This document shows, piece after piece, positions 1 through 58,954 of a DNA stretch of 58,954 bases; positions within the stretch are counted from its first letter, which is position 1; each line of letters opens with the position of its first letter. Source of the DNA: Bacteroidota bacterium (GTDB lineage Bacteria > Bacteroidota > Bacteroidia > UKL13-3); assembly GCA_947446605.1 (NCBI GenBank), contig CANFHJ010000004.1:1-58954 (forward strand). Reading direction: 5' to 3'. Made by a program: the position numbers and the translations under genes. The notes under the pieces are model-generated. The model saw nothing but the letters and a program-made list of their open reading frames with translations, did not search any database and was not told where the DNA came from.

Positions 1-2
1 AA

Positions 3-713
3 TTGGTAAGTGCAGAAGTGAATAAAAAAGTAGTACACGCCAACCTAGATGTACAAGAAGTGCGTCTTAGAAGGGCTGCAGCAGATTTAGCGCGCGACGA
101 GAATTTATTCAAAGACAATTCAATTACCCGCAAGCAATTAGAAGATACTCGTTCAAACTTAGAAACAGCACAAAAACAATTGCGCGCTAACCAAGACCAA
201 TATAGCTTCGCAGAATCTCAAATTGCCAATGTAAACGCGCAAATACAAAAAGTAAAAGCGCAAATTTCTGCTAAAACCATTGCCCTCGAAAATGCTGAAG
301 TGCGCCTAGGTTATACCAAAATAATTTCACCCATTGCAGGTAAAGTTGGTCGTACCAACTTGCAACCTGGACAATACGTACAACCTGGACAAACCTTGTT
401 TACCCTTGTAAACAATGAAGAATTTTGGGTTACTGCCAACTTTAAAGAAACACAATTAGAAAAATTAAAAGAAGGAATGGAAGCCGAAATTATTATTGAT
501 GGCTACCCAAATTTAATTGTGAAAGCAAAAATAGAAGGCTTAAGTGATGCCACAGGGGCTCGCTTCTCGCTTCTACCTCCAGATAACGCAACAGGAAACT
601 TTGTAAAAGTTACCCAACGTGTGCCTGTAAAATTGAGCATTCAAAATTTAGCCGAAGTAAAACAATACCTCAAAACAGGTATGAGCGTGAGTGTTTCTGT
701 TAAAACAAACTAA
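3..713 (+). CDS. emrA: HlyD/EmrA-family efflux periplasmic adaptor (5'-truncated at window edge)
   Basis: Coiled-coil hairpin, lipoyl-like IISPIAGKV, NFKETQL and the diagnostic ATGARFSLLPPDNATGNFVKVTQRVPV; directly upstream of a DHA2 MFS gene. Confidence 0.92.
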   Translation: MVSAEVNKKVVHANLDVQEVRLRRAAADLARDENLFKDNSITRKQLEDTRSNLETAQKQLRANQDQYSFAESQIANVNAQIQKVKAQISAKTIALENAEVRLGYTKIISPIAGKVGRTNLQPGQYVQPGQTLFTLVNNEEFWVTANFKETQLEKLKEGMEAEIIIDGYPNLIVKAKIEGLSDATGARFSLLPPDNATGNFVKVTQRVPVKLSIQNLAEVKQYLKTGMSVSVSVKTN

Positions 714-726
714 GCAGCTTTAAACC

Positions 727-2301
727 ATGTACCCAAGCGGAATAAAGCGCGCCATGATTGTGTTCACCACAATATCTGCAGCCATTATGGAGCTGATAGA
801 TACTTCCATTGTGAACGTGGCACTCTCGCAAATAAGCGGTAACCTGGGCGCTACCATTGAAGATACTTCTTGGGTAGTTACAGCCTATGCCATTGCCAAC
901 GTTATTATTATTCCTTTAACAGGTTTTTTACAACGTTATTTCGGTAGAAAAAACTATTACCTTACTTCTATTCTTATTTTCACCGTTGCTTCCTATATGT
1001 GCGGCAATGCAGATAACCTCTGGACATTGGTTGCGTGGCGTTTTATTCAAGGCATTGGCGGTGGCGCATTGCTCTCTACCTCCCAAGGCATTTTATTTGA
1101 TGCCTTCGAACCAAAAAAACGTGCCATGGCATCTGGAATTTTTGGAATGGGCATTGTGCTCGGACCAACCATTGGACCAACACTTGGTGGTTTAATAGTA
1201 GACAACTATTCTTGGCCATTGATCTTTACTATTAATATTCCTTTTGGCGTTTTAGCGGCATTGCTCACTATAACCTATATCGATAAAAAAGAAGACGAAC
1301 TTAATATCAACCGCAAGGCAATTAAAATTGATTACCTAGGAATAATAATGCTTGTCATTGGCGTTGGTTCGCTCCAATACGTATTAGAAAAAGGACAAAG
1401 CGAAGATTGGTTTGAAGACCGAACCATTTGCTTGTTAACCGCAACTACCTTGATGGGTTTGGGCACCTTTATTTGGCGGCAATTTACCGAGGCAGTGCCC
1501 ATCATTAATTTGCGCTTGCTCAAAAATAGAAACTTAGTAGCCAGCAATGTGCTCACTTTTGTTTGCGGTTTTGGCTTATTTGGTTCTATATTTATTTTTC
1601 CGGTTATGGTGCAACGCATTATGGGATACACACCTACGGAAGCAGGCTTTGCCATTGTGCCAGGAACCATTGTAGGTTTGTTTTTAATGCCCATTATTGG
1701 GAAAACTTTAGGTGCAGGAACACCTCCCATTATTTATGTAATTATTGGTTTTGCAGCTTTCATTTTACATGGGTTTTTCTCTTCCTTGGCTACCGCAGAA
1801 GCAAGTTTAATGTGGTTTGCTATTCCGCAATTTTTAAGAGGAATTGGTACTGCATGTTTAATGGTTCCGCTCATTAACCAAGCAACAGTGGGCTTAAAGC
1901 CACAAGATTTTGCCTCTGGAATTGGCCTAACAAACATGTTGCGTCAATTAGGTGGTGCTTTTGGTATTGCAGTTATGAATACATTTGTAACCCAAAGATT
2001 TGCCATACACCGCACAGATTTAATTTCCAATACTGCTTCCAATGATCCAGAAATGATGCAGCGTTTAAGTGGGGCTACCAATATGTTTATGTCTAAAGGC
2101 TTAAATGCCATTGACGCAAAAATAGCTGCCTTTAAGACAATTGATTTTGGAATTACAAAACAAGCTTTCTTACTGTCCTACCTTGATTCGTTTTTACTAA
2201 TTAGTGTATTTTTTATTCTAACCATACCTTTCCTATTTATGCTGCGCACACAAAAAGTTAGTGCGGCCACACAAGCAAAAGTTGCAGAGGAATCTCATTA
2301 A
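727..2301 (+). CDS. emrB: DHA2 (EmrB/QacA) family 14-TM MFS efflux permease
   Basis: MELIDTSIVNVAL, SWVVTAY, RFIQGIGGG, GPTIGPTLGG, INIPFG and NMLRQLGGAFG motifs; many hydrophobic helices. Confidence 0.93.
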   Translation: MYPSGIKRAMIVFTTISAAIMELIDTSIVNVALSQISGNLGATIEDTSWVVTAYAIANVIIIPLTGFLQRYFGRKNYYLTSILIFTVASYMCGNADNLWTLVAWRFIQGIGGGALLSTSQGILFDAFEPKKRAMASGIFGMGIVLGPTIGPTLGGLIVDNYSWPLIFTINIPFGVLAALLTITYIDKKEDELNINRKAIKIDYLGIIMLVIGVGSLQYVLEKGQSEDWFEDRTICLLTATTLMGLGTFIWRQFTEAVPIINLRLLKNRNLVASNVLTFVCGFGLFGSIFIFPVMVQRIMGYTPTEAGFAIVPGTIVGLFLMPIIGKTLGAGTPPIIYVIIGFAAFILHGFFSSLATAEASLMWFAIPQFLRGIGTACLMVPLINQATVGLKPQDFASGIGLTNMLRQLGGAFGIAVMNTFVTQRFAIHRTDLISNTASNDPEMMQRLSGATNMFMSKGLNAIDAKIAAFKTIDFGITKQAFLLSYLDSFLLISVFFILTIPFLFMLRTQKVSAATQAKVAEESH

Positions 2302-2311
2302 TATTTACTTT

Positions 2312-3607
2312 ATGTTCAAAAAATATTTTTTCTTATTTAGCTTATCAACCAGTTTAAGTTTGATGCTACAAGCACAAAATGCAAACGAGTTAAAAACACT
2401 TATTAATGAGTCGTTTGGCTACTTCCCAAAACTTCAAGAACTGCAGCAAATAAATTACATAGCAGAAGGTAAATTAAAAAGCACCCAAAGCGCGCAAATG
2501 CCAACAGTTGCTGGCACTTTGGGCTATACTTACATGGATCCAATTGGCCAAGTTAATTTTCCTGTGGCGCCAGGTGTTAGCAAGGTTTTACAGTTTCAAC
2601 CCAACAATAATTTTAACGCAAATATTGCTGCCAATTATGTGTTATTAGATTTTGGAAGGTTGCAGGCAGCTGTGCAAAAATCAAAGGAAGAATTAAAATA
2701 TAGCAAGCATACCATTGATTACAATAAAACACAATTGGCGGCACAGGTAGCAGGAATTTATTACTATATTATTTACTTAAAGAAAGCCATTTATATTCAA
2801 GACAGTGTAATTTCATACTTCCGTGAAAACAAACATTTAATTGAAAGTAAATTACGCAATGGCGATGCCTTAATGGTTGATTTATATAATATTCAAGCCA
2901 CAATAGACAATGAGCTAAATAGAAAAGTAGACTTAGAAAATGCCCTACAAAAACAAGTAAATTTATTGGAATATACCACTGGTAAAAATGCAATTAGCCA
3001 AAACAGTTTCAATTTTGAAATTGCCAAAAACAACTTAGATGATTATTTAAAAAGTGCAGAAACCCAAAACAGTGAATATGCTTTGGCAAAAAGTAAAATT
3101 ACTCAAGCCCAAAGCGATTTAAAGTTTAACAAACGCCAGCTAACCCCTACCTTAAACGCTACGGCAGCGGCAGGTTTCAGAAACGGCTACCAACCAGATA
3201 TTTTTCAAAATAGGTTCAATTATTTAGCAGGCGTAAGTTTAAATGTACCCATCTATGCAGGTGGCAAATTAAATGCACAAGTATTTATGGCGAACCAAAG
3301 TTTGAAGCAAGCAGAATTTGGTTTACGTAGCTTAAACAACACTTTTAGGAAAGATATTAAACAAGCTTTAATTGATATTGAAAGCAATGAAGCGCGTTTG
3401 GTGAATTGCGAAAGTCAAGTGCAATCTGCCCAATCCTTGTTATTACTTACCCAAAGCAGGTATAAAAATGGCGTAGCAACTTATTTAGATATAACCTATG
3501 CTGCCAATGGCCTGCAACGCGCAGTATTGGGGCGCTTACTTTACGAATACCAATTATGCATGGCCAAAATAGAATTGGCCAGGTTGAGCGGCTTTGTATA
3601 TTGGTAA
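2312..3607 (+). CDS. TolC-family outer membrane efflux protein
   Basis: ATG at 2312 gives a signal peptide (MFKKYFFLFSLSTSLSLMLQA); OEP repeats (GVSLNVPIYAGG, RYKNGVATYLD); third gene of the emrAB operon. Confidence 0.88.
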   Translation: MFKKYFFLFSLSTSLSLMLQAQNANELKTLINESFGYFPKLQELQQINYIAEGKLKSTQSAQMPTVAGTLGYTYMDPIGQVNFPVAPGVSKVLQFQPNNNFNANIAANYVLLDFGRLQAAVQKSKEELKYSKHTIDYNKTQLAAQVAGIYYYIIYLKKAIYIQDSVISYFRENKHLIESKLRNGDALMVDLYNIQATIDNELNRKVDLENALQKQVNLLEYTTGKNAISQNSFNFEIAKNNLDDYLKSAETQNSEYALAKSKITQAQSDLKFNKRQLTPTLNATAAAGFRNGYQPDIFQNRFNYLAGVSLNVPIYAGGKLNAQVFMANQSLKQAEFGLRSLNNTFRKDIKQALIDIESNEARLVNCESQVQSAQSLLLLTQSRYKNGVATYLDITYAANGLQRAVLGRLLYEYQLCMAKIELARLSGFVYW

Positions 3608-3722
3608 TTTTAAAAAAAATGACATTAAAAACGCCATGTTTTTATTATCATTGAAAATATAAAGTTTTGTTAACCAATTTTTTTTAGCTTAAAACACTAT
3701 TTAAATACTACCCATATAGCCC

Positions 3723-5885
3723 ATGCATCCTAACGCCCTACGCCAATTTTTGGCATATATATCTTTTATATTTTTGTTTAGCCAAACTGCGTGGGGTCAA
3801 AAAAATGAAATAAAGGCGTTAAAACAAAAACTTAATGCAATAATTAGCAATGATACTACAAAAGTTAAGCTGCTAAACGACCTATCATATAGCTATTACA
3901 ATGTTAATTCTGATAGCATGCTTGCATATGCGCAGAAGGCATTGGAGCTATCTAGGCTATTAAACAACTCTTTACAAATAGCAAATTCATACAGAAATTT
4001 GGGGATTGGAAGCTATCTAAGAGGAGAACACAACAATGCGCTTTATTATAGCAGAAAAGCATTGGCAATTTACAAAGGACTTAACGAAAAATTTGGTGAA
4101 GCCAATACTTGCAACAATATTGCCATTTTCTACCACAATGTAGGTAAGTACGACCTAGCCCTTAGGTATTACAATTTTAGTTTTGCGCTAAGAAAACAAT
4201 TAAATGATGTTAGAGGAATTGCAGATTCCTACAACAATATTGGAAATACGTATACAGACCAAGGTAATTTCCTCGATGCCCTAAAAATGCATTATGAGGG
4301 TTTAAAAATTAGAGAAAGTATTATAGATTCAATAGGTATGGCTAATAGCTACCTAAATATTGCGGGTGTTTACTTTTATTTAAAAAATGCAGATCAAACT
4401 TATTTATACGCAAAAAAAGCCTACGATATTCAAGTTGTTTTGGGGTATACTCAAGACATTGTATACGCACTCATTGCCATGGGGGGCAGCTCCAGTAAAA
4501 GAAATCAACATCTAATTGCTATCAATTATTTTAAGAAGGCTATTAAAATATCTGTTGAGGCAAATTATGCCGATGGTGAAGCAATTGCTTTGTCAAATTT
4601 AGGAGAAGAATACCTTAGTTTAAATAAGCCAGAATTAGCAATTAATTGTTACAGCAAAGCTTTTTTAACTAGCAAACAACTAAATGATATCAACGGCATT
4701 ACTATTTGCGAAATTGGGCTTGGCAAATCCTATTTGCAACAAAATAAATTTAAAGAAGGTGTTTTTCAGCTAACAAAAGGCTACGAATTGGCCAAATCAT
4801 ACAATAGTAAAATTCATGTTCTTGAAGCTGCTGAGGCATTATCAAAAGCATATCAAAAACAAAAAAACCACGAAAAATCAATAGAATTTTTGAATGTTTT
4901 TCTTGCCTACAAAGACAGTATTTTTGGCGAGGAAACAAATGTTAAAATTCAGGAAATGAATTTTAATTTCCAATTAGCAAATAAAGAAAAGGAAATAACA
5001 TCCTTAGAAAAAGACAAGGCAATTCAACAGCAAAAGCATGATTTTCAGCAGTTGCTACTTAGCGCTATGGCGTTTGTGATTTTATTGCTGTTGCTATTTT
5101 TATTTATATTAAACAAATACAGAATCATTGAACAAAAAGCCAAAAGCAAAATAATTTCGCAAAAATTTGAAATAGAAAACCAAGCATCCAAATTAGAGGA
5201 TCTCAATATTTTTAAAGACAAAACATTATCTATTATTTCTCACGATTTAAGAGGACCCATTTATACGCTCTCCCAATTTATTGAAATGATGGAAGATAAT
5301 TTGTTAACCGAAGAAGATTTTGCACTTGCACAAAATAATTTTAAAAATCAATTAACAGCTATCGGTCTTCTACTAGACAATACACTCAATTGGGCAAAGA
5401 ATGAAATGGCAAGCAACCAAGAAAACATTCAATCTAAAACCAATATTGCCTTATTAATTGAAAGGAATTTCAAATTGTTCAAGAAGAATGTGATAGAAAA
5501 AAACATTAGTTTGGAGTTGATTGGAGATTTAAATTTATTGGCTTGGGCAAATCCAGATCACATGGATATTATTTTAAGAAACCTCATTAATAATGCCATT
5601 AAATTTAGTGGAAATAATGGAAAGATTAGTCTCAGCATTTCACAAGAAAATACACTTGTGGTTATCCAAATAATAGACAATGGAATTGGCATGAGCAAAG
5701 AAATTTTGGCCAATTTATTTAGTTATAAAACCAAACAAGGTAATTATGGAACCAAGGGCGAAAGAGGCGCCGGTATTGGTCTTATACTCACCAAAGAATT
5801 TGTGGAAAGAAACCAAGGTACTATTGAGGTGCTAAGCCAAGAAGGCATAGGCACTACAATTACGCTTCACTTTCCAATGGCTTAA
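3723..5885 (+). CDS. Membrane sensor histidine kinase with periplasmic TPR repeats
   Basis: Signal peptide, TPR repeats (ADSYNNIGNTY), one TM helix, H-box SHDLRGP, N-box RNLINNAIKF, DNGIGM and GAGIGL. Confidence 0.92.
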   Translation: MHPNALRQFLAYISFIFLFSQTAWGQKNEIKALKQKLNAIISNDTTKVKLLNDLSYSYYNVNSDSMLAYAQKALELSRLLNNSLQIANSYRNLGIGSYLRGEHNNALYYSRKALAIYKGLNEKFGEANTCNNIAIFYHNVGKYDLALRYYNFSFALRKQLNDVRGIADSYNNIGNTYTDQGNFLDALKMHYEGLKIRESIIDSIGMANSYLNIAGVYFYLKNADQTYLYAKKAYDIQVVLGYTQDIVYALIAMGGSSSKRNQHLIAINYFKKAIKISVEANYADGEAIALSNLGEEYLSLNKPELAINCYSKAFLTSKQLNDINGITICEIGLGKSYLQQNKFKEGVFQLTKGYELAKSYNSKIHVLEAAEALSKAYQKQKNHEKSIEFLNVFLAYKDSIFGEETNVKIQEMNFNFQLANKEKEITSLEKDKAIQQQKHDFQQLLLSAMAFVILLLLLFLFILNKYRIIEQKAKSKIISQKFEIENQASKLEDLNIFKDKTLSIISHDLRGPIYTLSQFIEMMEDNLLTEEDFALAQNNFKNQLTAIGLLLDNTLNWAKNEMASNQENIQSKTNIALLIERNFKLFKKNVIEKNISLELIGDLNLLAWANPDHMDIILRNLINNAIKFSGNNGKISLSISQENTLVVIQIIDNGIGMSKEILANLFSYKTKQGNYGTKGERGAGIGLILTKEFVERNQGTIEVLSQEGIGTTITLHFPMA

Positions 5886-5888
5886 AAC

Positions 5889-6392
5889 CTATTTTTTTAC
5901 TTCGTAAGTTTGTACTTCGTTGTGAAAAAATTCTAAACTCACGCCTGCTTTTTTCAACATCTCTTCACTCTCACCGCCAGCATGGTATTTGCGCTCGCAT
6001 ACAACGCGCTTAATGCCGCAATTAATTATTAACATGGCACAAACCCTGCAAGGTGTCATCCTGCAATACAAAGTTGCACCATCCAATGCTACACCATTTT
6101 TTGCAGCCTGACAAATAGCATTCTGCTCAGCATGCACCGTTCTCACACAATGTTCTGTAATGCTGTCGTCTTCATGAATCATTTTCTTCATTTGGTGTCC
6201 AACTTCATCGCAATGCGGCAATCCAATGGGCGACCCAACATAACCTGTAACCAATAATTGGTTTTCCCTGGCAATAACGCAACCGCTGCGCCCACGTCCA
6301 CATGTAGCGCGTTTGCTTATTGCTTCCATTACTTCCATAAAATATTCATCCCAACTCGGACGAACATATTTTTCTTCTGCAGTGTTTCCCAT
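5889..6392 (-). CDS. dCMP deaminase (ComEB-like cytidine/deoxycytidylate deaminase)
   Basis: RPSWDEYFM N-terminus, RATC, and zinc motifs HAEQNA and PCRVC. Confidence 0.92.
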   Translation of the reverse strand: MGNTAEEKYVRPSWDEYFMEVMEAISKRATCGRGRSGCVIARENQLLVTGYVGSPIGLPHCDEVGHQMKKMIHEDDSITEHCVRTVHAEQNAICQAAKNGVALDGATLYCRMTPCRVCAMLIINCGIKRVVCERKYHAGGESEEMLKKAGVSLEFFHNEVQTYEVKK

Positions 6393-6393
6393 T

Positions 6394-6939
6394 TTATCCT
6401 AAAATTTGGTCTAGTTGTACATATAAATCATCAAAACTGCCATTGTTTGTAAAATGGTAATCGGCAAGGGCCATGCAAGCACTAAGGTTTTGTTTGTTAG
6501 GGTCATTTGAGCTCAATTCGCGCTCCTCATTAGCAGAAAAAGTTTCAAAAGAAATTTGATCCGTTTCCGAACCACGTAACAAAATACGCTCATAACGCAA
6601 GCGCCTGTCTGTATCTACAGAAAGTAATTTAAAATTACCCTTAGCCTTTAACGCTGTAACCTCACCAACCGTTCTTATACTTTCAATAATGCAATTAGCG
6701 CCCGTTTTTTCTGCTTCCTTAAACAGTTCTTCTGCAATAAAACTTGGCGAGTTAGCCGCACGTAATTCATTGGCAGTATGGGTAAGCGAATCGCGGTTTA
6801 CCTCTTTTCCAGCAGCTTTTATTATTTGTATCAAATAGCCTCTAACCGAAAAATGCTGAAAGCCATGATGCGCAGTCAAATAATCTACGATGGTTCCTTT
6901 ACCCGCCCCAAGGGTGCCTGTAATGCCTATAATTTTCAA
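6394..6939 (-). CDS. P-loop nucleotide kinase-like protein (NMP kinase / dephospho-CoA kinase-like fold)
   Basis: N-terminal Walker A IIGITGTLGAGKGT, IIESIR (Walker B-like), RYER lid and C-terminal ADYHFTNNGS; TTG start; ends 1 bp before the deaminase ATG. Confidence 0.82.
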   Translation of the reverse strand: MKIIGITGTLGAGKGTIVDYLTAHHGFQHFSVRGYLIQIIKAAGKEVNRDSLTHTANELRAANSPSFIAEELFKEAEKTGANCIIESIRTVGEVTALKAKGNFKLLSVDTDRRLRYERILLRGSETDQISFETFSANEERELSSNDPNKQNLSACMALADYHFTNNGSFDDLYVQLDQILG

Positions 6940-7215
6940 TGGATTTGTACTTAATTATTCAATTAACTTGAATGTTATGTTAAATTGGTAAAGCAAGTTA
7001 AAAACATTTTTAATAATAATTATAAGAATTCCATGGGAAGTAAAATAAATTAAAAAAAAGGGCCTTAAATATTGAAATTTCAAATACTCATCTTATTTTC
7101 TTCCATAGGTTTTTATAGCTCCTAAGTGCTTTATTAACATATACTTTAGAAACTATTACTAATTTATAGGTTTAGTTAATAAAGTTTTTACCTTGCAGTA
7201 TAAACTCATAAATCT

Positions 7216-10200
7216 ATGATACAAATGATACCTAAATTAAATGCAATTAAATGTTATGTTTTTTTATTGTTTCTACTAAACATTAATAGTATCAATGCCC
7301 AAACACCTTTTTCTGGCACAAGATCGGTAGGCTTAGGAGGTTATTATAGCAACCTCACTGCTGCTGTTGCCGATGTGTTATTTAATGGTGTAAATGGCCC
7401 TGTGATTTTGGAGCTTAATTCAGGTTATTCAAGTGCTGCAGAAGCGTTCCCAATTAGCATTGGCAGCATTAGTGGTTCAAGTGCTGCAAACACAATTATC
7501 ATAAGGCCAAATAGCAGTGCTGCCTATTTAAGCATAAACGGAAGCAACACCAGCTCCCTAATAGATTTTAATGGCGCTCAATTTGTAAGTATAGACGGCA
7601 GACCTGGTGGTACAGGAAGCTATTCTAGCACTTGCCTTTCCATTATTAATAACAGTGGAACGGCACCTACTATAAGATTGCAAAATGAAGCTCGCTACAA
7701 TACCGTTCGTTTTTGCGATTTACAATCTAATAATTCTACAATTACAACCGCTATTTCTGGTGGTGGAGTTGTTTGTATTGGCTCAACAAATGGTTTAAAT
7801 GGAAATGATTTTAATTCCATAAATAATTGTGATATTCATAATGCCCCTGGTGGAAATCCTGTAATGGGCGTATTTGCCTATGGAAATTCAACCACAGCTG
7901 CAAGCAACAATGATAGTAATACCGTAAGCAACTGTAATATCTATAATTTTTTTAATGCCACCATTGCTACCTCGGGTATAAATATAGCAACAGGTAATAA
8001 TGGTTGGTATATTCTTAACAATAAATTCTATCAAACAAGTGCATTAATTTACAATGGTGCCGTTATACATAGAGCAATAAACATTAGCGCTGGAAGCGGG
8101 TATAGCGTAAACAACAATTTCATTGGAGGAAATAACTCGAGCGGAACTGGCTTATACGCCATGGCTGGACCAAGCTCTCCAACCACATCCACACACGTAT
8201 TTATTGCCATTGAAGCCACTTTTGGAACATTGGCTACAAGTAATGTAAATAATAATACCATTACTAATATCGACTTTACTTCCGCTTTCGCGGGATCGCT
8301 AAGTATGGGTGGAATAAATATTTTAGGTGGTAATGTTATTTGCAACTATAATACCATTGGGACACCTGGAATAACAGGAGCATTAAAGGTTACAACAAAC
8401 TGTACAACAAATGTTGGGGGACTCATTTGTTTGCGTTCGGGAACGTCTGTAAATAACATTACCTTTAATTACAATACAATTTCTGGAATAGAAATGTATG
8501 GGAATGCCACTACCTATACTCCCGAGTTTCACGGAATTAATATTACCCAAACAACAACAACTGCTGTTGCAAACAATAATATTATAGGCAGCTTAACTGT
8601 TCCAAATAGCATTAATCTAGTTTCTACTTGCGCCACCAGTACCTATGCACAAAGGCTTGATGGATTTATAATTAATAATACAACTGCCTCAAGCGTAACC
8701 ATTAATAACAATATAGTTGCAAATCTAAATACCAACTATATGGCTACAGGTACACAAGCGACCGCAATAAGAGGAATTTATATTTTGCCTACTAGCACAG
8801 GAACATATGCTGCAAGCAACAATATTGTTAGAAACCTTACCAGCGCCACACAAACAACTGGTAGTGGAATTAATTGCGGAATTGTTGGTATTGGCGTTTC
8901 TACTACAACAGCCAATGTAAATTTAATAGGTAACCAAATTCATTCTTTGGCGCTTACTGGTGCATCTACTACTGCAGCTGTTCAATGCGAGGGAATTTTC
9001 TACTCGGGTATGAGCAGCGGTACAAATCTTATTAATAAAAATTCCATTCATAGTTTGTCTATTAATGCCTTAAATACTTCTGCTTATTTAACAGCAATTG
9101 ATGCAGGTGCAGGTTTACTTACACTTTCAAATAATATGATTCGCCTAGGTTTTGATTCACTTGGAACAAGTATAACAACACCTTGTTTTATAAGAGGAAT
9201 TTCAAAAAATGTAAGTGTGGTTACTATGTATTTTAATAGTATCTATATTGGGGGTTCAAACGTTGGAACATCCACCTCAAATACATTTGCTTTTCAACGC
9301 ACCGCAGCAGCAGCCGATATTATTAAAAACAATATTTTTGTAAATAATAGATCAAATTCAAGTACAGGCGGAAAACATTACCAGTGTTTTTTAATTAATA
9401 ATACAACCTATACAACTAGCAATAATATTTATTTTGGAAACGGAACAGGCGCTGTATTTGCCACAATAAATAACGGAACTTCAGACATCTTAAGTTTCAC
9501 ATCAAATTGGGTTAGTGGAGATGCTTCAAGCATTTCAAGCGATCCTCAATTTATGAACGCAACGGGGTCTGCGGCCTTTGGAGATTTACATATTAGCATT
9601 ACCAACCCAACAGTTGTAGAGCAAGGTGGTATTGCAATAACTGGATTTACAGATGATTTTGATGGCGACCTTAGGGCTTCCTATACAGCTACAGATATTG
9701 GGGCCGATGCTGGTAATTTTATTGTTAATGACATAATGCCTCCAACCATTTCTATTCCATCATTATTAGGCAATACTGTTAGTACTTCCGATAGAACTTT
9801 TAGTGCAACAATTACCGATGTTACGGGTGTATACCGAACCGCTACCTACCGCCCTAGAATTTATTTTAGAAAATCTAGTTCGAGCAGCTATGCCAGTAAC
9901 CAGGGCGTTTTTCTTTCAGGTTCTTCTCAAAGTGGAACATGGAGTTTTACCATAAGTGCTGCTGCTCTTGGTGGAATTAGTGCGGGTGATTCTATTTATT
10001 ATTATTTAGTTGCACAAGATTCGGCAACTATCAATAATATTGGATTTTTGCCACTTGGAGGTCTGGCAATTGACGTAAATAGTATTAGTGTAAATCCTGC
10101 AAGTCCTTACGGTTATAAAATATCAAGTGCTATTTCCGGTGGCTACACTGTTGGCCTAGGCGGAACCTATCCAACACTTACAAATGCATTTGCAGATATT

Positions 10201-13200
10201 AATTCAAATATTGTTACCGGACCTATAACCCTTGAATTGCTTAGCAGCTATTCTAGCGCTAGTGAAACATTTCCTATTTCTATTACAAGATTAAATGGAG
10301 TAACCAATACAAATAATATTACTATAAGACCAATTGCAGGGGCAACCGGATTAAAAATTACTAGCGCTGCAGCTGCCACAATTGAATTTAATGGCGCACA
10401 GTATATAACCTTTGACGGAAGAGTTGGTGGGTTTGGTTCTAGAGATCTTGCAATTATAAATACTTCCTTAACGGGAGTAGCAGTTAGGTTTATTAATGAT
10501 GCCTGTTTTAACCAACTTATTCATGATTCATTAATAGGCGTTAACTCCGCATCGGCAGGTGGGGTGGTGTTTTTTTCTACAACCACCGGTGCAAGAGGAA
10601 ACGATAGCAATGTGGTAGATAATTGCGATATAAAGGATGGCGCCACAACACCTGCCACTGCTATTTATTCTTCAGGAACAACTACAACCACTGCCCAATT
10701 TAATAGCAACAATGCTATCACCAATTGCAATATTTATAATTTTTGGAACCCAACAACTGAATGCAACGCATTTAAAATTGCGAGCGGAAATACAGATTGG
10801 ATAATGAGCGGAAATAGCATGTACCAAACTGCCACTAGAACAGCTACCGCCGCATTCCAACAATACCTTTGGAACCTAAACAATGCATCTGCCAATAACC
10901 ATATTATAACCAATAATTATATTGGAGGAAGCGCCCCTTTATGCGGTGGTACGCCATGGGTGGCTACCAGTACGGTGGGTTTTAGAATTACGGGTAGCTA
11001 TTTAAACGTTGGATCAACCATACCAAGCACATTTAGTGGCAATACATTTGCAAACATTAACCTTACCAGCGGTGGTACAGCCTATGCAACAATTCCCGGC
11101 GTTTTTAGTGGGGCATGGATTGTAGGGGGATTAATAAATGTAAATAACAACACTTTTGGCAGCATGACCAGCACCAATTCTATTGTAATAAATAGCAATA
11201 TTAATAATAACAGTGTTATACCAATTGGTGCAACTGGAACCACGGCTGGTACCATAAATATTAAAAACAACCGCATGGGTGGCATAACAGTTGCAGGTAC
11301 AAGTGCTGCAATTAGTTCAAACCTTTTAGCTATTAGTTTATCTACGTCTACCGCCACAGCTACCTATAATGTTGATAGCAATATTATAGGTAATTCTTTG
11401 CCTGATAATATGATTGCATCTTCAGCTTCTACCTCTGCAACGGGTCAACAAATGGCGGGCATTTATTCCAGCAATGCCAGCTTTTTAAACATCCGTTACA
11501 ATACCATACAGAATTTTAGAAACAACACCATAGGAACATCTACAACGCCAACAAATTGGGCACACGCCATAGATATTAGCGGAAACAGTGTAGATAGCAT
11601 AATTGGAAATACGCTTGCGAATTTTACTATAGCAGCAGCCTTTCAAAACAATAATTCAGGAAGCGCCGCTTTAGTTGGTATTAGAGCGGTGCCTGCAACT
11701 GCAGCCAATTTTATTTCACGAAATACCATTTATGGATTTACATTAAGTAACGCTGGCGCAGCTACGGTTACCATTAATGGAATTGTAACTAATAATATGC
11801 TTGCACCCTCTATACTACAGAACAATTATATTCATGGTTTTAATGTTTATTCAAGCGCAGCCACCTCATCTTTATTTGGCATTAGTCAACAAGGTGGAAC
11901 AGCAAAATATATAAACAATATGGTAAACCTAGGTGTTGATTCTACAGGTAATAGCCTTACAACAACTCCACTTATTTATGGCATTTATAAATTAGCTGGA
12001 AGTATAAATCTTTTTTTTAATTCCATTTATATTGGAGGAACAAGTGTTGGAACAGGAATTGGAAATACATTTTGTTACAATAGCGCAGCAGCAGGCGTTG
12101 ATTCTGTTCTAAATAATGTGTTTTCAAACGAACGTTCAAATGCATCAACTGGAGGAACGCATTATGCTATTTTCTTAACCTCAAACACTACCCTTAATTG
12201 CAATAGCAATATTTATTATACCAGCGGCACAGGTGGCATGCTTGGAAACTTTGGAACATCACCTGCTTCAACAATGGGCTCTTGGTCTGGTCTAACTGGA
12301 TTAGACGGTGGAAGTGGATTCGCAAATCCACAATTTGCAAATCCTCTTGCTGGAAATACTTCTTTAGACATGCACATAAGTAGTTTTATTGGCTCTCCTG
12401 TAGAGCGCGGAGGTGTATTAATAAGTTATATAACAACAGATTTCGATGGTCAAAATAGAAGCAGTTTAACGCCCACCGACATTGGTGCAGATGCAGGTAA
12501 CTTTATATTATCTGATATAAGCGCTCCAAGCATTGTTCATTCACCTCTAGCAAACACAGCACTTACCACAGATAGAACATTTTTTGCAAATATTGTTGAT
12601 GGCACAGGTTTGAAATTAAATGGAACCACAAAACCAAGAGTATATTACAAAAAATCTGCAGCTGGCTTCTATTATTCAACTGCAGCAAACTTTGTTTCTG
12701 GTACACCACAAAATGGACTTTGGTCGTTTGTAATTTCATCTTCAACACTTGGATCTTTAAGTCTTGGCGACAGTGTTTATTATTATATTATTGCGCAGGA
12801 TAGTTCTGCGTTAAATAATTTATCGTCGCTCCCAGCAGGGGTGCAAGCTTTTGACGTAAATACGGTTAGCGTTCATCCTATAAGTAATTTTGCCTATACC
12901 ATCGTTCCGGGATTAAATGGTATTTTAACAGTTGGTTCGGGAGGAACATACCCATCATTAACAATGGCTGGTGGCGCTTTTGCCGCAATTAACGCTGCTT
13001 CCTTAACAGGCAATATAGAGCTTTCCATAATTAGCGATTTAGTAGAAGATGGAACAAACACCCTTAACCAATGGAATGAATCAGGTGTTGGAAATTATAC
13101 AGTTGCAATTAAGCCAAATACAAATACCTTAAGATCTATTGCTGGAATTGCCGCTGCAAATGCTGGCTTAATAACATTAAATGGGGCAGACAGGGTGCTA

Positions 13201-16068
13201 ATTGATGGGCGATATGCAGGAAGTGGCATGTACCTTTCTTTTAGAAATAGAAGTACAGGTGGCTCAACCATTAAACTGTTAAATGATGCCCATTGCGATA
13301 CCATAAAATATGCTTACATAGAAGGTTTATCAAACACCTCTCCTGGCGCTACAATTTGGTTCAATACTCCATCTGCAACAGGTACTGGTAACGATTCAAA
13401 TGCCATCATGTATTGCGTGATAAAAGACACGCTAAACAACTCCACTGCAGGTAACGTTCAAAACACCGCGTTTTATTCAAATGGAAATTACAATAGCGAA
13501 AACAGCTTTTCATATAACCAAATTTATAATTACCTATACCAAGGTGTAAACATTGGTTCGGGCCTGCTTAATCACGACAATTGGGTTTGTAACAATAATG
13601 CGTTTTTTCAAGGAGATAATGCTAGAACTAAAACTTCCAGTAGCGCTTCACAAGCATTTTATATTTACTCTGGAAATAATTGGACTATAAACAATAATAG
13701 CATAGGTGGTTCTGCTCCAGATAGAAGTGGAACCGCTTTTAAGGCAACTTGGAATACCACCCTAAACATTGTGTTTAAACCAATTGAAATTAGTGTTGGA
13801 ACAAACATTGCAAGCACCATTTCTGGAAATACTATTTCAAATATTCAAACAAACCCTCTTTTATCAACCACAGCTGCTTTTAGTGGAATATATATGGTTG
13901 CGGGTTTATGCACTATTACCAATAACATTATTGGTGGTGGCGTTAATGCGTATGATACAATTGTTGAGGGTAGTTATAACGGTGCGGCTATTAATATTAT
14001 AGGTGGTGTTGCTACTATTTCAAATAATACTATTAGTAACCTCTATAATTATTCCGTTTATTCTGCTGCCAAAACAAATACTATTGGTATTTTAATAGCT
14101 GGCGGTAGTGCCAACATTTCTGGAAATTCTATTCATGACATAAAAAGCATAAATGCAGCATTTGGAACTGCTCCAGCATTTGCAAACAGTAGTCCAACTG
14201 GAATTTATGTTGGAACCGCAAGCACCAATCTGGTAAATATTGATGGAAACACCATTTATAATCTCTCTTGCATTTCTACTGTTGCAAGCGCAACCAATGC
14301 CACTGGTATCAGTGTTTTTGGAGGAACCTGTACGTTACAACGCAATAGAATTTATAATATATTTACACTTGGTACCGGAGCTGGTATTGCCTCTCCTTAT
14401 GTATGTGGCATATTTTTAAATACATCAGGGAATTTGATTAAGAACAATCAAATTTCATTGGGCTATAATGCTGGCGGGGAATCACAGATTTTTGGTATAC
14501 AAGATTTGTCTGCAACAGGTACAAATAATATATATTATAATTCCATTTTTATTAATGGCCGAACCACTATTGGCTCAAATAATTCTTATTGTATCCAACG
14601 CACTTCTACTTCAAATACTCCTGTATGGAACAATGTATTATATAACAACAGAACTAGCGCTGGAACAGGATTTAACTTTGCTTTTGGATCGTCTAATATT
14701 TCTGGAATAAATTCTGCAGCCATTAATTATAATTTATTAGTAGTAGCCGACACAAGTAAAATAATTGAATATCCAGCTGGTGTTAATACTGGATTAAGTG
14801 CATTTAATTCAATCTATAATCCATCTACCTACAATACCAATTGGATTGAAAGAACAGTCCAAATAACTCCTCAAAGCATTTTTACTGACACAGCAATTGG
14901 AAATCTTTCAACTGTAACAAATAATGCAAATTGCTGGTATATGAATGGAAAAGGAATTGCGCTTTCTGGAATTAGTGGTGATTTTAACAATGCTACAACA
15001 ATTAGGTCTACCAGTATTTCAGCAGGAGCAACAGATATTGGTTCAACAGAATTTACAACTGGCACAGCGCCTTTCATTGCTACTGCATTTGGAACTCCAG
15101 CACTAAACTCAACCACCCTGTATAAGGTGGCAAATAGAGTTGTGGCAAGTGTTTCTTGGGGTGCAACAGGAGTTGTGCCGCTTTCGGCCAATGTGAGTTA
15201 TTATAGCGGCTTAAATGCGCCAAACCTTTTAGCGTCTAAAACACAATTTAACGCCTATGTGTCATTGGCCGCCATAGGTGCAATTGGCTTAAATTACCAA
15301 ATTTCTATTCTTGCAGATAGCGCTTGCTTTGGAAATGTAAGTGGAAGTAATTCGGCAAAATTAGCTACTTATATACCTAGCATTTGGTCACTTAAATCTG
15401 CAAGTGCATGTAATCCTTCAAATGGATTGTTGGCAACAACCGCAAGCTTAACAAATGGAAACTTATCTGCTGTTTATACAGGAACAGATATAATAAACCC
15501 CCTGCCGCTTGAATGGTTAAGTTTTAATGCATTGCAAATAAATTCTTCCGTTACAATAAATTGGAGCACAGCTTGGGAACAAAACACTTCAAGGTTTATT
15601 CTTGAAAAATCAATAGATGGTAAACACTTTTCTGAAATTGCCACCTTTGCTGCTGCTGGAAACACCTATCATGTTTCAAACTACAATTTTATTGACCAAA
15701 AGGCTTTTGGGGATAATACAAATGCGCTTTATTACCAATTGAAAGAAATTGACCGTGACGGAAGAATAAATTATAGTAAAATTGAAGTTGTTCGAATTGA
15801 ATCTTTGCCAGCTGGTGGACTAAACATTTATCCTAATCCGTTTACAAATAAAGTATATGCGGAATGGATCAGCACCATTGAAGAACCTATCTTAATTGAG
15901 GTTTATGATCTTAGCGGAAAACTAATAAGCGCCATTGAAAAAACAAGTATAATTGGAGAAAACAAATTTGAATTGAGCGCAAACACAATTTTGGAAAATG
16001 GCTTCTACCAAGTGCTTATTAAAACTTCTGGAAATACATTTACAGCTAAATTACTCAAATCAAATTAG
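7216..16068 (+). CDS. Giant (2950 aa) T9SS-secreted surface protein with three tandem beta-helix-like modules and a type A CTD
   Basis: Signal peptide ending INAQ; N/S/T/G-rich NNxI repeats; repeated DFDGxxR...TDIGADAG motifs; PLPLEWLSF domain; C-terminal IYPNPF...VYDLSGK...GFYQVLIK...KLLK. Confidence 0.9.
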   Translation: MIQMIPKLNAIKCYVFLLFLLNINSINAQTPFSGTRSVGLGGYYSNLTAAVADVLFNGVNGPVILELNSGYSSAAEAFPISIGSISGSSAANTIIIRPNSSAAYLSINGSNTSSLIDFNGAQFVSIDGRPGGTGSYSSTCLSIINNSGTAPTIRLQNEARYNTVRFCDLQSNNSTITTAISGGGVVCIGSTNGLNGNDFNSINNCDIHNAPGGNPVMGVFAYGNSTTAASNNDSNTVSNCNIYNFFNATIATSGINIATGNNGWYILNNKFYQTSALIYNGAVIHRAINISAGSGYSVNNNFIGGNNSSGTGLYAMAGPSSPTTSTHVFIAIEATFGTLATSNVNNNTITNIDFTSAFAGSLSMGGINILGGNVICNYNTIGTPGITGALKVTTNCTTNVGGLICLRSGTSVNNITFNYNTISGIEMYGNATTYTPEFHGINITQTTTTAVANNNIIGSLTVPNSINLVSTCATSTYAQRLDGFIINNTTASSVTINNNIVANLNTNYMATGTQATAIRGIYILPTSTGTYAASNNIVRNLTSATQTTGSGINCGIVGIGVSTTTANVNLIGNQIHSLALTGASTTAAVQCEGIFYSGMSSGTNLINKNSIHSLSINALNTSAYLTAIDAGAGLLTLSNNMIRLGFDSLGTSITTPCFIRGISKNVSVVTMYFNSIYIGGSNVGTSTSNTFAFQRTAAAADIIKNNIFVNNRSNSSTGGKHYQCFLINNTTYTTSNNIYFGNGTGAVFATINNGTSDILSFTSNWVSGDASSISSDPQFMNATGSAAFGDLHISITNPTVVEQGGIAITGFTDDFDGDLRASYTATDIGADAGNFIVNDIMPPTISIPSLLGNTVSTSDRTFSATITDVTGVYRTATYRPRIYFRKSSSSSYASNQGVFLSGSSQSGTWSFTISAAALGGISAGDSIYYYLVAQDSATINNIGFLPLGGLAIDVNSISVNPASPYGYKISSAISGGYTVGLGGTYPTLTNAFADINSNIVTGPITLELLSSYSSASETFPISITRLNGVTNTNNITIRPIAGATGLKITSAAAATIEFNGAQYITFDGRVGGFGSRDLAIINTSLTGVAVRFINDACFNQLIHDSLIGVNSASAGGVVFFSTTTGARGNDSNVVDNCDIKDGATTPATAIYSSGTTTTTAQFNSNNAITNCNIYNFWNPTTECNAFKIASGNTDWIMSGNSMYQTATRTATAAFQQYLWNLNNASANNHIITNNYIGGSAPLCGGTPWVATSTVGFRITGSYLNVGSTIPSTFSGNTFANINLTSGGTAYATIPGVFSGAWIVGGLINVNNNTFGSMTSTNSIVINSNINNNSVIPIGATGTTAGTINIKNNRMGGITVAGTSAAISSNLLAISLSTSTATATYNVDSNIIGNSLPDNMIASSASTSATGQQMAGIYSSNASFLNIRYNTIQNFRNNTIGTSTTPTNWAHAIDISGNSVDSIIGNTLANFTIAAAFQNNNSGSAALVGIRAVPATAANFISRNTIYGFTLSNAGAATVTINGIVTNNMLAPSILQNNYIHGFNVYSSAATSSLFGISQQGGTAKYINNMVNLGVDSTGNSLTTTPLIYGIYKLAGSINLFFNSIYIGGTSVGTGIGNTFCYNSAAAGVDSVLNNVFSNERSNASTGGTHYAIFLTSNTTLNCNSNIYYTSGTGGMLGNFGTSPASTMGSWSGLTGLDGGSGFANPQFANPLAGNTSLDMHISSFIGSPVERGGVLISYITTDFDGQNRSSLTPTDIGADAGNFILSDISAPSIVHSPLANTALTTDRTFFANIVDGTGLKLNGTTKPRVYYKKSAAGFYYSTAANFVSGTPQNGLWSFVISSSTLGSLSLGDSVYYYIIAQDSSALNNLSSLPAGVQAFDVNTVSVHPISNFAYTIVPGLNGILTVGSGGTYPSLTMAGGAFAAINAASLTGNIELSIISDLVEDGTNTLNQWNESGVGNYTVAIKPNTNTLRSIAGIAAANAGLITLNGADRVLIDGRYAGSGMYLSFRNRSTGGSTIKLLNDAHCDTIKYAYIEGLSNTSPGATIWFNTPSATGTGNDSNAIMYCVIKDTLNNSTAGNVQNTAFYSNGNYNSENSFSYNQIYNYLYQGVNIGSGLLNHDNWVCNNNAFFQGDNARTKTSSSASQAFYIYSGNNWTINNNSIGGSAPDRSGTAFKATWNTTLNIVFKPIEISVGTNIASTISGNTISNIQTNPLLSTTAAFSGIYMVAGLCTITNNIIGGGVNAYDTIVEGSYNGAAINIIGGVATISNNTISNLYNYSVYSAAKTNTIGILIAGGSANISGNSIHDIKSINAAFGTAPAFANSSPTGIYVGTASTNLVNIDGNTIYNLSCISTVASATNATGISVFGGTCTLQRNRIYNIFTLGTGAGIASPYVCGIFLNTSGNLIKNNQISLGYNAGGESQIFGIQDLSATGTNNIYYNSIFINGRTTIGSNNSYCIQRTSTSNTPVWNNVLYNNRTSAGTGFNFAFGSSNISGINSAAINYNLLVVADTSKIIEYPAGVNTGLSAFNSIYNPSTYNTNWIERTVQITPQSIFTDTAIGNLSTVTNNANCWYMNGKGIALSGISGDFNNATTIRSTSISAGATDIGSTEFTTGTAPFIATAFGTPALNSTTLYKVANRVVASVSWGATGVVPLSANVSYYSGLNAPNLLASKTQFNAYVSLAAIGAIGLNYQISILADSACFGNVSGSNSAKLATYIPSIWSLKSASACNPSNGLLATTASLTNGNLSAVYTGTDIINPLPLEWLSFNALQINSSVTINWSTAWEQNTSRFILEKSIDGKHFSEIATFAAAGNTYHVSNYNFIDQKAFGDNTNALYYQLKEIDRDGRINYSKIEVVRIESLPAGGLNIYPNPFTNKVYAEWISTIEEPILIEVYDLSGKLISAIEKTSIIGENKFELSANTILENGFYQVLIKTSGNTFTAKLLKSN

Positions 16069-16079
16069 CAGGTAAAAGC

Positions 16080-16133
16080 AAAAAAATAGCCATTAATTAA
16101 ATCGCTTAGGTTAAAATTAATGGCTATTTTTTT
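16080..16133. terminator. Bidirectional intrinsic terminator between convergent genes
   Basis: Perfect 19-bp inverted repeat AAAAAAATAGCCATTAATT / AATTAATGGCTATTTTTTT with A- and T-tracts at the two ends. Confidence 0.8.
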
Positions 16134-16135
16134 CT

Positions 16136-17281
16136 CTAGGAGGGTTTCTCCTCATGGCCATCGGCATGCTTGGCAAACCTGCCCCTGCTTCTTGGATGAA
16201 CTTGATCATACCTACTCCAAGGCCAACCGCCAAATTGTGTGCGGTGGTAATCTTCAAAAGCTTGGTTAATTTCTTCTTTGGTATTCATTACAAACGGACC
16301 GTATTGTATTACATGCTCCCCAATAGGTCTGCCCTGCAAAACTAAAATGCGCGTATCTCCTGCTCCCCCAACAAGATCTAAAGCTATATCGCTTTGAACC
16401 GAAATGGCATGGTAGGAAGAAATAGTTTGTCCGTCTATTTGCAGGCCATTTCCTTCATAATAATAAAGTGTTCTATTTACGCCTTCACTTGCTGCTGGTA
16501 TATGCAAATGTGCCCCATCTTGCATTAAAATATTCCAAACACCAACCTCATGTGCAGCTTCTGCGGCCCATGAATCTGGCGGAGCTGCCAAGGCTTTGTG
16601 TTTTCCAAAATTTCCGGCAATTACTTCAATAATAGATCTCTTTCCCTGCTTGTCTTGCTCTGTCACTTTAGGAATATTTTCCGCCCATAACATTTTAAAA
16701 TGGGGCGCAACCATTTTGTTCTTTGCAGGCAAATTGAGCCATATCTGAAACAACTCTGTAGGGTTTTCTTCCTCTTGGTTTAATAGGGGAAACATTTCGG
16801 AATGTTGCACTCCCCTGCCGGCTGTCATCCATTGCACATCTCCATTGCCATAACGACCAGCAGCACCTAATGAATCTGCGTGGTCAACTAATCCTTTGCG
16901 CACCACAGTTATGGTTTCAAATCCCCTATGCGGGTGACCAGGAAAGCCCGGAACGGTTTTTCCATGGTACATCCTAAAACCATTTTTTATAATAAAATCA
17001 TCGCCTATACTTCTTCCCAATAATTCACTTGTTGCAGGTCCCATATTCTCATCACCCTTTGGAAATTGGTCTTCATGGTGCACACAAAACAAAAACGGAT
17101 CTGCTGTTTCCCACTGAAAGCCCATTGGTTTAACCTGTATAATTGCATTCTTCTTTTCCATATTCTTCTGATAAACTTTTTTAATTGATGCAGCCGCATT
17201 TTCTAAAGGAGCAGTAATAACTGCACCTATTCCAAGCATCATTTTATTGATAAATTTTCTTCTGTTGCTATAGCCATTCAT
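16136..17281 (-). CDS. Pirin family (bicupin) protein with a twin-arginine-like N-terminal extension
   Basis: DPFLF, GFPGHPHRGFETIT, GDVQWMTAGRGVQHSE, FQIWLNLP and GPFVMNT; ATG 17281 preferred, with an alternative ATG at 17161. Confidence 0.92.
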   Translation of the reverse strand: MNGYSNRRKFINKMMLGIGAVITAPLENAAASIKKVYQKNMEKKNAIIQVKPMGFQWETADPFLFCVHHEDQFPKGDENMGPATSELLGRSIGDDFIIKNGFRMYHGKTVPGFPGHPHRGFETITVVRKGLVDHADSLGAAGRYGNGDVQWMTAGRGVQHSEMFPLLNQEEENPTELFQIWLNLPAKNKMVAPHFKMLWAENIPKVTEQDKQGKRSIIEVIAGNFGKHKALAAPPDSWAAEAAHEVGVWNILMQDGAHLHIPAASEGVNRTLYYYEGNGLQIDGQTISSYHAISVQSDIALDLVGGAGDTRILVLQGRPIGEHVIQYGPFVMNTKEEINQAFEDYHRTQFGGWPWSRYDQVHPRSRGRFAKHADGHEEKPS

Positions 17282-17329
17282 AGGCACCAAAAATAAGCTT
17301 TGACAAGGATTTGTAAAGCACTTTTTCTT

Positions 17330-20062
17330 CTATTCTTCAATAAATAAATCTACGGTAAATTCAAATTGCCCCTCTTGGTAGGCTTTATAATTGGTATGCC
17401 AATAATTATTAAACACATACCAAAAAACAATATCGGTTTTCTGAGCAGCGGTTTTCCAAGCCTTTGCACCATTGGTTTTGTTTTCATCTATAATTCCTCC
17501 AACTTCAAGCAAAGCCAATCCTGGAGATTTTATAAGATATTTGCCATTAGCTCCCTCCAATAAAACTTGATTCGGTACACAAACAAACTCCTTGTTTGAA
17601 CCATCCAATAAACTGCCTGGATACTCCATCATTTTTTGTTCTGTTCCGTAACTTAGCTTTGCCGTGCCATCCCCAATTGGCATAGCCAAATGCAGCGATT
17701 CCTTGCCTTTCTCCACTGCCTTATCAAAACGATAAGTACAACTTATTTGTGCATTGGTTTTATCCAATAAATACACCAAGGTAATGGCAGGCATCGAAGG
17801 CAATTTACCTTTTACAATAACACATTTAAAAACCGCATTGTCCATTTCGGTTCGAACCGAATCCACTTGCATGAAATGCTTTTGCATGGGATTAATTCCC
17901 AAACTATAAATGGGCTCAAACAAAGCATAATCTGCTTTTTTATTGACCCTGTTTTCTCCATCTACCCATAAATATTTTATACCTCCATGCACACTATCTA
18001 TTTCAAAATCTACTTTGTGCAAATGCCCCGAATTGTCTGCAATTTCCTCGCTCAAGCTAATTCCCATTTCTAAAACAATCTTCTTAAAATAGAATTGTGC
18101 CGAATCTAAAAAGCTCTTTTTTATTTCCCATTGCTTTGTTGTAAATGCAATTTCTGGATCAGAAATGCTACACCAAGAACCCCAAGTATGCTCATGAAAC
18201 AACACAATATTTTTATGCAATAAATAAAAATCATTTGCATACTTAACTTTGGTTTTATACCTATTAGCCTCCGCCTCCATTTGAAGTGTTTTCTCTACCA
18301 AATAGCGCATTTTAATTTCTTCAACCGCGGTAGAATAAGCTCCATCCTCCCAGTAAGGAGCTATCTCTCCAGTATAAGATGGCAACTGATTTTTATAACG
18401 TTTTTCAAATTGGCCAAACAAATTATTAAGCGAGGTAATATGTATTTGAGGACTACTGTATTGTGCATTCCAATTTTCAATAAAAGCACATAGCGTTGTG
18501 TCAACAGGACCATTATCGCTTATTTTGGTATAGCGCAATTGCACCAAATCATAAGGATAATTTTGTGCCAATAATTCTTCACAATAATCAGAAATTCTTT
18601 GTTCCCAGTCTGCTTGCTTAGTGCTTTCTGGAATGCCATGAAAATAAGAATAACCCTTACCTGCTGTCCATACCAAAATTTGCTGCTTAGAGGCTGAATC
18701 AGGCTTCCAATAAAAAGCTTTATCGCCTTGCTCACGCAACAAGGATCCTACCCTATCACCCCTATCTGGCAAGCTTCCAATATAATTTGGACCAAATGAT
18801 AAATAAGGAATTTTGGCATTGGTATACGATTTAAATCCTGCATAAGACAAGCCCGGAATATCGGTGGTCATTACATTATGAATAACAAAACCATAAGTTT
18901 TTTCTAAATAATGCGCGTATTCCAAAGCCCAACTCAATTCTTCCTCTCTGCCTAAGCCTGTAAGGATATTTGCATAATTGGCAGATAAAACAATTTGACC
19001 AGATTTAACATGTCTTACAAATAATTCCTTTTCAGAAACACTGGCAATGCGTAAAAAATTCTCAACTGCCCACAAAGACTCAATATGCCAATAGGGTTTC
19101 TCTTGGGCATTTTTGTTTTGTTCAATCCATCGAATAGCACTGCTAATATTCCTGTTTTGAATTTGCTCAACTTCCGTTTGCAAATGAGAGTAACCAATAT
19201 CATTATGAGAATGATGTATAAGTTGAAACGAATAGGAATGAATAGGTTTTAGGTAAATTTTTTCTGTGATTTTTAGGGTATTATTAACCATACACAAAAC
19301 CTGCTGAGGCCCTACCAATGAGGTGTCATAGGCTGCAATACTTAATTTATTGTAACCCTCTAATAAACTAAAATGAAAAACATTTTTACCAAAAATAAAT
19401 TCAAAAGGAGTTATTCCTTTATAGGGGTTATCAATAAAAATATTTACCTGCCGCTTATTGCTTTTTCTCAAAACCAAATTGCTTGGCTGTATGCTAATCT
19501 TTAGTTCTTTGGCATACATAAATACCATTAACCAATCTCTGCTTTCTAAGTTTTTACCACTAAAGGTGAAAACCGCAGAGTCCTTTACAAACGAGCTTGG
19601 AACACTAATATAAAGCTTACCAAAAGCATCGTAATTCAAATCAAATTCTTGGTTTTTAAAATAAAAAGAAGTGCACAATAAGCCATCACCCTTAGCAATA
19701 AAATTTCCCTTTTGGTGCTTTTCTGTTACAAACCCAAAAAGATAATTTCCATTTAATTTTACATCAAAAATTCTTTGACCGCTGCTGGTACCCGTTGAAT
19801 GCCCAATCAATAATTCGTAACAAACTTTTTGTTTTTTTCCATTGTAAACAGGCGCCTCCCAAGAAATTTCAGATTGCCCGTTAGCCCTTGTTAAAAGTGC
19901 CCTTGGCGCAAATTGATGCATAGGAGAAAAATAATTTATTTCCTCTCCAAAAACTGTTGAAGCATAGCCATTAAGCGTGTCTTGGTCTTGGCCAATAACA
20001 CGCAAAGCAAACAAGAAAAAGAAAATAAAAAATCTGCAATTGAGGCAATTCAAATTTTTCAC
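17330..20062 (-). CDS. Secreted GH38-like (alpha-mannosidase-type) glycoside hydrolase
   Basis: Signal-peptide-like N-terminus; HHSHNDIGY metal motif, TTDIPG nucleophile region, WEDGAYS, HEHTWG, NNYWHTNY. Confidence 0.72.
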   Translation of the reverse strand: MKNLNCLNCRFFIFFFLFALRVIGQDQDTLNGYASTVFGEEINYFSPMHQFAPRALLTRANGQSEISWEAPVYNGKKQKVCYELLIGHSTGTSSGQRIFDVKLNGNYLFGFVTEKHQKGNFIAKGDGLLCTSFYFKNQEFDLNYDAFGKLYISVPSSFVKDSAVFTFSGKNLESRDWLMVFMYAKELKISIQPSNLVLRKSNKRQVNIFIDNPYKGITPFEFIFGKNVFHFSLLEGYNKLSIAAYDTSLVGPQQVLCMVNNTLKITEKIYLKPIHSYSFQLIHHSHNDIGYSHLQTEVEQIQNRNISSAIRWIEQNKNAQEKPYWHIESLWAVENFLRIASVSEKELFVRHVKSGQIVLSANYANILTGLGREEELSWALEYAHYLEKTYGFVIHNVMTTDIPGLSYAGFKSYTNAKIPYLSFGPNYIGSLPDRGDRVGSLLREQGDKAFYWKPDSASKQQILVWTAGKGYSYFHGIPESTKQADWEQRISDYCEELLAQNYPYDLVQLRYTKISDNGPVDTTLCAFIENWNAQYSSPQIHITSLNNLFGQFEKRYKNQLPSYTGEIAPYWEDGAYSTAVEEIKMRYLVEKTLQMEAEANRYKTKVKYANDFYLLHKNIVLFHEHTWGSWCSISDPEIAFTTKQWEIKKSFLDSAQFYFKKIVLEMGISLSEEIADNSGHLHKVDFEIDSVHGGIKYLWVDGENRVNKKADYALFEPIYSLGINPMQKHFMQVDSVRTEMDNAVFKCVIVKGKLPSMPAITLVYLLDKTNAQISCTYRFDKAVEKGKESLHLAMPIGDGTAKLSYGTEQKMMEYPGSLLDGSNKEFVCVPNQVLLEGANGKYLIKSPGLALLEVGGIIDENKTNGAKAWKTAAQKTDIVFWYVFNNYWHTNYKAYQEGQFEFTVDLFIEE

Positions 20063-20083
20063 GGAAAGAAATTTATGGATTAA

Positions 20084-21010
20084 TTAATCTGCATTTCCGC
20101 TGCTCTTCAACATCATTGCTTGAATTTGGCGCATGGTCTTTTCCATGCCATCTGGACTACCATCTAAAAATATAACATTACCCTTTCCATACTCTGCAAA
20201 ATTCTTTACAGCTTCTGTCCACATGCTAAACAAAATTACATTGGTATCTAAATTGGCTTGCTTCATTTCCTCCGCAGCATTAGACATCCCTTTAGCTACT
20301 GCTTGTCTAAACAAGGCAACGCCTTCTCCACGCAACAAGGCTGCTTGTTTCTCTGCTTCAGCAGAAATTTTTATTGCATTACCTTCTGCCTCGGCAGCCT
20401 TTGTTTTTGTAATTAATAAAGCCTGACCTTCATTTTCAGCGGCAGCTTTTAAATTATTTGAAGCCACAACTTTGCTCATGCTCTCTATAATGGCCTGGTC
20501 AAAAGTAATATCATTGATTTGCAAATCTTGTAAATGATAACCCCAAGTAGATAAAGTATGGTCAATTTGATCTTTCACAAAATCAACAATTTCTTTACGC
20601 GAAGCCAACACCTCTGCTTGTTTTTTTGAAGCCACAAAAGCACGAATACTGCCTTCAATGGTGCGAATCAAAGCTTGCATCAAATCCTTTTCGCTAAAAA
20701 ACTTAAACGCAACACGTTGAATGGTTTCGTCCTCTTGATCCATTACACTAAACAACAACATGGATTTAAAATATACATTAGCCTGATCAATAGTTACCGC
20801 CTGAAATTCTAATTCTACCGAACGATTTTGAATAGAAATCTTTTTATAAACCTGCTCAATAATTGGAATTTTTAAATTTAATCCAGGTTGCATAATGCGT
20901 TTGTATTTTCCAAAAACAGTAATTACGGTTACCGTTCCTTGTTGAACAGTTTGCAAGCCACTGAATAAAATCATGGCAACTGCAACAAATAAAATTAAAA
21001 TTACATACAT
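20084..21010 (-). CDS. SPFH/band 7 domain membrane protein
   Basis: N-terminal TM anchor, FGKYKRIMQPGLNLKIP, and AAENEG/AEAEG coiled coil. Confidence 0.9.
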   Translation of the reverse strand: MYVILILFVAVAMILFSGLQTVQQGTVTVITVFGKYKRIMQPGLNLKIPIIEQVYKKISIQNRSVELEFQAVTIDQANVYFKSMLLFSVMDQEDETIQRVAFKFFSEKDLMQALIRTIEGSIRAFVASKKQAEVLASRKEIVDFVKDQIDHTLSTWGYHLQDLQINDITFDQAIIESMSKVVASNNLKAAAENEGQALLITKTKAAEAEGNAIKISAEAEKQAALLRGEGVALFRQAVAKGMSNAAEEMKQANLDTNVILFSMWTEAVKNFAEYGKGNVIFLDGSPDGMEKTMRQIQAMMLKSSGNAD

Positions 21011-21166
21011 ATGAATAGGGGTTTAATAGGGTTTTATTAACTGATTAAAAACAAAACTAACACATTCTGAGCTAGGAACAAGCTATGTAGGTCACATTAA
21101 AAAAAAATGCCTAAAATCCTTTTTGGTTCGAACCAATTACTTAATATTGTGCTACAAGAAAAGCAT

Positions 21167-22480
21167 ATGATTTCAAGTATTGTATTTTTGATTCTCACAG
21201 GAGTGGCCTCCTACTTTTTTGCAAAAAACCTAAGTAAAATTAGACGTAATATTTTATTGGGCAAAGACATTGATCTTTCAGACAATAAACCTCTTCGCTT
21301 TAAAACCATGCTAGGCGTGGCCTTTGGGCAAAGTAAAATGAAAGCAAGGCCGGTTCCTTTTGTTTTGCATTTCATTGTGTATGCAGGATTTATCCTCATC
21401 AATATTGAGGTGCTTGAAATACTCATAGATGGAATTTTTGGCACCCACAGAGTCCTATCTGTTTTCGGACCAATTTACAATTTGGCAATTGGCTTTTTTG
21501 AAATTCTTGCATTTGCTGTTTTGGTTTCTTGCATCCTCTTTTTGTTTCGCAGATACATTGTTAAAATTGCCCGCTTTCAAAGTCCAGAATTAAAAGGCTT
21601 TGCCAGCAGAGATGCTGCCACTATTTTGTTTGTAGAAATTGTTTTAATGGGCGCTTTGCTTAAAATGAATGCAGCAGATCAAATCTTGCAATTACGCGGA
21701 GTAGAGCACTATATCAAAGCAGGCTCATTCCCAATTAGCTCTTGGCTTGTGGTGCCTTTTTATAATTGGCTTAACATGAGTGATGCTAGTCTTATTTTCT
21801 TAGAAAGAATTGCCTGGTGGTTCCATATTATTGGTATTTTCTTGTTCATGAATTACCTGCCTTTTAGCAAGCATTTCCATATTATTATGGCCTTTCCTAA
21901 TACATGGTATTCTAACCTAAAAGCAAAAGGCGAACTCAATAACATGGCTTCCGTTACGCAAGAGGTTAAGTTAATGCTCGATCCAAGCGCCCAAACTCCT
22001 GAAGGCTATCAGCCACCAACCAGCTTTGGTGTAAAAGATGTAACAGACCTTACCTGGAAAAATTTAATGGATGCCTACACCTGCACAGAGTGCGGCAGGT
22101 GCACCAGTGTTTGCCCGCAAAACCAAACAGGTAAAACATTGTCGCCACGCAAAATAATGATGGATACCCGCGACCGTTTAGAAGAAGTAGGTAAAAATAT
22201 TGATGCCAATAAAGGAACTTTTGTAGACGATAACAAAAACCTACATTCCTATATTTCTGAAGCAGAATTATGGGCATGTAATACTTGTAACGCCTGCGTT
22301 GAAGCTTGTCCGGTAAATATAAACCCAATGGAAATTATTGTTGAAATGCGCCGCTATAAAGTAATGGAACAAAGTGCTGCTCCTGCTGCTATTAACAATA
22401 TGTTTAGCAATATGGAAAACAACCAGGCGCCATGGCAATTCTCGCCAATGGACCGCGCCAATTGGACACAAGAGGATTAA
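21167..22480 (+). CDS. Membrane-bound Fe-S oxidoreductase subunit (FadF/HdrE-D-like N-terminal half)
   Basis: Five TM segments, SKHFHI, and two ferredoxin motifs CTECGRCTSVCP and CNTCNACVEACP; ATG 21167 preferred. Confidence 0.88.
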   Translation: MISSIVFLILTGVASYFFAKNLSKIRRNILLGKDIDLSDNKPLRFKTMLGVAFGQSKMKARPVPFVLHFIVYAGFILINIEVLEILIDGIFGTHRVLSVFGPIYNLAIGFFEILAFAVLVSCILFLFRRYIVKIARFQSPELKGFASRDAATILFVEIVLMGALLKMNAADQILQLRGVEHYIKAGSFPISSWLVVPFYNWLNMSDASLIFLERIAWWFHIIGIFLFMNYLPFSKHFHIIMAFPNTWYSNLKAKGELNNMASVTQEVKLMLDPSAQTPEGYQPPTSFGVKDVTDLTWKNLMDAYTCTECGRCTSVCPQNQTGKTLSPRKIMMDTRDRLEEVGKNIDANKGTFVDDNKNLHSYISEAELWACNTCNACVEACPVNINPMEIIVEMRRYKVMEQSAAPAAINNMFSNMENNQAPWQFSPMDRANWTQED

Positions 22481-22512
22481 GAATTTAAAAGAGTAAAGTA
22501 AATATTATTTGT

Positions 22513-23301
22513 ATGAGCGAATTTAAAGTGCGTACCATGGCCACATTGGCCGCTGCCGGCGAAGAAGCAGAAATACTTTTCTGGGTAGGTTGCGCAGGTA
22601 GTTTTGACGAACGTGCACAAAAAATAACGAAGGCTGTGGCAAAAATTTTGCATGCTGCAAACCTCCAATTTGCTATTCTTGGAACAGAAGAAGCCTGTAC
22701 CGGCGATCCCGCCAAACGCGCTGGAAACGAGTTTCTTTTTCAAATGATGGCCATGCAAAATATTGAAACCTTGAACGCATACGGCATTAAAAAAATTGTT
22801 ACCGCTTGTCCGCATTGCTTCAATACCCTCAAAAATGAGTACCCCGCTTTAGGAGGTAACTACGAGGTCTTGCACCATACCACGCTCATCAATCAATTAT
22901 TAAATGAGGGGAAAATAGCCATCAAAGGTGGTGCCTTTAAAGGTCAAAGAATTACCTACCACGATAGTTGCTATTTAGGTAGAGCAAATAATATTTATGA
23001 AGCGCCTCGAGAAATAATTGAAAAGTTAGATGCTGCTTTGGTTGAAATGAAACGCAGCAAAGCCAACGGTTTATGCTGTGGTGCAGGCGGTGCACAAATG
23101 TTTAAAGAAGCAGAAGAAGGCAGCAAAGAAGTAAATATTGAACGCGCAGACGATATCCTAGAATCCAATTCAAATGTGGTAGCTTCTGCCTGTCCTTTCT
23201 GTATGACCATGCTCAGAGATGGTGTTAAACACCATAACAAGGAAGCAGAAATAGACGTAAAAGACTTGGCAGAATTAGTTGCAAATGCAATGGATTTATA
23301 G
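22513..23301 (+). CDS. CCG-domain Fe-S-binding protein (FadF/HdrD-like C-terminal half)
   Basis: FWVGC, CTGD, ACPHC, YHDSCYLGR, CCGAGG and ACPFC motifs. Confidence 0.9.
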   Translation: MSEFKVRTMATLAAAGEEAEILFWVGCAGSFDERAQKITKAVAKILHAANLQFAILGTEEACTGDPAKRAGNEFLFQMMAMQNIETLNAYGIKKIVTACPHCFNTLKNEYPALGGNYEVLHHTTLINQLLNEGKIAIKGGAFKGQRITYHDSCYLGRANNIYEAPREIIEKLDAALVEMKRSKANGLCCGAGGAQMFKEAEEGSKEVNIERADDILESNSNVVASACPFCMTMLRDGVKHHNKEAEIDVKDLAELVANAMDL

Positions 23302-23313
23302 GCCAAAAACCTA

Positions 23314-23628
23314 TTAATTATCTATACGTTCTTTTCCTGCTACTATTTCAAAATAGAGTCTAAAATCTCCTAACAAACTGTAAAGCGGATGCTGAAAAGT
23401 TGCAGGCTTGTTTTTTTCGTAAAAGAAATGCCCAACCCAGGCAAAGCCATAGCCCGCAAGCGGACAAAGCCACAACATTTCAATTTTATGAAATAGAAAT
23501 GCGCCCATCAAAAACACAAAAAACAAAGTGGTGCCAATTACATGTAGTAACCTACACGTTTTATTTTGGTGCTCACTTAAATAATAAGGATAAAATTCAG
23601 CGAAATTTTTGTACTTCTTTGTTTCCAT
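23314..23628 (-). CDS. DUF962/Mpo1-like small membrane protein
   Basis: FYPYYLSEHQN...LHVIG and YGFAWVGHFFYEKNKPATF. Confidence 0.88.
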   Translation of the reverse strand: METKKYKNFAEFYPYYLSEHQNKTCRLLHVIGTTLFFVFLMGAFLFHKIEMLWLCPLAGYGFAWVGHFFYEKNKPATFQHPLYSLLGDFRLYFEIVAGKERIDN

Positions 23629-24140
23629 TATTTTTCATCATTTATGCTTGAAAGCATATATTTTATTACTCCCTTACTTCTAAATAAATCTCTTCTGAAA
23701 TCGTAAAAATAGTATAAATCATACTTATCCTCCCAAACCAAATGCATAGTTTTTATTTGGTGAGCTTCCATGCGCAAATTTAAACACGGACTTACACGGG
23801 TATAATTATAATTAAACTGGCTTTTCCCAATATTGTAATAAGCCATTCCGTGATTAAGCGAAGAATCTAGCAACATCTCTAAAACAACCTCATATTGTGG
23901 GTTTTTGAGTGTGTAATGGTAACCCTCCTTCTCTAAACGTTTTATTGCATAAGAAGTAATTTCTAATTCAAAATTAGTATTCAAGGCACTGGGACTCAAA
24001 TTCACCAATTTAAAACATACTGTCCCCCTTTTCATGGGTGCATTTACCTTTTTTCTATAGGTATAACGCTCGCTACATGCATTTAGCAAACAAATGCAAG
24101 CTATAACAAAAAAACACCTAAAAAATGCGCGTAAATCCAT
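23628..24140 (-). CDS. Hypothetical lipoprotein (possibly DUF4136-like)
   Basis: Lipobox LLNAC after a hydrophobic stretch; stop overlaps the next ATG (TAATG). Confidence 0.6.
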   Translation of the reverse strand: MDLRAFFRCFFVIACICLLNACSERYTYRKKVNAPMKRGTVCFKLVNLSPSALNTNFELEITSYAIKRLEKEGYHYTLKNPQYEVVLEMLLDSSLNHGMAYYNIGKSQFNYNYTRVSPCLNLRMEAHQIKTMHLVWEDKYDLYYFYDFRRDLFRSKGVIKYMLSSINDEK

Positions 24141-24211
24141 GAATTGTCTGCATCCAAATCTCGACAAATTTCATGAATTGCAAACTATTCAAATTGGCAA
24201 ACTGAAAACTT

Positions 24212-25492
24212 TTACTTCAAGAAGCGTTCAAAAGTTGCGCGCTCCAACATTTCTCTGTCATCTGGATGCGCAATACTGGTGAGCATCTCGGCCCTTTGTT
24301 CCATGTTTTTGCCATATAAATTTACTGCACCATATTCTGTTACTACCCAGTGAATGTGCCCACGTGTGGTTACCACTCCCGCTCCTAGCTTTAAAACAGG
24401 CGTAATCCTTGAAATGCCTTTTTTGGTTCGAGACGGCAATGCAATAATTGGCTTACCGCCTTCCGAAAGTGCTGCACCTCTAATAAAATCCATTTGCCCG
24501 CCAATACCAGAAAATTGATACATGCCAATAGAATCGGCACAAACCTGACCCGTTATATCAATCTCTATTGCACTATTAATAGCCGTAACCTTTGGATTTA
24601 AACTCAAAATCCTTGGATCGTTTACATAACTAATATCCATCCCTTTTACAATGGGATTGTCGTCAACAAAATCATATAAACGCCTGCTGCCAATTAAAAA
24701 GCCAGTTACACAATAGCCGTTCACAATCTTCTTCTGGCTATTATTAATAATTCCCTTTTGGATCAAACTAATTGCACCATCCGAAAACATCTCTGTATGT
24801 AAACCCAAGTTTCTGTGTGAATGTAAATTGCGCAAAACATTGTCGGGTATAGTTCCAATACCCAATTGTAGCGTTGCACCATCCTCCACTAACTCGGCAA
24901 CGTTTCTTCCTATTTGCTCGCATTCTGGATCGCTTCCATCTGAATAACTCACCTCTGGCAAGGCATCTGTTACTTCTACTGCATAATCTATCATTGAAAA
25001 AGGTATAAATGCATCACCATGCACACGCGGCATATTGGGGTTAATTTGTGCTATAATTATTTTAGCCTTATAAGCTGCTGCGCGTGCAATATCAACAGAG
25101 GTGCCCAAACTCACAAAACCATGCTTGTCTGGCGGCGAAACATGCAATAAAGCAATATCTAATGGCAGGTAATCCTCATTAAAAAGTTTAGGAATTTCAC
25201 TTAAAAAAACCGGCACATAATCTCCCCTATTAGAATTAACCGCTTGTCGAACCGATTCAGAAACAAACAAAGAATTGATAAAAAAATGCCCCTCTAAAGC
25301 AGGATCATTTAAATCAAAACCCAAGGTGCTTATGCTTACTAACTCAACTTTCCTAAGCTCTTCCTTTCTATCCATTAAGGCTTGAACCAAGGAAATTGGT
25401 GTGGCAGCACTGCCATGTATAAAAACTCTATTGTTAGATTGAATATGCCTTACGGCTTCTTGTGCGCTTACAAATTTAGTTTGCTTAATCAT
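24212..25492 (-). CDS. Acetyl-CoA hydrolase/transferase family (4-hydroxybutyrate CoA-transferase-like)
   Basis: DGATLQLGIGTIP, LGLHTEMFSDG, SGIGGQMDFIRGA, VTEYG and IAHPDDRE. Confidence 0.93.
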   Translation of the reverse strand: MIKQTKFVSAQEAVRHIQSNNRVFIHGSAATPISLVQALMDRKEELRKVELVSISTLGFDLNDPALEGHFFINSLFVSESVRQAVNSNRGDYVPVFLSEIPKLFNEDYLPLDIALLHVSPPDKHGFVSLGTSVDIARAAAYKAKIIIAQINPNMPRVHGDAFIPFSMIDYAVEVTDALPEVSYSDGSDPECEQIGRNVAELVEDGATLQLGIGTIPDNVLRNLHSHRNLGLHTEMFSDGAISLIQKGIINNSQKKIVNGYCVTGFLIGSRRLYDFVDDNPIVKGMDISYVNDPRILSLNPKVTAINSAIEIDITGQVCADSIGMYQFSGIGGQMDFIRGAALSEGGKPIIALPSRTKKGISRITPVLKLGAGVVTTRGHIHWVVTEYGAVNLYGKNMEQRAEMLTSIAHPDDREMLERATFERFLK

Positions 25493-25496
25493 ACTG

Positions 25497-25504
25497 CAAA
25501 TATA
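25497..25504 (-). promoter_or_regulatory. Bacteroidota primary-sigma -7 element (TATATTTG)
   Basis: Matches TAnnTTTG; only 4 nt before the ATG at 25492. Confidence 0.6.
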
Positions 25505-25576
25505 CTTTCAAGCAAAGCCGCACTGCAAAAAAATAATTATGATTTTTATCGGCTACAAAACCATCAAAAGTCAAAT

Positions 25577-26026
25577 TTAATTGTCGCGTTGTTCTTTCAA
25601 TTTTTTGAGCAACTCGCGCTTAAATGCCTGCTCTGCCACAAATAACTTTACCACTTTTTGTGCAGGTAAAACTTTCTTAAACTCAGCAGTGTATTTTTTA
25701 ATTATTTCCAATTCTGCTGCCTTATTAGCTATCATTTCATTGAGCGCTTTTTCTGCCTCCACATCGCTCATATTATCCATTTCACCCGCTTCTTCCATTA
25801 GCTTGGCCCTATTGCCTTTGCGCACCCTTTCCATCTCATCATTAAACCTATTGTATACAGGCCAAAATTTTTGCGCCTCCTCCGGTGTTAAATTTAATCT
25901 TTGGGTTAGAAAACCAATTTTCATGGCCTCAATTTTATCTTTTCTTGCGCCGCCGCCTCTTTGCGCAGAAACCATTCCTGCAAATCCAATTAACACAAAT
26001 AATAGCAATGTTATTTTCATTTTCAT
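25577..26026 (-). CDS. Periplasmic Spy/CpxP-like helical protein of the ECF sigma operon
   Basis: Signal peptide ending SAQ; LNLTPEEAQKFWPVY; third gene after sigma and anti-sigma. Confidence 0.78.
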   Translation of the reverse strand: MKMKITLLLFVLIGFAGMVSAQRGGGARKDKIEAMKIGFLTQRLNLTPEEAQKFWPVYNRFNDEMERVRKGNRAKLMEEAGEMDNMSDVEAEKALNEMIANKAAELEIIKKYTAEFKKVLPAQKVVKLFVAEQAFKRELLKKLKEQRDN

Positions 26027-26039
26027 AATTCTTTTCTCC

Positions 26040-26561
26040 TTATAATTCATCTATTATATAATCCTCATCAATTTCTAAATTAAGCGCATTCATGCCCGCC
26101 GAATCGCTTATAATATTTAGCTTGTCTATCTCCGAACACCAACCCGCATCACACAATAAATCTTCACTTAAATCAACATCATTCAAATGCGCTGCAATAT
26201 CTTCTGCGCTTATTTTTTGGTTCGAACCAAGCTCCTTTTCTGGCCTAGGCTGATATAAAAATAAACCAAAAACAAACAGCAAACTTGCCGCAATTCCCAC
26301 CCACATAAATACCGGTTTGCCATAAAGAGAAATGCTACTTGCCAAGCGCTTGCTTACGCGCTCCTCCAATTGCAAATTTAATTGCACGAAATAATTTTCT
26401 GGCACCACAAAACCACCTTGAACAGGAGGAAATAATGAAGCCTCTTCTTCTGGCATTAATTTATTTTCTAGCTCAGAAAAATAATTCTGGGGCACAGAAA
26501 ATCCTCCTTGAATAGGCAATTCCCTTAAATATCTTTCGCTATTGCTAATCTCTTGATCCAT
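26040..26561 (-). CDS. Putative anti-sigma factor (single TM)
   Basis: Duplicated GGFxVPxNYF motif, then WVGIAASLLFVFG TM helix; follows an ECF sigma gene. Confidence 0.72.
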   Translation of the reverse strand: MDQEISNSERYLRELPIQGGFSVPQNYFSELENKLMPEEEASLFPPVQGGFVVPENYFVQLNLQLEERVSKRLASSISLYGKPVFMWVGIAASLLFVFGLFLYQPRPEKELGSNQKISAEDIAAHLNDVDLSEDLLCDAGWCSEIDKLNIISDSAGMNALNLEIDEDYIIDEL

Positions 26562-26584
26562 TTCTTTATAGATAAAAAAAATCC

Positions 26585-27145
26585 TTATTGGTTTAAATGT
26601 TGTTTAATAATAGCCTCAACTTTTTTAACCGCAATATGGTAGGAGGCTTTTAAAGCTCCTACACTGGTGCCCAAAACAGCCTCCATTTCTTCGTATTTTA
26701 AACCATCAAAGTATTTCATGTTAAAAACCAAACGCTGCTTTTCTGGCAATTGCAAAACCGCTTGCTGCAATAAAAGCGCTAACCTATCTCCATCAAAATA
26801 AGCGCCCGCTACCAATGTTTCGCTCAATTGCTCTTGCAGGGTTTCCATGCTCACGTTCAAATTGGCCTTTTTCTTTTGCAAAAACGCCAAGGCCTCATTG
26901 GTGGCAACCCTATACAACCATGTATAAAGCTGACTATCCTCTCTAAAATCTGCTAATTTTTCCCAAACCTTAATAAAGGTATTTTGAACCACATCATCAG
27001 CATCATCATGGTCAATTACAATGCGCCTCACCTGCCAATAAACCTTTCTGCTATAGCGCTCCAATAACATTTTAAAAGCCGCTTGCTTACGCAAAGGGTC
27101 TTTAAAAAATTGAATGAGTTCGGTATCGCTATAGTTTATCTGCAT
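26585..27145 (-). CDS. ECF sigma-70 family RNA polymerase sigma factor
   Basis: Region 2 DADDVVQNTFIKVW...TWLYRVATN; region 4 LPEKQRLVFNMKY...SVGALKASYH. Confidence 0.95.
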   Translation of the reverse strand: MQINYSDTELIQFFKDPLRKQAAFKMLLERYSRKVYWQVRRIVIDHDDADDVVQNTFIKVWEKLADFREDSQLYTWLYRVATNEALAFLQKKKANLNVSMETLQEQLSETLVAGAYFDGDRLALLLQQAVLQLPEKQRLVFNMKYFDGLKYEEMEAVLGTSVGALKASYHIAVKKVEAIIKQHLNQ

Positions 27146-27281
27146 TTATTAACTTTAACTCTTCTTCAGATGCAAGTTAACTCAAAAGGTTTAATCAAAA
27201 GCCATTTAATTATCAAAGCACCTTGCCTATTATTTGGCATTTTTCTTCCCAATTCAATTTTATTTTCCCGACTTTCGTTTA

Positions 27282-30026
27282 ATGCGAAAAATACTGTTGG
27301 GTTTCTTGCTCGTGTCTTCTTTTCAAAATCTTCTAATTGCCCAATCAAACAATGATTGGCTCAGTGGTGTGCTGCAAAAAAACGACTCTATTTATTTCTT
27401 GTTCTCAGAAGATATTTATCAAATTAAACCTGCTGGAATTTCTGTTACTGGCTCCTTTAGAGGCTGGAGCCAAGATTTAAAAGACGCCAATTGGAACCTA
27501 AAAAATACAAGTGAGGGCAAATGGATTTTAGGAATTTACAACCCCAACTTCAGCAAAATAAATCCATCAACTGCTTTTAAATTTAGAACCAGTGAAGGCC
27601 AATGGCTCAATCCGCCCAAAACAGCTCCAAACCTAGACGGCGGAAATTTGGTTTTTATGAAAGGTTTTATACCCCTAACTGTTGAAGCAGGAATAGTGAA
27701 CAATGAGAAAATTCAAGTCGTAATTAAGGGCATTAACAACGCAAAAGGTTCTTTAAAAACCAATAAAGAAGAATTTATACTCACCGATGCCAAAGGCAAT
27801 AAAATAGGCCTTCAACATATTGAAACACAAACACAAATTAATTTGCCAGCGCAAATAGAAATAGGCCTCTACCCCGCCCAAGCAATAGATAAAAAAAGAG
27901 TTTACTACATAGAAATACCAAGTATCCAGAAAAAAGAATTGTGCAGCTTCGAACCCTGGTTCAAAAACTTAAAAAGTGACAAGCTATTGGGTGCAAACAT
28001 TGCCGAAGATGGCCTATCTACTAGCTTTCGCGTGTTTGCACCAAGAGCAACCAAATTGCGTCTTTACCTCTATGCAAATAAAGACCAACAAACACCCAAC
28101 CAAATTATTGAACTCACAGAAGATTCAATGGGTGTTTGGGAAACCACCATTCCTAAAAACCTCAATGGCATGTGGTATGATTTTACCGTGCATGGCGCAA
28201 CAGATCCAGGGAATTCTTTTTATGAAACCAATCCGGTTCATATCAGCGATCCCTATGCCAGAGTATGCGATGATAGCTTCGGAAAATGCAGGATATGCCA
28301 AAAAACAAAAGCCGCAAAGCCACTTAAAAACGGCCGACCAAAAATGGAAAATGTAATGGCGTATGAAGTGCATGTGCAAGACTTTACAGACCTCCTTCCG
28401 CTTGATTCGAACCTAAAAGGAACCATTCCTGCAATGGGAATAAGTGGTTTAAAAAATAGCCGTGGACAAGCAATAGGTTTTGATTACCTCACCCAATTAG
28501 GCATAAATACCGTTCACCTAATGCCGGTTCAAGAAATGTTACATTGGCCTAAAGATGAGTGGGACAGCGCTTTTAAAAATGATGCCTACATGATTGAGCA
28601 GGGTGTTGCCAAAGAAAATTATGATTGGGGCTATAGAACCTCACACAGCTTTGCCATTGAAACACGCTACCGCCAAAAGGGAACAGAACCGGGTGCAGAA
28701 CGTGAACAATTTAGAGACCTGGTACAAAAATTTCACGAAAAAAATATTGCAGTCATAGTAGATTTTGTATTCAACCATACCGCAGAAAACATGGATGGCC
28801 GAGCCTACCTTTTTCACTTCAATGCCTACGATAAACAATATTATTACCGAACCAAAAACCTTGAACACATTGGCGAATATGGCAATGAAACCAAAAGCGA
28901 AAATCGCTATATGACGCAACGTTGGATCATAGACCAATGCAAAGCGTTTATTGAGGAATTTGGCGTAGATGGTTTCAGAATTGATTTGGCAGGGCAAACC
29001 GACCAACAAACACTGTTGCAACTAAAAAAAGAATTGCCAGAGGATATTATCATATACGGCGAACCTTGGATAGACAGCAACGATCCTGCCTATAACCATA
29101 ACCCAGATTGGCATTGGTACAAAGAAGATGCCCCTATTTGCTATTTCAACGACGATACCAGAAACACCTATAAAGGACCAGTATTTGAATTAAATAAAAA
29201 AGAAACAGACCGGGGCTGGGCCGGCGGAAATGCTAGCCTGCGCAACGATGTTAAATTGGCGCTTACCTGTGGTTTCCCAACACAAAAAAATATCAATAGC
29301 GCAATCAACTATTTAGACATCCACGATAATTTTACCCTTGCTGATCAATTTGCCACAACAGGTTTCGATGGTCGTTATGGTGTAGATGAACTGAATTACA
29401 AAATTGCCGCAGTTTTACTTTTTACCACACCCGGACCCCTGGTTTTACATGGTGGTTCAGAAATGCTACGCAGCAAGGGAATGGCGCCTTTACAAGAAAT
29501 AGAAAAAGCCATTCCAAGCGGTAAATTATACTTTCATGGAAAACGCGATACCTATAATTTGCGCTTTGCCAACCAATTTATTTGGGAAAATATTGGTAAA
29601 ACATTCGACAAAAAACACAGTCCAAGCACCAATATTCCATACGAAAATGCAGATTATTTAAACATGGTAAACTATTGGAAAGGCCTCATAGAATTGCGCA
29701 AACGCTACCTGTTTCCTTTGCCTGCTTACCAAGTTGAAAACACGCAAGAATACCTATTGCCCAAAAATGCCATCCAGTTTTTTGAACCCAAAGACGAGCA
29801 CATTCTTGCTTACATCATTCAAGGAAAAGTAATGGTGGTTTTAAACACCGGAAAAAGAATGGAAGAACTGCAATTTGAAATGCCTAAAGGTAAATGGAGC
29901 TTGGTTGGTAATGCCAATGAAATAGCACTCGACACCAAATTTGCCCAATACCATGAAAGCATTATGGGAGGGGAAAGAAAAATACTAATTGAACCTTATT
30001 CAATTAGTATTTATATCAAAGATTAA
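27282..30026 (+). CDS. Exported GH13 pullulanase/glycogen-debranching-like enzyme with CBM48-like domains
   Basis: Signal peptide from ATG 27282; VTGSFRGW and FRVFAP CBM-like motifs; YDWGY, DFVFNH, and catalytic GFRIDLA, YGEPW, IHDN. Confidence 0.87.
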   Translation: MRKILLGFLLVSSFQNLLIAQSNNDWLSGVLQKNDSIYFLFSEDIYQIKPAGISVTGSFRGWSQDLKDANWNLKNTSEGKWILGIYNPNFSKINPSTAFKFRTSEGQWLNPPKTAPNLDGGNLVFMKGFIPLTVEAGIVNNEKIQVVIKGINNAKGSLKTNKEEFILTDAKGNKIGLQHIETQTQINLPAQIEIGLYPAQAIDKKRVYYIEIPSIQKKELCSFEPWFKNLKSDKLLGANIAEDGLSTSFRVFAPRATKLRLYLYANKDQQTPNQIIELTEDSMGVWETTIPKNLNGMWYDFTVHGATDPGNSFYETNPVHISDPYARVCDDSFGKCRICQKTKAAKPLKNGRPKMENVMAYEVHVQDFTDLLPLDSNLKGTIPAMGISGLKNSRGQAIGFDYLTQLGINTVHLMPVQEMLHWPKDEWDSAFKNDAYMIEQGVAKENYDWGYRTSHSFAIETRYRQKGTEPGAEREQFRDLVQKFHEKNIAVIVDFVFNHTAENMDGRAYLFHFNAYDKQYYYRTKNLEHIGEYGNETKSENRYMTQRWIIDQCKAFIEEFGVDGFRIDLAGQTDQQTLLQLKKELPEDIIIYGEPWIDSNDPAYNHNPDWHWYKEDAPICYFNDDTRNTYKGPVFELNKKETDRGWAGGNASLRNDVKLALTCGFPTQKNINSAINYLDIHDNFTLADQFATTGFDGRYGVDELNYKIAAVLLFTTPGPLVLHGGSEMLRSKGMAPLQEIEKAIPSGKLYFHGKRDTYNLRFANQFIWENIGKTFDKKHSPSTNIPYENADYLNMVNYWKGLIELRKRYLFPLPAYQVENTQEYLLPKNAIQFFEPKDEHILAYIIQGKVMVVLNTGKRMEELQFEMPKGKWSLVGNANEIALDTKFAQYHESIMGGERKILIEPYSISIYIKD

Positions 30027-30030
30027 ACCA

Positions 30031-31302
30031 TTAACTATACAATGGAAAACCTTCCATTAATCGGTTAACATCTTTCTTTACTTCTGCTAAAACAGCTGCG
30101 TTTTCTGCGTTCATAAGCACCTTGTCAATTAAGCTAACAATGTTACCCATTTGCGCTTCTTTAAGGTTTCTGCTGGTAATTGCAGCAGTACCAATTCTAA
30201 TTCCTGAAGTTACAAAAGGTGATTTATCATCAAATGGAACCATGTTTTTGTTAATGGTAATATCTGCTTGTATCAAAGCATTTTCAGCTGCTTTACCGCT
30301 AATGTTTTTATTGCGCAAGTCAATTAACATTAAATGATTATCTGTACCACCGCTAATAATTTTATAACCCAAATCAACAAAGGCATTTGCCATAGCATTG
30401 GCATTGGTTCTAACCTGTTTTATATACGTGTGGTAATCATCACTCAAAGCCTCTCCAAAAGCAACGGCTTTGGCTGCAATTACATGCTCCAATGGACCAC
30501 CTTGTGTACCAGGAAAAACAGCGCCATCCAAAATAGCACTCATCATTTTAGGCTCGCCTTTTGGCGTGGTTAATCCCCAAGGGTTTTCAAAATCTTTACC
30601 CATCATTATTATTCCACCCCTTGGCCCACGCAAGGTTTTATGGGTAGTAGAAGTTACTATATGGCAATGAACCATTGGGTCGTTCAATAGTTTTCCCGCA
30701 ATTAATCCCGCAGGATGCGAAATATCTGCCAACAACAAGGCTCCTACTGAATCTGCTATTGCGCGTAACCTTGCGTAATCCCAATCACGGCTATATGCCG
30801 ATGCACCACATATAATCAATTTAGGTAATTCGCGTTTGGCAATTACTTCTACTTTATCCCAATCAATTAATCCAGAATCTGGCTCTACACCATAAAAACT
30901 TGGCTTATATAATTTGCCCGAAAAATTTACTGGCGAACCATGCGTTAAATGTCCACCGTGTGACAAATCAAATCCCAATATTTTATCTCCAGGGTTCAAT
31001 ATGCCAAGCATAACAGCTGCGTTTGCTTGCGCTCCACTGTGTGGTTGCACGTTTGCCCATGCCGCTCCAAATAATTTTTTTAAACGATCTATAGCAATGT
31101 TTTCTACCACATCTACAACCTCACAACCACCATAATAACGCTTCCCGGGCAAGCCTTCTGCATACTTATTGGTTAATACAGAACCCATAGCCTCCATTAC
31201 CTGTTTGCTAACAAAATTTTCAGAAGCAATTAGCTCTAATCCGTGCTCTTGGCGGTGCAATTCTTTTTCAATTAAATTGAAAATTTCTTGGTCTCTGCTC
31301 AT
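30031..31302 (-). CDS. glyA: Serine hydroxymethyltransferase
   Basis: [32 protein letters not shown]-lysine motif [12 protein letters not shown]. Confidence 0.98.
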
Positions 31303-31418
31303 ATTTTATGTGGGTTGAATGGCCTGCAAAATAGTATTTTGGAACTAACTAATAAAATAGTTTATTTTCGTGTCTTCTATTTTTGGGTTCGAACCAAAAC
31401 ATGAATGAAAAAATAAAC

Positions 31419-32411
31419 ATGAAAGCAATTATTCCTGTAGCCGGAATTGGCACGCGCTTAAGACCTCATACGCACACACAACCTAAAGCATTAATTCCAA
31501 TTGCTGGTAAACCCATTTTGGCGCATATTACCGAAAGTTTAATAGATGCGGGTATCAATGATTTTGTTTTTATTATTGGCTACCTAGGCGACAAAATAGA
31601 GCAATACATTCTCCAACACTATCCCAATATCAACGCGCAATTTGTTATTCAAACAACCGGCAAGGGTGTTGGCCACGCTATTTGGTTGGCAAAAGATTGT
31701 ATTCTCCCTAATGAAGAAGTGTTAATCATTTTTGGCGATACCATTATTGATGCAAACCTTAACGAAATATGTAATACAGAAGGTAATTGGTTAGGCGTAA
31801 AAAAAGTAGAAGACCCGCGTCTTTTTGGTGTTGCAGAAATGGACAAAGACGGGAAAATTTTACGTGTTATAGAAAAGCCCAACATCCCTAAAAGCAATAT
31901 GGCATTAGTGGGTGTATACAAAATAAAAGACAGCAAAGAGCTCCTTGAGGCTTTAGATATTAACCTTGCCAAAAAACTAAAAACACACGGTGAATTTACG
32001 CTCACAGATGCTATCATGCAAATGATAGATAACGGCATTGAGTTTCAATCTTTCGGAGTTTCTAATTGGTTCGATTGTGGTAAAAAAGAAATTTTATTGG
32101 AAACTAATTCACTTCTTCTTAAGCGCTTAAACTACGATACTTCTAAATACATTTTCGAAAATACAATTGTTATACCGCCCGTATTTATAGGCGAAGGTTG
32201 CAAAATTAGCAACTCTATTATTGGACCAAATGTATCAATAGGCGAAAATGCAATTCTCAATTACGCAACCATTAAAGACTCCATTATAGGACCATATGCG
32301 CAAATTGAATTTGCCATCCTTCACCGCTCTCTTATTGGAAACGATGCACTCTTAAAAGGCATGAGCCAAAGCCTAAATATTGGCGATAGCACTGAAATAA
32401 ATTTTGGATAA
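31419..32411 (+). CDS. Sugar-phosphate nucleotidyltransferase (glucose-1-phosphate thymidylyltransferase-like, with C-terminal hexapeptide repeats)
   Basis: MKAIIPVAGIGTRLRPHT...PKAL, EKP, WFDCG and a left-handed beta-helix tail. Confidence 0.9.
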   Translation: MKAIIPVAGIGTRLRPHTHTQPKALIPIAGKPILAHITESLIDAGINDFVFIIGYLGDKIEQYILQHYPNINAQFVIQTTGKGVGHAIWLAKDCILPNEEVLIIFGDTIIDANLNEICNTEGNWLGVKKVEDPRLFGVAEMDKDGKILRVIEKPNIPKSNMALVGVYKIKDSKELLEALDINLAKKLKTHGEFTLTDAIMQMIDNGIEFQSFGVSNWFDCGKKEILLETNSLLLKRLNYDTSKYIFENTIVIPPVFIGEGCKISNSIIGPNVSIGENAILNYATIKDSIIGPYAQIEFAILHRSLIGNDALLKGMSQSLNIGDSTEINFG

Positions 32412-32427
32412 ATATTACACCTTCCCA

Positions 32428-32469
32428 AAAAAAAAGAGCAATACCCTTTTGGATATTGCTCTTTTTTTT
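32428..32469. terminator. Bidirectional intrinsic terminator
   Basis: A8-GAGCAATAcCC-tttt-GGaTATTGCTC-T8 hairpin between convergent genes. Confidence 0.85.
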
Positions 32470-32482
32470 GCGTATTAAAAAC

Positions 32483-33169
32483 TTATTGTTTTAAAAACTT
32501 TTGTACAATTAATCCTCTTTCTGTTTGTGCATACAATACATACAAACCATTGCTTAATCCACTCACATCAATGCTGTTTTGCATTGCTTCACCTTCTCCC
32601 ACTAATTTGCCAGCCAAATCATAAACCTTAAAGGTACTTGCATTTGCACCCTCAATATTCAAACGGCTATTTGTAGGCATAGGATATAACCTGTAACAAT
32701 GTGCGTCTAATTTCTTTATCCCAACATTGCTGCCATTATAGTCTATTACCACGCGCATCATGTCGCGGTTGTACATCAAATTACTGGTAGTAACACCTAC
32801 CAACCCTGTTAACAATACATAAAAATCTCTCTCACCAAACAAAGTTGAGTTAGGAGCAATATGATATTTAAGTACATGCTTATTACTCGAATCATATAAA
32901 TTAGTTCCTACAGGAAATATCCATTTAATTGGAGGAAAATTAAATTCAAAGTTATTTCTAGCAGAACCATCTATAACCGAAACGTCTGCACCTACAGGCG
33001 TGCGCAAGGTGTCATTGTTGGGTGTCCAAACAACCAACTCTACGCCTGCAGCTGTGTCTTCACTATTCCAATTGTCTATTGCCAATGGATTAGTAAAACC
33101 AAACCTGATTTGAGCCTGCGTAAAATAGCCGCTCAATAAAAATAAACCTATGATTAAAACTTTTTTCAT
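32483..33169 (-). CDS. Small T9SS type A sorting domain protein of unknown function
   Basis: Signal peptide ending TQAQ; CTD LYPMPT...VYDLAGK...IDVSGLSNGLYVL...KFLK. Confidence 0.85.
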   Translation of the reverse strand: MKKVLIIGLFLLSGYFTQAQIRFGFTNPLAIDNWNSEDTAAGVELVVWTPNNDTLRTPVGADVSVIDGSARNNFEFNFPPIKWIFPVGTNLYDSSNKHVLKYHIAPNSTLFGERDFYVLLTGLVGVTTSNLMYNRDMMRVVIDYNGSNVGIKKLDAHCYRLYPMPTNSRLNIEGANASTFKVYDLAGKLVGEGEAMQNSIDVSGLSNGLYVLYAQTERGLIVQKFLKQ

Positions 33170-33305
33170 TCTTCTTAATTTTTAAAGTGCCAAACTTTAA
33201 TAAGCAAAACACTTCTTGTACATCTATTTCAAAAGAAACTTATAGAACAATTGAATTACAAGTTTAATAAAATATTTGGTGTAAAAAAACCAAAAAAACG
33301 CCTAA

Positions 33306-34910
33306 TTACCTGATCCTGATTTTTTGACCTGGCACCACCGCCTCGTTCATTGGGTAGTTCAACTCTTTAATTTTTTCAACCTTAACCCCATATTTTCTAG
33401 CAATTCCATAAAGGGTTTCATGTGGCAACACCTTATGGTAATAGGGTTCTGGGCTAACTTCGTCCTTCTTTTCTGCTATTGTTATTTGCAGTGGAACTAT
33501 AACCAATTGTTGCCCCAAAGAAATGCTTTCATTGCTTAAATTATTGGTGGCCTTTAAATCTGCAACACTTAATCCATATGTTTTTGCAATGCCAAAAAGC
33601 GTCTCACTTTGTCTCACTACATGCACCCCAGGAATTACTTGCGGCTCCTTGGTATCTGCACTGCGAATCGCAGGATTAATAATTAAACGCTGACCAACGC
33701 CTATAGAATCATTGTATAGCGCATTTAAATATTGCAAAGCATCAACCCTAATTCCATATTTTTTACCAATACCATAAAGCGTTTCGCCTTGTTGAACGGT
33801 ATGGAAAAAACTCAAATTCTCCTTAAAAAAATGCATCGTATCGCTTTGCACATTAGTCTCAACTGGCTTTTGCGTTGCTAGGTTTTGAACAGGGTTTTCA
33901 TAAACCTGCTCATTGTAACTAGTATCCTTTGAAGGCATAACAAGAGTTGGCTTTACCTCTTCTTTTTTCAACAACAAAGCCTTCTCACGTTTGTTGTGTA
34001 AATACACCTCTTCGCCCGCGGCAGGCTCTTGTCCAGCTATTAAAAGGTTTCTTTCTAATAATTTATCTAATTTAATAGCATAACGCTGGCTAATCCAATA
34101 CATGCTTTCACTACCCAAAACCACATGAACCAAAACTTCAGATTTAGATTTTTTAGCTTTTAAATACACTGTGTCGCCCGCTTTGCAAATGGCATCTTTA
34201 CTCAAATCGTTATAACGGTAAATCTGGTATACTTTTACATCATAATCCATGGCAATTTGCGCATAACTTTCATTGGGCTTTGCAACAATTCCAGGCACAC
34301 CATTGTTCACAAACTCCTTGCCATAACTCTTTACGGCTTCTGCCTTTTCTTCTTTTAACTCTCTGTCCTCTTCCTCACTTAATTTAACCATATCGAACCT
34401 GTTCAAGTGATGGCGTTCAATAAAAGTAATTAACAATTCGGCATACTGAGGGTTAGTGGCATAACCTGCTTTTTTTAAACCCACCGCCCAAGACTTATAG
34501 TCGGTCTGATCCAAATCAAATAAAAATGCATAGCGAACATTCTTCATTAAGAAATCAGAATGGTCTCTGTAACTATCAATCGCAGCATCGTATTTTCTAA
34601 AACACTCCTGTGGCGCATCATCGTCTTCATATAGGGTTTTGCCCGTCCAGGTACTTTTACACTTAATACCAAAATGATTATTGGCTACAGTTGCCAACCT
34701 GCTATTTCCATTGCCACTTTCTAAAATGCCTTGCGCCAAAGTAATAGACGCTGGTATCTTGCTCCTATACATCTCATCAATGGCCAATGCACTGTACTTT
34801 TCTATGTATTGTTCAACAGTCATTTTCACTGCAACAGGAGGAGTTTCCCCTTGCGCAAACAATAGGCTTGGCAGCAAAATCAACATTAAAACAAGCGTCT
34901 TATTTTTCAT
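33306..34910 (-). CDS. GH73 glucosaminidase/muramidase with multiple LysM domains
   Basis: IPASITLAQGILESG, NNHFGIKC, GYATNPQY; repeated HxVxxxETLYGIAxxYG; start at 34910 supported by the promoter at 34921. Confidence 0.93.
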   Translation of the reverse strand: MKNKTLVLMLILLPSLLFAQGETPPVAVKMTVEQYIEKYSALAIDEMYRSKIPASITLAQGILESGNGNSRLATVANNHFGIKCKSTWTGKTLYEDDDAPQECFRKYDAAIDSYRDHSDFLMKNVRYAFLFDLDQTDYKSWAVGLKKAGYATNPQYAELLITFIERHHLNRFDMVKLSEEEDRELKEEKAEAVKSYGKEFVNNGVPGIVAKPNESYAQIAMDYDVKVYQIYRYNDLSKDAICKAGDTVYLKAKKSKSEVLVHVVLGSESMYWISQRYAIKLDKLLERNLLIAGQEPAAGEEVYLHNKREKALLLKKEEVKPTLVMPSKDTSYNEQVYENPVQNLATQKPVETNVQSDTMHFFKENLSFFHTVQQGETLYGIGKKYGIRVDALQYLNALYNDSIGVGQRLIINPAIRSADTKEPQVIPGVHVVRQSETLFGIAKTYGLSVADLKATNNLSNESISLGQQLVIVPLQITIAEKKDEVSPEPYYHKVLPHETLYGIARKYGVKVEKIKELNYPMNEAVVPGQKIRIR

Positions 34911-34920
34911 GGTATGTTGG

Positions 34921-34928
34921 CAAAAGTA
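34921..34928 (-). promoter_or_regulatory. -7 promoter element (TACTTTTG)
   Basis: TAnnTTTG match 10 nt upstream of ATG 34910. Confidence 0.6.
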
Positions 34929-35079
34929 CAACTCAAACACTGTTCCAATTTGCTAGATTCCCCACACATAGCTCGCTTTGTATACAATTGTGTCCAAAAT
35001 TTTACTGCTTAAACTTTTAGGTTTTTATTAAGGCAATAACTAAACTTGCTTTCGTTTATAGGATTATAATTTTCTTTTT

Positions 35080-37188
35080 ATGTTAAGCATACGCAATACC
35101 ATCGCACTTCTTGTTTTAATGAGCATCAGCCCTGTTTTGAGCTGGGGCCAATTACAAGAAAAACCTGTTTGGCAACTCAAAACAAATAAAACAGAAGTAA
35201 AAACGGGCGACGAAATTGAACTCATTTTTACCAGCAAAATTCAAAAAGACTGGTACATGTATTCCAATGATTTCAGCGGAGATGTTGGACCAATTGTTGC
35301 TTTGTTTGAATTTGAAAAACACCCAAGCTACCAATTGGTTGGCAAACTAAAGCCCGTTGGAAACCACAAGCATTTCGACGAAGTTTTTGGGGGTGAGGTA
35401 TCCACCTTCGTTGGAAAAGCAGAGTTTCACCAAAAGGTTAAAATTCTTCAGGCAAACCCCAAAATAAAAGTTTCTGTGGAGTTTCAAGAATGCTCACAAA
35501 TTACAGGAATGTGTGTACTTTTTGACGATGTGCTTGAGTTTAAAAATATTAAAGTTTCTGGCGCCTCAATAGCGCAAAACCCAGAAACAACAAGCGAACC
35601 AGCCGCTGCAACAAGTCCTGCCGCCACATCGGTAGACACAACTAAAACCACCATAAACACTACAACAACTGCATCAAATAACAATGCCTGCGACTACAAA
35701 AATATGCAGGTACCAAACGATTCTTACATCAAAGAAAATGGCCAAAAAGGCGATCTAGATGGCAGCGGAGAATCGCTATTGGGATTTATGATTTATGCCT
35801 TCCTTTTTGGTTTAGGCGCTATCATGACTCCTTGTGTGTTTCCAATGATTCCAATGACCGTTACCTTCTTTACCAAACACCAAGACCACGGTAGATTCAA
35901 GGCATTTGTTTTCGGTCTGTTTATTATCCTTATTTATACCATTGTTGGAACCCTAGTGGCCATCTTTATGGGGCCAGATTTTGCAAATTGGCTCAGTACG
36001 CACTGGCTACCAAATATTCTGTTCTTCCTAATTTTTATGGTGTTTGCGGCTTCTTTCTTGGGAATGTTTGAAATAACATTGCCTCATAAATTCGTAAACT
36101 CCATGGACTCCAAATCAAGCATGTCATCCTATGGTGGTATTTTCTTTATGGCATTTACCATGGTATTGGTATCCTTCTCTTGCACAGGACCTCTTGTAGG
36201 TAATATTTTAATCCAAGCATTTGGCGGAACTTACCTTCGCCCTATTGCAGGAATGTTTGCCTTCTCTCTCGCATTTGCCATTCCATTTACCTTATTTGCC
36301 ATCTTCCCGCAATGGCTGAGTACCCTTCCTAAATCTGGTGGTTGGCTAAATTCGGTTAAAGTGGTGCTTGGTTTTATTGAGTTGGCTCTGGCGTTCAAAT
36401 TCCTTTCAACTGCAGATACCGTATACCAATGGGGTATCCTAAACCGTGATATTTACATTGCAATTTGGATCGTTATTGCCTTGTTACTTGGTCTTTACTT
36501 AATGGGTAAGTTTTTGACCGCCCACGATAGTCCAATTCAAAGCGTAAGCGTCCCTCGCCTATTTATGGCCATTGCCTCTTTCTCTTTTGCCATTTATCTT
36601 TTCCCTGGCCTATTTGGCGCACCACTGAGCGCAATATCAGGTTACCTGCCTCCGCAACACACTCTAGCTTTTGATTTATACACTTCAAAAGACACCAAAA
36701 ACAATATCAACGAAAACATTAAACACGAAAAAATATTTCACCTTCCACATAACCTTAAAGGCTTTTTTGATTATTGCCAAGCACTTGAGTATAGCAAAAA
36801 AGTAAACAAACCCGTATTCATTGATTTTACTGGACATGGCTGCGTTAACTGTCGTAAAATGGAAGCCAATGTGTGGAGCAATCCAGAGGTATTAAAAATG
36901 CTAAACGACGATTATATTGTTGTTGCATTGTACGCAGACAATAAAGAAACTTTACCAGAAAATGAATGGTATGTTTCTCCATATGATAACAAAGAAAAAA
37001 GAGAAATTGGCAAACAAAACCTCGATCTTCAAATTCGCAAATTCAATGCAAACGCACAGCCACTTTATGTACTTATAGATGGTTCAGAAAATATGCTCGC
37101 ATACCCAAGAGCTTTTAATGAAAGCGTTCCAGAGTTTGTAGAGTTCCTCAAAAAAGGAAAAGAAACCTATAAACGTATTCACCCTTAA
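35080..37188 (+). CDS. dsbD: Thiol:disulfide interchange protein DsbD
   Basis: N-terminal Ig-like domain with a Cys pair, TPCVFPMIP, FSCTGP, LPKSGGWLN, and thioredoxin DFTGHGCVNC. Confidence 0.92.
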   Translation: MLSIRNTIALLVLMSISPVLSWGQLQEKPVWQLKTNKTEVKTGDEIELIFTSKIQKDWYMYSNDFSGDVGPIVALFEFEKHPSYQLVGKLKPVGNHKHFDEVFGGEVSTFVGKAEFHQKVKILQANPKIKVSVEFQECSQITGMCVLFDDVLEFKNIKVSGASIAQNPETTSEPAAATSPAATSVDTTKTTINTTTTASNNNACDYKNMQVPNDSYIKENGQKGDLDGSGESLLGFMIYAFLFGLGAIMTPCVFPMIPMTVTFFTKHQDHGRFKAFVFGLFIILIYTIVGTLVAIFMGPDFANWLSTHWLPNILFFLIFMVFAASFLGMFEITLPHKFVNSMDSKSSMSSYGGIFFMAFTMVLVSFSCTGPLVGNILIQAFGGTYLRPIAGMFAFSLAFAIPFTLFAIFPQWLSTLPKSGGWLNSVKVVLGFIELALAFKFLSTADTVYQWGILNRDIYIAIWIVIALLLGLYLMGKFLTAHDSPIQSVSVPRLFMAIASFSFAIYLFPGLFGAPLSAISGYLPPQHTLAFDLYTSKDTKNNINENIKHEKIFHLPHNLKGFFDYCQALEYSKKVNKPVFIDFTGHGCVNCRKMEANVWSNPEVLKMLNDDYIVVALYADNKETLPENEWYVSPYDNKEKREIGKQNLDLQIRKFNANAQPLYVLIDGSENMLAYPRAFNESVPEFVEFLKKGKETYKRIHP

Positions 37189-37200
37189 GCACCAAACAAT

Positions 37201-37773
37201 ATGAATGCTATAAAACAACATTTTAGTGAGGCACATGAGGTGCTTTCCAATTTTTTAGCCAACGATAAAAATTTTGAAACTATTGAAGCTGCCGGAAAAT
37301 TAATGGTGGAATCCATTAAAAATGGTGGCAAAATTCTTAGTTGTGGAAACGGTGGCAGCATGTGCGATGCCATGCATTTTGCCGAAGAACTTACCGGAAA
37401 ATACAGAAACGATAGACCTGCTATTGCAGCAATTTCTATGAGCGATGTAAGTCATATGGCTTGCGTTGGAAACGATTATGGTTATGATTTTGTATTTAGC
37501 CGTTACCTAGAGGCTGTAGGCCGCGAAGGCGATGTGCTTTTAGGAATTTCAACCAGCGGTAACAGCAAAAATGTAATCAATGCCATGGAAGTGGCCCGCA
37601 AAAAAGGTATCAAAATTATTGGTCTCACCGGTAAAGATGGCGGCAAAATGGCCCCTCTTTGTGATGTTGAAATTCGTGCTCCTCACAGCAATTACGCAGA
37701 TAGAGCTCAGGAGATCCATATCAAATGTATTCATTCGCTCATCGATTATATCGAAAGAAGTTTATTTGCCTAA
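37201..37773 (+). CDS. gmhA: D-sedoheptulose 7-phosphate isomerase
   Basis: [31 protein letters not shown] and QEIH. Confidence 0.95.
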
Positions 37774-37798
37774 TACCATTCATTAACACAAAAATCCT

Positions 37799-39496
37799 TT
37801 GCCAATCCGATCCATTTTTCGAAGAAAATCCATTGCCAATATCGTTGCCGACCACGATTTGGCAGAAAAAAACGGGCAGAATTTAACAAGAACACTTGGC
37901 TTTCGCGACCTTACAGCAATGGGCATCGCGGCAATTATTGGCGCAGGAATTTTTAGTACTATTGGAAACGCAAGTTTCAATGGCGGACCCGCTGTAGTTA
38001 CCCTCTTTATTTTTACAGCAATTGCTTGTGGATTTTCTGCTATGTGCTATGCAGAATTTGCATCAGTAATACCCATCAGTGGTAGTGCATATACCTACGC
38101 ATACGCAGCTTTTGGTGAAGTGGTAGCCTGGATTATTGGTTGGGCGCTCATCGTAGAATATGCCATCGGAAACATTGTTGTTGCCATCAGTTGGAGCGAT
38201 TACTTTACCGGATTAATGGCTGGCCTTGGCTGGCATATCCCAGAATATTTTAGCATGGACTACCTCTCTGCTAAACGCGGATTTGAAGAAGCCACACAAT
38301 TATTAAGCACACACCAATCAATCGGTTCGAACCTACAAGAAGCCTTTTTAGCCTGGTCTAATGCACCTGAGCTCTTTGGCCAAAAAATCATCCTCGACTT
38401 TCCTGCCCTGGCCATCGTAATTGCCATTACAGCGCTCATTTATAGGGGTGTTAAAGAAACCAAAAACGCCTCAAATATTATGGTAGCTATCAAACTTATT
38501 GTGGTAGCAATGGTTATTGTAGTAGGCGCATTTTATGTTAATCCGGCCAACTGGACACCATTTGCGCCAAACGGAATGAGTGGTGTAATGAAAGGTGTGT
38601 CCTCCGTATTCTTTGCCTATATTGGTTTTGACGCCCTGGCAACTACTGCAGAGGAATGCAAAAATCCCCGAAAAGATCTTCCCAAAAGCATGGTGGCCTC
38701 CCTAATTATTTGTACTATTTTATATATCCTAATAGCCTTAGTGCTTACGGGAATGGTAAACTACACAGAATTGGGTGTGGGTGATCCCCTTGCATTTGTT
38801 TTCGAAAAAGTACAACTACCCTGGATGCAAGGCATTGTAGCGGTTAGCGCAGTTATTGCAATGGCAAGTGTATTGCTTGTTTTTCAAAATGGTCAACCTC
38901 GCATTTGGATGAGCATGAGCAGAGATGGCCTTTTGCCAAAAAGATTCAGCGAAATTCACCCAAAATACAAAACCCCTTGGTTCGCCACAATTATTACTGG
39001 AATATTAGTGGCTATCCCTGCCCTTTTTATGAACCTCAAAGAAGTTACCGACCTTTCAAGCATTGGAACTCTTTTTGCTTTTGTTTTGGTGAATGCAGGA
39101 GTAATAAAAATGGAAAGCCATAAAAGTGAATACCATACCGGATTTAAAGTTCCATATATAAACGGCAAATACTATGTTCCTGCAATTTTCATATTGGCCT
39201 TAACAACAGTGTTTTTGCTGAATCAAAATGCGTTTGTAGAGTTCTTTTGTTTTAAAAATTTTTGGCACCAAATGCCTTTGCTCGCATTCCTAATATTATC
39301 TTTCTTTATGGCTATATTTTCTTATTTGAGAAACTACTCTTTAATTCCTGTTGTTGGGCTATTAAGCAATTTTTACTTAATGACAGAGCTAGGACTGTCA
39401 AATTGGATTGGCTTTAGCATATGGCTTGTATTTGGCCTAATTATCTATTTTTCATTTGGTGTTAAAAACAGCGCCTTACTTAAAACAAGAAATTAA
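37799..39496 (+). CDS. APC family (cationic amino acid transporter-like) permease
   Basis: GIAAIIGAGIF, CYAEFAS, GSAYTY, FFAYIGFDA, QPRI...MSRDGLLP; exact start uncertain (TTG). Confidence 0.92.
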   Translation: MPIRSIFRRKSIANIVADHDLAEKNGQNLTRTLGFRDLTAMGIAAIIGAGIFSTIGNASFNGGPAVVTLFIFTAIACGFSAMCYAEFASVIPISGSAYTYAYAAFGEVVAWIIGWALIVEYAIGNIVVAISWSDYFTGLMAGLGWHIPEYFSMDYLSAKRGFEEATQLLSTHQSIGSNLQEAFLAWSNAPELFGQKIILDFPALAIVIAITALIYRGVKETKNASNIMVAIKLIVVAMVIVVGAFYVNPANWTPFAPNGMSGVMKGVSSVFFAYIGFDALATTAEECKNPRKDLPKSMVASLIICTILYILIALVLTGMVNYTELGVGDPLAFVFEKVQLPWMQGIVAVSAVIAMASVLLVFQNGQPRIWMSMSRDGLLPKRFSEIHPKYKTPWFATIITGILVAIPALFMNLKEVTDLSSIGTLFAFVLVNAGVIKMESHKSEYHTGFKVPYINGKYYVPAIFILALTTVFLLNQNAFVEFFCFKNFWHQMPLLAFLILSFFMAIFSYLRNYSLIPVVGLLSNFYLMTELGLSNWIGFSIWLVFGLIIYFSFGVKNSALLKTRN

Positions 39497-39566
39497 TCCT
39501 TTTTGGGCATTTAACTTCAAATTTCAGCACTTTATCAAACAATTTTGGCATTATAGCTATTATAGC

Positions 39567-39596
39567 TTGTATGTGGTTTTAATGAGCCTACTTTTG
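39567..39596 (+). promoter_or_regulatory. -33/-7 promoter of the TonB-dependent receptor operon
   Basis: TTG (39567-39569), 19-nt spacer, TACTTTTG (39589-39596), 29 nt before the TTG start. Confidence 0.62.
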
Positions 39597-39625
39597 CACA
39601 AATTTCTACACCTAATTTCAATAGC

Positions 39626-42001
39626 TTGAAAAACATTGTCCTTTTTGCCCTCCTTGGGCTTTCCTTATCTGCCTTCGCACAAAACAAAAAACACAGCATA
39701 AGCGGTAATATTACCGATGCAAAAAATGGAGAGGAGCTTGTTGGGGCAACCATTTCTGTTCAATCCCTAAGGGTTGGGGCAACCACAAATGCCTATGGAT
39801 TTTACTCCCTTTCTTTACCTGCAGGAACCTACGAGATTGAATTTTCTTACGTGGGTTACCAAACCCAGAAAAAACAAATCAACCTAGAAACCGACCAACG
39901 TTTCAATATTGAATTGGTAGAATCAAAGAAAGAACTAAAAGAAGTTGTCGTTAAAACAGACAAAATTAACGCAGATAATGTTACCCAAAACAAAATGAGC
40001 GTTGTAAAATTGGATGCCAAACAGGTGAAACAAATTCCAATTTTATTAGGTGAAGTAGATATTATCAAAGCAATCCAACTCCTTCCCGGTGTGCAAGCGG
40101 CAGGCGATGGTAGCACAAATTTTATCGTTCGTGGTGGTAACATAGACCACAACCTCGTATTGCTAGATGAGGCAGTAGTATACAATCCATCGCATGTTTT
40201 AGGCTTCTTCTCTACATTTAACGGAGATGCTGTGAAAGATTTTGAAATTTATAAAGGGGGAATCCCCGCCCAATACGGTGGCCGATTAGCAAGTGTATTA
40301 GACGTACACATGAAGGATGGTAATACCAAAAAACTAGGTGTTACGGGTGGTATAGGCATTCTGTCTTCTCGATTAACAATTGAAGCTCCAATTATTAAAG
40401 ACAAATCTTCCTTCCTTATCTCAGGTCGCAGAAGCTATTTCGATGTTTTCTTTCCCCTATCCTCACAGCTCAGTGATGTTACGGCCTATTTTGGCGATTT
40501 AAACATTAAATTAAATTACGTGCTTAGCCCAAAAGATAAATTATTTCTTTCTGGATATTTTGGAAAAGACGCATTGGGTTTTGGCGGGTTTGCAGGTTTC
40601 GGATGGGGAAATAATACCGGAACACTCAGGTGGAATCACGTTTTTAACAGTAAACTGTTTTTAAACACAAGCCTCATTTATAGCAGGTATAACTATAACC
40701 TCGATTTTAAATTAAGCGAGAATTTAAACTTTACCCGAACCAATTACATAGACGATTTAAACCTCAAAGTAGACGGAAGCTATTTTGCCAACGCAAACAG
40801 CATTTTTAAATTTGGAATGAAGCTGAACAACTATGTTTTTCTGCCCGGTAAAATTGATAAAATAACAGAAGGTTCGGTAATTGACCCGCAATCTTTACCC
40901 AAAAAGAAAGCCATTCAAGAAGATTTTTATGCGTCTCATAGTTACAAATTTGGAGTTCGCTTGAGCGCAGAATATGGCGCTAGAGTTTCTATATTTTCAA
41001 ATATTGGCGACGGTAGATCGCTCAATTATGTAAATGGAACACCAACCATCATTGAAAATGGCTTTGTAAAACAAAATGCTTTCGATCCAAATAATAAATA
41101 TACCTATTACAAATCTGGCGAAATTTATAATACAAATTTCGGTTTCGAACCTCGCCTAAATTTAAGCTATTTACTAAGCGAAAACAGCTCTATTAAAGCC
41201 TCCTATAACCGCATGTACCAATACATGCACCTTATTCAAAATATTACCGCATCAACCGGACAGGAGTTCTGGACACCTACGGATCAATACATTAAGCCGC
41301 AACAAGCTGATCAAGTAGCTATAGGTTATTTTAGAAATTTTATGGACAATAAAATTGAATTCTCTGTGGAAACCTATTACAAAAAGTTAAAGAACACAGT
41401 AGAGCTCAGAAATGGAGCCGATATTCAATTTAATGAGGCCATAGAAGCCCAAGTGGTGGCTGGCCAAGGACGTGCATATGGCGTTGAGTTTTTTGCAAGA
41501 AAACAAAGCGGTAAAACAACAGGGTGGATTGGTTATACCCTCTCTAAAAGTGAGCGGCAAGCAAACAATATCAACAACAACCAATGGTATTCATTCCGCT
41601 TTGATAGAACAAACTATTTCACATTTGTGATGAACCAACAGATAAACGAACGTATAAGCGTTTCTGGAAACTTTATTTATGCAACAGGTGAAGCCTTTTC
41701 TCAAGCAAGTCAGAAATACACCATTTTTGGCGAAAAAAATCCATCTATTTATTACGGGGTTAGAAACGGCGCACGCTTCCCCGCATATCACCGAGCAGAT
41801 GTTTCACTCACCATTGCACGAAAGAAAAAACCTGGTAGAACCTATAAAAATGAAAGTGATATAGTAATTGCTGTTTACAATGTTTATGGACATAAAAATG
41901 CTTACACCCTGTCCTATAACACGGTTGATAATGTGCCTATAATTTACAAGTGGTATCTGTTCACTTTTGTTCCGTCAATTACCTATAACTTCAAATTCTA
42001 A
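39626..42001 (+). CDS. TonB-dependent receptor with N-terminal carboxypeptidase-regulatory-like domain
   Basis: ISGNITDAKNGEELVGAT, plug LLPGV...VRGG, GGIPAQYGGRLASV, YHRADVS, C-terminal YNFKF. Confidence 0.93.
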   Translation: MKNIVLFALLGLSLSAFAQNKKHSISGNITDAKNGEELVGATISVQSLRVGATTNAYGFYSLSLPAGTYEIEFSYVGYQTQKKQINLETDQRFNIELVESKKELKEVVVKTDKINADNVTQNKMSVVKLDAKQVKQIPILLGEVDIIKAIQLLPGVQAAGDGSTNFIVRGGNIDHNLVLLDEAVVYNPSHVLGFFSTFNGDAVKDFEIYKGGIPAQYGGRLASVLDVHMKDGNTKKLGVTGGIGILSSRLTIEAPIIKDKSSFLISGRRSYFDVFFPLSSQLSDVTAYFGDLNIKLNYVLSPKDKLFLSGYFGKDALGFGGFAGFGWGNNTGTLRWNHVFNSKLFLNTSLIYSRYNYNLDFKLSENLNFTRTNYIDDLNLKVDGSYFANANSIFKFGMKLNNYVFLPGKIDKITEGSVIDPQSLPKKKAIQEDFYASHSYKFGVRLSAEYGARVSIFSNIGDGRSLNYVNGTPTIIENGFVKQNAFDPNNKYTYYKSGEIYNTNFGFEPRLNLSYLLSENSSIKASYNRMYQYMHLIQNITASTGQEFWTPTDQYIKPQQADQVAIGYFRNFMDNKIEFSVETYYKKLKNTVELRNGADIQFNEAIEAQVVAGQGRAYGVEFFARKQSGKTTGWIGYTLSKSERQANNINNNQWYSFRFDRTNYFTFVMNQQINERISVSGNFIYATGEAFSQASQKYTIFGEKNPSIYYGVRNGARFPAYHRADVSLTIARKKKPGRTYKNESDIVIAVYNVYGHKNAYTLSYNTVDNVPIIYKWYLFTFVPSITYNFKF

Positions 42002-42012
42002 GCAGCTAAAAA

Positions 42013-42816
42013 ATGAAAAAAATATTTTTAAATATATTCTTATTAGCTCTTGCCTTTTCTGCTTGTAAAGAAAAAGTAAGCATTGAAATGCAAGACGCCA
42101 ATCCTTTGCTAGTTGTAGAAGGAGAGCTTACAACCGAAACAGATAGTTCTTTTGTTCGCCTAAGTTTAAGTAGCAATTATTATACAGCAGCAGAGCCTAC
42201 AATGGTTAAAACAGCTCAGGTAAGTGTAAATGGAGTTCCCTTCCTTTTCGATCCAACAAAAAATCTTTATAAACCAGAATTGGGGTATGTGGGAAAAACA
42301 GATTCTACCTATAACCTTTTAATTAGTTATGACAGTAAAATATTTACTTCTACGGCAAAGCTTGAAAGAATGTTTAGGGTAGATAGTTTTTTCCAAACAT
42401 GGAAAGAGGCTGAGGGTTTTTTGCCAGCCGGATATTCTGTGAGTTACGCTGGTTACGATGATAGGCCACTTATCAAATACACCTATTTCGTCAACGGAAA
42501 AGTGGATTCAGCAACCCAACAAGACTCCTTTGCTAGACAAAGGGTTTTATGGGATAACTCCCAAACTCCTGCTAACAAACAGTATGTCTTCGAAGTGCCT
42601 TTTGCGCGCTTCAAATCCGGTGAAACTTATTTGGCAATTTTTAGGTCAGTAGACAAAAACATGTACGACTTTATTAGAGAAACCAACAGTCAAAACCCTA
42701 ATATTCCTGGTCCTTTTCAAACACCTCCAACAAATCTGCCAACAAATATAACGGGTGGCGCCTTGGGCTATTTTGCCACTTACGACGTAAAACGATGGCG
42801 ATACACAGTCAAATAA
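42013..42816 (+). CDS. DUF4249-family lipoprotein (TBDR partner)
   Basis: Lipobox FSAC, LVVEG, and C-terminal PTNITGGALGYF. Confidence 0.82.
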   Translation: MKKIFLNIFLLALAFSACKEKVSIEMQDANPLLVVEGELTTETDSSFVRLSLSSNYYTAAEPTMVKTAQVSVNGVPFLFDPTKNLYKPELGYVGKTDSTYNLLISYDSKIFTSTAKLERMFRVDSFFQTWKEAEGFLPAGYSVSYAGYDDRPLIKYTYFVNGKVDSATQQDSFARQRVLWDNSQTPANKQYVFEVPFARFKSGETYLAIFRSVDKNMYDFIRETNSQNPNIPGPFQTPPTNLPTNITGGALGYFATYDVKRWRYTVK

Positions 42817-42872
42817 TAATTTATTTAGACCATACTGCTCTTTTTCACGTTTCATTCTCATAGTTTTGTAAT

Positions 42873-43550
42873 ATGAGATTGAAAAGCCTCTTGGCTGCCT
42901 TTTTATTATTGCTTTGCCTAAACTCAAAAGCACAAATAGATAGCAGCGAAATAAACGACGAACCAAGTGATTGGATCAAACCGAATAATGACGAAAAATC
43001 AAGACTCGGAATTGTTATGGGCGTACAACTTAGTACCCTCGGTGGCAATGAAATACCAAATAATAAATTGATGTTTGGATTGTTGGGAGGGGGTTATGGA
43101 AGACTTAATTTTAAATATGGCATTTCCCTTCAACAAGCACTACAAGTATCTTTTCGAGGTGGCGATTTTAATACCAGCGCAGGAAATATTAGTGCCATTA
43201 GATTGCTTTATTTTGATGCGCCATTTTTGCTTTTTAAGCAATTGGGAAAAGCAAATAAACACAAGATAGGTGCCGGTATTCAATATTCTCATCTCTATAA
43301 TACCGCCCTTTATTACAGTAAAAAAAGTTACCCCACAGGTCAAGCACCTCGCTTAGATAAAAATGATTGGCTTCCACTGCTTGCATACCAATACCAATTT
43401 GATTATTTCGCGCTTCAATTAATTGCAAAAAAGGGCGCACGCAACCTAAACCTTGGATATGAATGGCCTGCAGATGGAAACGCAAATCCATTGGCAAATA
43501 AAGGTGGAAATTTAAATGCGCTTATCCTCGAATTAAACTTAATATTTTAA
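42873..43550 (+). CDS. Outer membrane beta-barrel (PorT/porin-like) protein
   Basis: Signal peptide; alternating beta-strands; LLYFDAP motif; C-terminal F. Confidence 0.65.
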   Translation: MRLKSLLAAFLLLLCLNSKAQIDSSEINDEPSDWIKPNNDEKSRLGIVMGVQLSTLGGNEIPNNKLMFGLLGGGYGRLNFKYGISLQQALQVSFRGGDFNTSAGNISAIRLLYFDAPFLLFKQLGKANKHKIGAGIQYSHLYNTALYYSKKSYPTGQAPRLDKNDWLPLLAYQYQFDYFALQLIAKKGARNLNLGYEWPADGNANPLANKGGNLNALILELNLIF

Positions 43551-43551
43551 C

Positions 43552-44355
43552 ATGTTCTCCCGCCAAAAACTCATCACCGAAATCAACAAGAAAAAATCTT
43601 TTTTATGTGTTGGTTTAGATACAGATCTTACAAAAATACCTAAACATCTTTTGTCGGAACCAGATCCTGTCTTTGCCTTTAACAAAGCCATTATTGATGC
43701 AACAAAAGATTACTGTGTTTCCTATAAAATAAATACGGCCTTCTTTGAGGCAGAGGGCGCTAAAGGTTGGGAAAGCATGCAACGCACCTTCAATTATTTG
43801 CCAAAAGATTGCTTCACTATTGCCGACGCCAAAAGAGGCGATATTGGAAATACCAGCAACCAATATGCAAAGGCTTTTTTTGAAACCTTAAATGCAGATA
43901 GCCTTACTCTAGCACCATACATGGGCAACGATTCTTTAGCGCCGTTTTTTGAATACCCCGGTAAATGGGGAATTGTTCTTGCCCTTACCTCTAATCCAGG
44001 CAGCGCAGATTATGAACAACAAAAAATTGGCGAAGAGTTTCTTTTCGAAAAAGTCCTCGCAAATACATGCAAAATTGGTTCAGACGAAAATTTAATGTTC
44101 GTAGTAGGCGCTACAAAACCACAAGAATTCAACATTATTCGCAAACACGCTCCCAAACACTTTCTTCTCGTACCTGGAGTTGGTGCACAAGGCGGTAGTC
44201 TGGAAGGGGTTGTTAAATACGGAAAAATTGAGGACATTGGTTTATTAATAAATGCATCTAGAAGCATTATTTACGCCTCCAATGGTGAAGATTTTGCGGA
44301 TGCTGCAGCAAAAGAAGCAAAAGCACTTCAAAACCAAATGGCAGCGTTTATTTAA
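43552..44355 (+). CDS. pyrF: Orotidine-5'-phosphate decarboxylase
   Basis: LCVGLD, DAKRGDIGNT, LTSNPG, VVGAT, LVPGVGAQGG and NASRSI. Confidence 0.97.
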   Translation: MFSRQKLITEINKKKSFLCVGLDTDLTKIPKHLLSEPDPVFAFNKAIIDATKDYCVSYKINTAFFEAEGAKGWESMQRTFNYLPKDCFTIADAKRGDIGNTSNQYAKAFFETLNADSLTLAPYMGNDSLAPFFEYPGKWGIVLALTSNPGSADYEQQKIGEEFLFEKVLANTCKIGSDENLMFVVGATKPQEFNIIRKHAPKHFLLVPGVGAQGGSLEGVVKYGKIEDIGLLINASRSIIYASNGEDFADAAAKEAKALQNQMAAFI

Positions 44356-44360
44356 TATCC

Positions 44361-45671
44361 ATGTTCTGGATTCAGCTCTTTATCCTTCTTACCTTAATTC
44401 TGGTAGGTGCCAGAATGCAAGGTATTGGCCTAGGCTTAATGGGCGCCTTTGGCACCCTAATTTTTGTTTACGGTTTTGGCTTACCCATCGGAAAAGCACC
44501 AATTGATGTAATGCTAATCATACTTTGTGTGATTACAGCGGCATCCTCTTTACAGGCTAGTGGCGGAATGGATTACCTAATAAATATTGCCGAAAAAATA
44601 ATTCGTAAAAACCCAAACCATATCACCTTTGTTGGGCCATTCGTTACATTTATTTTTACTATGTTGGCCGGCACGGCGCATATTTGCTATTCCCTTTTAC
44701 CCATTATTTCAGAGGTATCGCTTAAGAAAAATATTCGTCCAGAAAGGCCTTTAAGCATTGCAGTTATTGCTGCGCATTTTGGAATTACCGCAAGCCCAAT
44801 AAGCGCCGCAACTATTGCTATCTTGGGCGAACTCAATGCCATTCCGGGAAATACTATTAGTCTGGGTAATGTGCTTGCTATTGTTTTTCCTGCTACAGTA
44901 ATTGGGCTTTTTGCTGGAGCTCTAGTGGCTAGTCAGTTGGGAAAAGAACTAAACCAAGATCCAGAATTTATTGACAAGCTAAACGACCCGGCATTCGCTA
45001 ATTCACTCAAAGAATTGCAATCCAAATCAAGCAAGCCTTCTTCTTTTAATCAATCCGCAAAATCATCTGTTTTTGTTTTTTTATCCGGCGTTTTTTTGAT
45101 TGTAATCTTAGGAATGTTTTCTTCACTTCGCAAAACAAGCATGGCGGAGACCATTCAACTCATTATGCTTTGCGTTGCCCTTATTAACTTATTTGTTGGC
45201 AAAATTAACCCTGCACAAATCTCTCAAGCAAGTATTTTTAAAACAGGCGCACAGGCTGTTCTCTGTATCTTTGGTGTGGTATGGATGAGTGATACCTTTA
45301 TTTCGGCAAATCAATCTTTTTTAACAATCAAGCTTCAAAGTATTGTCACAGAATATCCGTGGGTGTTTTCTATTGCCACATTTCTAACAGCCAGCTTATT
45401 GTTTAGCCAAGCCGCAACCGTCAAAGCAATTATGCCCCTCGGCATTAAATTAGGTATATTACCGGCTTCATTAATAGCCATGTACCCTGCCGTAAACGCA
45501 GATTTTGTAATTCCAAGTTACCCAACGTTGGTAGCTGCAATTAATTTTGATAAAACCGGAACAACTAAGATTGGAAGATTTTTATTAAACCATAGCTTTA
45601 TGTTACCCGGTCTCGTTACCACTTTTGTGACCGTTTTAAGCGGCTTTGTTTTGTCTCGACTAATCTTGTAG
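44361..45671 (+). CDS. DcuA/DcuB-family C4-dicarboxylate/aspartate transporter
   Basis: GARMQGIGLG, PIDVMLII, RPERPLS, ASPISAA, PSYPT...DKTGTTKIG...NHSF. Confidence 0.9.
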   Translation: MFWIQLFILLTLILVGARMQGIGLGLMGAFGTLIFVYGFGLPIGKAPIDVMLIILCVITAASSLQASGGMDYLINIAEKIIRKNPNHITFVGPFVTFIFTMLAGTAHICYSLLPIISEVSLKKNIRPERPLSIAVIAAHFGITASPISAATIAILGELNAIPGNTISLGNVLAIVFPATVIGLFAGALVASQLGKELNQDPEFIDKLNDPAFANSLKELQSKSSKPSSFNQSAKSSVFVFLSGVFLIVILGMFSSLRKTSMAETIQLIMLCVALINLFVGKINPAQISQASIFKTGAQAVLCIFGVVWMSDTFISANQSFLTIKLQSIVTEYPWVFSIATFLTASLLFSQAATVKAIMPLGIKLGILPASLIAMYPAVNADFVIPSYPTLVAAINFDKTGTTKIGRFLLNHSFMLPGLVTTFVTVLSGFVLSRLIL

Positions 45672-45734
45672 CTATTTTGTTTTTGGTGCCTTAAAGGCGC
45701 TTTAATTTCTTTTTTGGCGGAATTTTTTTCTTAC

Positions 45735-45760
45735 AAAAAGGCCCCGCAAATTGCGGGGCC
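45735..45760 (-). terminator. Intrinsic terminator of the pheS-dhs transcript (possibly bidirectional)
   Basis: GC-rich stem GGCCCCGCA-aat-TGCGGGGCC followed by T5 on the minus strand; T7 at 45766-45772 on the plus strand. Confidence 0.85.
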
Positions 45761-45786
45761 CGAAATTTTTTTAAATGCCGCCTATT

Positions 45787-46761
45787 TTACCAACCTAAAA
45801 TATAGGCAAATATTAATGGCGCTACAATTGTAGCGTCACTTTCTACAATAAATTTAGGTGTATGTATATCTAGTTTACCCCAAGTAATCTTTTCGTTAGG
45901 AACCGCGCCGCTGTAAGACCCATATGAGGTAGTTGAATCACTAATTTGGCAGAAATAACTCCAAAATGGAATTTGATTCATTTCCATATCTTGGTACAAC
46001 ATTGGCACCACACAAATTGGAAAATCACCCGCTATACCTCCACCTATTTGGAAAAATCCAATTCCTTTTCCTGCAGAATTTTTAACGTACCAATCTGCTA
46101 ACCAAGCCATATACTCAATACCCGATTTCATAGTACTGGCTTTAATTTCATTCTTAATTACATAAGAAGCAAAAATATTACCCATGGTAGAATCTTCCCA
46201 ACCTGGAACCACAATAGGTAAATTGCGTTCTGCAGCGGCCAACATCCATGAATCTTTGGGGTCAATTTCATAATATTGAGCCAATTCACCGCTATTCAAA
46301 ATTTTATACATGTACTCATGCGGAAAATAACGCTCTCCTTCATTGTCTGCATCTTTCCAAATTTTATAAATATGTTTCTGTAAACGTCTAAATGCTTCCT
46401 CTTCGGGAATACAAGTATCTGTTACGCGGTTATAATGATTCTCCAATAAATCCCATTCATCCTGTGGCGATAAATCCCTATAATTGGGTACACGCTTGTA
46501 ATGAGAATGCGCAACCAAATTCATAATATCCTCTTCTAAATTAGCACCTGTACAAGAAATAATATCAATTTTACCCGCACGAATCATCTCTGCTAATGAC
46601 TTTCCTAATTCAGCTGTACTCATAGCTCCAGCAAGGGTTACCATCATTTTTCCACCTTCAGTTAAATGTGTTTCATAACCCTTTGCGGCATCAACCAATG
46701 CAGCAGCATTAAAATGCTTGTAATGTGTCTCAACAAATTGAGAAATAGGTCCTTTATTCAT
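45787..46761 (-). CDS. Deoxyhypusine synthase family protein (likely homospermidine synthesis)
   Basis: TLAGAMSTAE, TGANLEED, IGGG, YGSYSGAVPNEKITWGK and SDATIVAP. Confidence 0.9.
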   Translation of the reverse strand: MNKGPISQFVETHYKHFNAAALVDAAKGYETHLTEGGKMMVTLAGAMSTAELGKSLAEMIRAGKIDIISCTGANLEEDIMNLVAHSHYKRVPNYRDLSPQDEWDLLENHYNRVTDTCIPEEEAFRRLQKHIYKIWKDADNEGERYFPHEYMYKILNSGELAQYYEIDPKDSWMLAAAERNLPIVVPGWEDSTMGNIFASYVIKNEIKASTMKSGIEYMAWLADWYVKNSAGKGIGFFQIGGGIAGDFPICVVPMLYQDMEMNQIPFWSYFCQISDSTTSYGSYSGAVPNEKITWGKLDIHTPKFIVESDATIVAPLIFAYILGW

Positions 46762-46775
46762 TTTTTTATTAATTA

Positions 46776-47792
46776 TTATTGTCCTTCAAATTGACCAATA
46801 AAGCGAACATCATTGGTAAAATAAGTTCTTAAATCCTTCACTTCATACTTCAACATCGCAATACGTTCTATACCCATTCCAAAGGCAAAACCACTATATT
46901 TTTCTGGGTCGATCCCACTCGCTTTTAAAACATTTGGATCAATCATTCCACAACCTAAAATTTCCAACCAACTGGTATGTTTACAAACATTACAACCTTT
47001 CCCTTTACACAATAAACAACTGATATCCATTTCTGCACTCGGTTCAGTAAAAGGAAAATAACTCGGTCTAAATCTAACATTTACATCCTGCCCAAATAAT
47101 TCTTGAATAAAATAAAATAAGGTTTGTTTTAAATCTGCAAAACTTACTTTTTCATCAATATAAATTCCTTCTATTTGGTGAAAAAAACAATTGGCTCGAG
47201 CCGATATAGCCTCGTTTCTATAAACCCTTCCAGGCATAATTGCCCTAATTGGTGGTTTTTGATTTTCCATTAACCTCACCTGTACAGATGAAGTATGCGT
47301 TCTTAAAGCAATATCCTCTGAAATAAAAAATGTATCCTGCATATCTCTAGCAGGATGATTAGGCGGAAAATTTAAGGCAGAAAAATTATGCCAATCATCT
47401 TCTATTTCTGGACCTTCAGCATATACAAAACCCAATTTTTTAAATATTTCTATTACCTCATTTTCAATAAGAGATAATGGATGACGTGATCCGCTAAATG
47501 ATTGTTCTGAGGGGAGCGTTAAATCTAAATAAACCTGCGATTTTTGCTTTTTACTTTTTACATGTTCAAGCTGGGCCTCTTCCCATTTTTGTTGCGCTTT
47601 TTGTTTTACCTGGTTCAATAAAGCTCCCATTTCTTTTTTCATTTCAACGGGAACAGTTTTAAACTGCTCAAACAAATCATTTAACTCTCCCTTCTTAGCT
47701 AAAAATTTTAAACGGAATAATTCAACTTGTTCGTTGTGTTTTATTTCAAATTCTTCAATTTGATTTTTTAACTTTTCTAATTGCTCTTTCAT
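46776..47792 (-). CDS. pheS: Phenylalanine--tRNA ligase alpha subunit
   Basis: HPARDMQDTF, LRTHTS, FHQIEG, RPSYFPFTEPSAE and GFAFGMGIER. Confidence 0.98.
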   Translation of the reverse strand: MKEQLEKLKNQIEEFEIKHNEQVELFRLKFLAKKGELNDLFEQFKTVPVEMKKEMGALLNQVKQKAQQKWEEAQLEHVKSKKQKSQVYLDLTLPSEQSFSGSRHPLSLIENEVIEIFKKLGFVYAEGPEIEDDWHNFSALNFPPNHPARDMQDTFFISEDIALRTHTSSVQVRLMENQKPPIRAIMPGRVYRNEAISARANCFFHQIEGIYIDEKVSFADLKQTLFYFIQELFGQDVNVRFRPSYFPFTEPSAEMDISCLLCKGKGCNVCKHTSWLEILGCGMIDPNVLKASGIDPEKYSGFAFGMGIERIAMLKYEVKDLRTYFTNDVRFIGQFEGQ

Positions 47793-47811
47793 TCCTATTT
47801 ATTTTCGAAAC

Positions 47812-47845
47812 CAAAGGTAGTTTAATGATATCCTTTCTTCCAAAA
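47812..47845 (-). promoter_or_regulatory. pheS promoter (-33 TTTG / -7 TACCTTTG)
   Basis: CAAAGGTA at 47812-47819 and CAAAA at 47841-47845 on the plus strand, 21-nt spacer. Confidence 0.62.
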
Positions 47846-48239
47846 GTTTTAAACCAACACAATGTATTATTCTTATATATACCTTTTAAATTGTTTTATT
47901 AGTAGAGATGTGATTATGGTTGATAAAGCTTTTTAATATGTCTTGTTTTTATACTTATTAAAATTACTTAACAATATATTAACTTAATAAATTATTGATT
48001 ATTAAATATTTATAGAAAATACACACACCTGTTAATTAATGTCTTAACAGTTGTTTGGGGAGAAAATAATTTATACTTTTTTGTGTACCCAACGTTTAAA
48101 AAGTCGCAGCAACTCTAGACTAATTCACATTGCGACATTTTATAAAACTTGTGTACACGCTAATTATACTTTATAAACGCAGTTGTGAACAAATACGGGA
48201 AATTGTCGCATTTAAAATAACACCTTAAATAATTGATTA
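47820..48239. other. oriC: Candidate chromosomal replication origin (oriC)
   Basis: Largest intergenic gap in the window and very AT-rich; degenerate DnaA boxes at 47909-47917, 47918-47926, 48121-48129, 48150-48158 and 48184-48192; TAG trios at 47897-47905; mnmG and parS-like sites within 6 kb; plus strand looks C-rich to the left and more G-rich to the right (spot checks only). Confidence 0.72.
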
Positions 48240-49838
48240 TTAATTATTTATAATATTATTAAAATCTATACTTTGTTCAATGTCCCAATATGCTTTTACT
48301 ATTATCTCTTGTTTTACATAAAATACGCGTTCTGCCTGCTGTCTTTTATTAAAATTACCATTATCCCAAATTCCATTATTATTCAAATCTTCAATAATCT
48401 TAATCTTATAATTACCTGGTATAATATAATTCCAATTAATTATTTGAGGAGTTTTACCTTTTATTTCTGCTTGTACTTTTTCATCTGCTGTAACTTCTAC
48501 CAGTTGAATAATTAAATTAGTAGATCCAGTATAATTTGCTTTAATTATTAGGTTACCATAATCTTTAGCGCCCTTAATAGAAAAGGTACTAAATAATGAT
48601 TTATTATACCTATCAAACACATTTTTATATATAGAATCCTTAATGAGAATACTATAATTTTTACCTTCAATAAATGGATAATATACAACCGTTTTAAATT
48701 TATTTATCTGTCTACTATAACTAGGTATAAAAGCTATTGTATCCTCTTTAAATTGTATTTTACTTATTGGTAAACTATCAAGGGGTATATTGCTATTAAA
48801 ATAAATGCTATCACCTGTTTTTATTGGTAACTGCATTTGCAGTTGAAACTCTGGATATTTACTTTTTGCTTTAGGTCTTACAAAGGCATAATAACTGGTA
48901 TCAGCAGTTTTAATATTAAATATTTGTATTGCTGTATCCATATGATTAGGTATGTATAACACAACCGTATCAATTGCATTTTTACCTGGTATTAAGGTTG
49001 AATAATATTTATTTATTCCTACAGGTTCTATATTAATGTTTTTAGGTTTGTATACAGGAAATAGAAACTTACCCTTTTGCTTATGTATACTATCTAAAAC
49101 AGTATTTTCTTCATGTAATTCTGGCTCAATTAAAAATAATTTTCTTGGTATATTTTCTATATCCGTTATTACAGGATAATTAGTGAAAGATATGAGCTCA
49201 TTTTTTTGGTATTTATTATCTGCACTTGCATCCTTAAATCCAAACATATAAAAAGTATCTTGTGGTAAATTTTCAATAATATAACTTCCATCTTCTTTAC
49301 TCTTTGCAAAATAATTTGGATAATTTTTTTGTAAAGTTGTATCTGTAAAATTTGCCTTTTTGTATAAGCCAACTACAATATCTTTTTCTGGTTTATTAGT
49401 AAATGCGTTGTATATAAACCCCCCAACATGATTGGAGTCTAATAAATCCCCACTTGCAAATACATAAGAAAAATTACTAAGCACATTACCCTCATTAATA
49501 TCTACAATAGAATTACCAAAATTGATGGTATATGTTGTATTTTTTTCTGGCCTACTGCGCATAAATACAATCTCAATATTCTTCCCAATAGACTCAATTT
49601 GTGGCTTATCCTTAAGGTAAGGTGATATAACTATTTGCGAAGGATCTTTTATTTGAACATACTCATCAAAGCGTATGGTAATTTTATCTGCTTCAAAATG
49701 TGTTGATTTATTTATTGGTTTACAGCCAATTACTTTTGGAGGGGTATCATCTTTTTTCCCTCCAGTGGGTGCTACTTGTTGCGCACACGAAAACACCAGA
49801 AACAAGAATGAAAGACCAACACAATGTTTGAGTCTCAT
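48240..49838 (-). CDS. Ig-like (Big_5-type) domain lipoprotein
   Basis: Lipobox FSC, AQQVAPTGGKKDDTPP, FDEYV, NTTYTINFGNSIVDINE and DLNNNGIWDNG. Confidence 0.85.
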   Translation of the reverse strand: MRLKHCVGLSFLFLVFSCAQQVAPTGGKKDDTPPKVIGCKPINKSTHFEADKITIRFDEYVQIKDPSQIVISPYLKDKPQIESIGKNIEIVFMRSRPEKNTTYTINFGNSIVDINEGNVLSNFSYVFASGDLLDSNHVGGFIYNAFTNKPEKDIVVGLYKKANFTDTTLQKNYPNYFAKSKEDGSYIIENLPQDTFYMFGFKDASADNKYQKNELISFTNYPVITDIENIPRKLFLIEPELHEENTVLDSIHKQKGKFLFPVYKPKNINIEPVGINKYYSTLIPGKNAIDTVVLYIPNHMDTAIQIFNIKTADTSYYAFVRPKAKSKYPEFQLQMQLPIKTGDSIYFNSNIPLDSLPISKIQFKEDTIAFIPSYSRQINKFKTVVYYPFIEGKNYSILIKDSIYKNVFDRYNKSLFSTFSIKGAKDYGNLIIKANYTGSTNLIIQLVEVTADEKVQAEIKGKTPQIINWNYIIPGNYKIKIIEDLNNNGIWDNGNFNKRQQAERVFYVKQEIIVKAYWDIEQSIDFNNIINN

Positions 49839-49839
49839 C

Positions 49840-50733
49840 TTATTTATGCTTTACGATAAACATAACACTAGAGTAATTACCTGTAAACCAAGCATTTATT
49901 ATAGAAAATACACCTACTATTCCACCCTTTATAAAACCAAATTTATGTTTCTGGTGGTATTCACTCCTCATTGAAATATATGGGGCATCAAATAGCATTG
50001 ATTTTTTTCTAACTACCTTAAAACCATGCTTCTCCATTAAATATTCAAAACTTTTAGGTGTAAAATGAAACAAATGACGAGGAACATCATAGCCATCCCA
50101 AAATTGTTTGTAATACTTTGCATCATATGAATTTGAAATTGGAACGGCTATAAACATCGTTCCATTTGGCTTTAATATGCGTTTTAAAAGAGTCATTCGC
50201 TCATCAAGTCTATAAACATGTTCCATAACATGCCATTGTGTTATAACGTCAAAAGAAGCATCGTTTAAAGTATTTAGTTCTCCTTCTGGCAAAACGTTTA
50301 TAGCGAATTGGTTTTTAACGTACTCAATTGCTTCTTGTGAAACATCCGCCCCTTTAGCATCAAATGTTTGATCTAAGGTTACCCCATTAAGAAAATACCC
50401 TAAGCCACAACCAAGGTCCAATAGGCTTCCAGAATTATGAAATTGTTTGATGGTTTGTAATTTACTGCCAATACTAAAATTTCTAACCCAATCATAAATT
50501 TTATAGGTTACCCCTAATTCAGACTTATCATTTCCTGAGTGGGAGATATAATTATTGGATTGGTAATATCTTCCAACCTCCTCCTCTTTGGGTCTTACCG
50601 AAGTAAACTGAAGGCTACAATTTTTACAACTTACAATTGGGAAGCTCTCACCGCTTGCAACGTAATCCTTACATTCAAATAGGTCGATAAATTCTGTTTG
50701 CTTACAAACAGGGCATTGTTCAATTTTTTCCAC
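49840..50733 (-). CDS. Class I SAM-dependent methyltransferase with N-terminal zinc ribbon
   Basis: CPVC...CKNC, LLDLGCGLG, FDVITQWHVMEH and DVPRHLFHF; GTG start. Confidence 0.9.
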   Translation of the reverse strand: MEKIEQCPVCKQTEFIDLFECKDYVASGESFPIVSCKNCSLQFTSVRPKEEEVGRYYQSNNYISHSGNDKSELGVTYKIYDWVRNFSIGSKLQTIKQFHNSGSLLDLGCGLGYFLNGVTLDQTFDAKGADVSQEAIEYVKNQFAINVLPEGELNTLNDASFDVITQWHVMEHVYRLDERMTLLKRILKPNGTMFIAVPISNSYDAKYYKQFWDGYDVPRHLFHFTPKSFEYLMEKHGFKVVRKKSMLFDAPYISMRSEYHQKHKFGFIKGGIVGVFSIINAWFTGNYSSVMFIVKHK

Positions 50734-50750
50734 GTTGCAAAATAAAGAAA

Positions 50751-52616
50751 TTATCTACCCAAATGCACCATTAGAATTGAAACATCTGATGGCGATATTC
50801 CACTTATTCTAGATGCCTGTCCTAAAGTGGCCGGTCTTTGTTTAATTAATTTTTCTCTAGCCTCAATTGAAATAGATTTTACCAGATGATAATCAAAATC
50901 TTCGCGAATCTTAAAGTCTTCCAATCTTTCCATTTTATCTACCAATTGCTTTTCCTTCTCCAAATAACCTTCGTATTTTATTTGAACCTCTGCCTGTAAA
51001 ATGGTTTCTTTGGGTATTTCTCCTGCAAAAGCATTCAGCGTTGGAAGCGCTGCTATCATATCAATTAAGCCTATTTGTGGTCGACCCAATAATTGATTTA
51101 ATTTATAATTTTGCGGTATTGGACTGGTTTCAAATTTATTTAAAAACGGATTAGCCTCGTTTGGTGTAACCGACGTTTTCACCAGGAAATTAATGAGCGA
51201 TTGGGTGTCGGCTATTTTCTTATCTACTGCCATTAATCTCTCATCAGACGCCAATCCAATTTTAGCAGATTTTTCTGTAAGCCTAACGTCGGCATTATCC
51301 TGTCTAAGCACAAGCCGGTATTCTGCCCTAGATGTAAACATCCTATATGGCTCATCGGTTCCTTTGTTTACCAAATCATCAATTAAAACACCGATATATG
51401 CTTCTGATCTTGATAATATAAATGCCTCTTTTTCATTGATTTTTAGGTGCGCATTAATTCCTGCCATCAAGCCTTGGCAAGCAGCTTCTTCATATCCTGT
51501 TGTGCCATTTATTTGACCAGCGAAATATAGGCCAGAAACAAGTTGCGTTTCTAAACTTAACTTCAATTGTGTAGGGGGAAAATAATCGTATTCTATAGCA
51601 TAACCCGGCCTAAACATTTTTGCATTTTCAAAACCAGGTATCAACTGTAATGCCCGGTATTGAACAGCTTCTGGCAAACTTGTAGAAAACCCATTCACAT
51701 ATATTTCTACTGTATTCCAACCCTCTGGTTCTACAAATATTTGATGCCTATCTCTTTCAGCGAACCTATTAATTTTATCTTCAATAGATGGGCAATATCT
51801 AGGACCTAAGCCTTGTATTCTTCCGGCATACATTGGAGAATCATCAAAGCCGGTTTTTAGCACATCATGCACCTCTTGGTTGGTATATGTTATCCAGCAA
51901 GATCGCTGAGTTGTTGCATTCGTGGTAATAGAAGAATACGAAAACTTTTCAGGTTCTTCATCTCCTTTTTGCTCCTCCATTTTGCTATAATTCAACGACC
52001 TTCCATCTATTCTTGGGGGGGTTCCTGTTTTCATTCTTCCAGAAGTAAATCCCATTTTTTGCAAACTTTCAGTTACGCCTTTTGCCGATGCCTCACTTAT
52101 TCTTCCCCCACCAAATTGCTTTCTTCCAATATGAATAATGCCATTTAAAAAAGTACCACTTGTTACTACCACAGACTTTGCCAAAATAGTGTGACCCATA
52201 GACGTTACAACCCCTGTTATAGAGCCATTATCACTGAGTAATTCATTTACAGAATCTTGCCAAAAATCAACATTTCTACATTGCTCCAAATGTTCCCGCC
52301 AATATTGACTGAATAACATTCTGTCGTTTTGAGTTCTTGGGCTCCACATGGCAGGGCCTTTTGACCTGTTTAACATCCTAAACTGAATAGTTGATAAATC
52401 TGATATAATACCAGAGTACCCACCAATAGCATCAATTTCTCTTACAATTTGACCCTTAGCAATACCGCCCATAGCCGGGTTACAGCTCATCTGGGCAATC
52501 TTATTCATGTCCATCGTAATAAGCAGAACACTCGACCCCAGGTTGCTAGCCGCCGCCGCCGCTTCGCATCCGGCATGACCAGCACCAACAACAATTACAT
52601 CATATTTTTTAAACAT
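50751..52616 (-). CDS. mnmG: tRNA uridine-34 5-carboxymethylaminomethyl modification enzyme (GidA)
   Basis: [39 protein letters not shown] and [14 protein letters not shown]. Confidence 0.98.
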
Positions 52617-52636
52617 ACTAATTTTGTTATTCAATT

Positions 52637-52652
52637 GTTTTCACGTGAAACA
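52637..52652. promoter_or_regulatory. parS: parS-like ParB binding site
   Basis: GTTTTCACGTGAAACA, 14/16 to TGTTTCACGTGAAACA; in the ybeY-mnmG gap near the candidate oriC. Confidence 0.75.
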
Positions 52653-52657
52653 TGGCA

Positions 52658-53095
52658 TTAATACTTTGCTAAATACTTTGCTTCTTTAGCCCGCATCTCA
52701 ACAATTTCCCTTTTAGTCTTATCTCCATATCCAAGCAAATGAAGAAGACCATGAACCATTACGCGCAATAACTCTAATTCAAAGCTTACCCCCATTAGCA
52801 TTGCGTTATCCTTTATTCTATCAATACTTAAATACAAATCCCCTTCTATTATACCAACCCTATCACTCAAGTCAAAGGTTATAATATCTGTATAATAATC
52901 ATGGCCCAGGTGTTCTCTATTTACTTGCAGCAAATATTCATCTGTACAGAAGTTATAGGAAAGGTTTTCAATTTGAGCCTTTTCAGACAATGCCACATTA
53001 TTAAGCCAGTTTTCAACTTTTGTTTTATCAATTTTAGGCCTCTTATTGATATTATTAAAACTGATAATATTATTCAAGTACGGTAATGTTGCCAT
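52658..53095 (-). CDS. ybeY: rRNA maturation endoribonuclease YbeY
   Basis: HDYYTDIITF, GDLYLS and HGLLHLLGY; start uncertain (ATG 53095 or TTG 53077). Confidence 0.93.
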   Translation of the reverse strand: MATLPYLNNIISFNNINKRPKIDKTKVENWLNNVALSEKAQIENLSYNFCTDEYLLQVNREHLGHDYYTDIITFDLSDRVGIIEGDLYLSIDRIKDNAMLMGVSFELELLRVMVHGLLHLLGYGDKTKREIVEMRAKEAKYLAKY

Positions 53096-54797
53096 GTATC
53101 TCTATTGTTTTTTCTCCTTGATAAACCTTCGCAATAAAGAAATATACACCTGTTGGCACATATTCTCCTGCATTATTCTTAGCAAACCATCCACTAATAA
53201 AATTATCGGTATTATATTCTAATTGTCCCCACCTGTTGAATATTTGAATACTTGTTTTGCTAAGATCTATGCCAGCCCCACTAAAGGTGAATGTTTTGTT
53301 TATTCCAAATACGCTAATTGCATTTGGGTAATAAATGTTTCCAGTTTTGATATAGCAAGCAATATTACTTTTTGAAACACCACTTCCGCCATTTTCTAAA
53401 GCCTCAATATAATAGCAATCTACCGATTGATCTGTTTCTGGTAAGGAATAGAAACTGTCCATTGTGTTATTTGGCAATGCCATGAAGTTGCTTGCGTTTG
53501 TAATAGTATTGCCTGATGCTCTGTATATTGTGTAGAATTTAACACCAGCGTTCCACGTGAAATATTTGCCCCAACTTAAATCTATATACAGATTTTTTTT
53601 GTTTAGGGTTAATACAATATTGTTAGAATTTGTGCTCGAATCACTACTTATTCCACACACGTTTTTACCAATAATATAATAGTTGTGATTTGCTTTGATA
53701 TCAGCCGATGCGTCTTCATAAACTATTTCACTTGGTCCAAATGAGTGCAAAAATACAGGAGATTCATTTTGGTGAACTCTAAATAAGTCTATTGCACCAT
53801 AATCACTTATTGGGTTTCTTGAAATTTGAATCTCCACATTATTGTTTGTGTTTAGGCCAACTTGCTTGATTAATGTGTTATGTGGGCTATTTGTTTTTCC
53901 AGAATTTAGGGTGTAAGTGGAATTTGAACTGGCGCTTATTTTTCTGAATAGATCTATTTTTTCAGCCCTAATAAAGTATTGGTAAATGTTGTTTTTAGAA
54001 ATATCATTATCGGTATAGTTTTGAATAGTTGGATTAAGACTATCAATTAATAAGAATGCACCTGCGTTTGTTTTTTTGAAGAGGAAATATTTTCTAGTAT
54101 TCCAGCCTATATATTTAGTCCATTTTAAGCTCACCTCGTTTTTGCATGTATCTATGGTGCCAGACATCCATATTGTTTTATGTAAATAGTTGCCATAATC
54201 TTTCCTATTATCACAACTATCAGCACTTGTGATATCGTAGCTTAGGGCCTTGTTTCTAGGGTCGTTTGGACTGTTGTCAATAAAGAAGGTGTCCTTGTAG
54301 TTTTCTGCCAAACGTGGATCTGGCCTATCATAATTATATAAATAATAAGAACTGAAGTCGGGTGTTTTATTGGAAGTCCAACCTAAGTATATTTTGTTTG
54401 TTATTGGGTCAATACTAACAGAATCCAAAATACTTGAATCTGGCTTGATGTCGTCTATGGCTAATGTATCTGTGGAGCTGTTGAATGTGTCTGTACCGCA
54501 CAATCTTTGGAAGGCTAAGTAATAACGCCAATCTTTTGTGCTGGGAACATTTGCGTTTAGGTGTAGATAGTTTTTACCACTAGTTGTTATGCCAGAGTCT
54601 ATGCCAAAAAAGGATTGACCAATTGCATCTCGACCATATATTTTAAGCGTGTTTAGCAGGATACAGGTGTCTGGATAAATTTGCCAATTAATACTATTAT
54701 TGTTCCCGCCATTGCATACCCTTACCAGCTTTATTTTTTGTCCGAAAGTTTGAAAGGACAACAGTGTGATCCATATGATAAAAACTATTTTTTTCAC
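53070..54797 (-). CDS. Secreted FN3/Ig-like repeat protein with a T9SS type B (gliding-motility-associated) CTD
   Basis: Signal peptide; LxWxxY repeats; C-terminal YPNAI...IFNRWGQ...GVYFF...GNITVL. Confidence 0.78.
   Translation of the reverse strand: MKKIVFIIWITLLSFQTFGQKIKLVRVCNGGNNNSINWQIYPDTCILLNTLKIYGRDAIGQSFFGIDSGITTSGKNYLHLNANVPSTKDWRYYLAFQRLCGTDTFNSSTDTLAIDDIKPDSSILDSVSIDPITNKIYLGWTSNKTPDFSSYYLYNYDRPDPRLAENYKDTFFIDNSPNDPRNKALSYDITSADSCDNRKDYGNYLHKTIWMSGTIDTCKNEVSLKWTKYIGWNTRKYFLFKKTNAGAFLLIDSLNPTIQNYTDNDISKNNIYQYFIRAEKIDLFRKISASSNSTYTLNSGKTNSPHNTLIKQVGLNTNNNVEIQISRNPISDYGAIDLFRVHQNESPVFLHSFGPSEIVYEDASADIKANHNYYIIGKNVCGISSDSSTNSNNIVLTLNKKNLYIDLSWGKYFTWNAGVKFYTIYRASGNTITNASNFMALPNNTMDSFYSLPETDQSVDCYYIEALENGGSGVSKSNIACYIKTGNIYYPNAISVFGINKTFTFSGAGIDLSKTSIQIFNRWGQLEYNTDNFISGWFAKNNAGEYVPTGVYFFIAKVYQGEKTIEIHGNITVLE
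53549..53564. promoter_or_regulatory. parS: Second parS-like site, inside a CDS
   Basis: CGTTCCACGTGAAATA, 14/16 to TGTTCCACGTGAAACA. Confidence 0.55.
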
Positions 54798-56074
54798 TTT
54801 TTCCCAACTACCATTTCAACGATATTTTCGTTAGCTAAGTATTTATTTGCTAAATGCTGTAATTCTTCTGCACCTATTTCATTTAAAATTTTAACAAAGT
54901 CTGGGTAATAGCTATCGGAAAGCTTATTGTCTATCATTATTTTTAACCGATCTGCTAATGAGAATGGACCGTCTAGACTTCTTAGAAAGGAACCTAAATA
55001 GTAGTTTCTAGCAGTATCAATTTCGTCATTAGGTATTGGTTCGGCACAAATACGAGCAAGTTCCTTGTAAATTTCTGATAGACCACTTTCTCTATTTTTT
55101 GAGTTCATATCAGAGTCAATATACCAAACGGAAGTGCCTTTAAATGGCTCTAAAACCGAATAAATACCATAGGTTAGGCCTTTGTCTTCCCTGATGTTTT
55201 TCATTAGTCTTGAACCAAAATAGCCACCGAAAATTAAATTTAAAAATTGCAATTTTCTAAAATCTTCGTGGTCTCTTTGAATGCTAATTTTTCCAATTCT
55301 AATTGCAGATTGAACGGAATCGTTTTTTTCAATGAGGTGCTTTCCAATTTTGCTAATTGGATCAGGCATATGTAACTTATTTTCTTTGGGTTTAGAGAAA
55401 GGTTGTTCAGCCATTGATTTTTCAATAATATTAAGGGTTTCAATGCTATAACAACCGGATAACATTAAATATTTTAAGCCTTCTAGGTATTGATTTTTGT
55501 GGAAAATTTCAAGACTGTTTCTGTCAATTGAATTTATATTTTCTTTACTTGAAAATGCTGCGTAGGGGTGGTTTTCGCCAAGTAGGTTTTGGTAGAAATT
55601 TTTTCTGCACAGGTAACTATTTTTCTTTTCGTTTACGATTAATTTTTGAAGGCTGTTCTTTTTTTGAATATCTAGTTCCTTGGCTGGAAATATTGATTCT
55701 ATAAGGGCTTCAAGAAATAGGGGCAAACAATTATTGAAATGCTTATCGAGGCAATATAAACTTGCCACTGCATCATCTGCATTGCACCTTGTTTGGAAAT
55801 AGGAGCCATAAAAATCTAAAGATTCTGCCAAAGAAAGCGCGTTTCTTTTGTTAGTTCCTTCACTTAACATGCTTGCTGTAAAAGCTGCTTCCGCATTTTT
55901 TACTTGGTGAATGAGTCCCGCATCAAAAATAAAGTCGAGGCGAACAACGGGTTGAACACCCGCCTTAAGCGCATAAATTTTAAATCCTTGCTTTGTGTAT
56001 CTGGTTTCATAGGCCGGAAAATGCAAGCGGTCTACCAAATGAAATGCAGGTGCTATATTTCTGTTTAGGCTCAT
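54794..56074 (-). CDS. M16B peptidase, non-catalytic subunit
   Basis: No HxxEH; carries FGGYFGSRLMKNIREDKGLTYG (R/Y pair); coupled to the catalytic subunit by an ATGA overlap. Confidence 0.88.
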   Translation of the reverse strand: MSLNRNIAPAFHLVDRLHFPAYETRYTKQGFKIYALKAGVQPVVRLDFIFDAGLIHQVKNAEAAFTASMLSEGTNKRNALSLAESLDFYGSYFQTRCNADDAVASLYCLDKHFNNCLPLFLEALIESIFPAKELDIQKKNSLQKLIVNEKKNSYLCRKNFYQNLLGENHPYAAFSSKENINSIDRNSLEIFHKNQYLEGLKYLMLSGCYSIETLNIIEKSMAEQPFSKPKENKLHMPDPISKIGKHLIEKNDSVQSAIRIGKISIQRDHEDFRKLQFLNLIFGGYFGSRLMKNIREDKGLTYGIYSVLEPFKGTSVWYIDSDMNSKNRESGLSEIYKELARICAEPIPNDEIDTARNYYLGSFLRSLDGPFSLADRLKIMIDNKLSDSYYPDFVKILNEIGAEELQHLANKYLANENIVEMVVGKK

Positions 56075-57309
56075 GATTTTGCGTGATAATAAAGGGTGTT
56101 ACAATTCTCTTCAACGAGCATGTTTTTAGCCACTTCTTGAAGAATTTCAGGGTTAACGGCTAGGTAATGGTCTATTTCGGTATTTACTAGCTCTATATCG
56201 CCCAAAAACTCTGCAAATGCTAGCTTCATTGCTCTGTTAAGCACATTCATATCTCCAAAACAAATATTGGTTTCGGTTTTATTTATCACTTTGCTGAGCT
56301 CGTTTTCCGAGATAAGGTTGTTTTTTAGAAATTCTATTTCTTCTAATATGGCGGCCTCTGCTGTTTCAAAACTTATTCCTTTCATTAGCTTTCCTTCAAT
56401 GAGAAATAATCCAGGGTCTGCATCTCCACTGATATAGGTGTCTAGTTCGCTGAAGAGCCTTTTTTCTTTTACCAATCGATTAAAAAAGCGTGCAGATTTT
56501 CCAGAACCCAAAATATCTGATAGGAGGTCGCAGGCGTAATAATCTGGATCTAATCTACCACCCATGTGGTAGGCTTTTACAATTAGGTCAAGTGGCACAT
56601 CGTTGTATACATGTTCCTTTCGCGCCTCAGTTTGTTTGGGTTCTTTTTCAAGCTCTGAAATAATTGTGTTTCGTATTTCAATTGGAGCAAACCACTTATT
56701 GACCAGCCTTTTAGTCTCTTCCAAACTCACATTACCAGCAACTACCAAAATGGCATTATTAGGCGCATAAAAATTAAAAAAGAATTCTTTTACCTGTTCA
56801 AGGTTAGCGGCTTCAATATGACCAATTTCTTTTCCAATAGTTGCCCAATTATAGGGGTGTTTTTGATAGGCAAGCGGAAGAATTTTTAGCCAAATATCCC
56901 CATAAGGCTGGTTTAGGTAGCGCTCTTTAAACTCTTCAATAACCACATTTTTTTGAACGTCTAAACTTTTTTGGTTAAAGTCTAAACTCAGCATTCTGTC
57001 GCTATCTAGCCAAAACCCGGTTTCAATATTATTTGCGGGAAGAGTTACGTAATAATTGGTAATGTCGTTACTGGTAAAGGCATTGCTTTCTCCACCAGCA
57101 TCTTGAAGCTCCGTGTCAAATTCTTTTACATGTTTTGAACCACCAAACATAAGGTGTTCAAACAGGTGGGCAAAGCCAGTTTTATTAGGATCTTCATTTC
57201 TAGAGCCAACCCTATACAAGAGGTTCAGCGCACAAATTTGTGTGGCATCGTCGAAGTGATGAATGACAGTTAGGCCATTTTCAAGCGTGAATTTATGGTA
57301 TTGGATCAA
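56071..57309 (-). CDS. M16B zinc peptidase, catalytic subunit
   Basis: LENGL, VGSRNE, GFAHLFEHLMF, NAFT and VVIEE; TTG 57309 preferred because of the promoter at 57331. Confidence 0.92.
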   Translation of the reverse strand: MIQYHKFTLENGLTVIHHFDDATQICALNLLYRVGSRNEDPNKTGFAHLFEHLMFGGSKHVKEFDTELQDAGGESNAFTSNDITNYYVTLPANNIETGFWLDSDRMLSLDFNQKSLDVQKNVVIEEFKERYLNQPYGDIWLKILPLAYQKHPYNWATIGKEIGHIEAANLEQVKEFFFNFYAPNNAILVVAGNVSLEETKRLVNKWFAPIEIRNTIISELEKEPKQTEARKEHVYNDVPLDLIVKAYHMGGRLDPDYYACDLLSDILGSGKSARFFNRLVKEKRLFSELDTYISGDADPGLFLIEGKLMKGISFETAEAAILEEIEFLKNNLISENELSKVINKTETNICFGDMNVLNRAMKLAFAEFLGDIELVNTEIDHYLAVNPEILQEVAKNMLVEENCNTLYYHAKS

Positions 57310-57330
57310 AGCTGTGGGTATTGTTAAGCA

Positions 57331-57338
57331 CAAAGATA
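57331..57338 (-). promoter_or_regulatory. -7 promoter element (TATCTTTG)
   Basis: TAnnTTTG match 21 nt upstream of TTG 57309. Confidence 0.58.
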
Positions 57339-57407
57339 GGCGCTTCAATAGGGGCTTTTATGGCCCGCACTTCACAACATTGAACGATAAAATGTGAATT
57401 GTATGGC

Positions 57408-58787
57408 TTAAACCTCACCTTCCCATTTAGCCACAACATAGGTTGCCAAACAGTTTCCAATAACATTTACAGTGGTTCTACCCATATCCATCAATGCATC
57501 TACAGCTAATATTGCAAATGCTTTGGTTGGGTCGAGGCCTAAAGAGGCAACTGTGCTAACCAAAATTAAGAAAGATGCGCCTCTCACACCAGCAACGCCC
57601 TTGCTGGTAAGCATGAGAATTAAACACATTTGAATTTGCTGACCAATGCTTAAATCAATACCAGAAGCCTGTGCAATAAAAACCGATGCCAAAGAAAGGT
57701 ATAAAGTTGTTCCATCTAAATTAAAACTATAGCCGGTTGGCAACACAAAGGCAACCACTTTTCGTGGAATACCCATCTCCTCTAAGCGCTCCATGGCTTT
57801 AGGGAGAGCAGCTTCAGAGCTTGCTGTAGCGAAAGCGATGGAAACCGGCTCGGAAATAGCGTTTAGGAAGCGTTTAAAAGGCAGCTTAACCAATAATCCT
57901 ATTGGCACTAGCACGAGTGCGACAAATGCAAAGAGCGCTGCGTAAAGGGTTCCTACGAGCATAAACAAACTTCCTATTACACCCATTCCCAAACTGGCAA
58001 CAGAATATGCCATTGCACCGCCCACCGCAAAGGGAGCAAAGAGCATAACCATATTGGTAAATTTAAACATTACTTCGCTCAAACCTTCTGAAAATAAGAG
58101 AACTGCAGCCTTTTTTTCTTGATTTTTTACAAGCGCTAAACCAATTCCAAATAAAATACTGAATATAACCACCTGCAGAATTTGGTTGTCTGAAACAGCT
58201 TTTGCAATGTTTTCTGGGAATATATCTAGGATTACATCATGACTTTGTTTTTGGGCTAAAAGGGTTTGTGCTTTTTCAATTTGAGCGTTTTGGGCATGTA
58301 AATCTGTGCCTATACCAGCCTTTGAAAGGTTAATAGATACAAGGCCTATGAAGAGTGCGACAGTGGTAACCAGTTCAAAATATACGATGGATTTAATTCC
58401 CATTCTTCCAACCTGTTTGATATTGGAGTGTCCGGCAATTCCAACCACCAAAGTACTAAATAATAAAGGGGCTATGATGGTTTTTATTAATCTTAGGAAG
58501 ATATCACTGAGTACTTTTAGGTTTAATGCAATGCTTGGAAAGTCTGTTCCGATTGAAATACCAAGGAGCATTGCAATTAAAATCCAGATGGTTAAATTGC
58601 GCTTTACATAAGCGTAGCCGATGGAAATGCCTAGTGCGACCCAACGTAATAAAACCAATAAATTGAACGTTAATTGTCCGTTGTTAAGGTTTATTTGAAA
58701 CCAATCTGGGTTTCCCACAAAAAACAGCAAACAAAACAATCCAAGAGTGAAAAGTGTGGCAATGAGTAGTCTTTTAGATGTCATCAT
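57408..58787 (-). CDS. Dicarboxylate/amino acid:cation symporter (GltP/DctA family)
   Basis: FLRLIKTIIAPL, AFATASSEAALP, PTGYSFNLDGT, LTSKGVAGV and DMGRTTVNVIGN. Confidence 0.93.
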   Translation of the reverse strand: MMTSKRLLIATLFTLGLFCLLFFVGNPDWFQINLNNGQLTFNLLVLLRWVALGISIGYAYVKRNLTIWILIAMLLGISIGTDFPSIALNLKVLSDIFLRLIKTIIAPLLFSTLVVGIAGHSNIKQVGRMGIKSIVYFELVTTVALFIGLVSINLSKAGIGTDLHAQNAQIEKAQTLLAQKQSHDVILDIFPENIAKAVSDNQILQVVIFSILFGIGLALVKNQEKKAAVLLFSEGLSEVMFKFTNMVMLFAPFAVGGAMAYSVASLGMGVIGSLFMLVGTLYAALFAFVALVLVPIGLLVKLPFKRFLNAISEPVSIAFATASSEAALPKAMERLEEMGIPRKVVAFVLPTGYSFNLDGTTLYLSLASVFIAQASGIDLSIGQQIQMCLILMLTSKGVAGVRGASFLILVSTVASLGLDPTKAFAILAVDALMDMGRTTVNVIGNCLATYVVAKWEGEV

Positions 58788-58791
58788 TCCT

Positions 58792-58799
58792 CAAACTTA
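58792..58799 (-). promoter_or_regulatory. -7 promoter element (TAAGTTTG)
   Basis: TAnnTTTG match 4 nt before ATG 58787. Confidence 0.55.
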
Positions 58800-58886
58800 C
58801 GAAGAAAAATAATGAAAAAAGAAATTAGGAATTAAACCTTCTTGTAATAACTTGCATCTTACAGAAACAAACTAAACTAAAATACC

Positions 58887-58954
58887 ATGAAGAAAGCATT
58901 AATTTGGGGAACAATGGCCCTTATGGCGGCAAGTCTGCTATTTACCAGTTGTAA
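58887..58954 (+). CDS. Lipoprotein, N-terminal fragment running off the window end
   Basis: MKKALIWGTMALMAASLLFTSC with lipobox FTSC; A-rich start context; not in the ORF track. Confidence 0.72.
   Translation, partial: MKKALIWGTMALMAASLLFTSC

Follow-up and report, generated by a model that had tools for sequence, protein, structure and literature searches.

To our knowledge, hyperabundant short words are found in only a few lineages, as HIP1 in cyanobacteria and as the uptake sequences DUS and USS in two proteobacterial families. DUS and USS are short, lineage-restricted words of hundreds to thousands of copies, present in both orientations and in all reading frames with inflated tripeptides, denser between genes and there forming inverted pairs, accompanied by enriched one-mismatch variants and differing as dialects among relatives. 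ComP is a pilin receptor for such words, and ComN/PpdA is named, in the literature excerpts drawn on here, as a candidate pilin receptor. HIP1 (GCGATCGC) and the alternate cyanobacterial HIPs are GC-rich palindromes, 15- to 300-fold over-represented in and between genes and conserved above neutral expectation; the function of HIP1 is still debated, the disputed roles being methylation-linked repair, nucleoid structure and uptake.

The word described here, GGTTCGAACC, was noticed in a 58,954-nt stretch of a Bacteroidota genome (assembly GCA_947446605.1, contig CANFHJ010000004.1, hereafter the window). The genome itself (G000) comprises 2.48 Mb in 203 contigs and is 84.5% complete; other numbered genomes are those with which it was compared. 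GGTTCGAACC is a derived palindromic dialect, of local range, of a DNA word (core GGTTC[A/G]AACC) that is hyperabundant throughout the genus, and no description of it was found in print, in keeping with an earlier note that had called the element possibly undescribed. The word shares with DUS and USS all the features listed above, and differs from them in occurring in Bacteroidota without a detected type IV pilus ATPase, at 3-30 times lower density, in being known from genomes alone and, in G000, in being a perfect palindrome. It resembles the HIPs in composition, over-representation, placement and conservation, and differs in its length (10-15 bases, against 8 for HIP1), in the pattern of its one-base deviations, in the mostly non-palindromic form in relatives and in that no cognate methyltransferase was found. 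Like the ParB/Noc-type sites (parS, NBS), the word in G000 takes the form of 14-bp palindromes centred on CG at scattered places along the chromosome, although in copy numbers 10-100 times higher; like Chi and KOPS-type polar words, which are read by DNA-processing machines, it is a short over-represented word.

Copies in the window

The five exact copies listed in the earlier note (at 17849, 21125, 26219, 31386 and 38324) were all recovered, and its estimate of about 0.02 expected copies agrees with the mean of 0.02 over 100 dinucleotide shuffles, none of which (0/100) reached five. The longer perfect palindromes, the encoded peptides and the start codons (ATG at 21167 and at 31419) that it had reported were likewise borne out. 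Its one-mismatch copies at 27946, 28404 and 41142 were found again, although its list had missed one at 30406. Altogether the window holds 9 matches to GGTTCGAACC at one mismatch or fewer, against 0.61 expected. The features are as follows, with a strand given where one applies.

17846..17861, unstranded: exact copy (core 17849-17858) within the 16-bp perfect palindrome TTCGGTTCGAACCGAA
17330..20062, minus strand: ORF of 910 aa with a weak Glyco_hydro_38N match (Pfam), holding the 17849 copy as V-R-T
21123..21136, unstranded: exact copy (core 21125-21134) in the 14-bp palindrome TTGGTTCGAACCAA
26217..26230, unstranded: exact copy (core 26219-26228) in a second TTGGTTCGAACCAA
26040..26561, minus strand: ORF of 173 aa adjoining an ECF sigma gene, holding the 26219 copy as G-S-N
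31386..31395, unstranded: exact copy in the divergent intergenic region between glyA and an NTP-transferase gene
38324..38333, unstranded: exact copy in the amino-acid permease ORF 37799-39496 (plus strand), read as G-S-N
27946..27955, unstranded: one-mismatch copy GCTTCGAACC
28404..28413, unstranded: one-mismatch copy GATTCGAACC
30406..30415, unstranded: one-mismatch copy GGTTCTAACC, within glyA
41142..41151, unstranded: one-mismatch copy GTTTCGAACC
46906..46915, unstranded: family member GGGTCGATCC, of the class GGxTCGAyCC, which is enriched genome-wide
47193..47202, unstranded: family member GGCTCGAGCC, with the typical flanks TT..GA

The 21125 copy lies upstream of the ATG at 21167, or within the ORF if the start is at 21107; it is retained in G022 and reads GGTTCAAACC in G017. 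The 26219 copy is retained in G016 and also in G022, despite flanks there of just 74% identity. Immediately after a TATTTTTG box stands the 31386 copy, the orthologous position of which carries GGTTCGAACC in G016 and G003 and GGTTCAAACC in G009, G017, G020, G015, G001 and G012, while the 38324 copy is retained in G016, though the left flank has diverged, and is missing from G004, G009 and G007.

An assembly or adapter artefact, which the earlier note had named as a possible refutation, is excluded by enrichment of the word in all 24 of the other genus assemblies and by its retention at orthologous positions. Contigs from four other sequencing studies span the sites at 21125, 26219 and 31386, and among the 40 differences listed for them (854 more exist besides) none falls within a copy.

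Abundance and effect on proteins

With 272 sites in 2,479,440 bases, GGTTCGAACC is the commonest 10-mer of G000, its both-strand count of 544 standing against 1.5 expected under an order-3 Markov model (~358-fold). Inside ORFs, which cover 93% of the genome, lie 208 of the 272 (76%), with the remaining 64 outside or partly outside; 20 synonymous-codon shuffles gave a mean of 4.6 ORF copies (range 2-9), an excess of ~45-fold. The Markov and codon-shuffle excesses support the proposal of a HIP-like, highly iterated DNA-level element. All three frames are used by the 208 ORF copies (96 as GSN, 79 as VRT and 33 as FE-P), and this, with the count far above the shuffles, upholds the view that protein constraint does not explain them. 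The corresponding tripeptides are inflated, GSN at 317 vs 221 (1.4-fold), VRT at 159 vs 84 (1.9-fold) and FEP at 132 vs 85 (1.6-fold), an excess approximately equal to the number of word-encoded copies. The same effect of uptake sequences on proteins is reported in the sections of Findlay and Redfield 2009 (PMC2817400) drawn on here.

The bias towards oriC at which the earlier note had hinted was not borne out, as the 203 contigs show an even scatter of copies (dispersion chi-square 169, 202 df). Their mean spacing of ~9 kb is a little more even than random (CV 0.84 vs 1.03 +/- 0.08), and of 343 sites just one pair lies close together. Two half-sites, statistically independent of each other and each with T at position 3 in ~76% of cases, make up the 14-bp palindromic consensus of G000, and conservation ends ~4 bases either side of the core in both G000 and G017. 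One-mismatch variants are also enriched, 3- to 111-fold, their summed copies by position being 34 (1/10), 43 (2/9), 162 (3/8), 36 (4/7) and 84 (5/6). The commonest single variant is the CpG-to-TpG product, with 71 copies and no depletion.

Dialects across the genus

The CG form GGTTCGAACC is present in all 25 genus genomes at 3 to 311 copies. Outside the genus, 94 genomes from 16 sister genera have 0-6 copies each, and none of 400 genomes from the phylum has more than 19. The non-palindromic GGTTCAAACC is likewise present in 25/25, at 46-1323 copies against 5-40 for controls, and is at background in 15 of the 16 sister genera, the exception being G103 with 82 copies. CG and CA copies together range ~13-fold among the genus genomes, from 107 to 1415 (1 per 3 to 1 per 30 kb), and the CG share rises from 3% to 83%, tracks relatedness and peaks in the clade of G000. 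The palindromic form is hyperabundant in G000, G016 and G022, and GGTTCAAACC dominates in the rest of the genus; the TA-centred palindrome GGTTTAAACC is at background in all five CA-rich genomes. Extended by its flanks, the word reads TTGGTTCAAACCGAA in most of the genus and T-Y-GGTTCGAACC-R-A in G000's clade; the flanks themselves are TT..GA in G017, T-Y..R-A in G000 and, for the most part, TT..AA in G004.

In a sample of G017, 62 of 124 copies read TTGGTTCAAACCGA and 64 lie outside ORFs, although ORFs make up 90% of the sample. Eight of the ten adjacent pairs at most 60 bp apart are inverted, and these include three near-identical modules of ~45 bp (contig C49 at 91374, 92863 and 96211). Chi and KOPS are skewed by replichore, whereas the 65 forward and 59 reverse copies of the asymmetric form are interleaved on two contigs (34:32 and 25:24), with no strand skew seen along these contigs of the sample.

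Conservation and origin of copies

The conservation test that the earlier note had proposed showed 34 of 39 G000 sites (87%) kept in G016, at 91% identity, vs 51% of all 10-mers, with the excess holding even in windows below 84% identity. In the comparison of G000 with G004 (74% identity), each retains part of the other's sites, 6 of 21 for G000 and 6 of 9 for G004 (29-67%), vs a background of 9%. Conservation above neutral, which Xu et al. 2018 describe for HIPs, is thus also a property of this word. All seven G000-G016 differences at sites are substitutions, without indels relative to orthologues, and the G004 comparison indicates that point substitutions in partly matching sequence give rise to new copies. 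It is at the level of DNA that the word is kept: codon usage is overridden, protein sequence is altered, and copies at orthologous positions far outlast their surroundings.

Possible readers of the word

The explanation favoured here, if tentatively, is that the word serves self-recognition in the manner of DUS and USS and is maintained by molecular drive, possibly by way of the DNA uptake without pili that is known from Bacteroidota. A genus-specific, sequence-specific DNA-handling machinery would read the word and favour the alleles bearing it, such that word-bearing fragments would be preferentially taken up and recombined, as for DUS in the Neisseriaceae and USS in the Pasteurellaceae, and the word would build up until protein constraint balanced the drive. 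A change in receptor specificity would shift the dialect, here from A to G at core position 6, and the route would be that of Riemerella instead of the type IV pilus, natural transformation without pilus homologues being documented for that genus in the portion of PMC8459023 drawn on here. This explanation is favoured by the enrichment, the tripeptide inflation, the genus range, the dialects, the occurrence in both orientations, the intergenic density, the inverted pairs, the conservation, the variants and the competence genes, of which ComEC and DprA are present in 5/5 genomes each, together with a ComEA-like double-HHH protein. As ComEC, DprA and ComEA are near-universal, they have no discriminating power. 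Rather more doubtful is the fuller proposition that a system of DNA self-recognition (uptake) sequences would here be seen for the first time outside Proteobacteria, read by pilus-independent Bacteroidota uptake machinery and, within one genus, midway through a change of dialect from GGTTCAAACC to GGTTCGAACC.

Because the known DUS/USS receptors are pilus proteins, the result for the type IV pilus / T2SS ATPase counts against uptake: the search with PF00437, the pilins themselves lying outside it, gave no convincing match in the 25 genus genomes and 2 of 119 over cut-off in the family. The pilus machinery with a pilin receptor that characterizes DUS and USS was thus not seen at the level of this ATPase in these 25 genomes. 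Also counting against uptake are the lower density of the word, the perfect palindrome with independent half-sites, which suits a symmetric dimer better than the known uptake receptors, and the G000-G016 alignments, in which nearly identical 500-bp windows, perhaps the product of recent exchange, are no richer in the word (5 sites in 73 windows at >=98% identity) than diverged ones (15 in 173 windows at <88%). The genus is, moreover, uncultured and represented by metagenome-assembled genomes alone, so that uptake and competence stand as a proposal.

The main rival to uptake is a set of binding sites under selection, an array for a sequence-specific chromosomal protein, e.g. a nucleoid-structuring one, in which the dialect shift would reflect a co-evolving recognition surface. 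This is considered unlikely, although the palindromic consensus of independent half-sites, the slightly regular spacing and the positional conservation at 91% and 74% identity are all consistent with it, and direct selection fits the conservation as well as uptake does. A nucleoid-structuring role has been proposed for HIP1, at least in the parts of Xu et al. 2018 (PMC5861425) drawn on here, and provides a precedent. Against it stand the ~13-fold range in copy number among congeners, the placement of most copies in ORFs at a cost to protein sequence, and the asymmetric word and flank in most of the genus. A dedicated ParB-family paralogue, such as a Noc-like protein, was also not detected: 22 of the 23 genus genomes with a ParB_N match have one, G005 has a weak second match and two genomes have none. 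A single ParB per genome is also the rule in sister genera without the word, and canonical parS-like sites were found apart from it. Of the 53 ORFs starting at most 200 bp from an intergenic copy, the 21 whose proteins were scanned included no DNA-binding gene. Of the earlier suggestion of a dimeric protein or restriction site, binding by some sequence-specific protein may still apply. The lack of a second ParB and of positional bias tells against the remainder, and palindromy, on which it rested, is not a property of the whole element: in the greater part of the genus the word is GGTTCAAACC, asymmetric in core and flank alike, and the palindrome centred on TA stays at background.

Improbable, in comparison with the uptake reading, is an intracellular drive without uptake or DNA methylation, in which a sequence-specific nuclease, nickase or mismatch-repair bias turns near-matches into the word. 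The origin of copies by substitution from partly matching sequence and the enriched one-mismatch relatives would be expected of such a process, as would the lack of greater density in high-identity G016 tracts. However, no candidate enzyme was found (Vsr in 0/5 genomes), the abundance of the undepleted CpG-to-TpG product argues against T:G correction at the centre, and the enrichment of hundreds-fold exceeds known repair biases, which yield approximately two-fold.

A HIP tied to a methyltransferase, as conceived by Elhai 2015, is very improbable; here an orphan methyltransferase on TCGA or TTCGAA, together with methyl-directed repair, would ratchet sequence towards the palindrome. It would account for a GC-rich palindrome built around a known Type II site in an AT-rich genome, for the fall of 272 of 629 TTCGAA sites of G000 within the word and, through 5-methylcytosine, for the abundant CpG decay product. 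However, the link to methylation suggested in the earlier note did not hold: no PF00145 match (C5) was found in G000, G016 or G022, and G000 at 84.5% completeness has no match to PF01555 (N4/N6) or PF02086 (Dam-type), with only the HsdM of a Type I system. Across the genus PF00145, PF01555, PF02086 and PF02384 are sporadic and no family tracks the word, with none of the four over cut-off in G018, G012, G019 and G022, which carry 75-203 palindrome copies. DndC was also not found. In the portions of Elhai drawn on here, a methyltransferase occurs wherever a HIP is abundant and one-base deviations are biased to the outermost positions, as in HIP1, whereas the deviations here concentrate at positions 3/8 and 5/6 and the word is mostly non-palindromic in the genus. 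The least probable explanation is that the word is part of some intergenic repeat, mobile or structural (REP/MITE-like or a hairpin terminator), that has spilled into genes. It is suggested by the inverted pairs and modules of G017 and disfavoured by flanks unconserved into any longer imperfect-palindrome consensus of the REP/BIME kind, by the predominance of ORF copies without indels and by the single close pair in G000.

Significance

The word provides an independent example of hyperabundance, from uncultured freshwater (lake) Bacteroidota, and as none of the four methyltransferase families searched accompanies it, hyperabundance appears separable from methylation, while the pilus ATPase result indicates a reader other than that of known uptake-sequence systems. 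The 25 genomes form a graded series between two dialects at ~100 to 1400 copies, a natural experiment for phylogenetic co-variation, and if the uptake reading is true the gradient in CG share could point to the receptor. The same series would let drive and selection be tested against each other in time series of lake metagenomes. In practical terms, binning and the assignment of long-resident plasmids or prophages gain in the word a strong marker of the genus.

Copies in the window and across the source genome

The 10-mer GGTTCGAACC, reported in an earlier note as a highly iterated palindrome, was present in the window as five exact copies at the positions first listed, and its rarity by chance was upheld, with 0.02 copies per window expected under a dinucleotide-preserving shuffle and five or more copies reached in none of 100 shuffles. 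Nine matches were found when one mismatch was allowed, against 0.61 expected; the three one-mismatch copies previously listed were all recovered, but that list was incomplete, lacking a fourth. The longer palindromes around three of the copies, the V-R-T and G-S-N peptides read through copies and the two ATGs proposed as nearby starts were likewise confirmed, and two further members of a wider family, GGxTCGAyCC, were present.

Copies of the word and associated features in the window
17849: exact copy, within a 16-bp palindrome (17846-17861)
21125: exact copy, within a 14-bp palindrome beginning at 21123
21167: ATG
26219: exact copy, within a 14-bp palindrome beginning at 26217
27946, 28404 and 41142: one-mismatch copies, previously listed
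30406: one-mismatch copy, added here
31386: exact copy
31419: ATG
38324: exact copy
46906 and 47193: GGxTCGAyCC family members

Parts of the window were present in public runs labelled as lake, freshwater and river metagenomes (seven studies). Contigs from other sequencing studies spanned three of the four copies in the compared stretch, a comparison that listed 40 of 894 differences and does not itself prove exact identity at the copies; among the records listed, none extended to 38324.

Across the source genome (G000; 2,479,440 bases, 203 contigs, 36.5% GC, 84.5% complete), in which the window is contig C4, the word occupied 272 sites and was the commonest 10-mer. The proposed over-representation held against both kinds of background. 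The both-strand count was 544 compared with 1.2-2.5 expected under Markov orders 0-3, while orders of 5 and above came near the observed count because they were trained on the word itself. By a simple longest-ORF rule, under which 5' ends are probably over-called, 93% of the genome fell in 2134 ORFs, and 208 copies lay in ORFs, 57 between ORFs and seven across an ORF end; synonymous-codon shuffling within each ORF left 2-9 copies (mean 4.6, 20 shuffles) in place of the 208. All three reading frames were used (96 G-S-N, 79 V-R-T and 33 F-E-(P)), despite the rarity of the codons TCG (8%) and CGA (6%). The tripeptides GSN, VRT and FEP occurred 317, 159 and 132 times against composition-based expectations of 221, 84 and 85, an excess approximately equal to the number of word-encoded copies, indicating that the proteins have been shaped by the DNA word rather than the reverse. 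Copies were evenly dispersed over contigs (chi-square 169 on 202 degrees of freedom), giving no support to the hinted bias towards the putative origin, and their gaps had a coefficient of variation of 0.84 (1.03 +/- 0.08 for random placement) and a median of 4460 (3613 +/- 393 for random placement).

The extended consensus was T-Y-GGTTCGAACC-R-A, with T in 89% of copies at position -2 and T (46%) or C (39%) at -1, and there was no conservation beyond approximately four bases from the core, so the word is not a piece of a longer repeat. All ten combinations of the GGxTCGAyCC class were enriched, 6- to 358-fold (473 sites in total), with counts that fit two independent half-sites in which T is preferred at approximately 76%. 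The commonest single variant was the CpG transition product GGTTTGAACC/GGTTCAAACC, with 71 copies. Half-site words were also enriched outside full copies, namely TTGGTTCG (767 compared with 89 expected), GGTTCGGC (238) and GCCGATCCAA (35), and may be copies in decay or in formation, or may belong to a second word related to the first.

Distribution and dialects within the genus

The palindrome was enriched in all 24 other genomes of the genus (3 to 311 copies), at background (0-6 copies) in 94 genomes representing the family's 16 other genera, and never above 19 copies in 400 genomes spanning 180 genera of the phylum. G016 and G022, the closest relatives, share 89-95% DNA identity with the source genome and had an equal palindrome density of approximately 110 per Mb; the remaining members are approximately 70-80% identical. 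At orthologous positions, many relatives carried GGTTCAAACC instead of the palindrome. This non-palindromic CA form was hyperabundant throughout the genus (46 to 1323 sites in each of the 25 genomes, compared with 5-40 for reversed-word controls), and its count was usually far above that of the palindromic CG form.

Sites of the two forms in selected genomes of the genus (genome, CG form, CA form)
G017, 92, 1323
G010, 34, 840
G014, 30, 785
G013, 3, 104
G000, 272, 71
G016, 311, 64

The CG share increased with relatedness to the source genome: it was 3-6% in the most distant members, 20-47% in those of intermediate distance and approximately 80% in the source genome's own clade. The palindrome first noticed is thus a dialect derived from a word found throughout the genus, with G in place of A at core position 6. 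The TA-centred palindrome GGTTTAAACC was at background in five of five CA-rich genomes, indicating that the word in such genomes is truly asymmetric and not a relaxed palindrome. In sister genera the CA form was at background, except for G103, the single genome of genus g29 (82 sites, control 12), and more weakly G048 of genus g19 (53, control 22); the word may have originated in a sister lineage that G103 represents. A glyA-based search gave metagenome-assembled genomes as its best matches (89% identity), with no word-rich locus among the 80 listed. A search of viral contigs with TTGGTTCGAACCAA returned at least 120 stretches, and since the 80 loci listed were all lone sites on different contigs, no enriched phage was seen.

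The asymmetric form was characterised in a 400-kb sample of G017, the genome with the most CA copies. Both-strand counts of 2.0 for the CA form and 0.3 for the CG form were expected there, whereas 124 and 15 copies were present. The extended consensus of the CA form was also asymmetric, with TTGGTTCAAACCGA in 62 of the 124 copies, and the two orientations (65 forward, 59 reverse) were interleaved and unrelated to GC skew. Although ORFs made up 90% of the sample, 64 of the 124 copies lay outside them, and eight of ten adjacent pairs no more than 60 bp apart were inverted and hairpin-capable. On contig C49, three near-identical modules of approximately 45 bp, each consisting of GGTTCAAACC, 17 bases and GGTTTGAACC, formed such hairpin-forming pairs in neighbouring intergenic regions (91374-91410, 92863-92899 and 96211-96247), with a similar pair at 108250. 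Short tandem arrays (AAAACC/TAAAACC-like and TCTCGTT-like) flanked copies in long intergenic regions of the same contig, at 117150-117400 and approximately 59600.

Conservation and turnover of sites

Copies were kept at orthologous positions above background. Over 279 kb aligned between the source genome and G016 (90.8% identity), 34 sites were common, five were specific to the former and two to the latter, with all differences being substitutions; 87% of source-genome sites were identical in G016, whereas the figure was 51% for 10-mers in general, 49% for those with a central CG and 50% for other palindromes; the flanks of the sites were 89.6% identical. Sites were retained also in the 500-bp windows with the greatest divergence, and copy density showed no trend with identity class. 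G016 DNA unaligned to the source genome was not depleted (5 copies in 29 kb, compared with 39 in 296 kb), although these numbers are too small to carry weight and the source assembly is incomplete. Against 400 kb of the more distant G004 (195 kb aligned, 74% identity), where background 10-mer identity was 9%, the sites common to both were 6 of 21 in the source genome and 6 of 9 in G004, and three more source-genome sites read GGTTYRAACC in G004. The remaining source-genome sites lay opposite unrelated sequence and are thus lineage-specific gains. A DNA-level, sequence-specific process thus maintains and multiplies the word in one genus, and the specificity of that process has drifted within the genus.

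Identity between the source genome and G016 was strongly mosaic (below 80% in 35 and at least 99% in 38 of 541 windows of 500 bp), a pattern suggestive of recombination between their lineages or of highly uneven constraint.

Candidate mechanisms

Searches of the full-text literature for the 10-mer, for its 8-mer core with 'palindrome' and for the CA variant found, among the papers listed (25 of 77 in one case), no treatment as a bacterial repeat, in keeping with the earlier suggestion that the element is possibly undescribed; a search combining 'DNA uptake sequence' and 'Bacteroidetes' likewise found no such element.

The word is restricted to one lineage, with dialects; it lies in both orientations without skew, is enriched between genes with inverted pairs there, occupies all reading frames with inflated tripeptides, has enriched near-matches and even spacing, and persists at orthologous sites. 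As these properties, taken together, are the hallmark of the DNA uptake sequences of Neisseriaceae and Pasteurellaceae, an uptake sequence read by a putative competence system is tentatively ranked first. Tripeptide doubling and a preference for tolerant positions are typical of uptake sequences (Findlay and Redfield 2009, PMC2817400), and HIP1 of cyanobacteria has itself been proposed as an uptake signal (2026 GBE paper). All five genomes tested encode ComEC, DprA and a ComEA-like double-HHH protein, although genes of this kind are widely distributed. Arguing against uptake, type IV pilus and type II secretion ATPases had no convincing match in the genus, the density of the word is 3-30 times lower than that of known uptake sequences, the source-genome dialect is perfectly symmetric, and the word is not enriched in near-identical tracts common to the source genome and G016. 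Riemerella undergoes natural transformation although it lacks homologues of pilus proteins; the proteins it uses are of unknown type and occur widely in Bacteroidetes (PMC8459023).

That the copies are selected binding sites of a chromosomal protein is a weaker candidate and the main rival; selection and nucleoid structure have been argued for HIP1 (Xu et al. 2018, PMC5861425). The suggested analogy to ParB- or Noc-type sites was not supported, as ParB is single-copy in the genus and sister genera alike and the parS-like sites are separate from the word; on contig C34, parB is followed by three copies in the next 1.5 kb, a number within chance expectation. A transcription-factor regulon was also rejected. 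The distance from intergenic copies to starts or stops varied, and of the 53 ORFs with a start no more than 200 bp from an intergenic copy, the 21 whose proteins were scanned were unrelated housekeeping genes with no DNA-binding regulator among them.

An intracellular conversion bias is unlikely. The proposed link to repair was not borne out for Vsr, which was found in none of five genomes and whose T:G product was not depleted. GAAC/GTTC is the known site of the phosphorothioate (Dnd) system, and DndC was also found in none of five genomes. Mimicry of the tRNA T-arm (TruB-type), suggested by a likeness of the word to GGTTCGAATCC, is disfavoured by the missing complementary stem and by copies running both ways relative to genes (34 sense, 26 antisense in G017).

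A methyltransferase-linked model, as in HIPs tied to orphan methyltransferases and methyl-directed repair (Elhai 2015), is very improbable. Four methyltransferase families were sporadic in the genus (over the cut-off in 7, 7, 7 and 19 of 25 genomes), and four genomes with 75-203 palindrome copies (G018, G012, G019 and G022) had none over the cut-off. Among these four families, no C5, PF01555 or Dam-type enzyme was found in the source genome, where the sole DNA methyltransferase detected was the HsdM of a Type I operon. An origin from REP- or MITE-like elements is the least probable of all.

Other features of the assembly

Beside the word, the following features of the source genome were observed.

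Window 7216-16068, forward strand: very long ORF (2950 aa), just upstream of the studied region
Window 52637-52652: parS-like site GTTTTCACGTGAAACA
Window 53549-53564: parS-like site CGTTCCACGTGAAATA
C197:937: third parS-like site, CGTTCCACGTGAAACA
C34:14930-16651: parAB
C39:3981-9995: Type I operon of HsdM, ORF6N (KilA-N-like), HsdS and HsdR, with ORF6N between hsdM and hsdS

Contig C39 (17 kb, 33% GC) held zero copies of the word. CACGTG was 2.1-fold above order-3 expectation (both-strand 434 compared with 205), with sites far too many for parS. The three parS-like sites differ by 2-3 mismatches from the canonical parS consensus, and the two in the window fit an origin-proximal region near its end.
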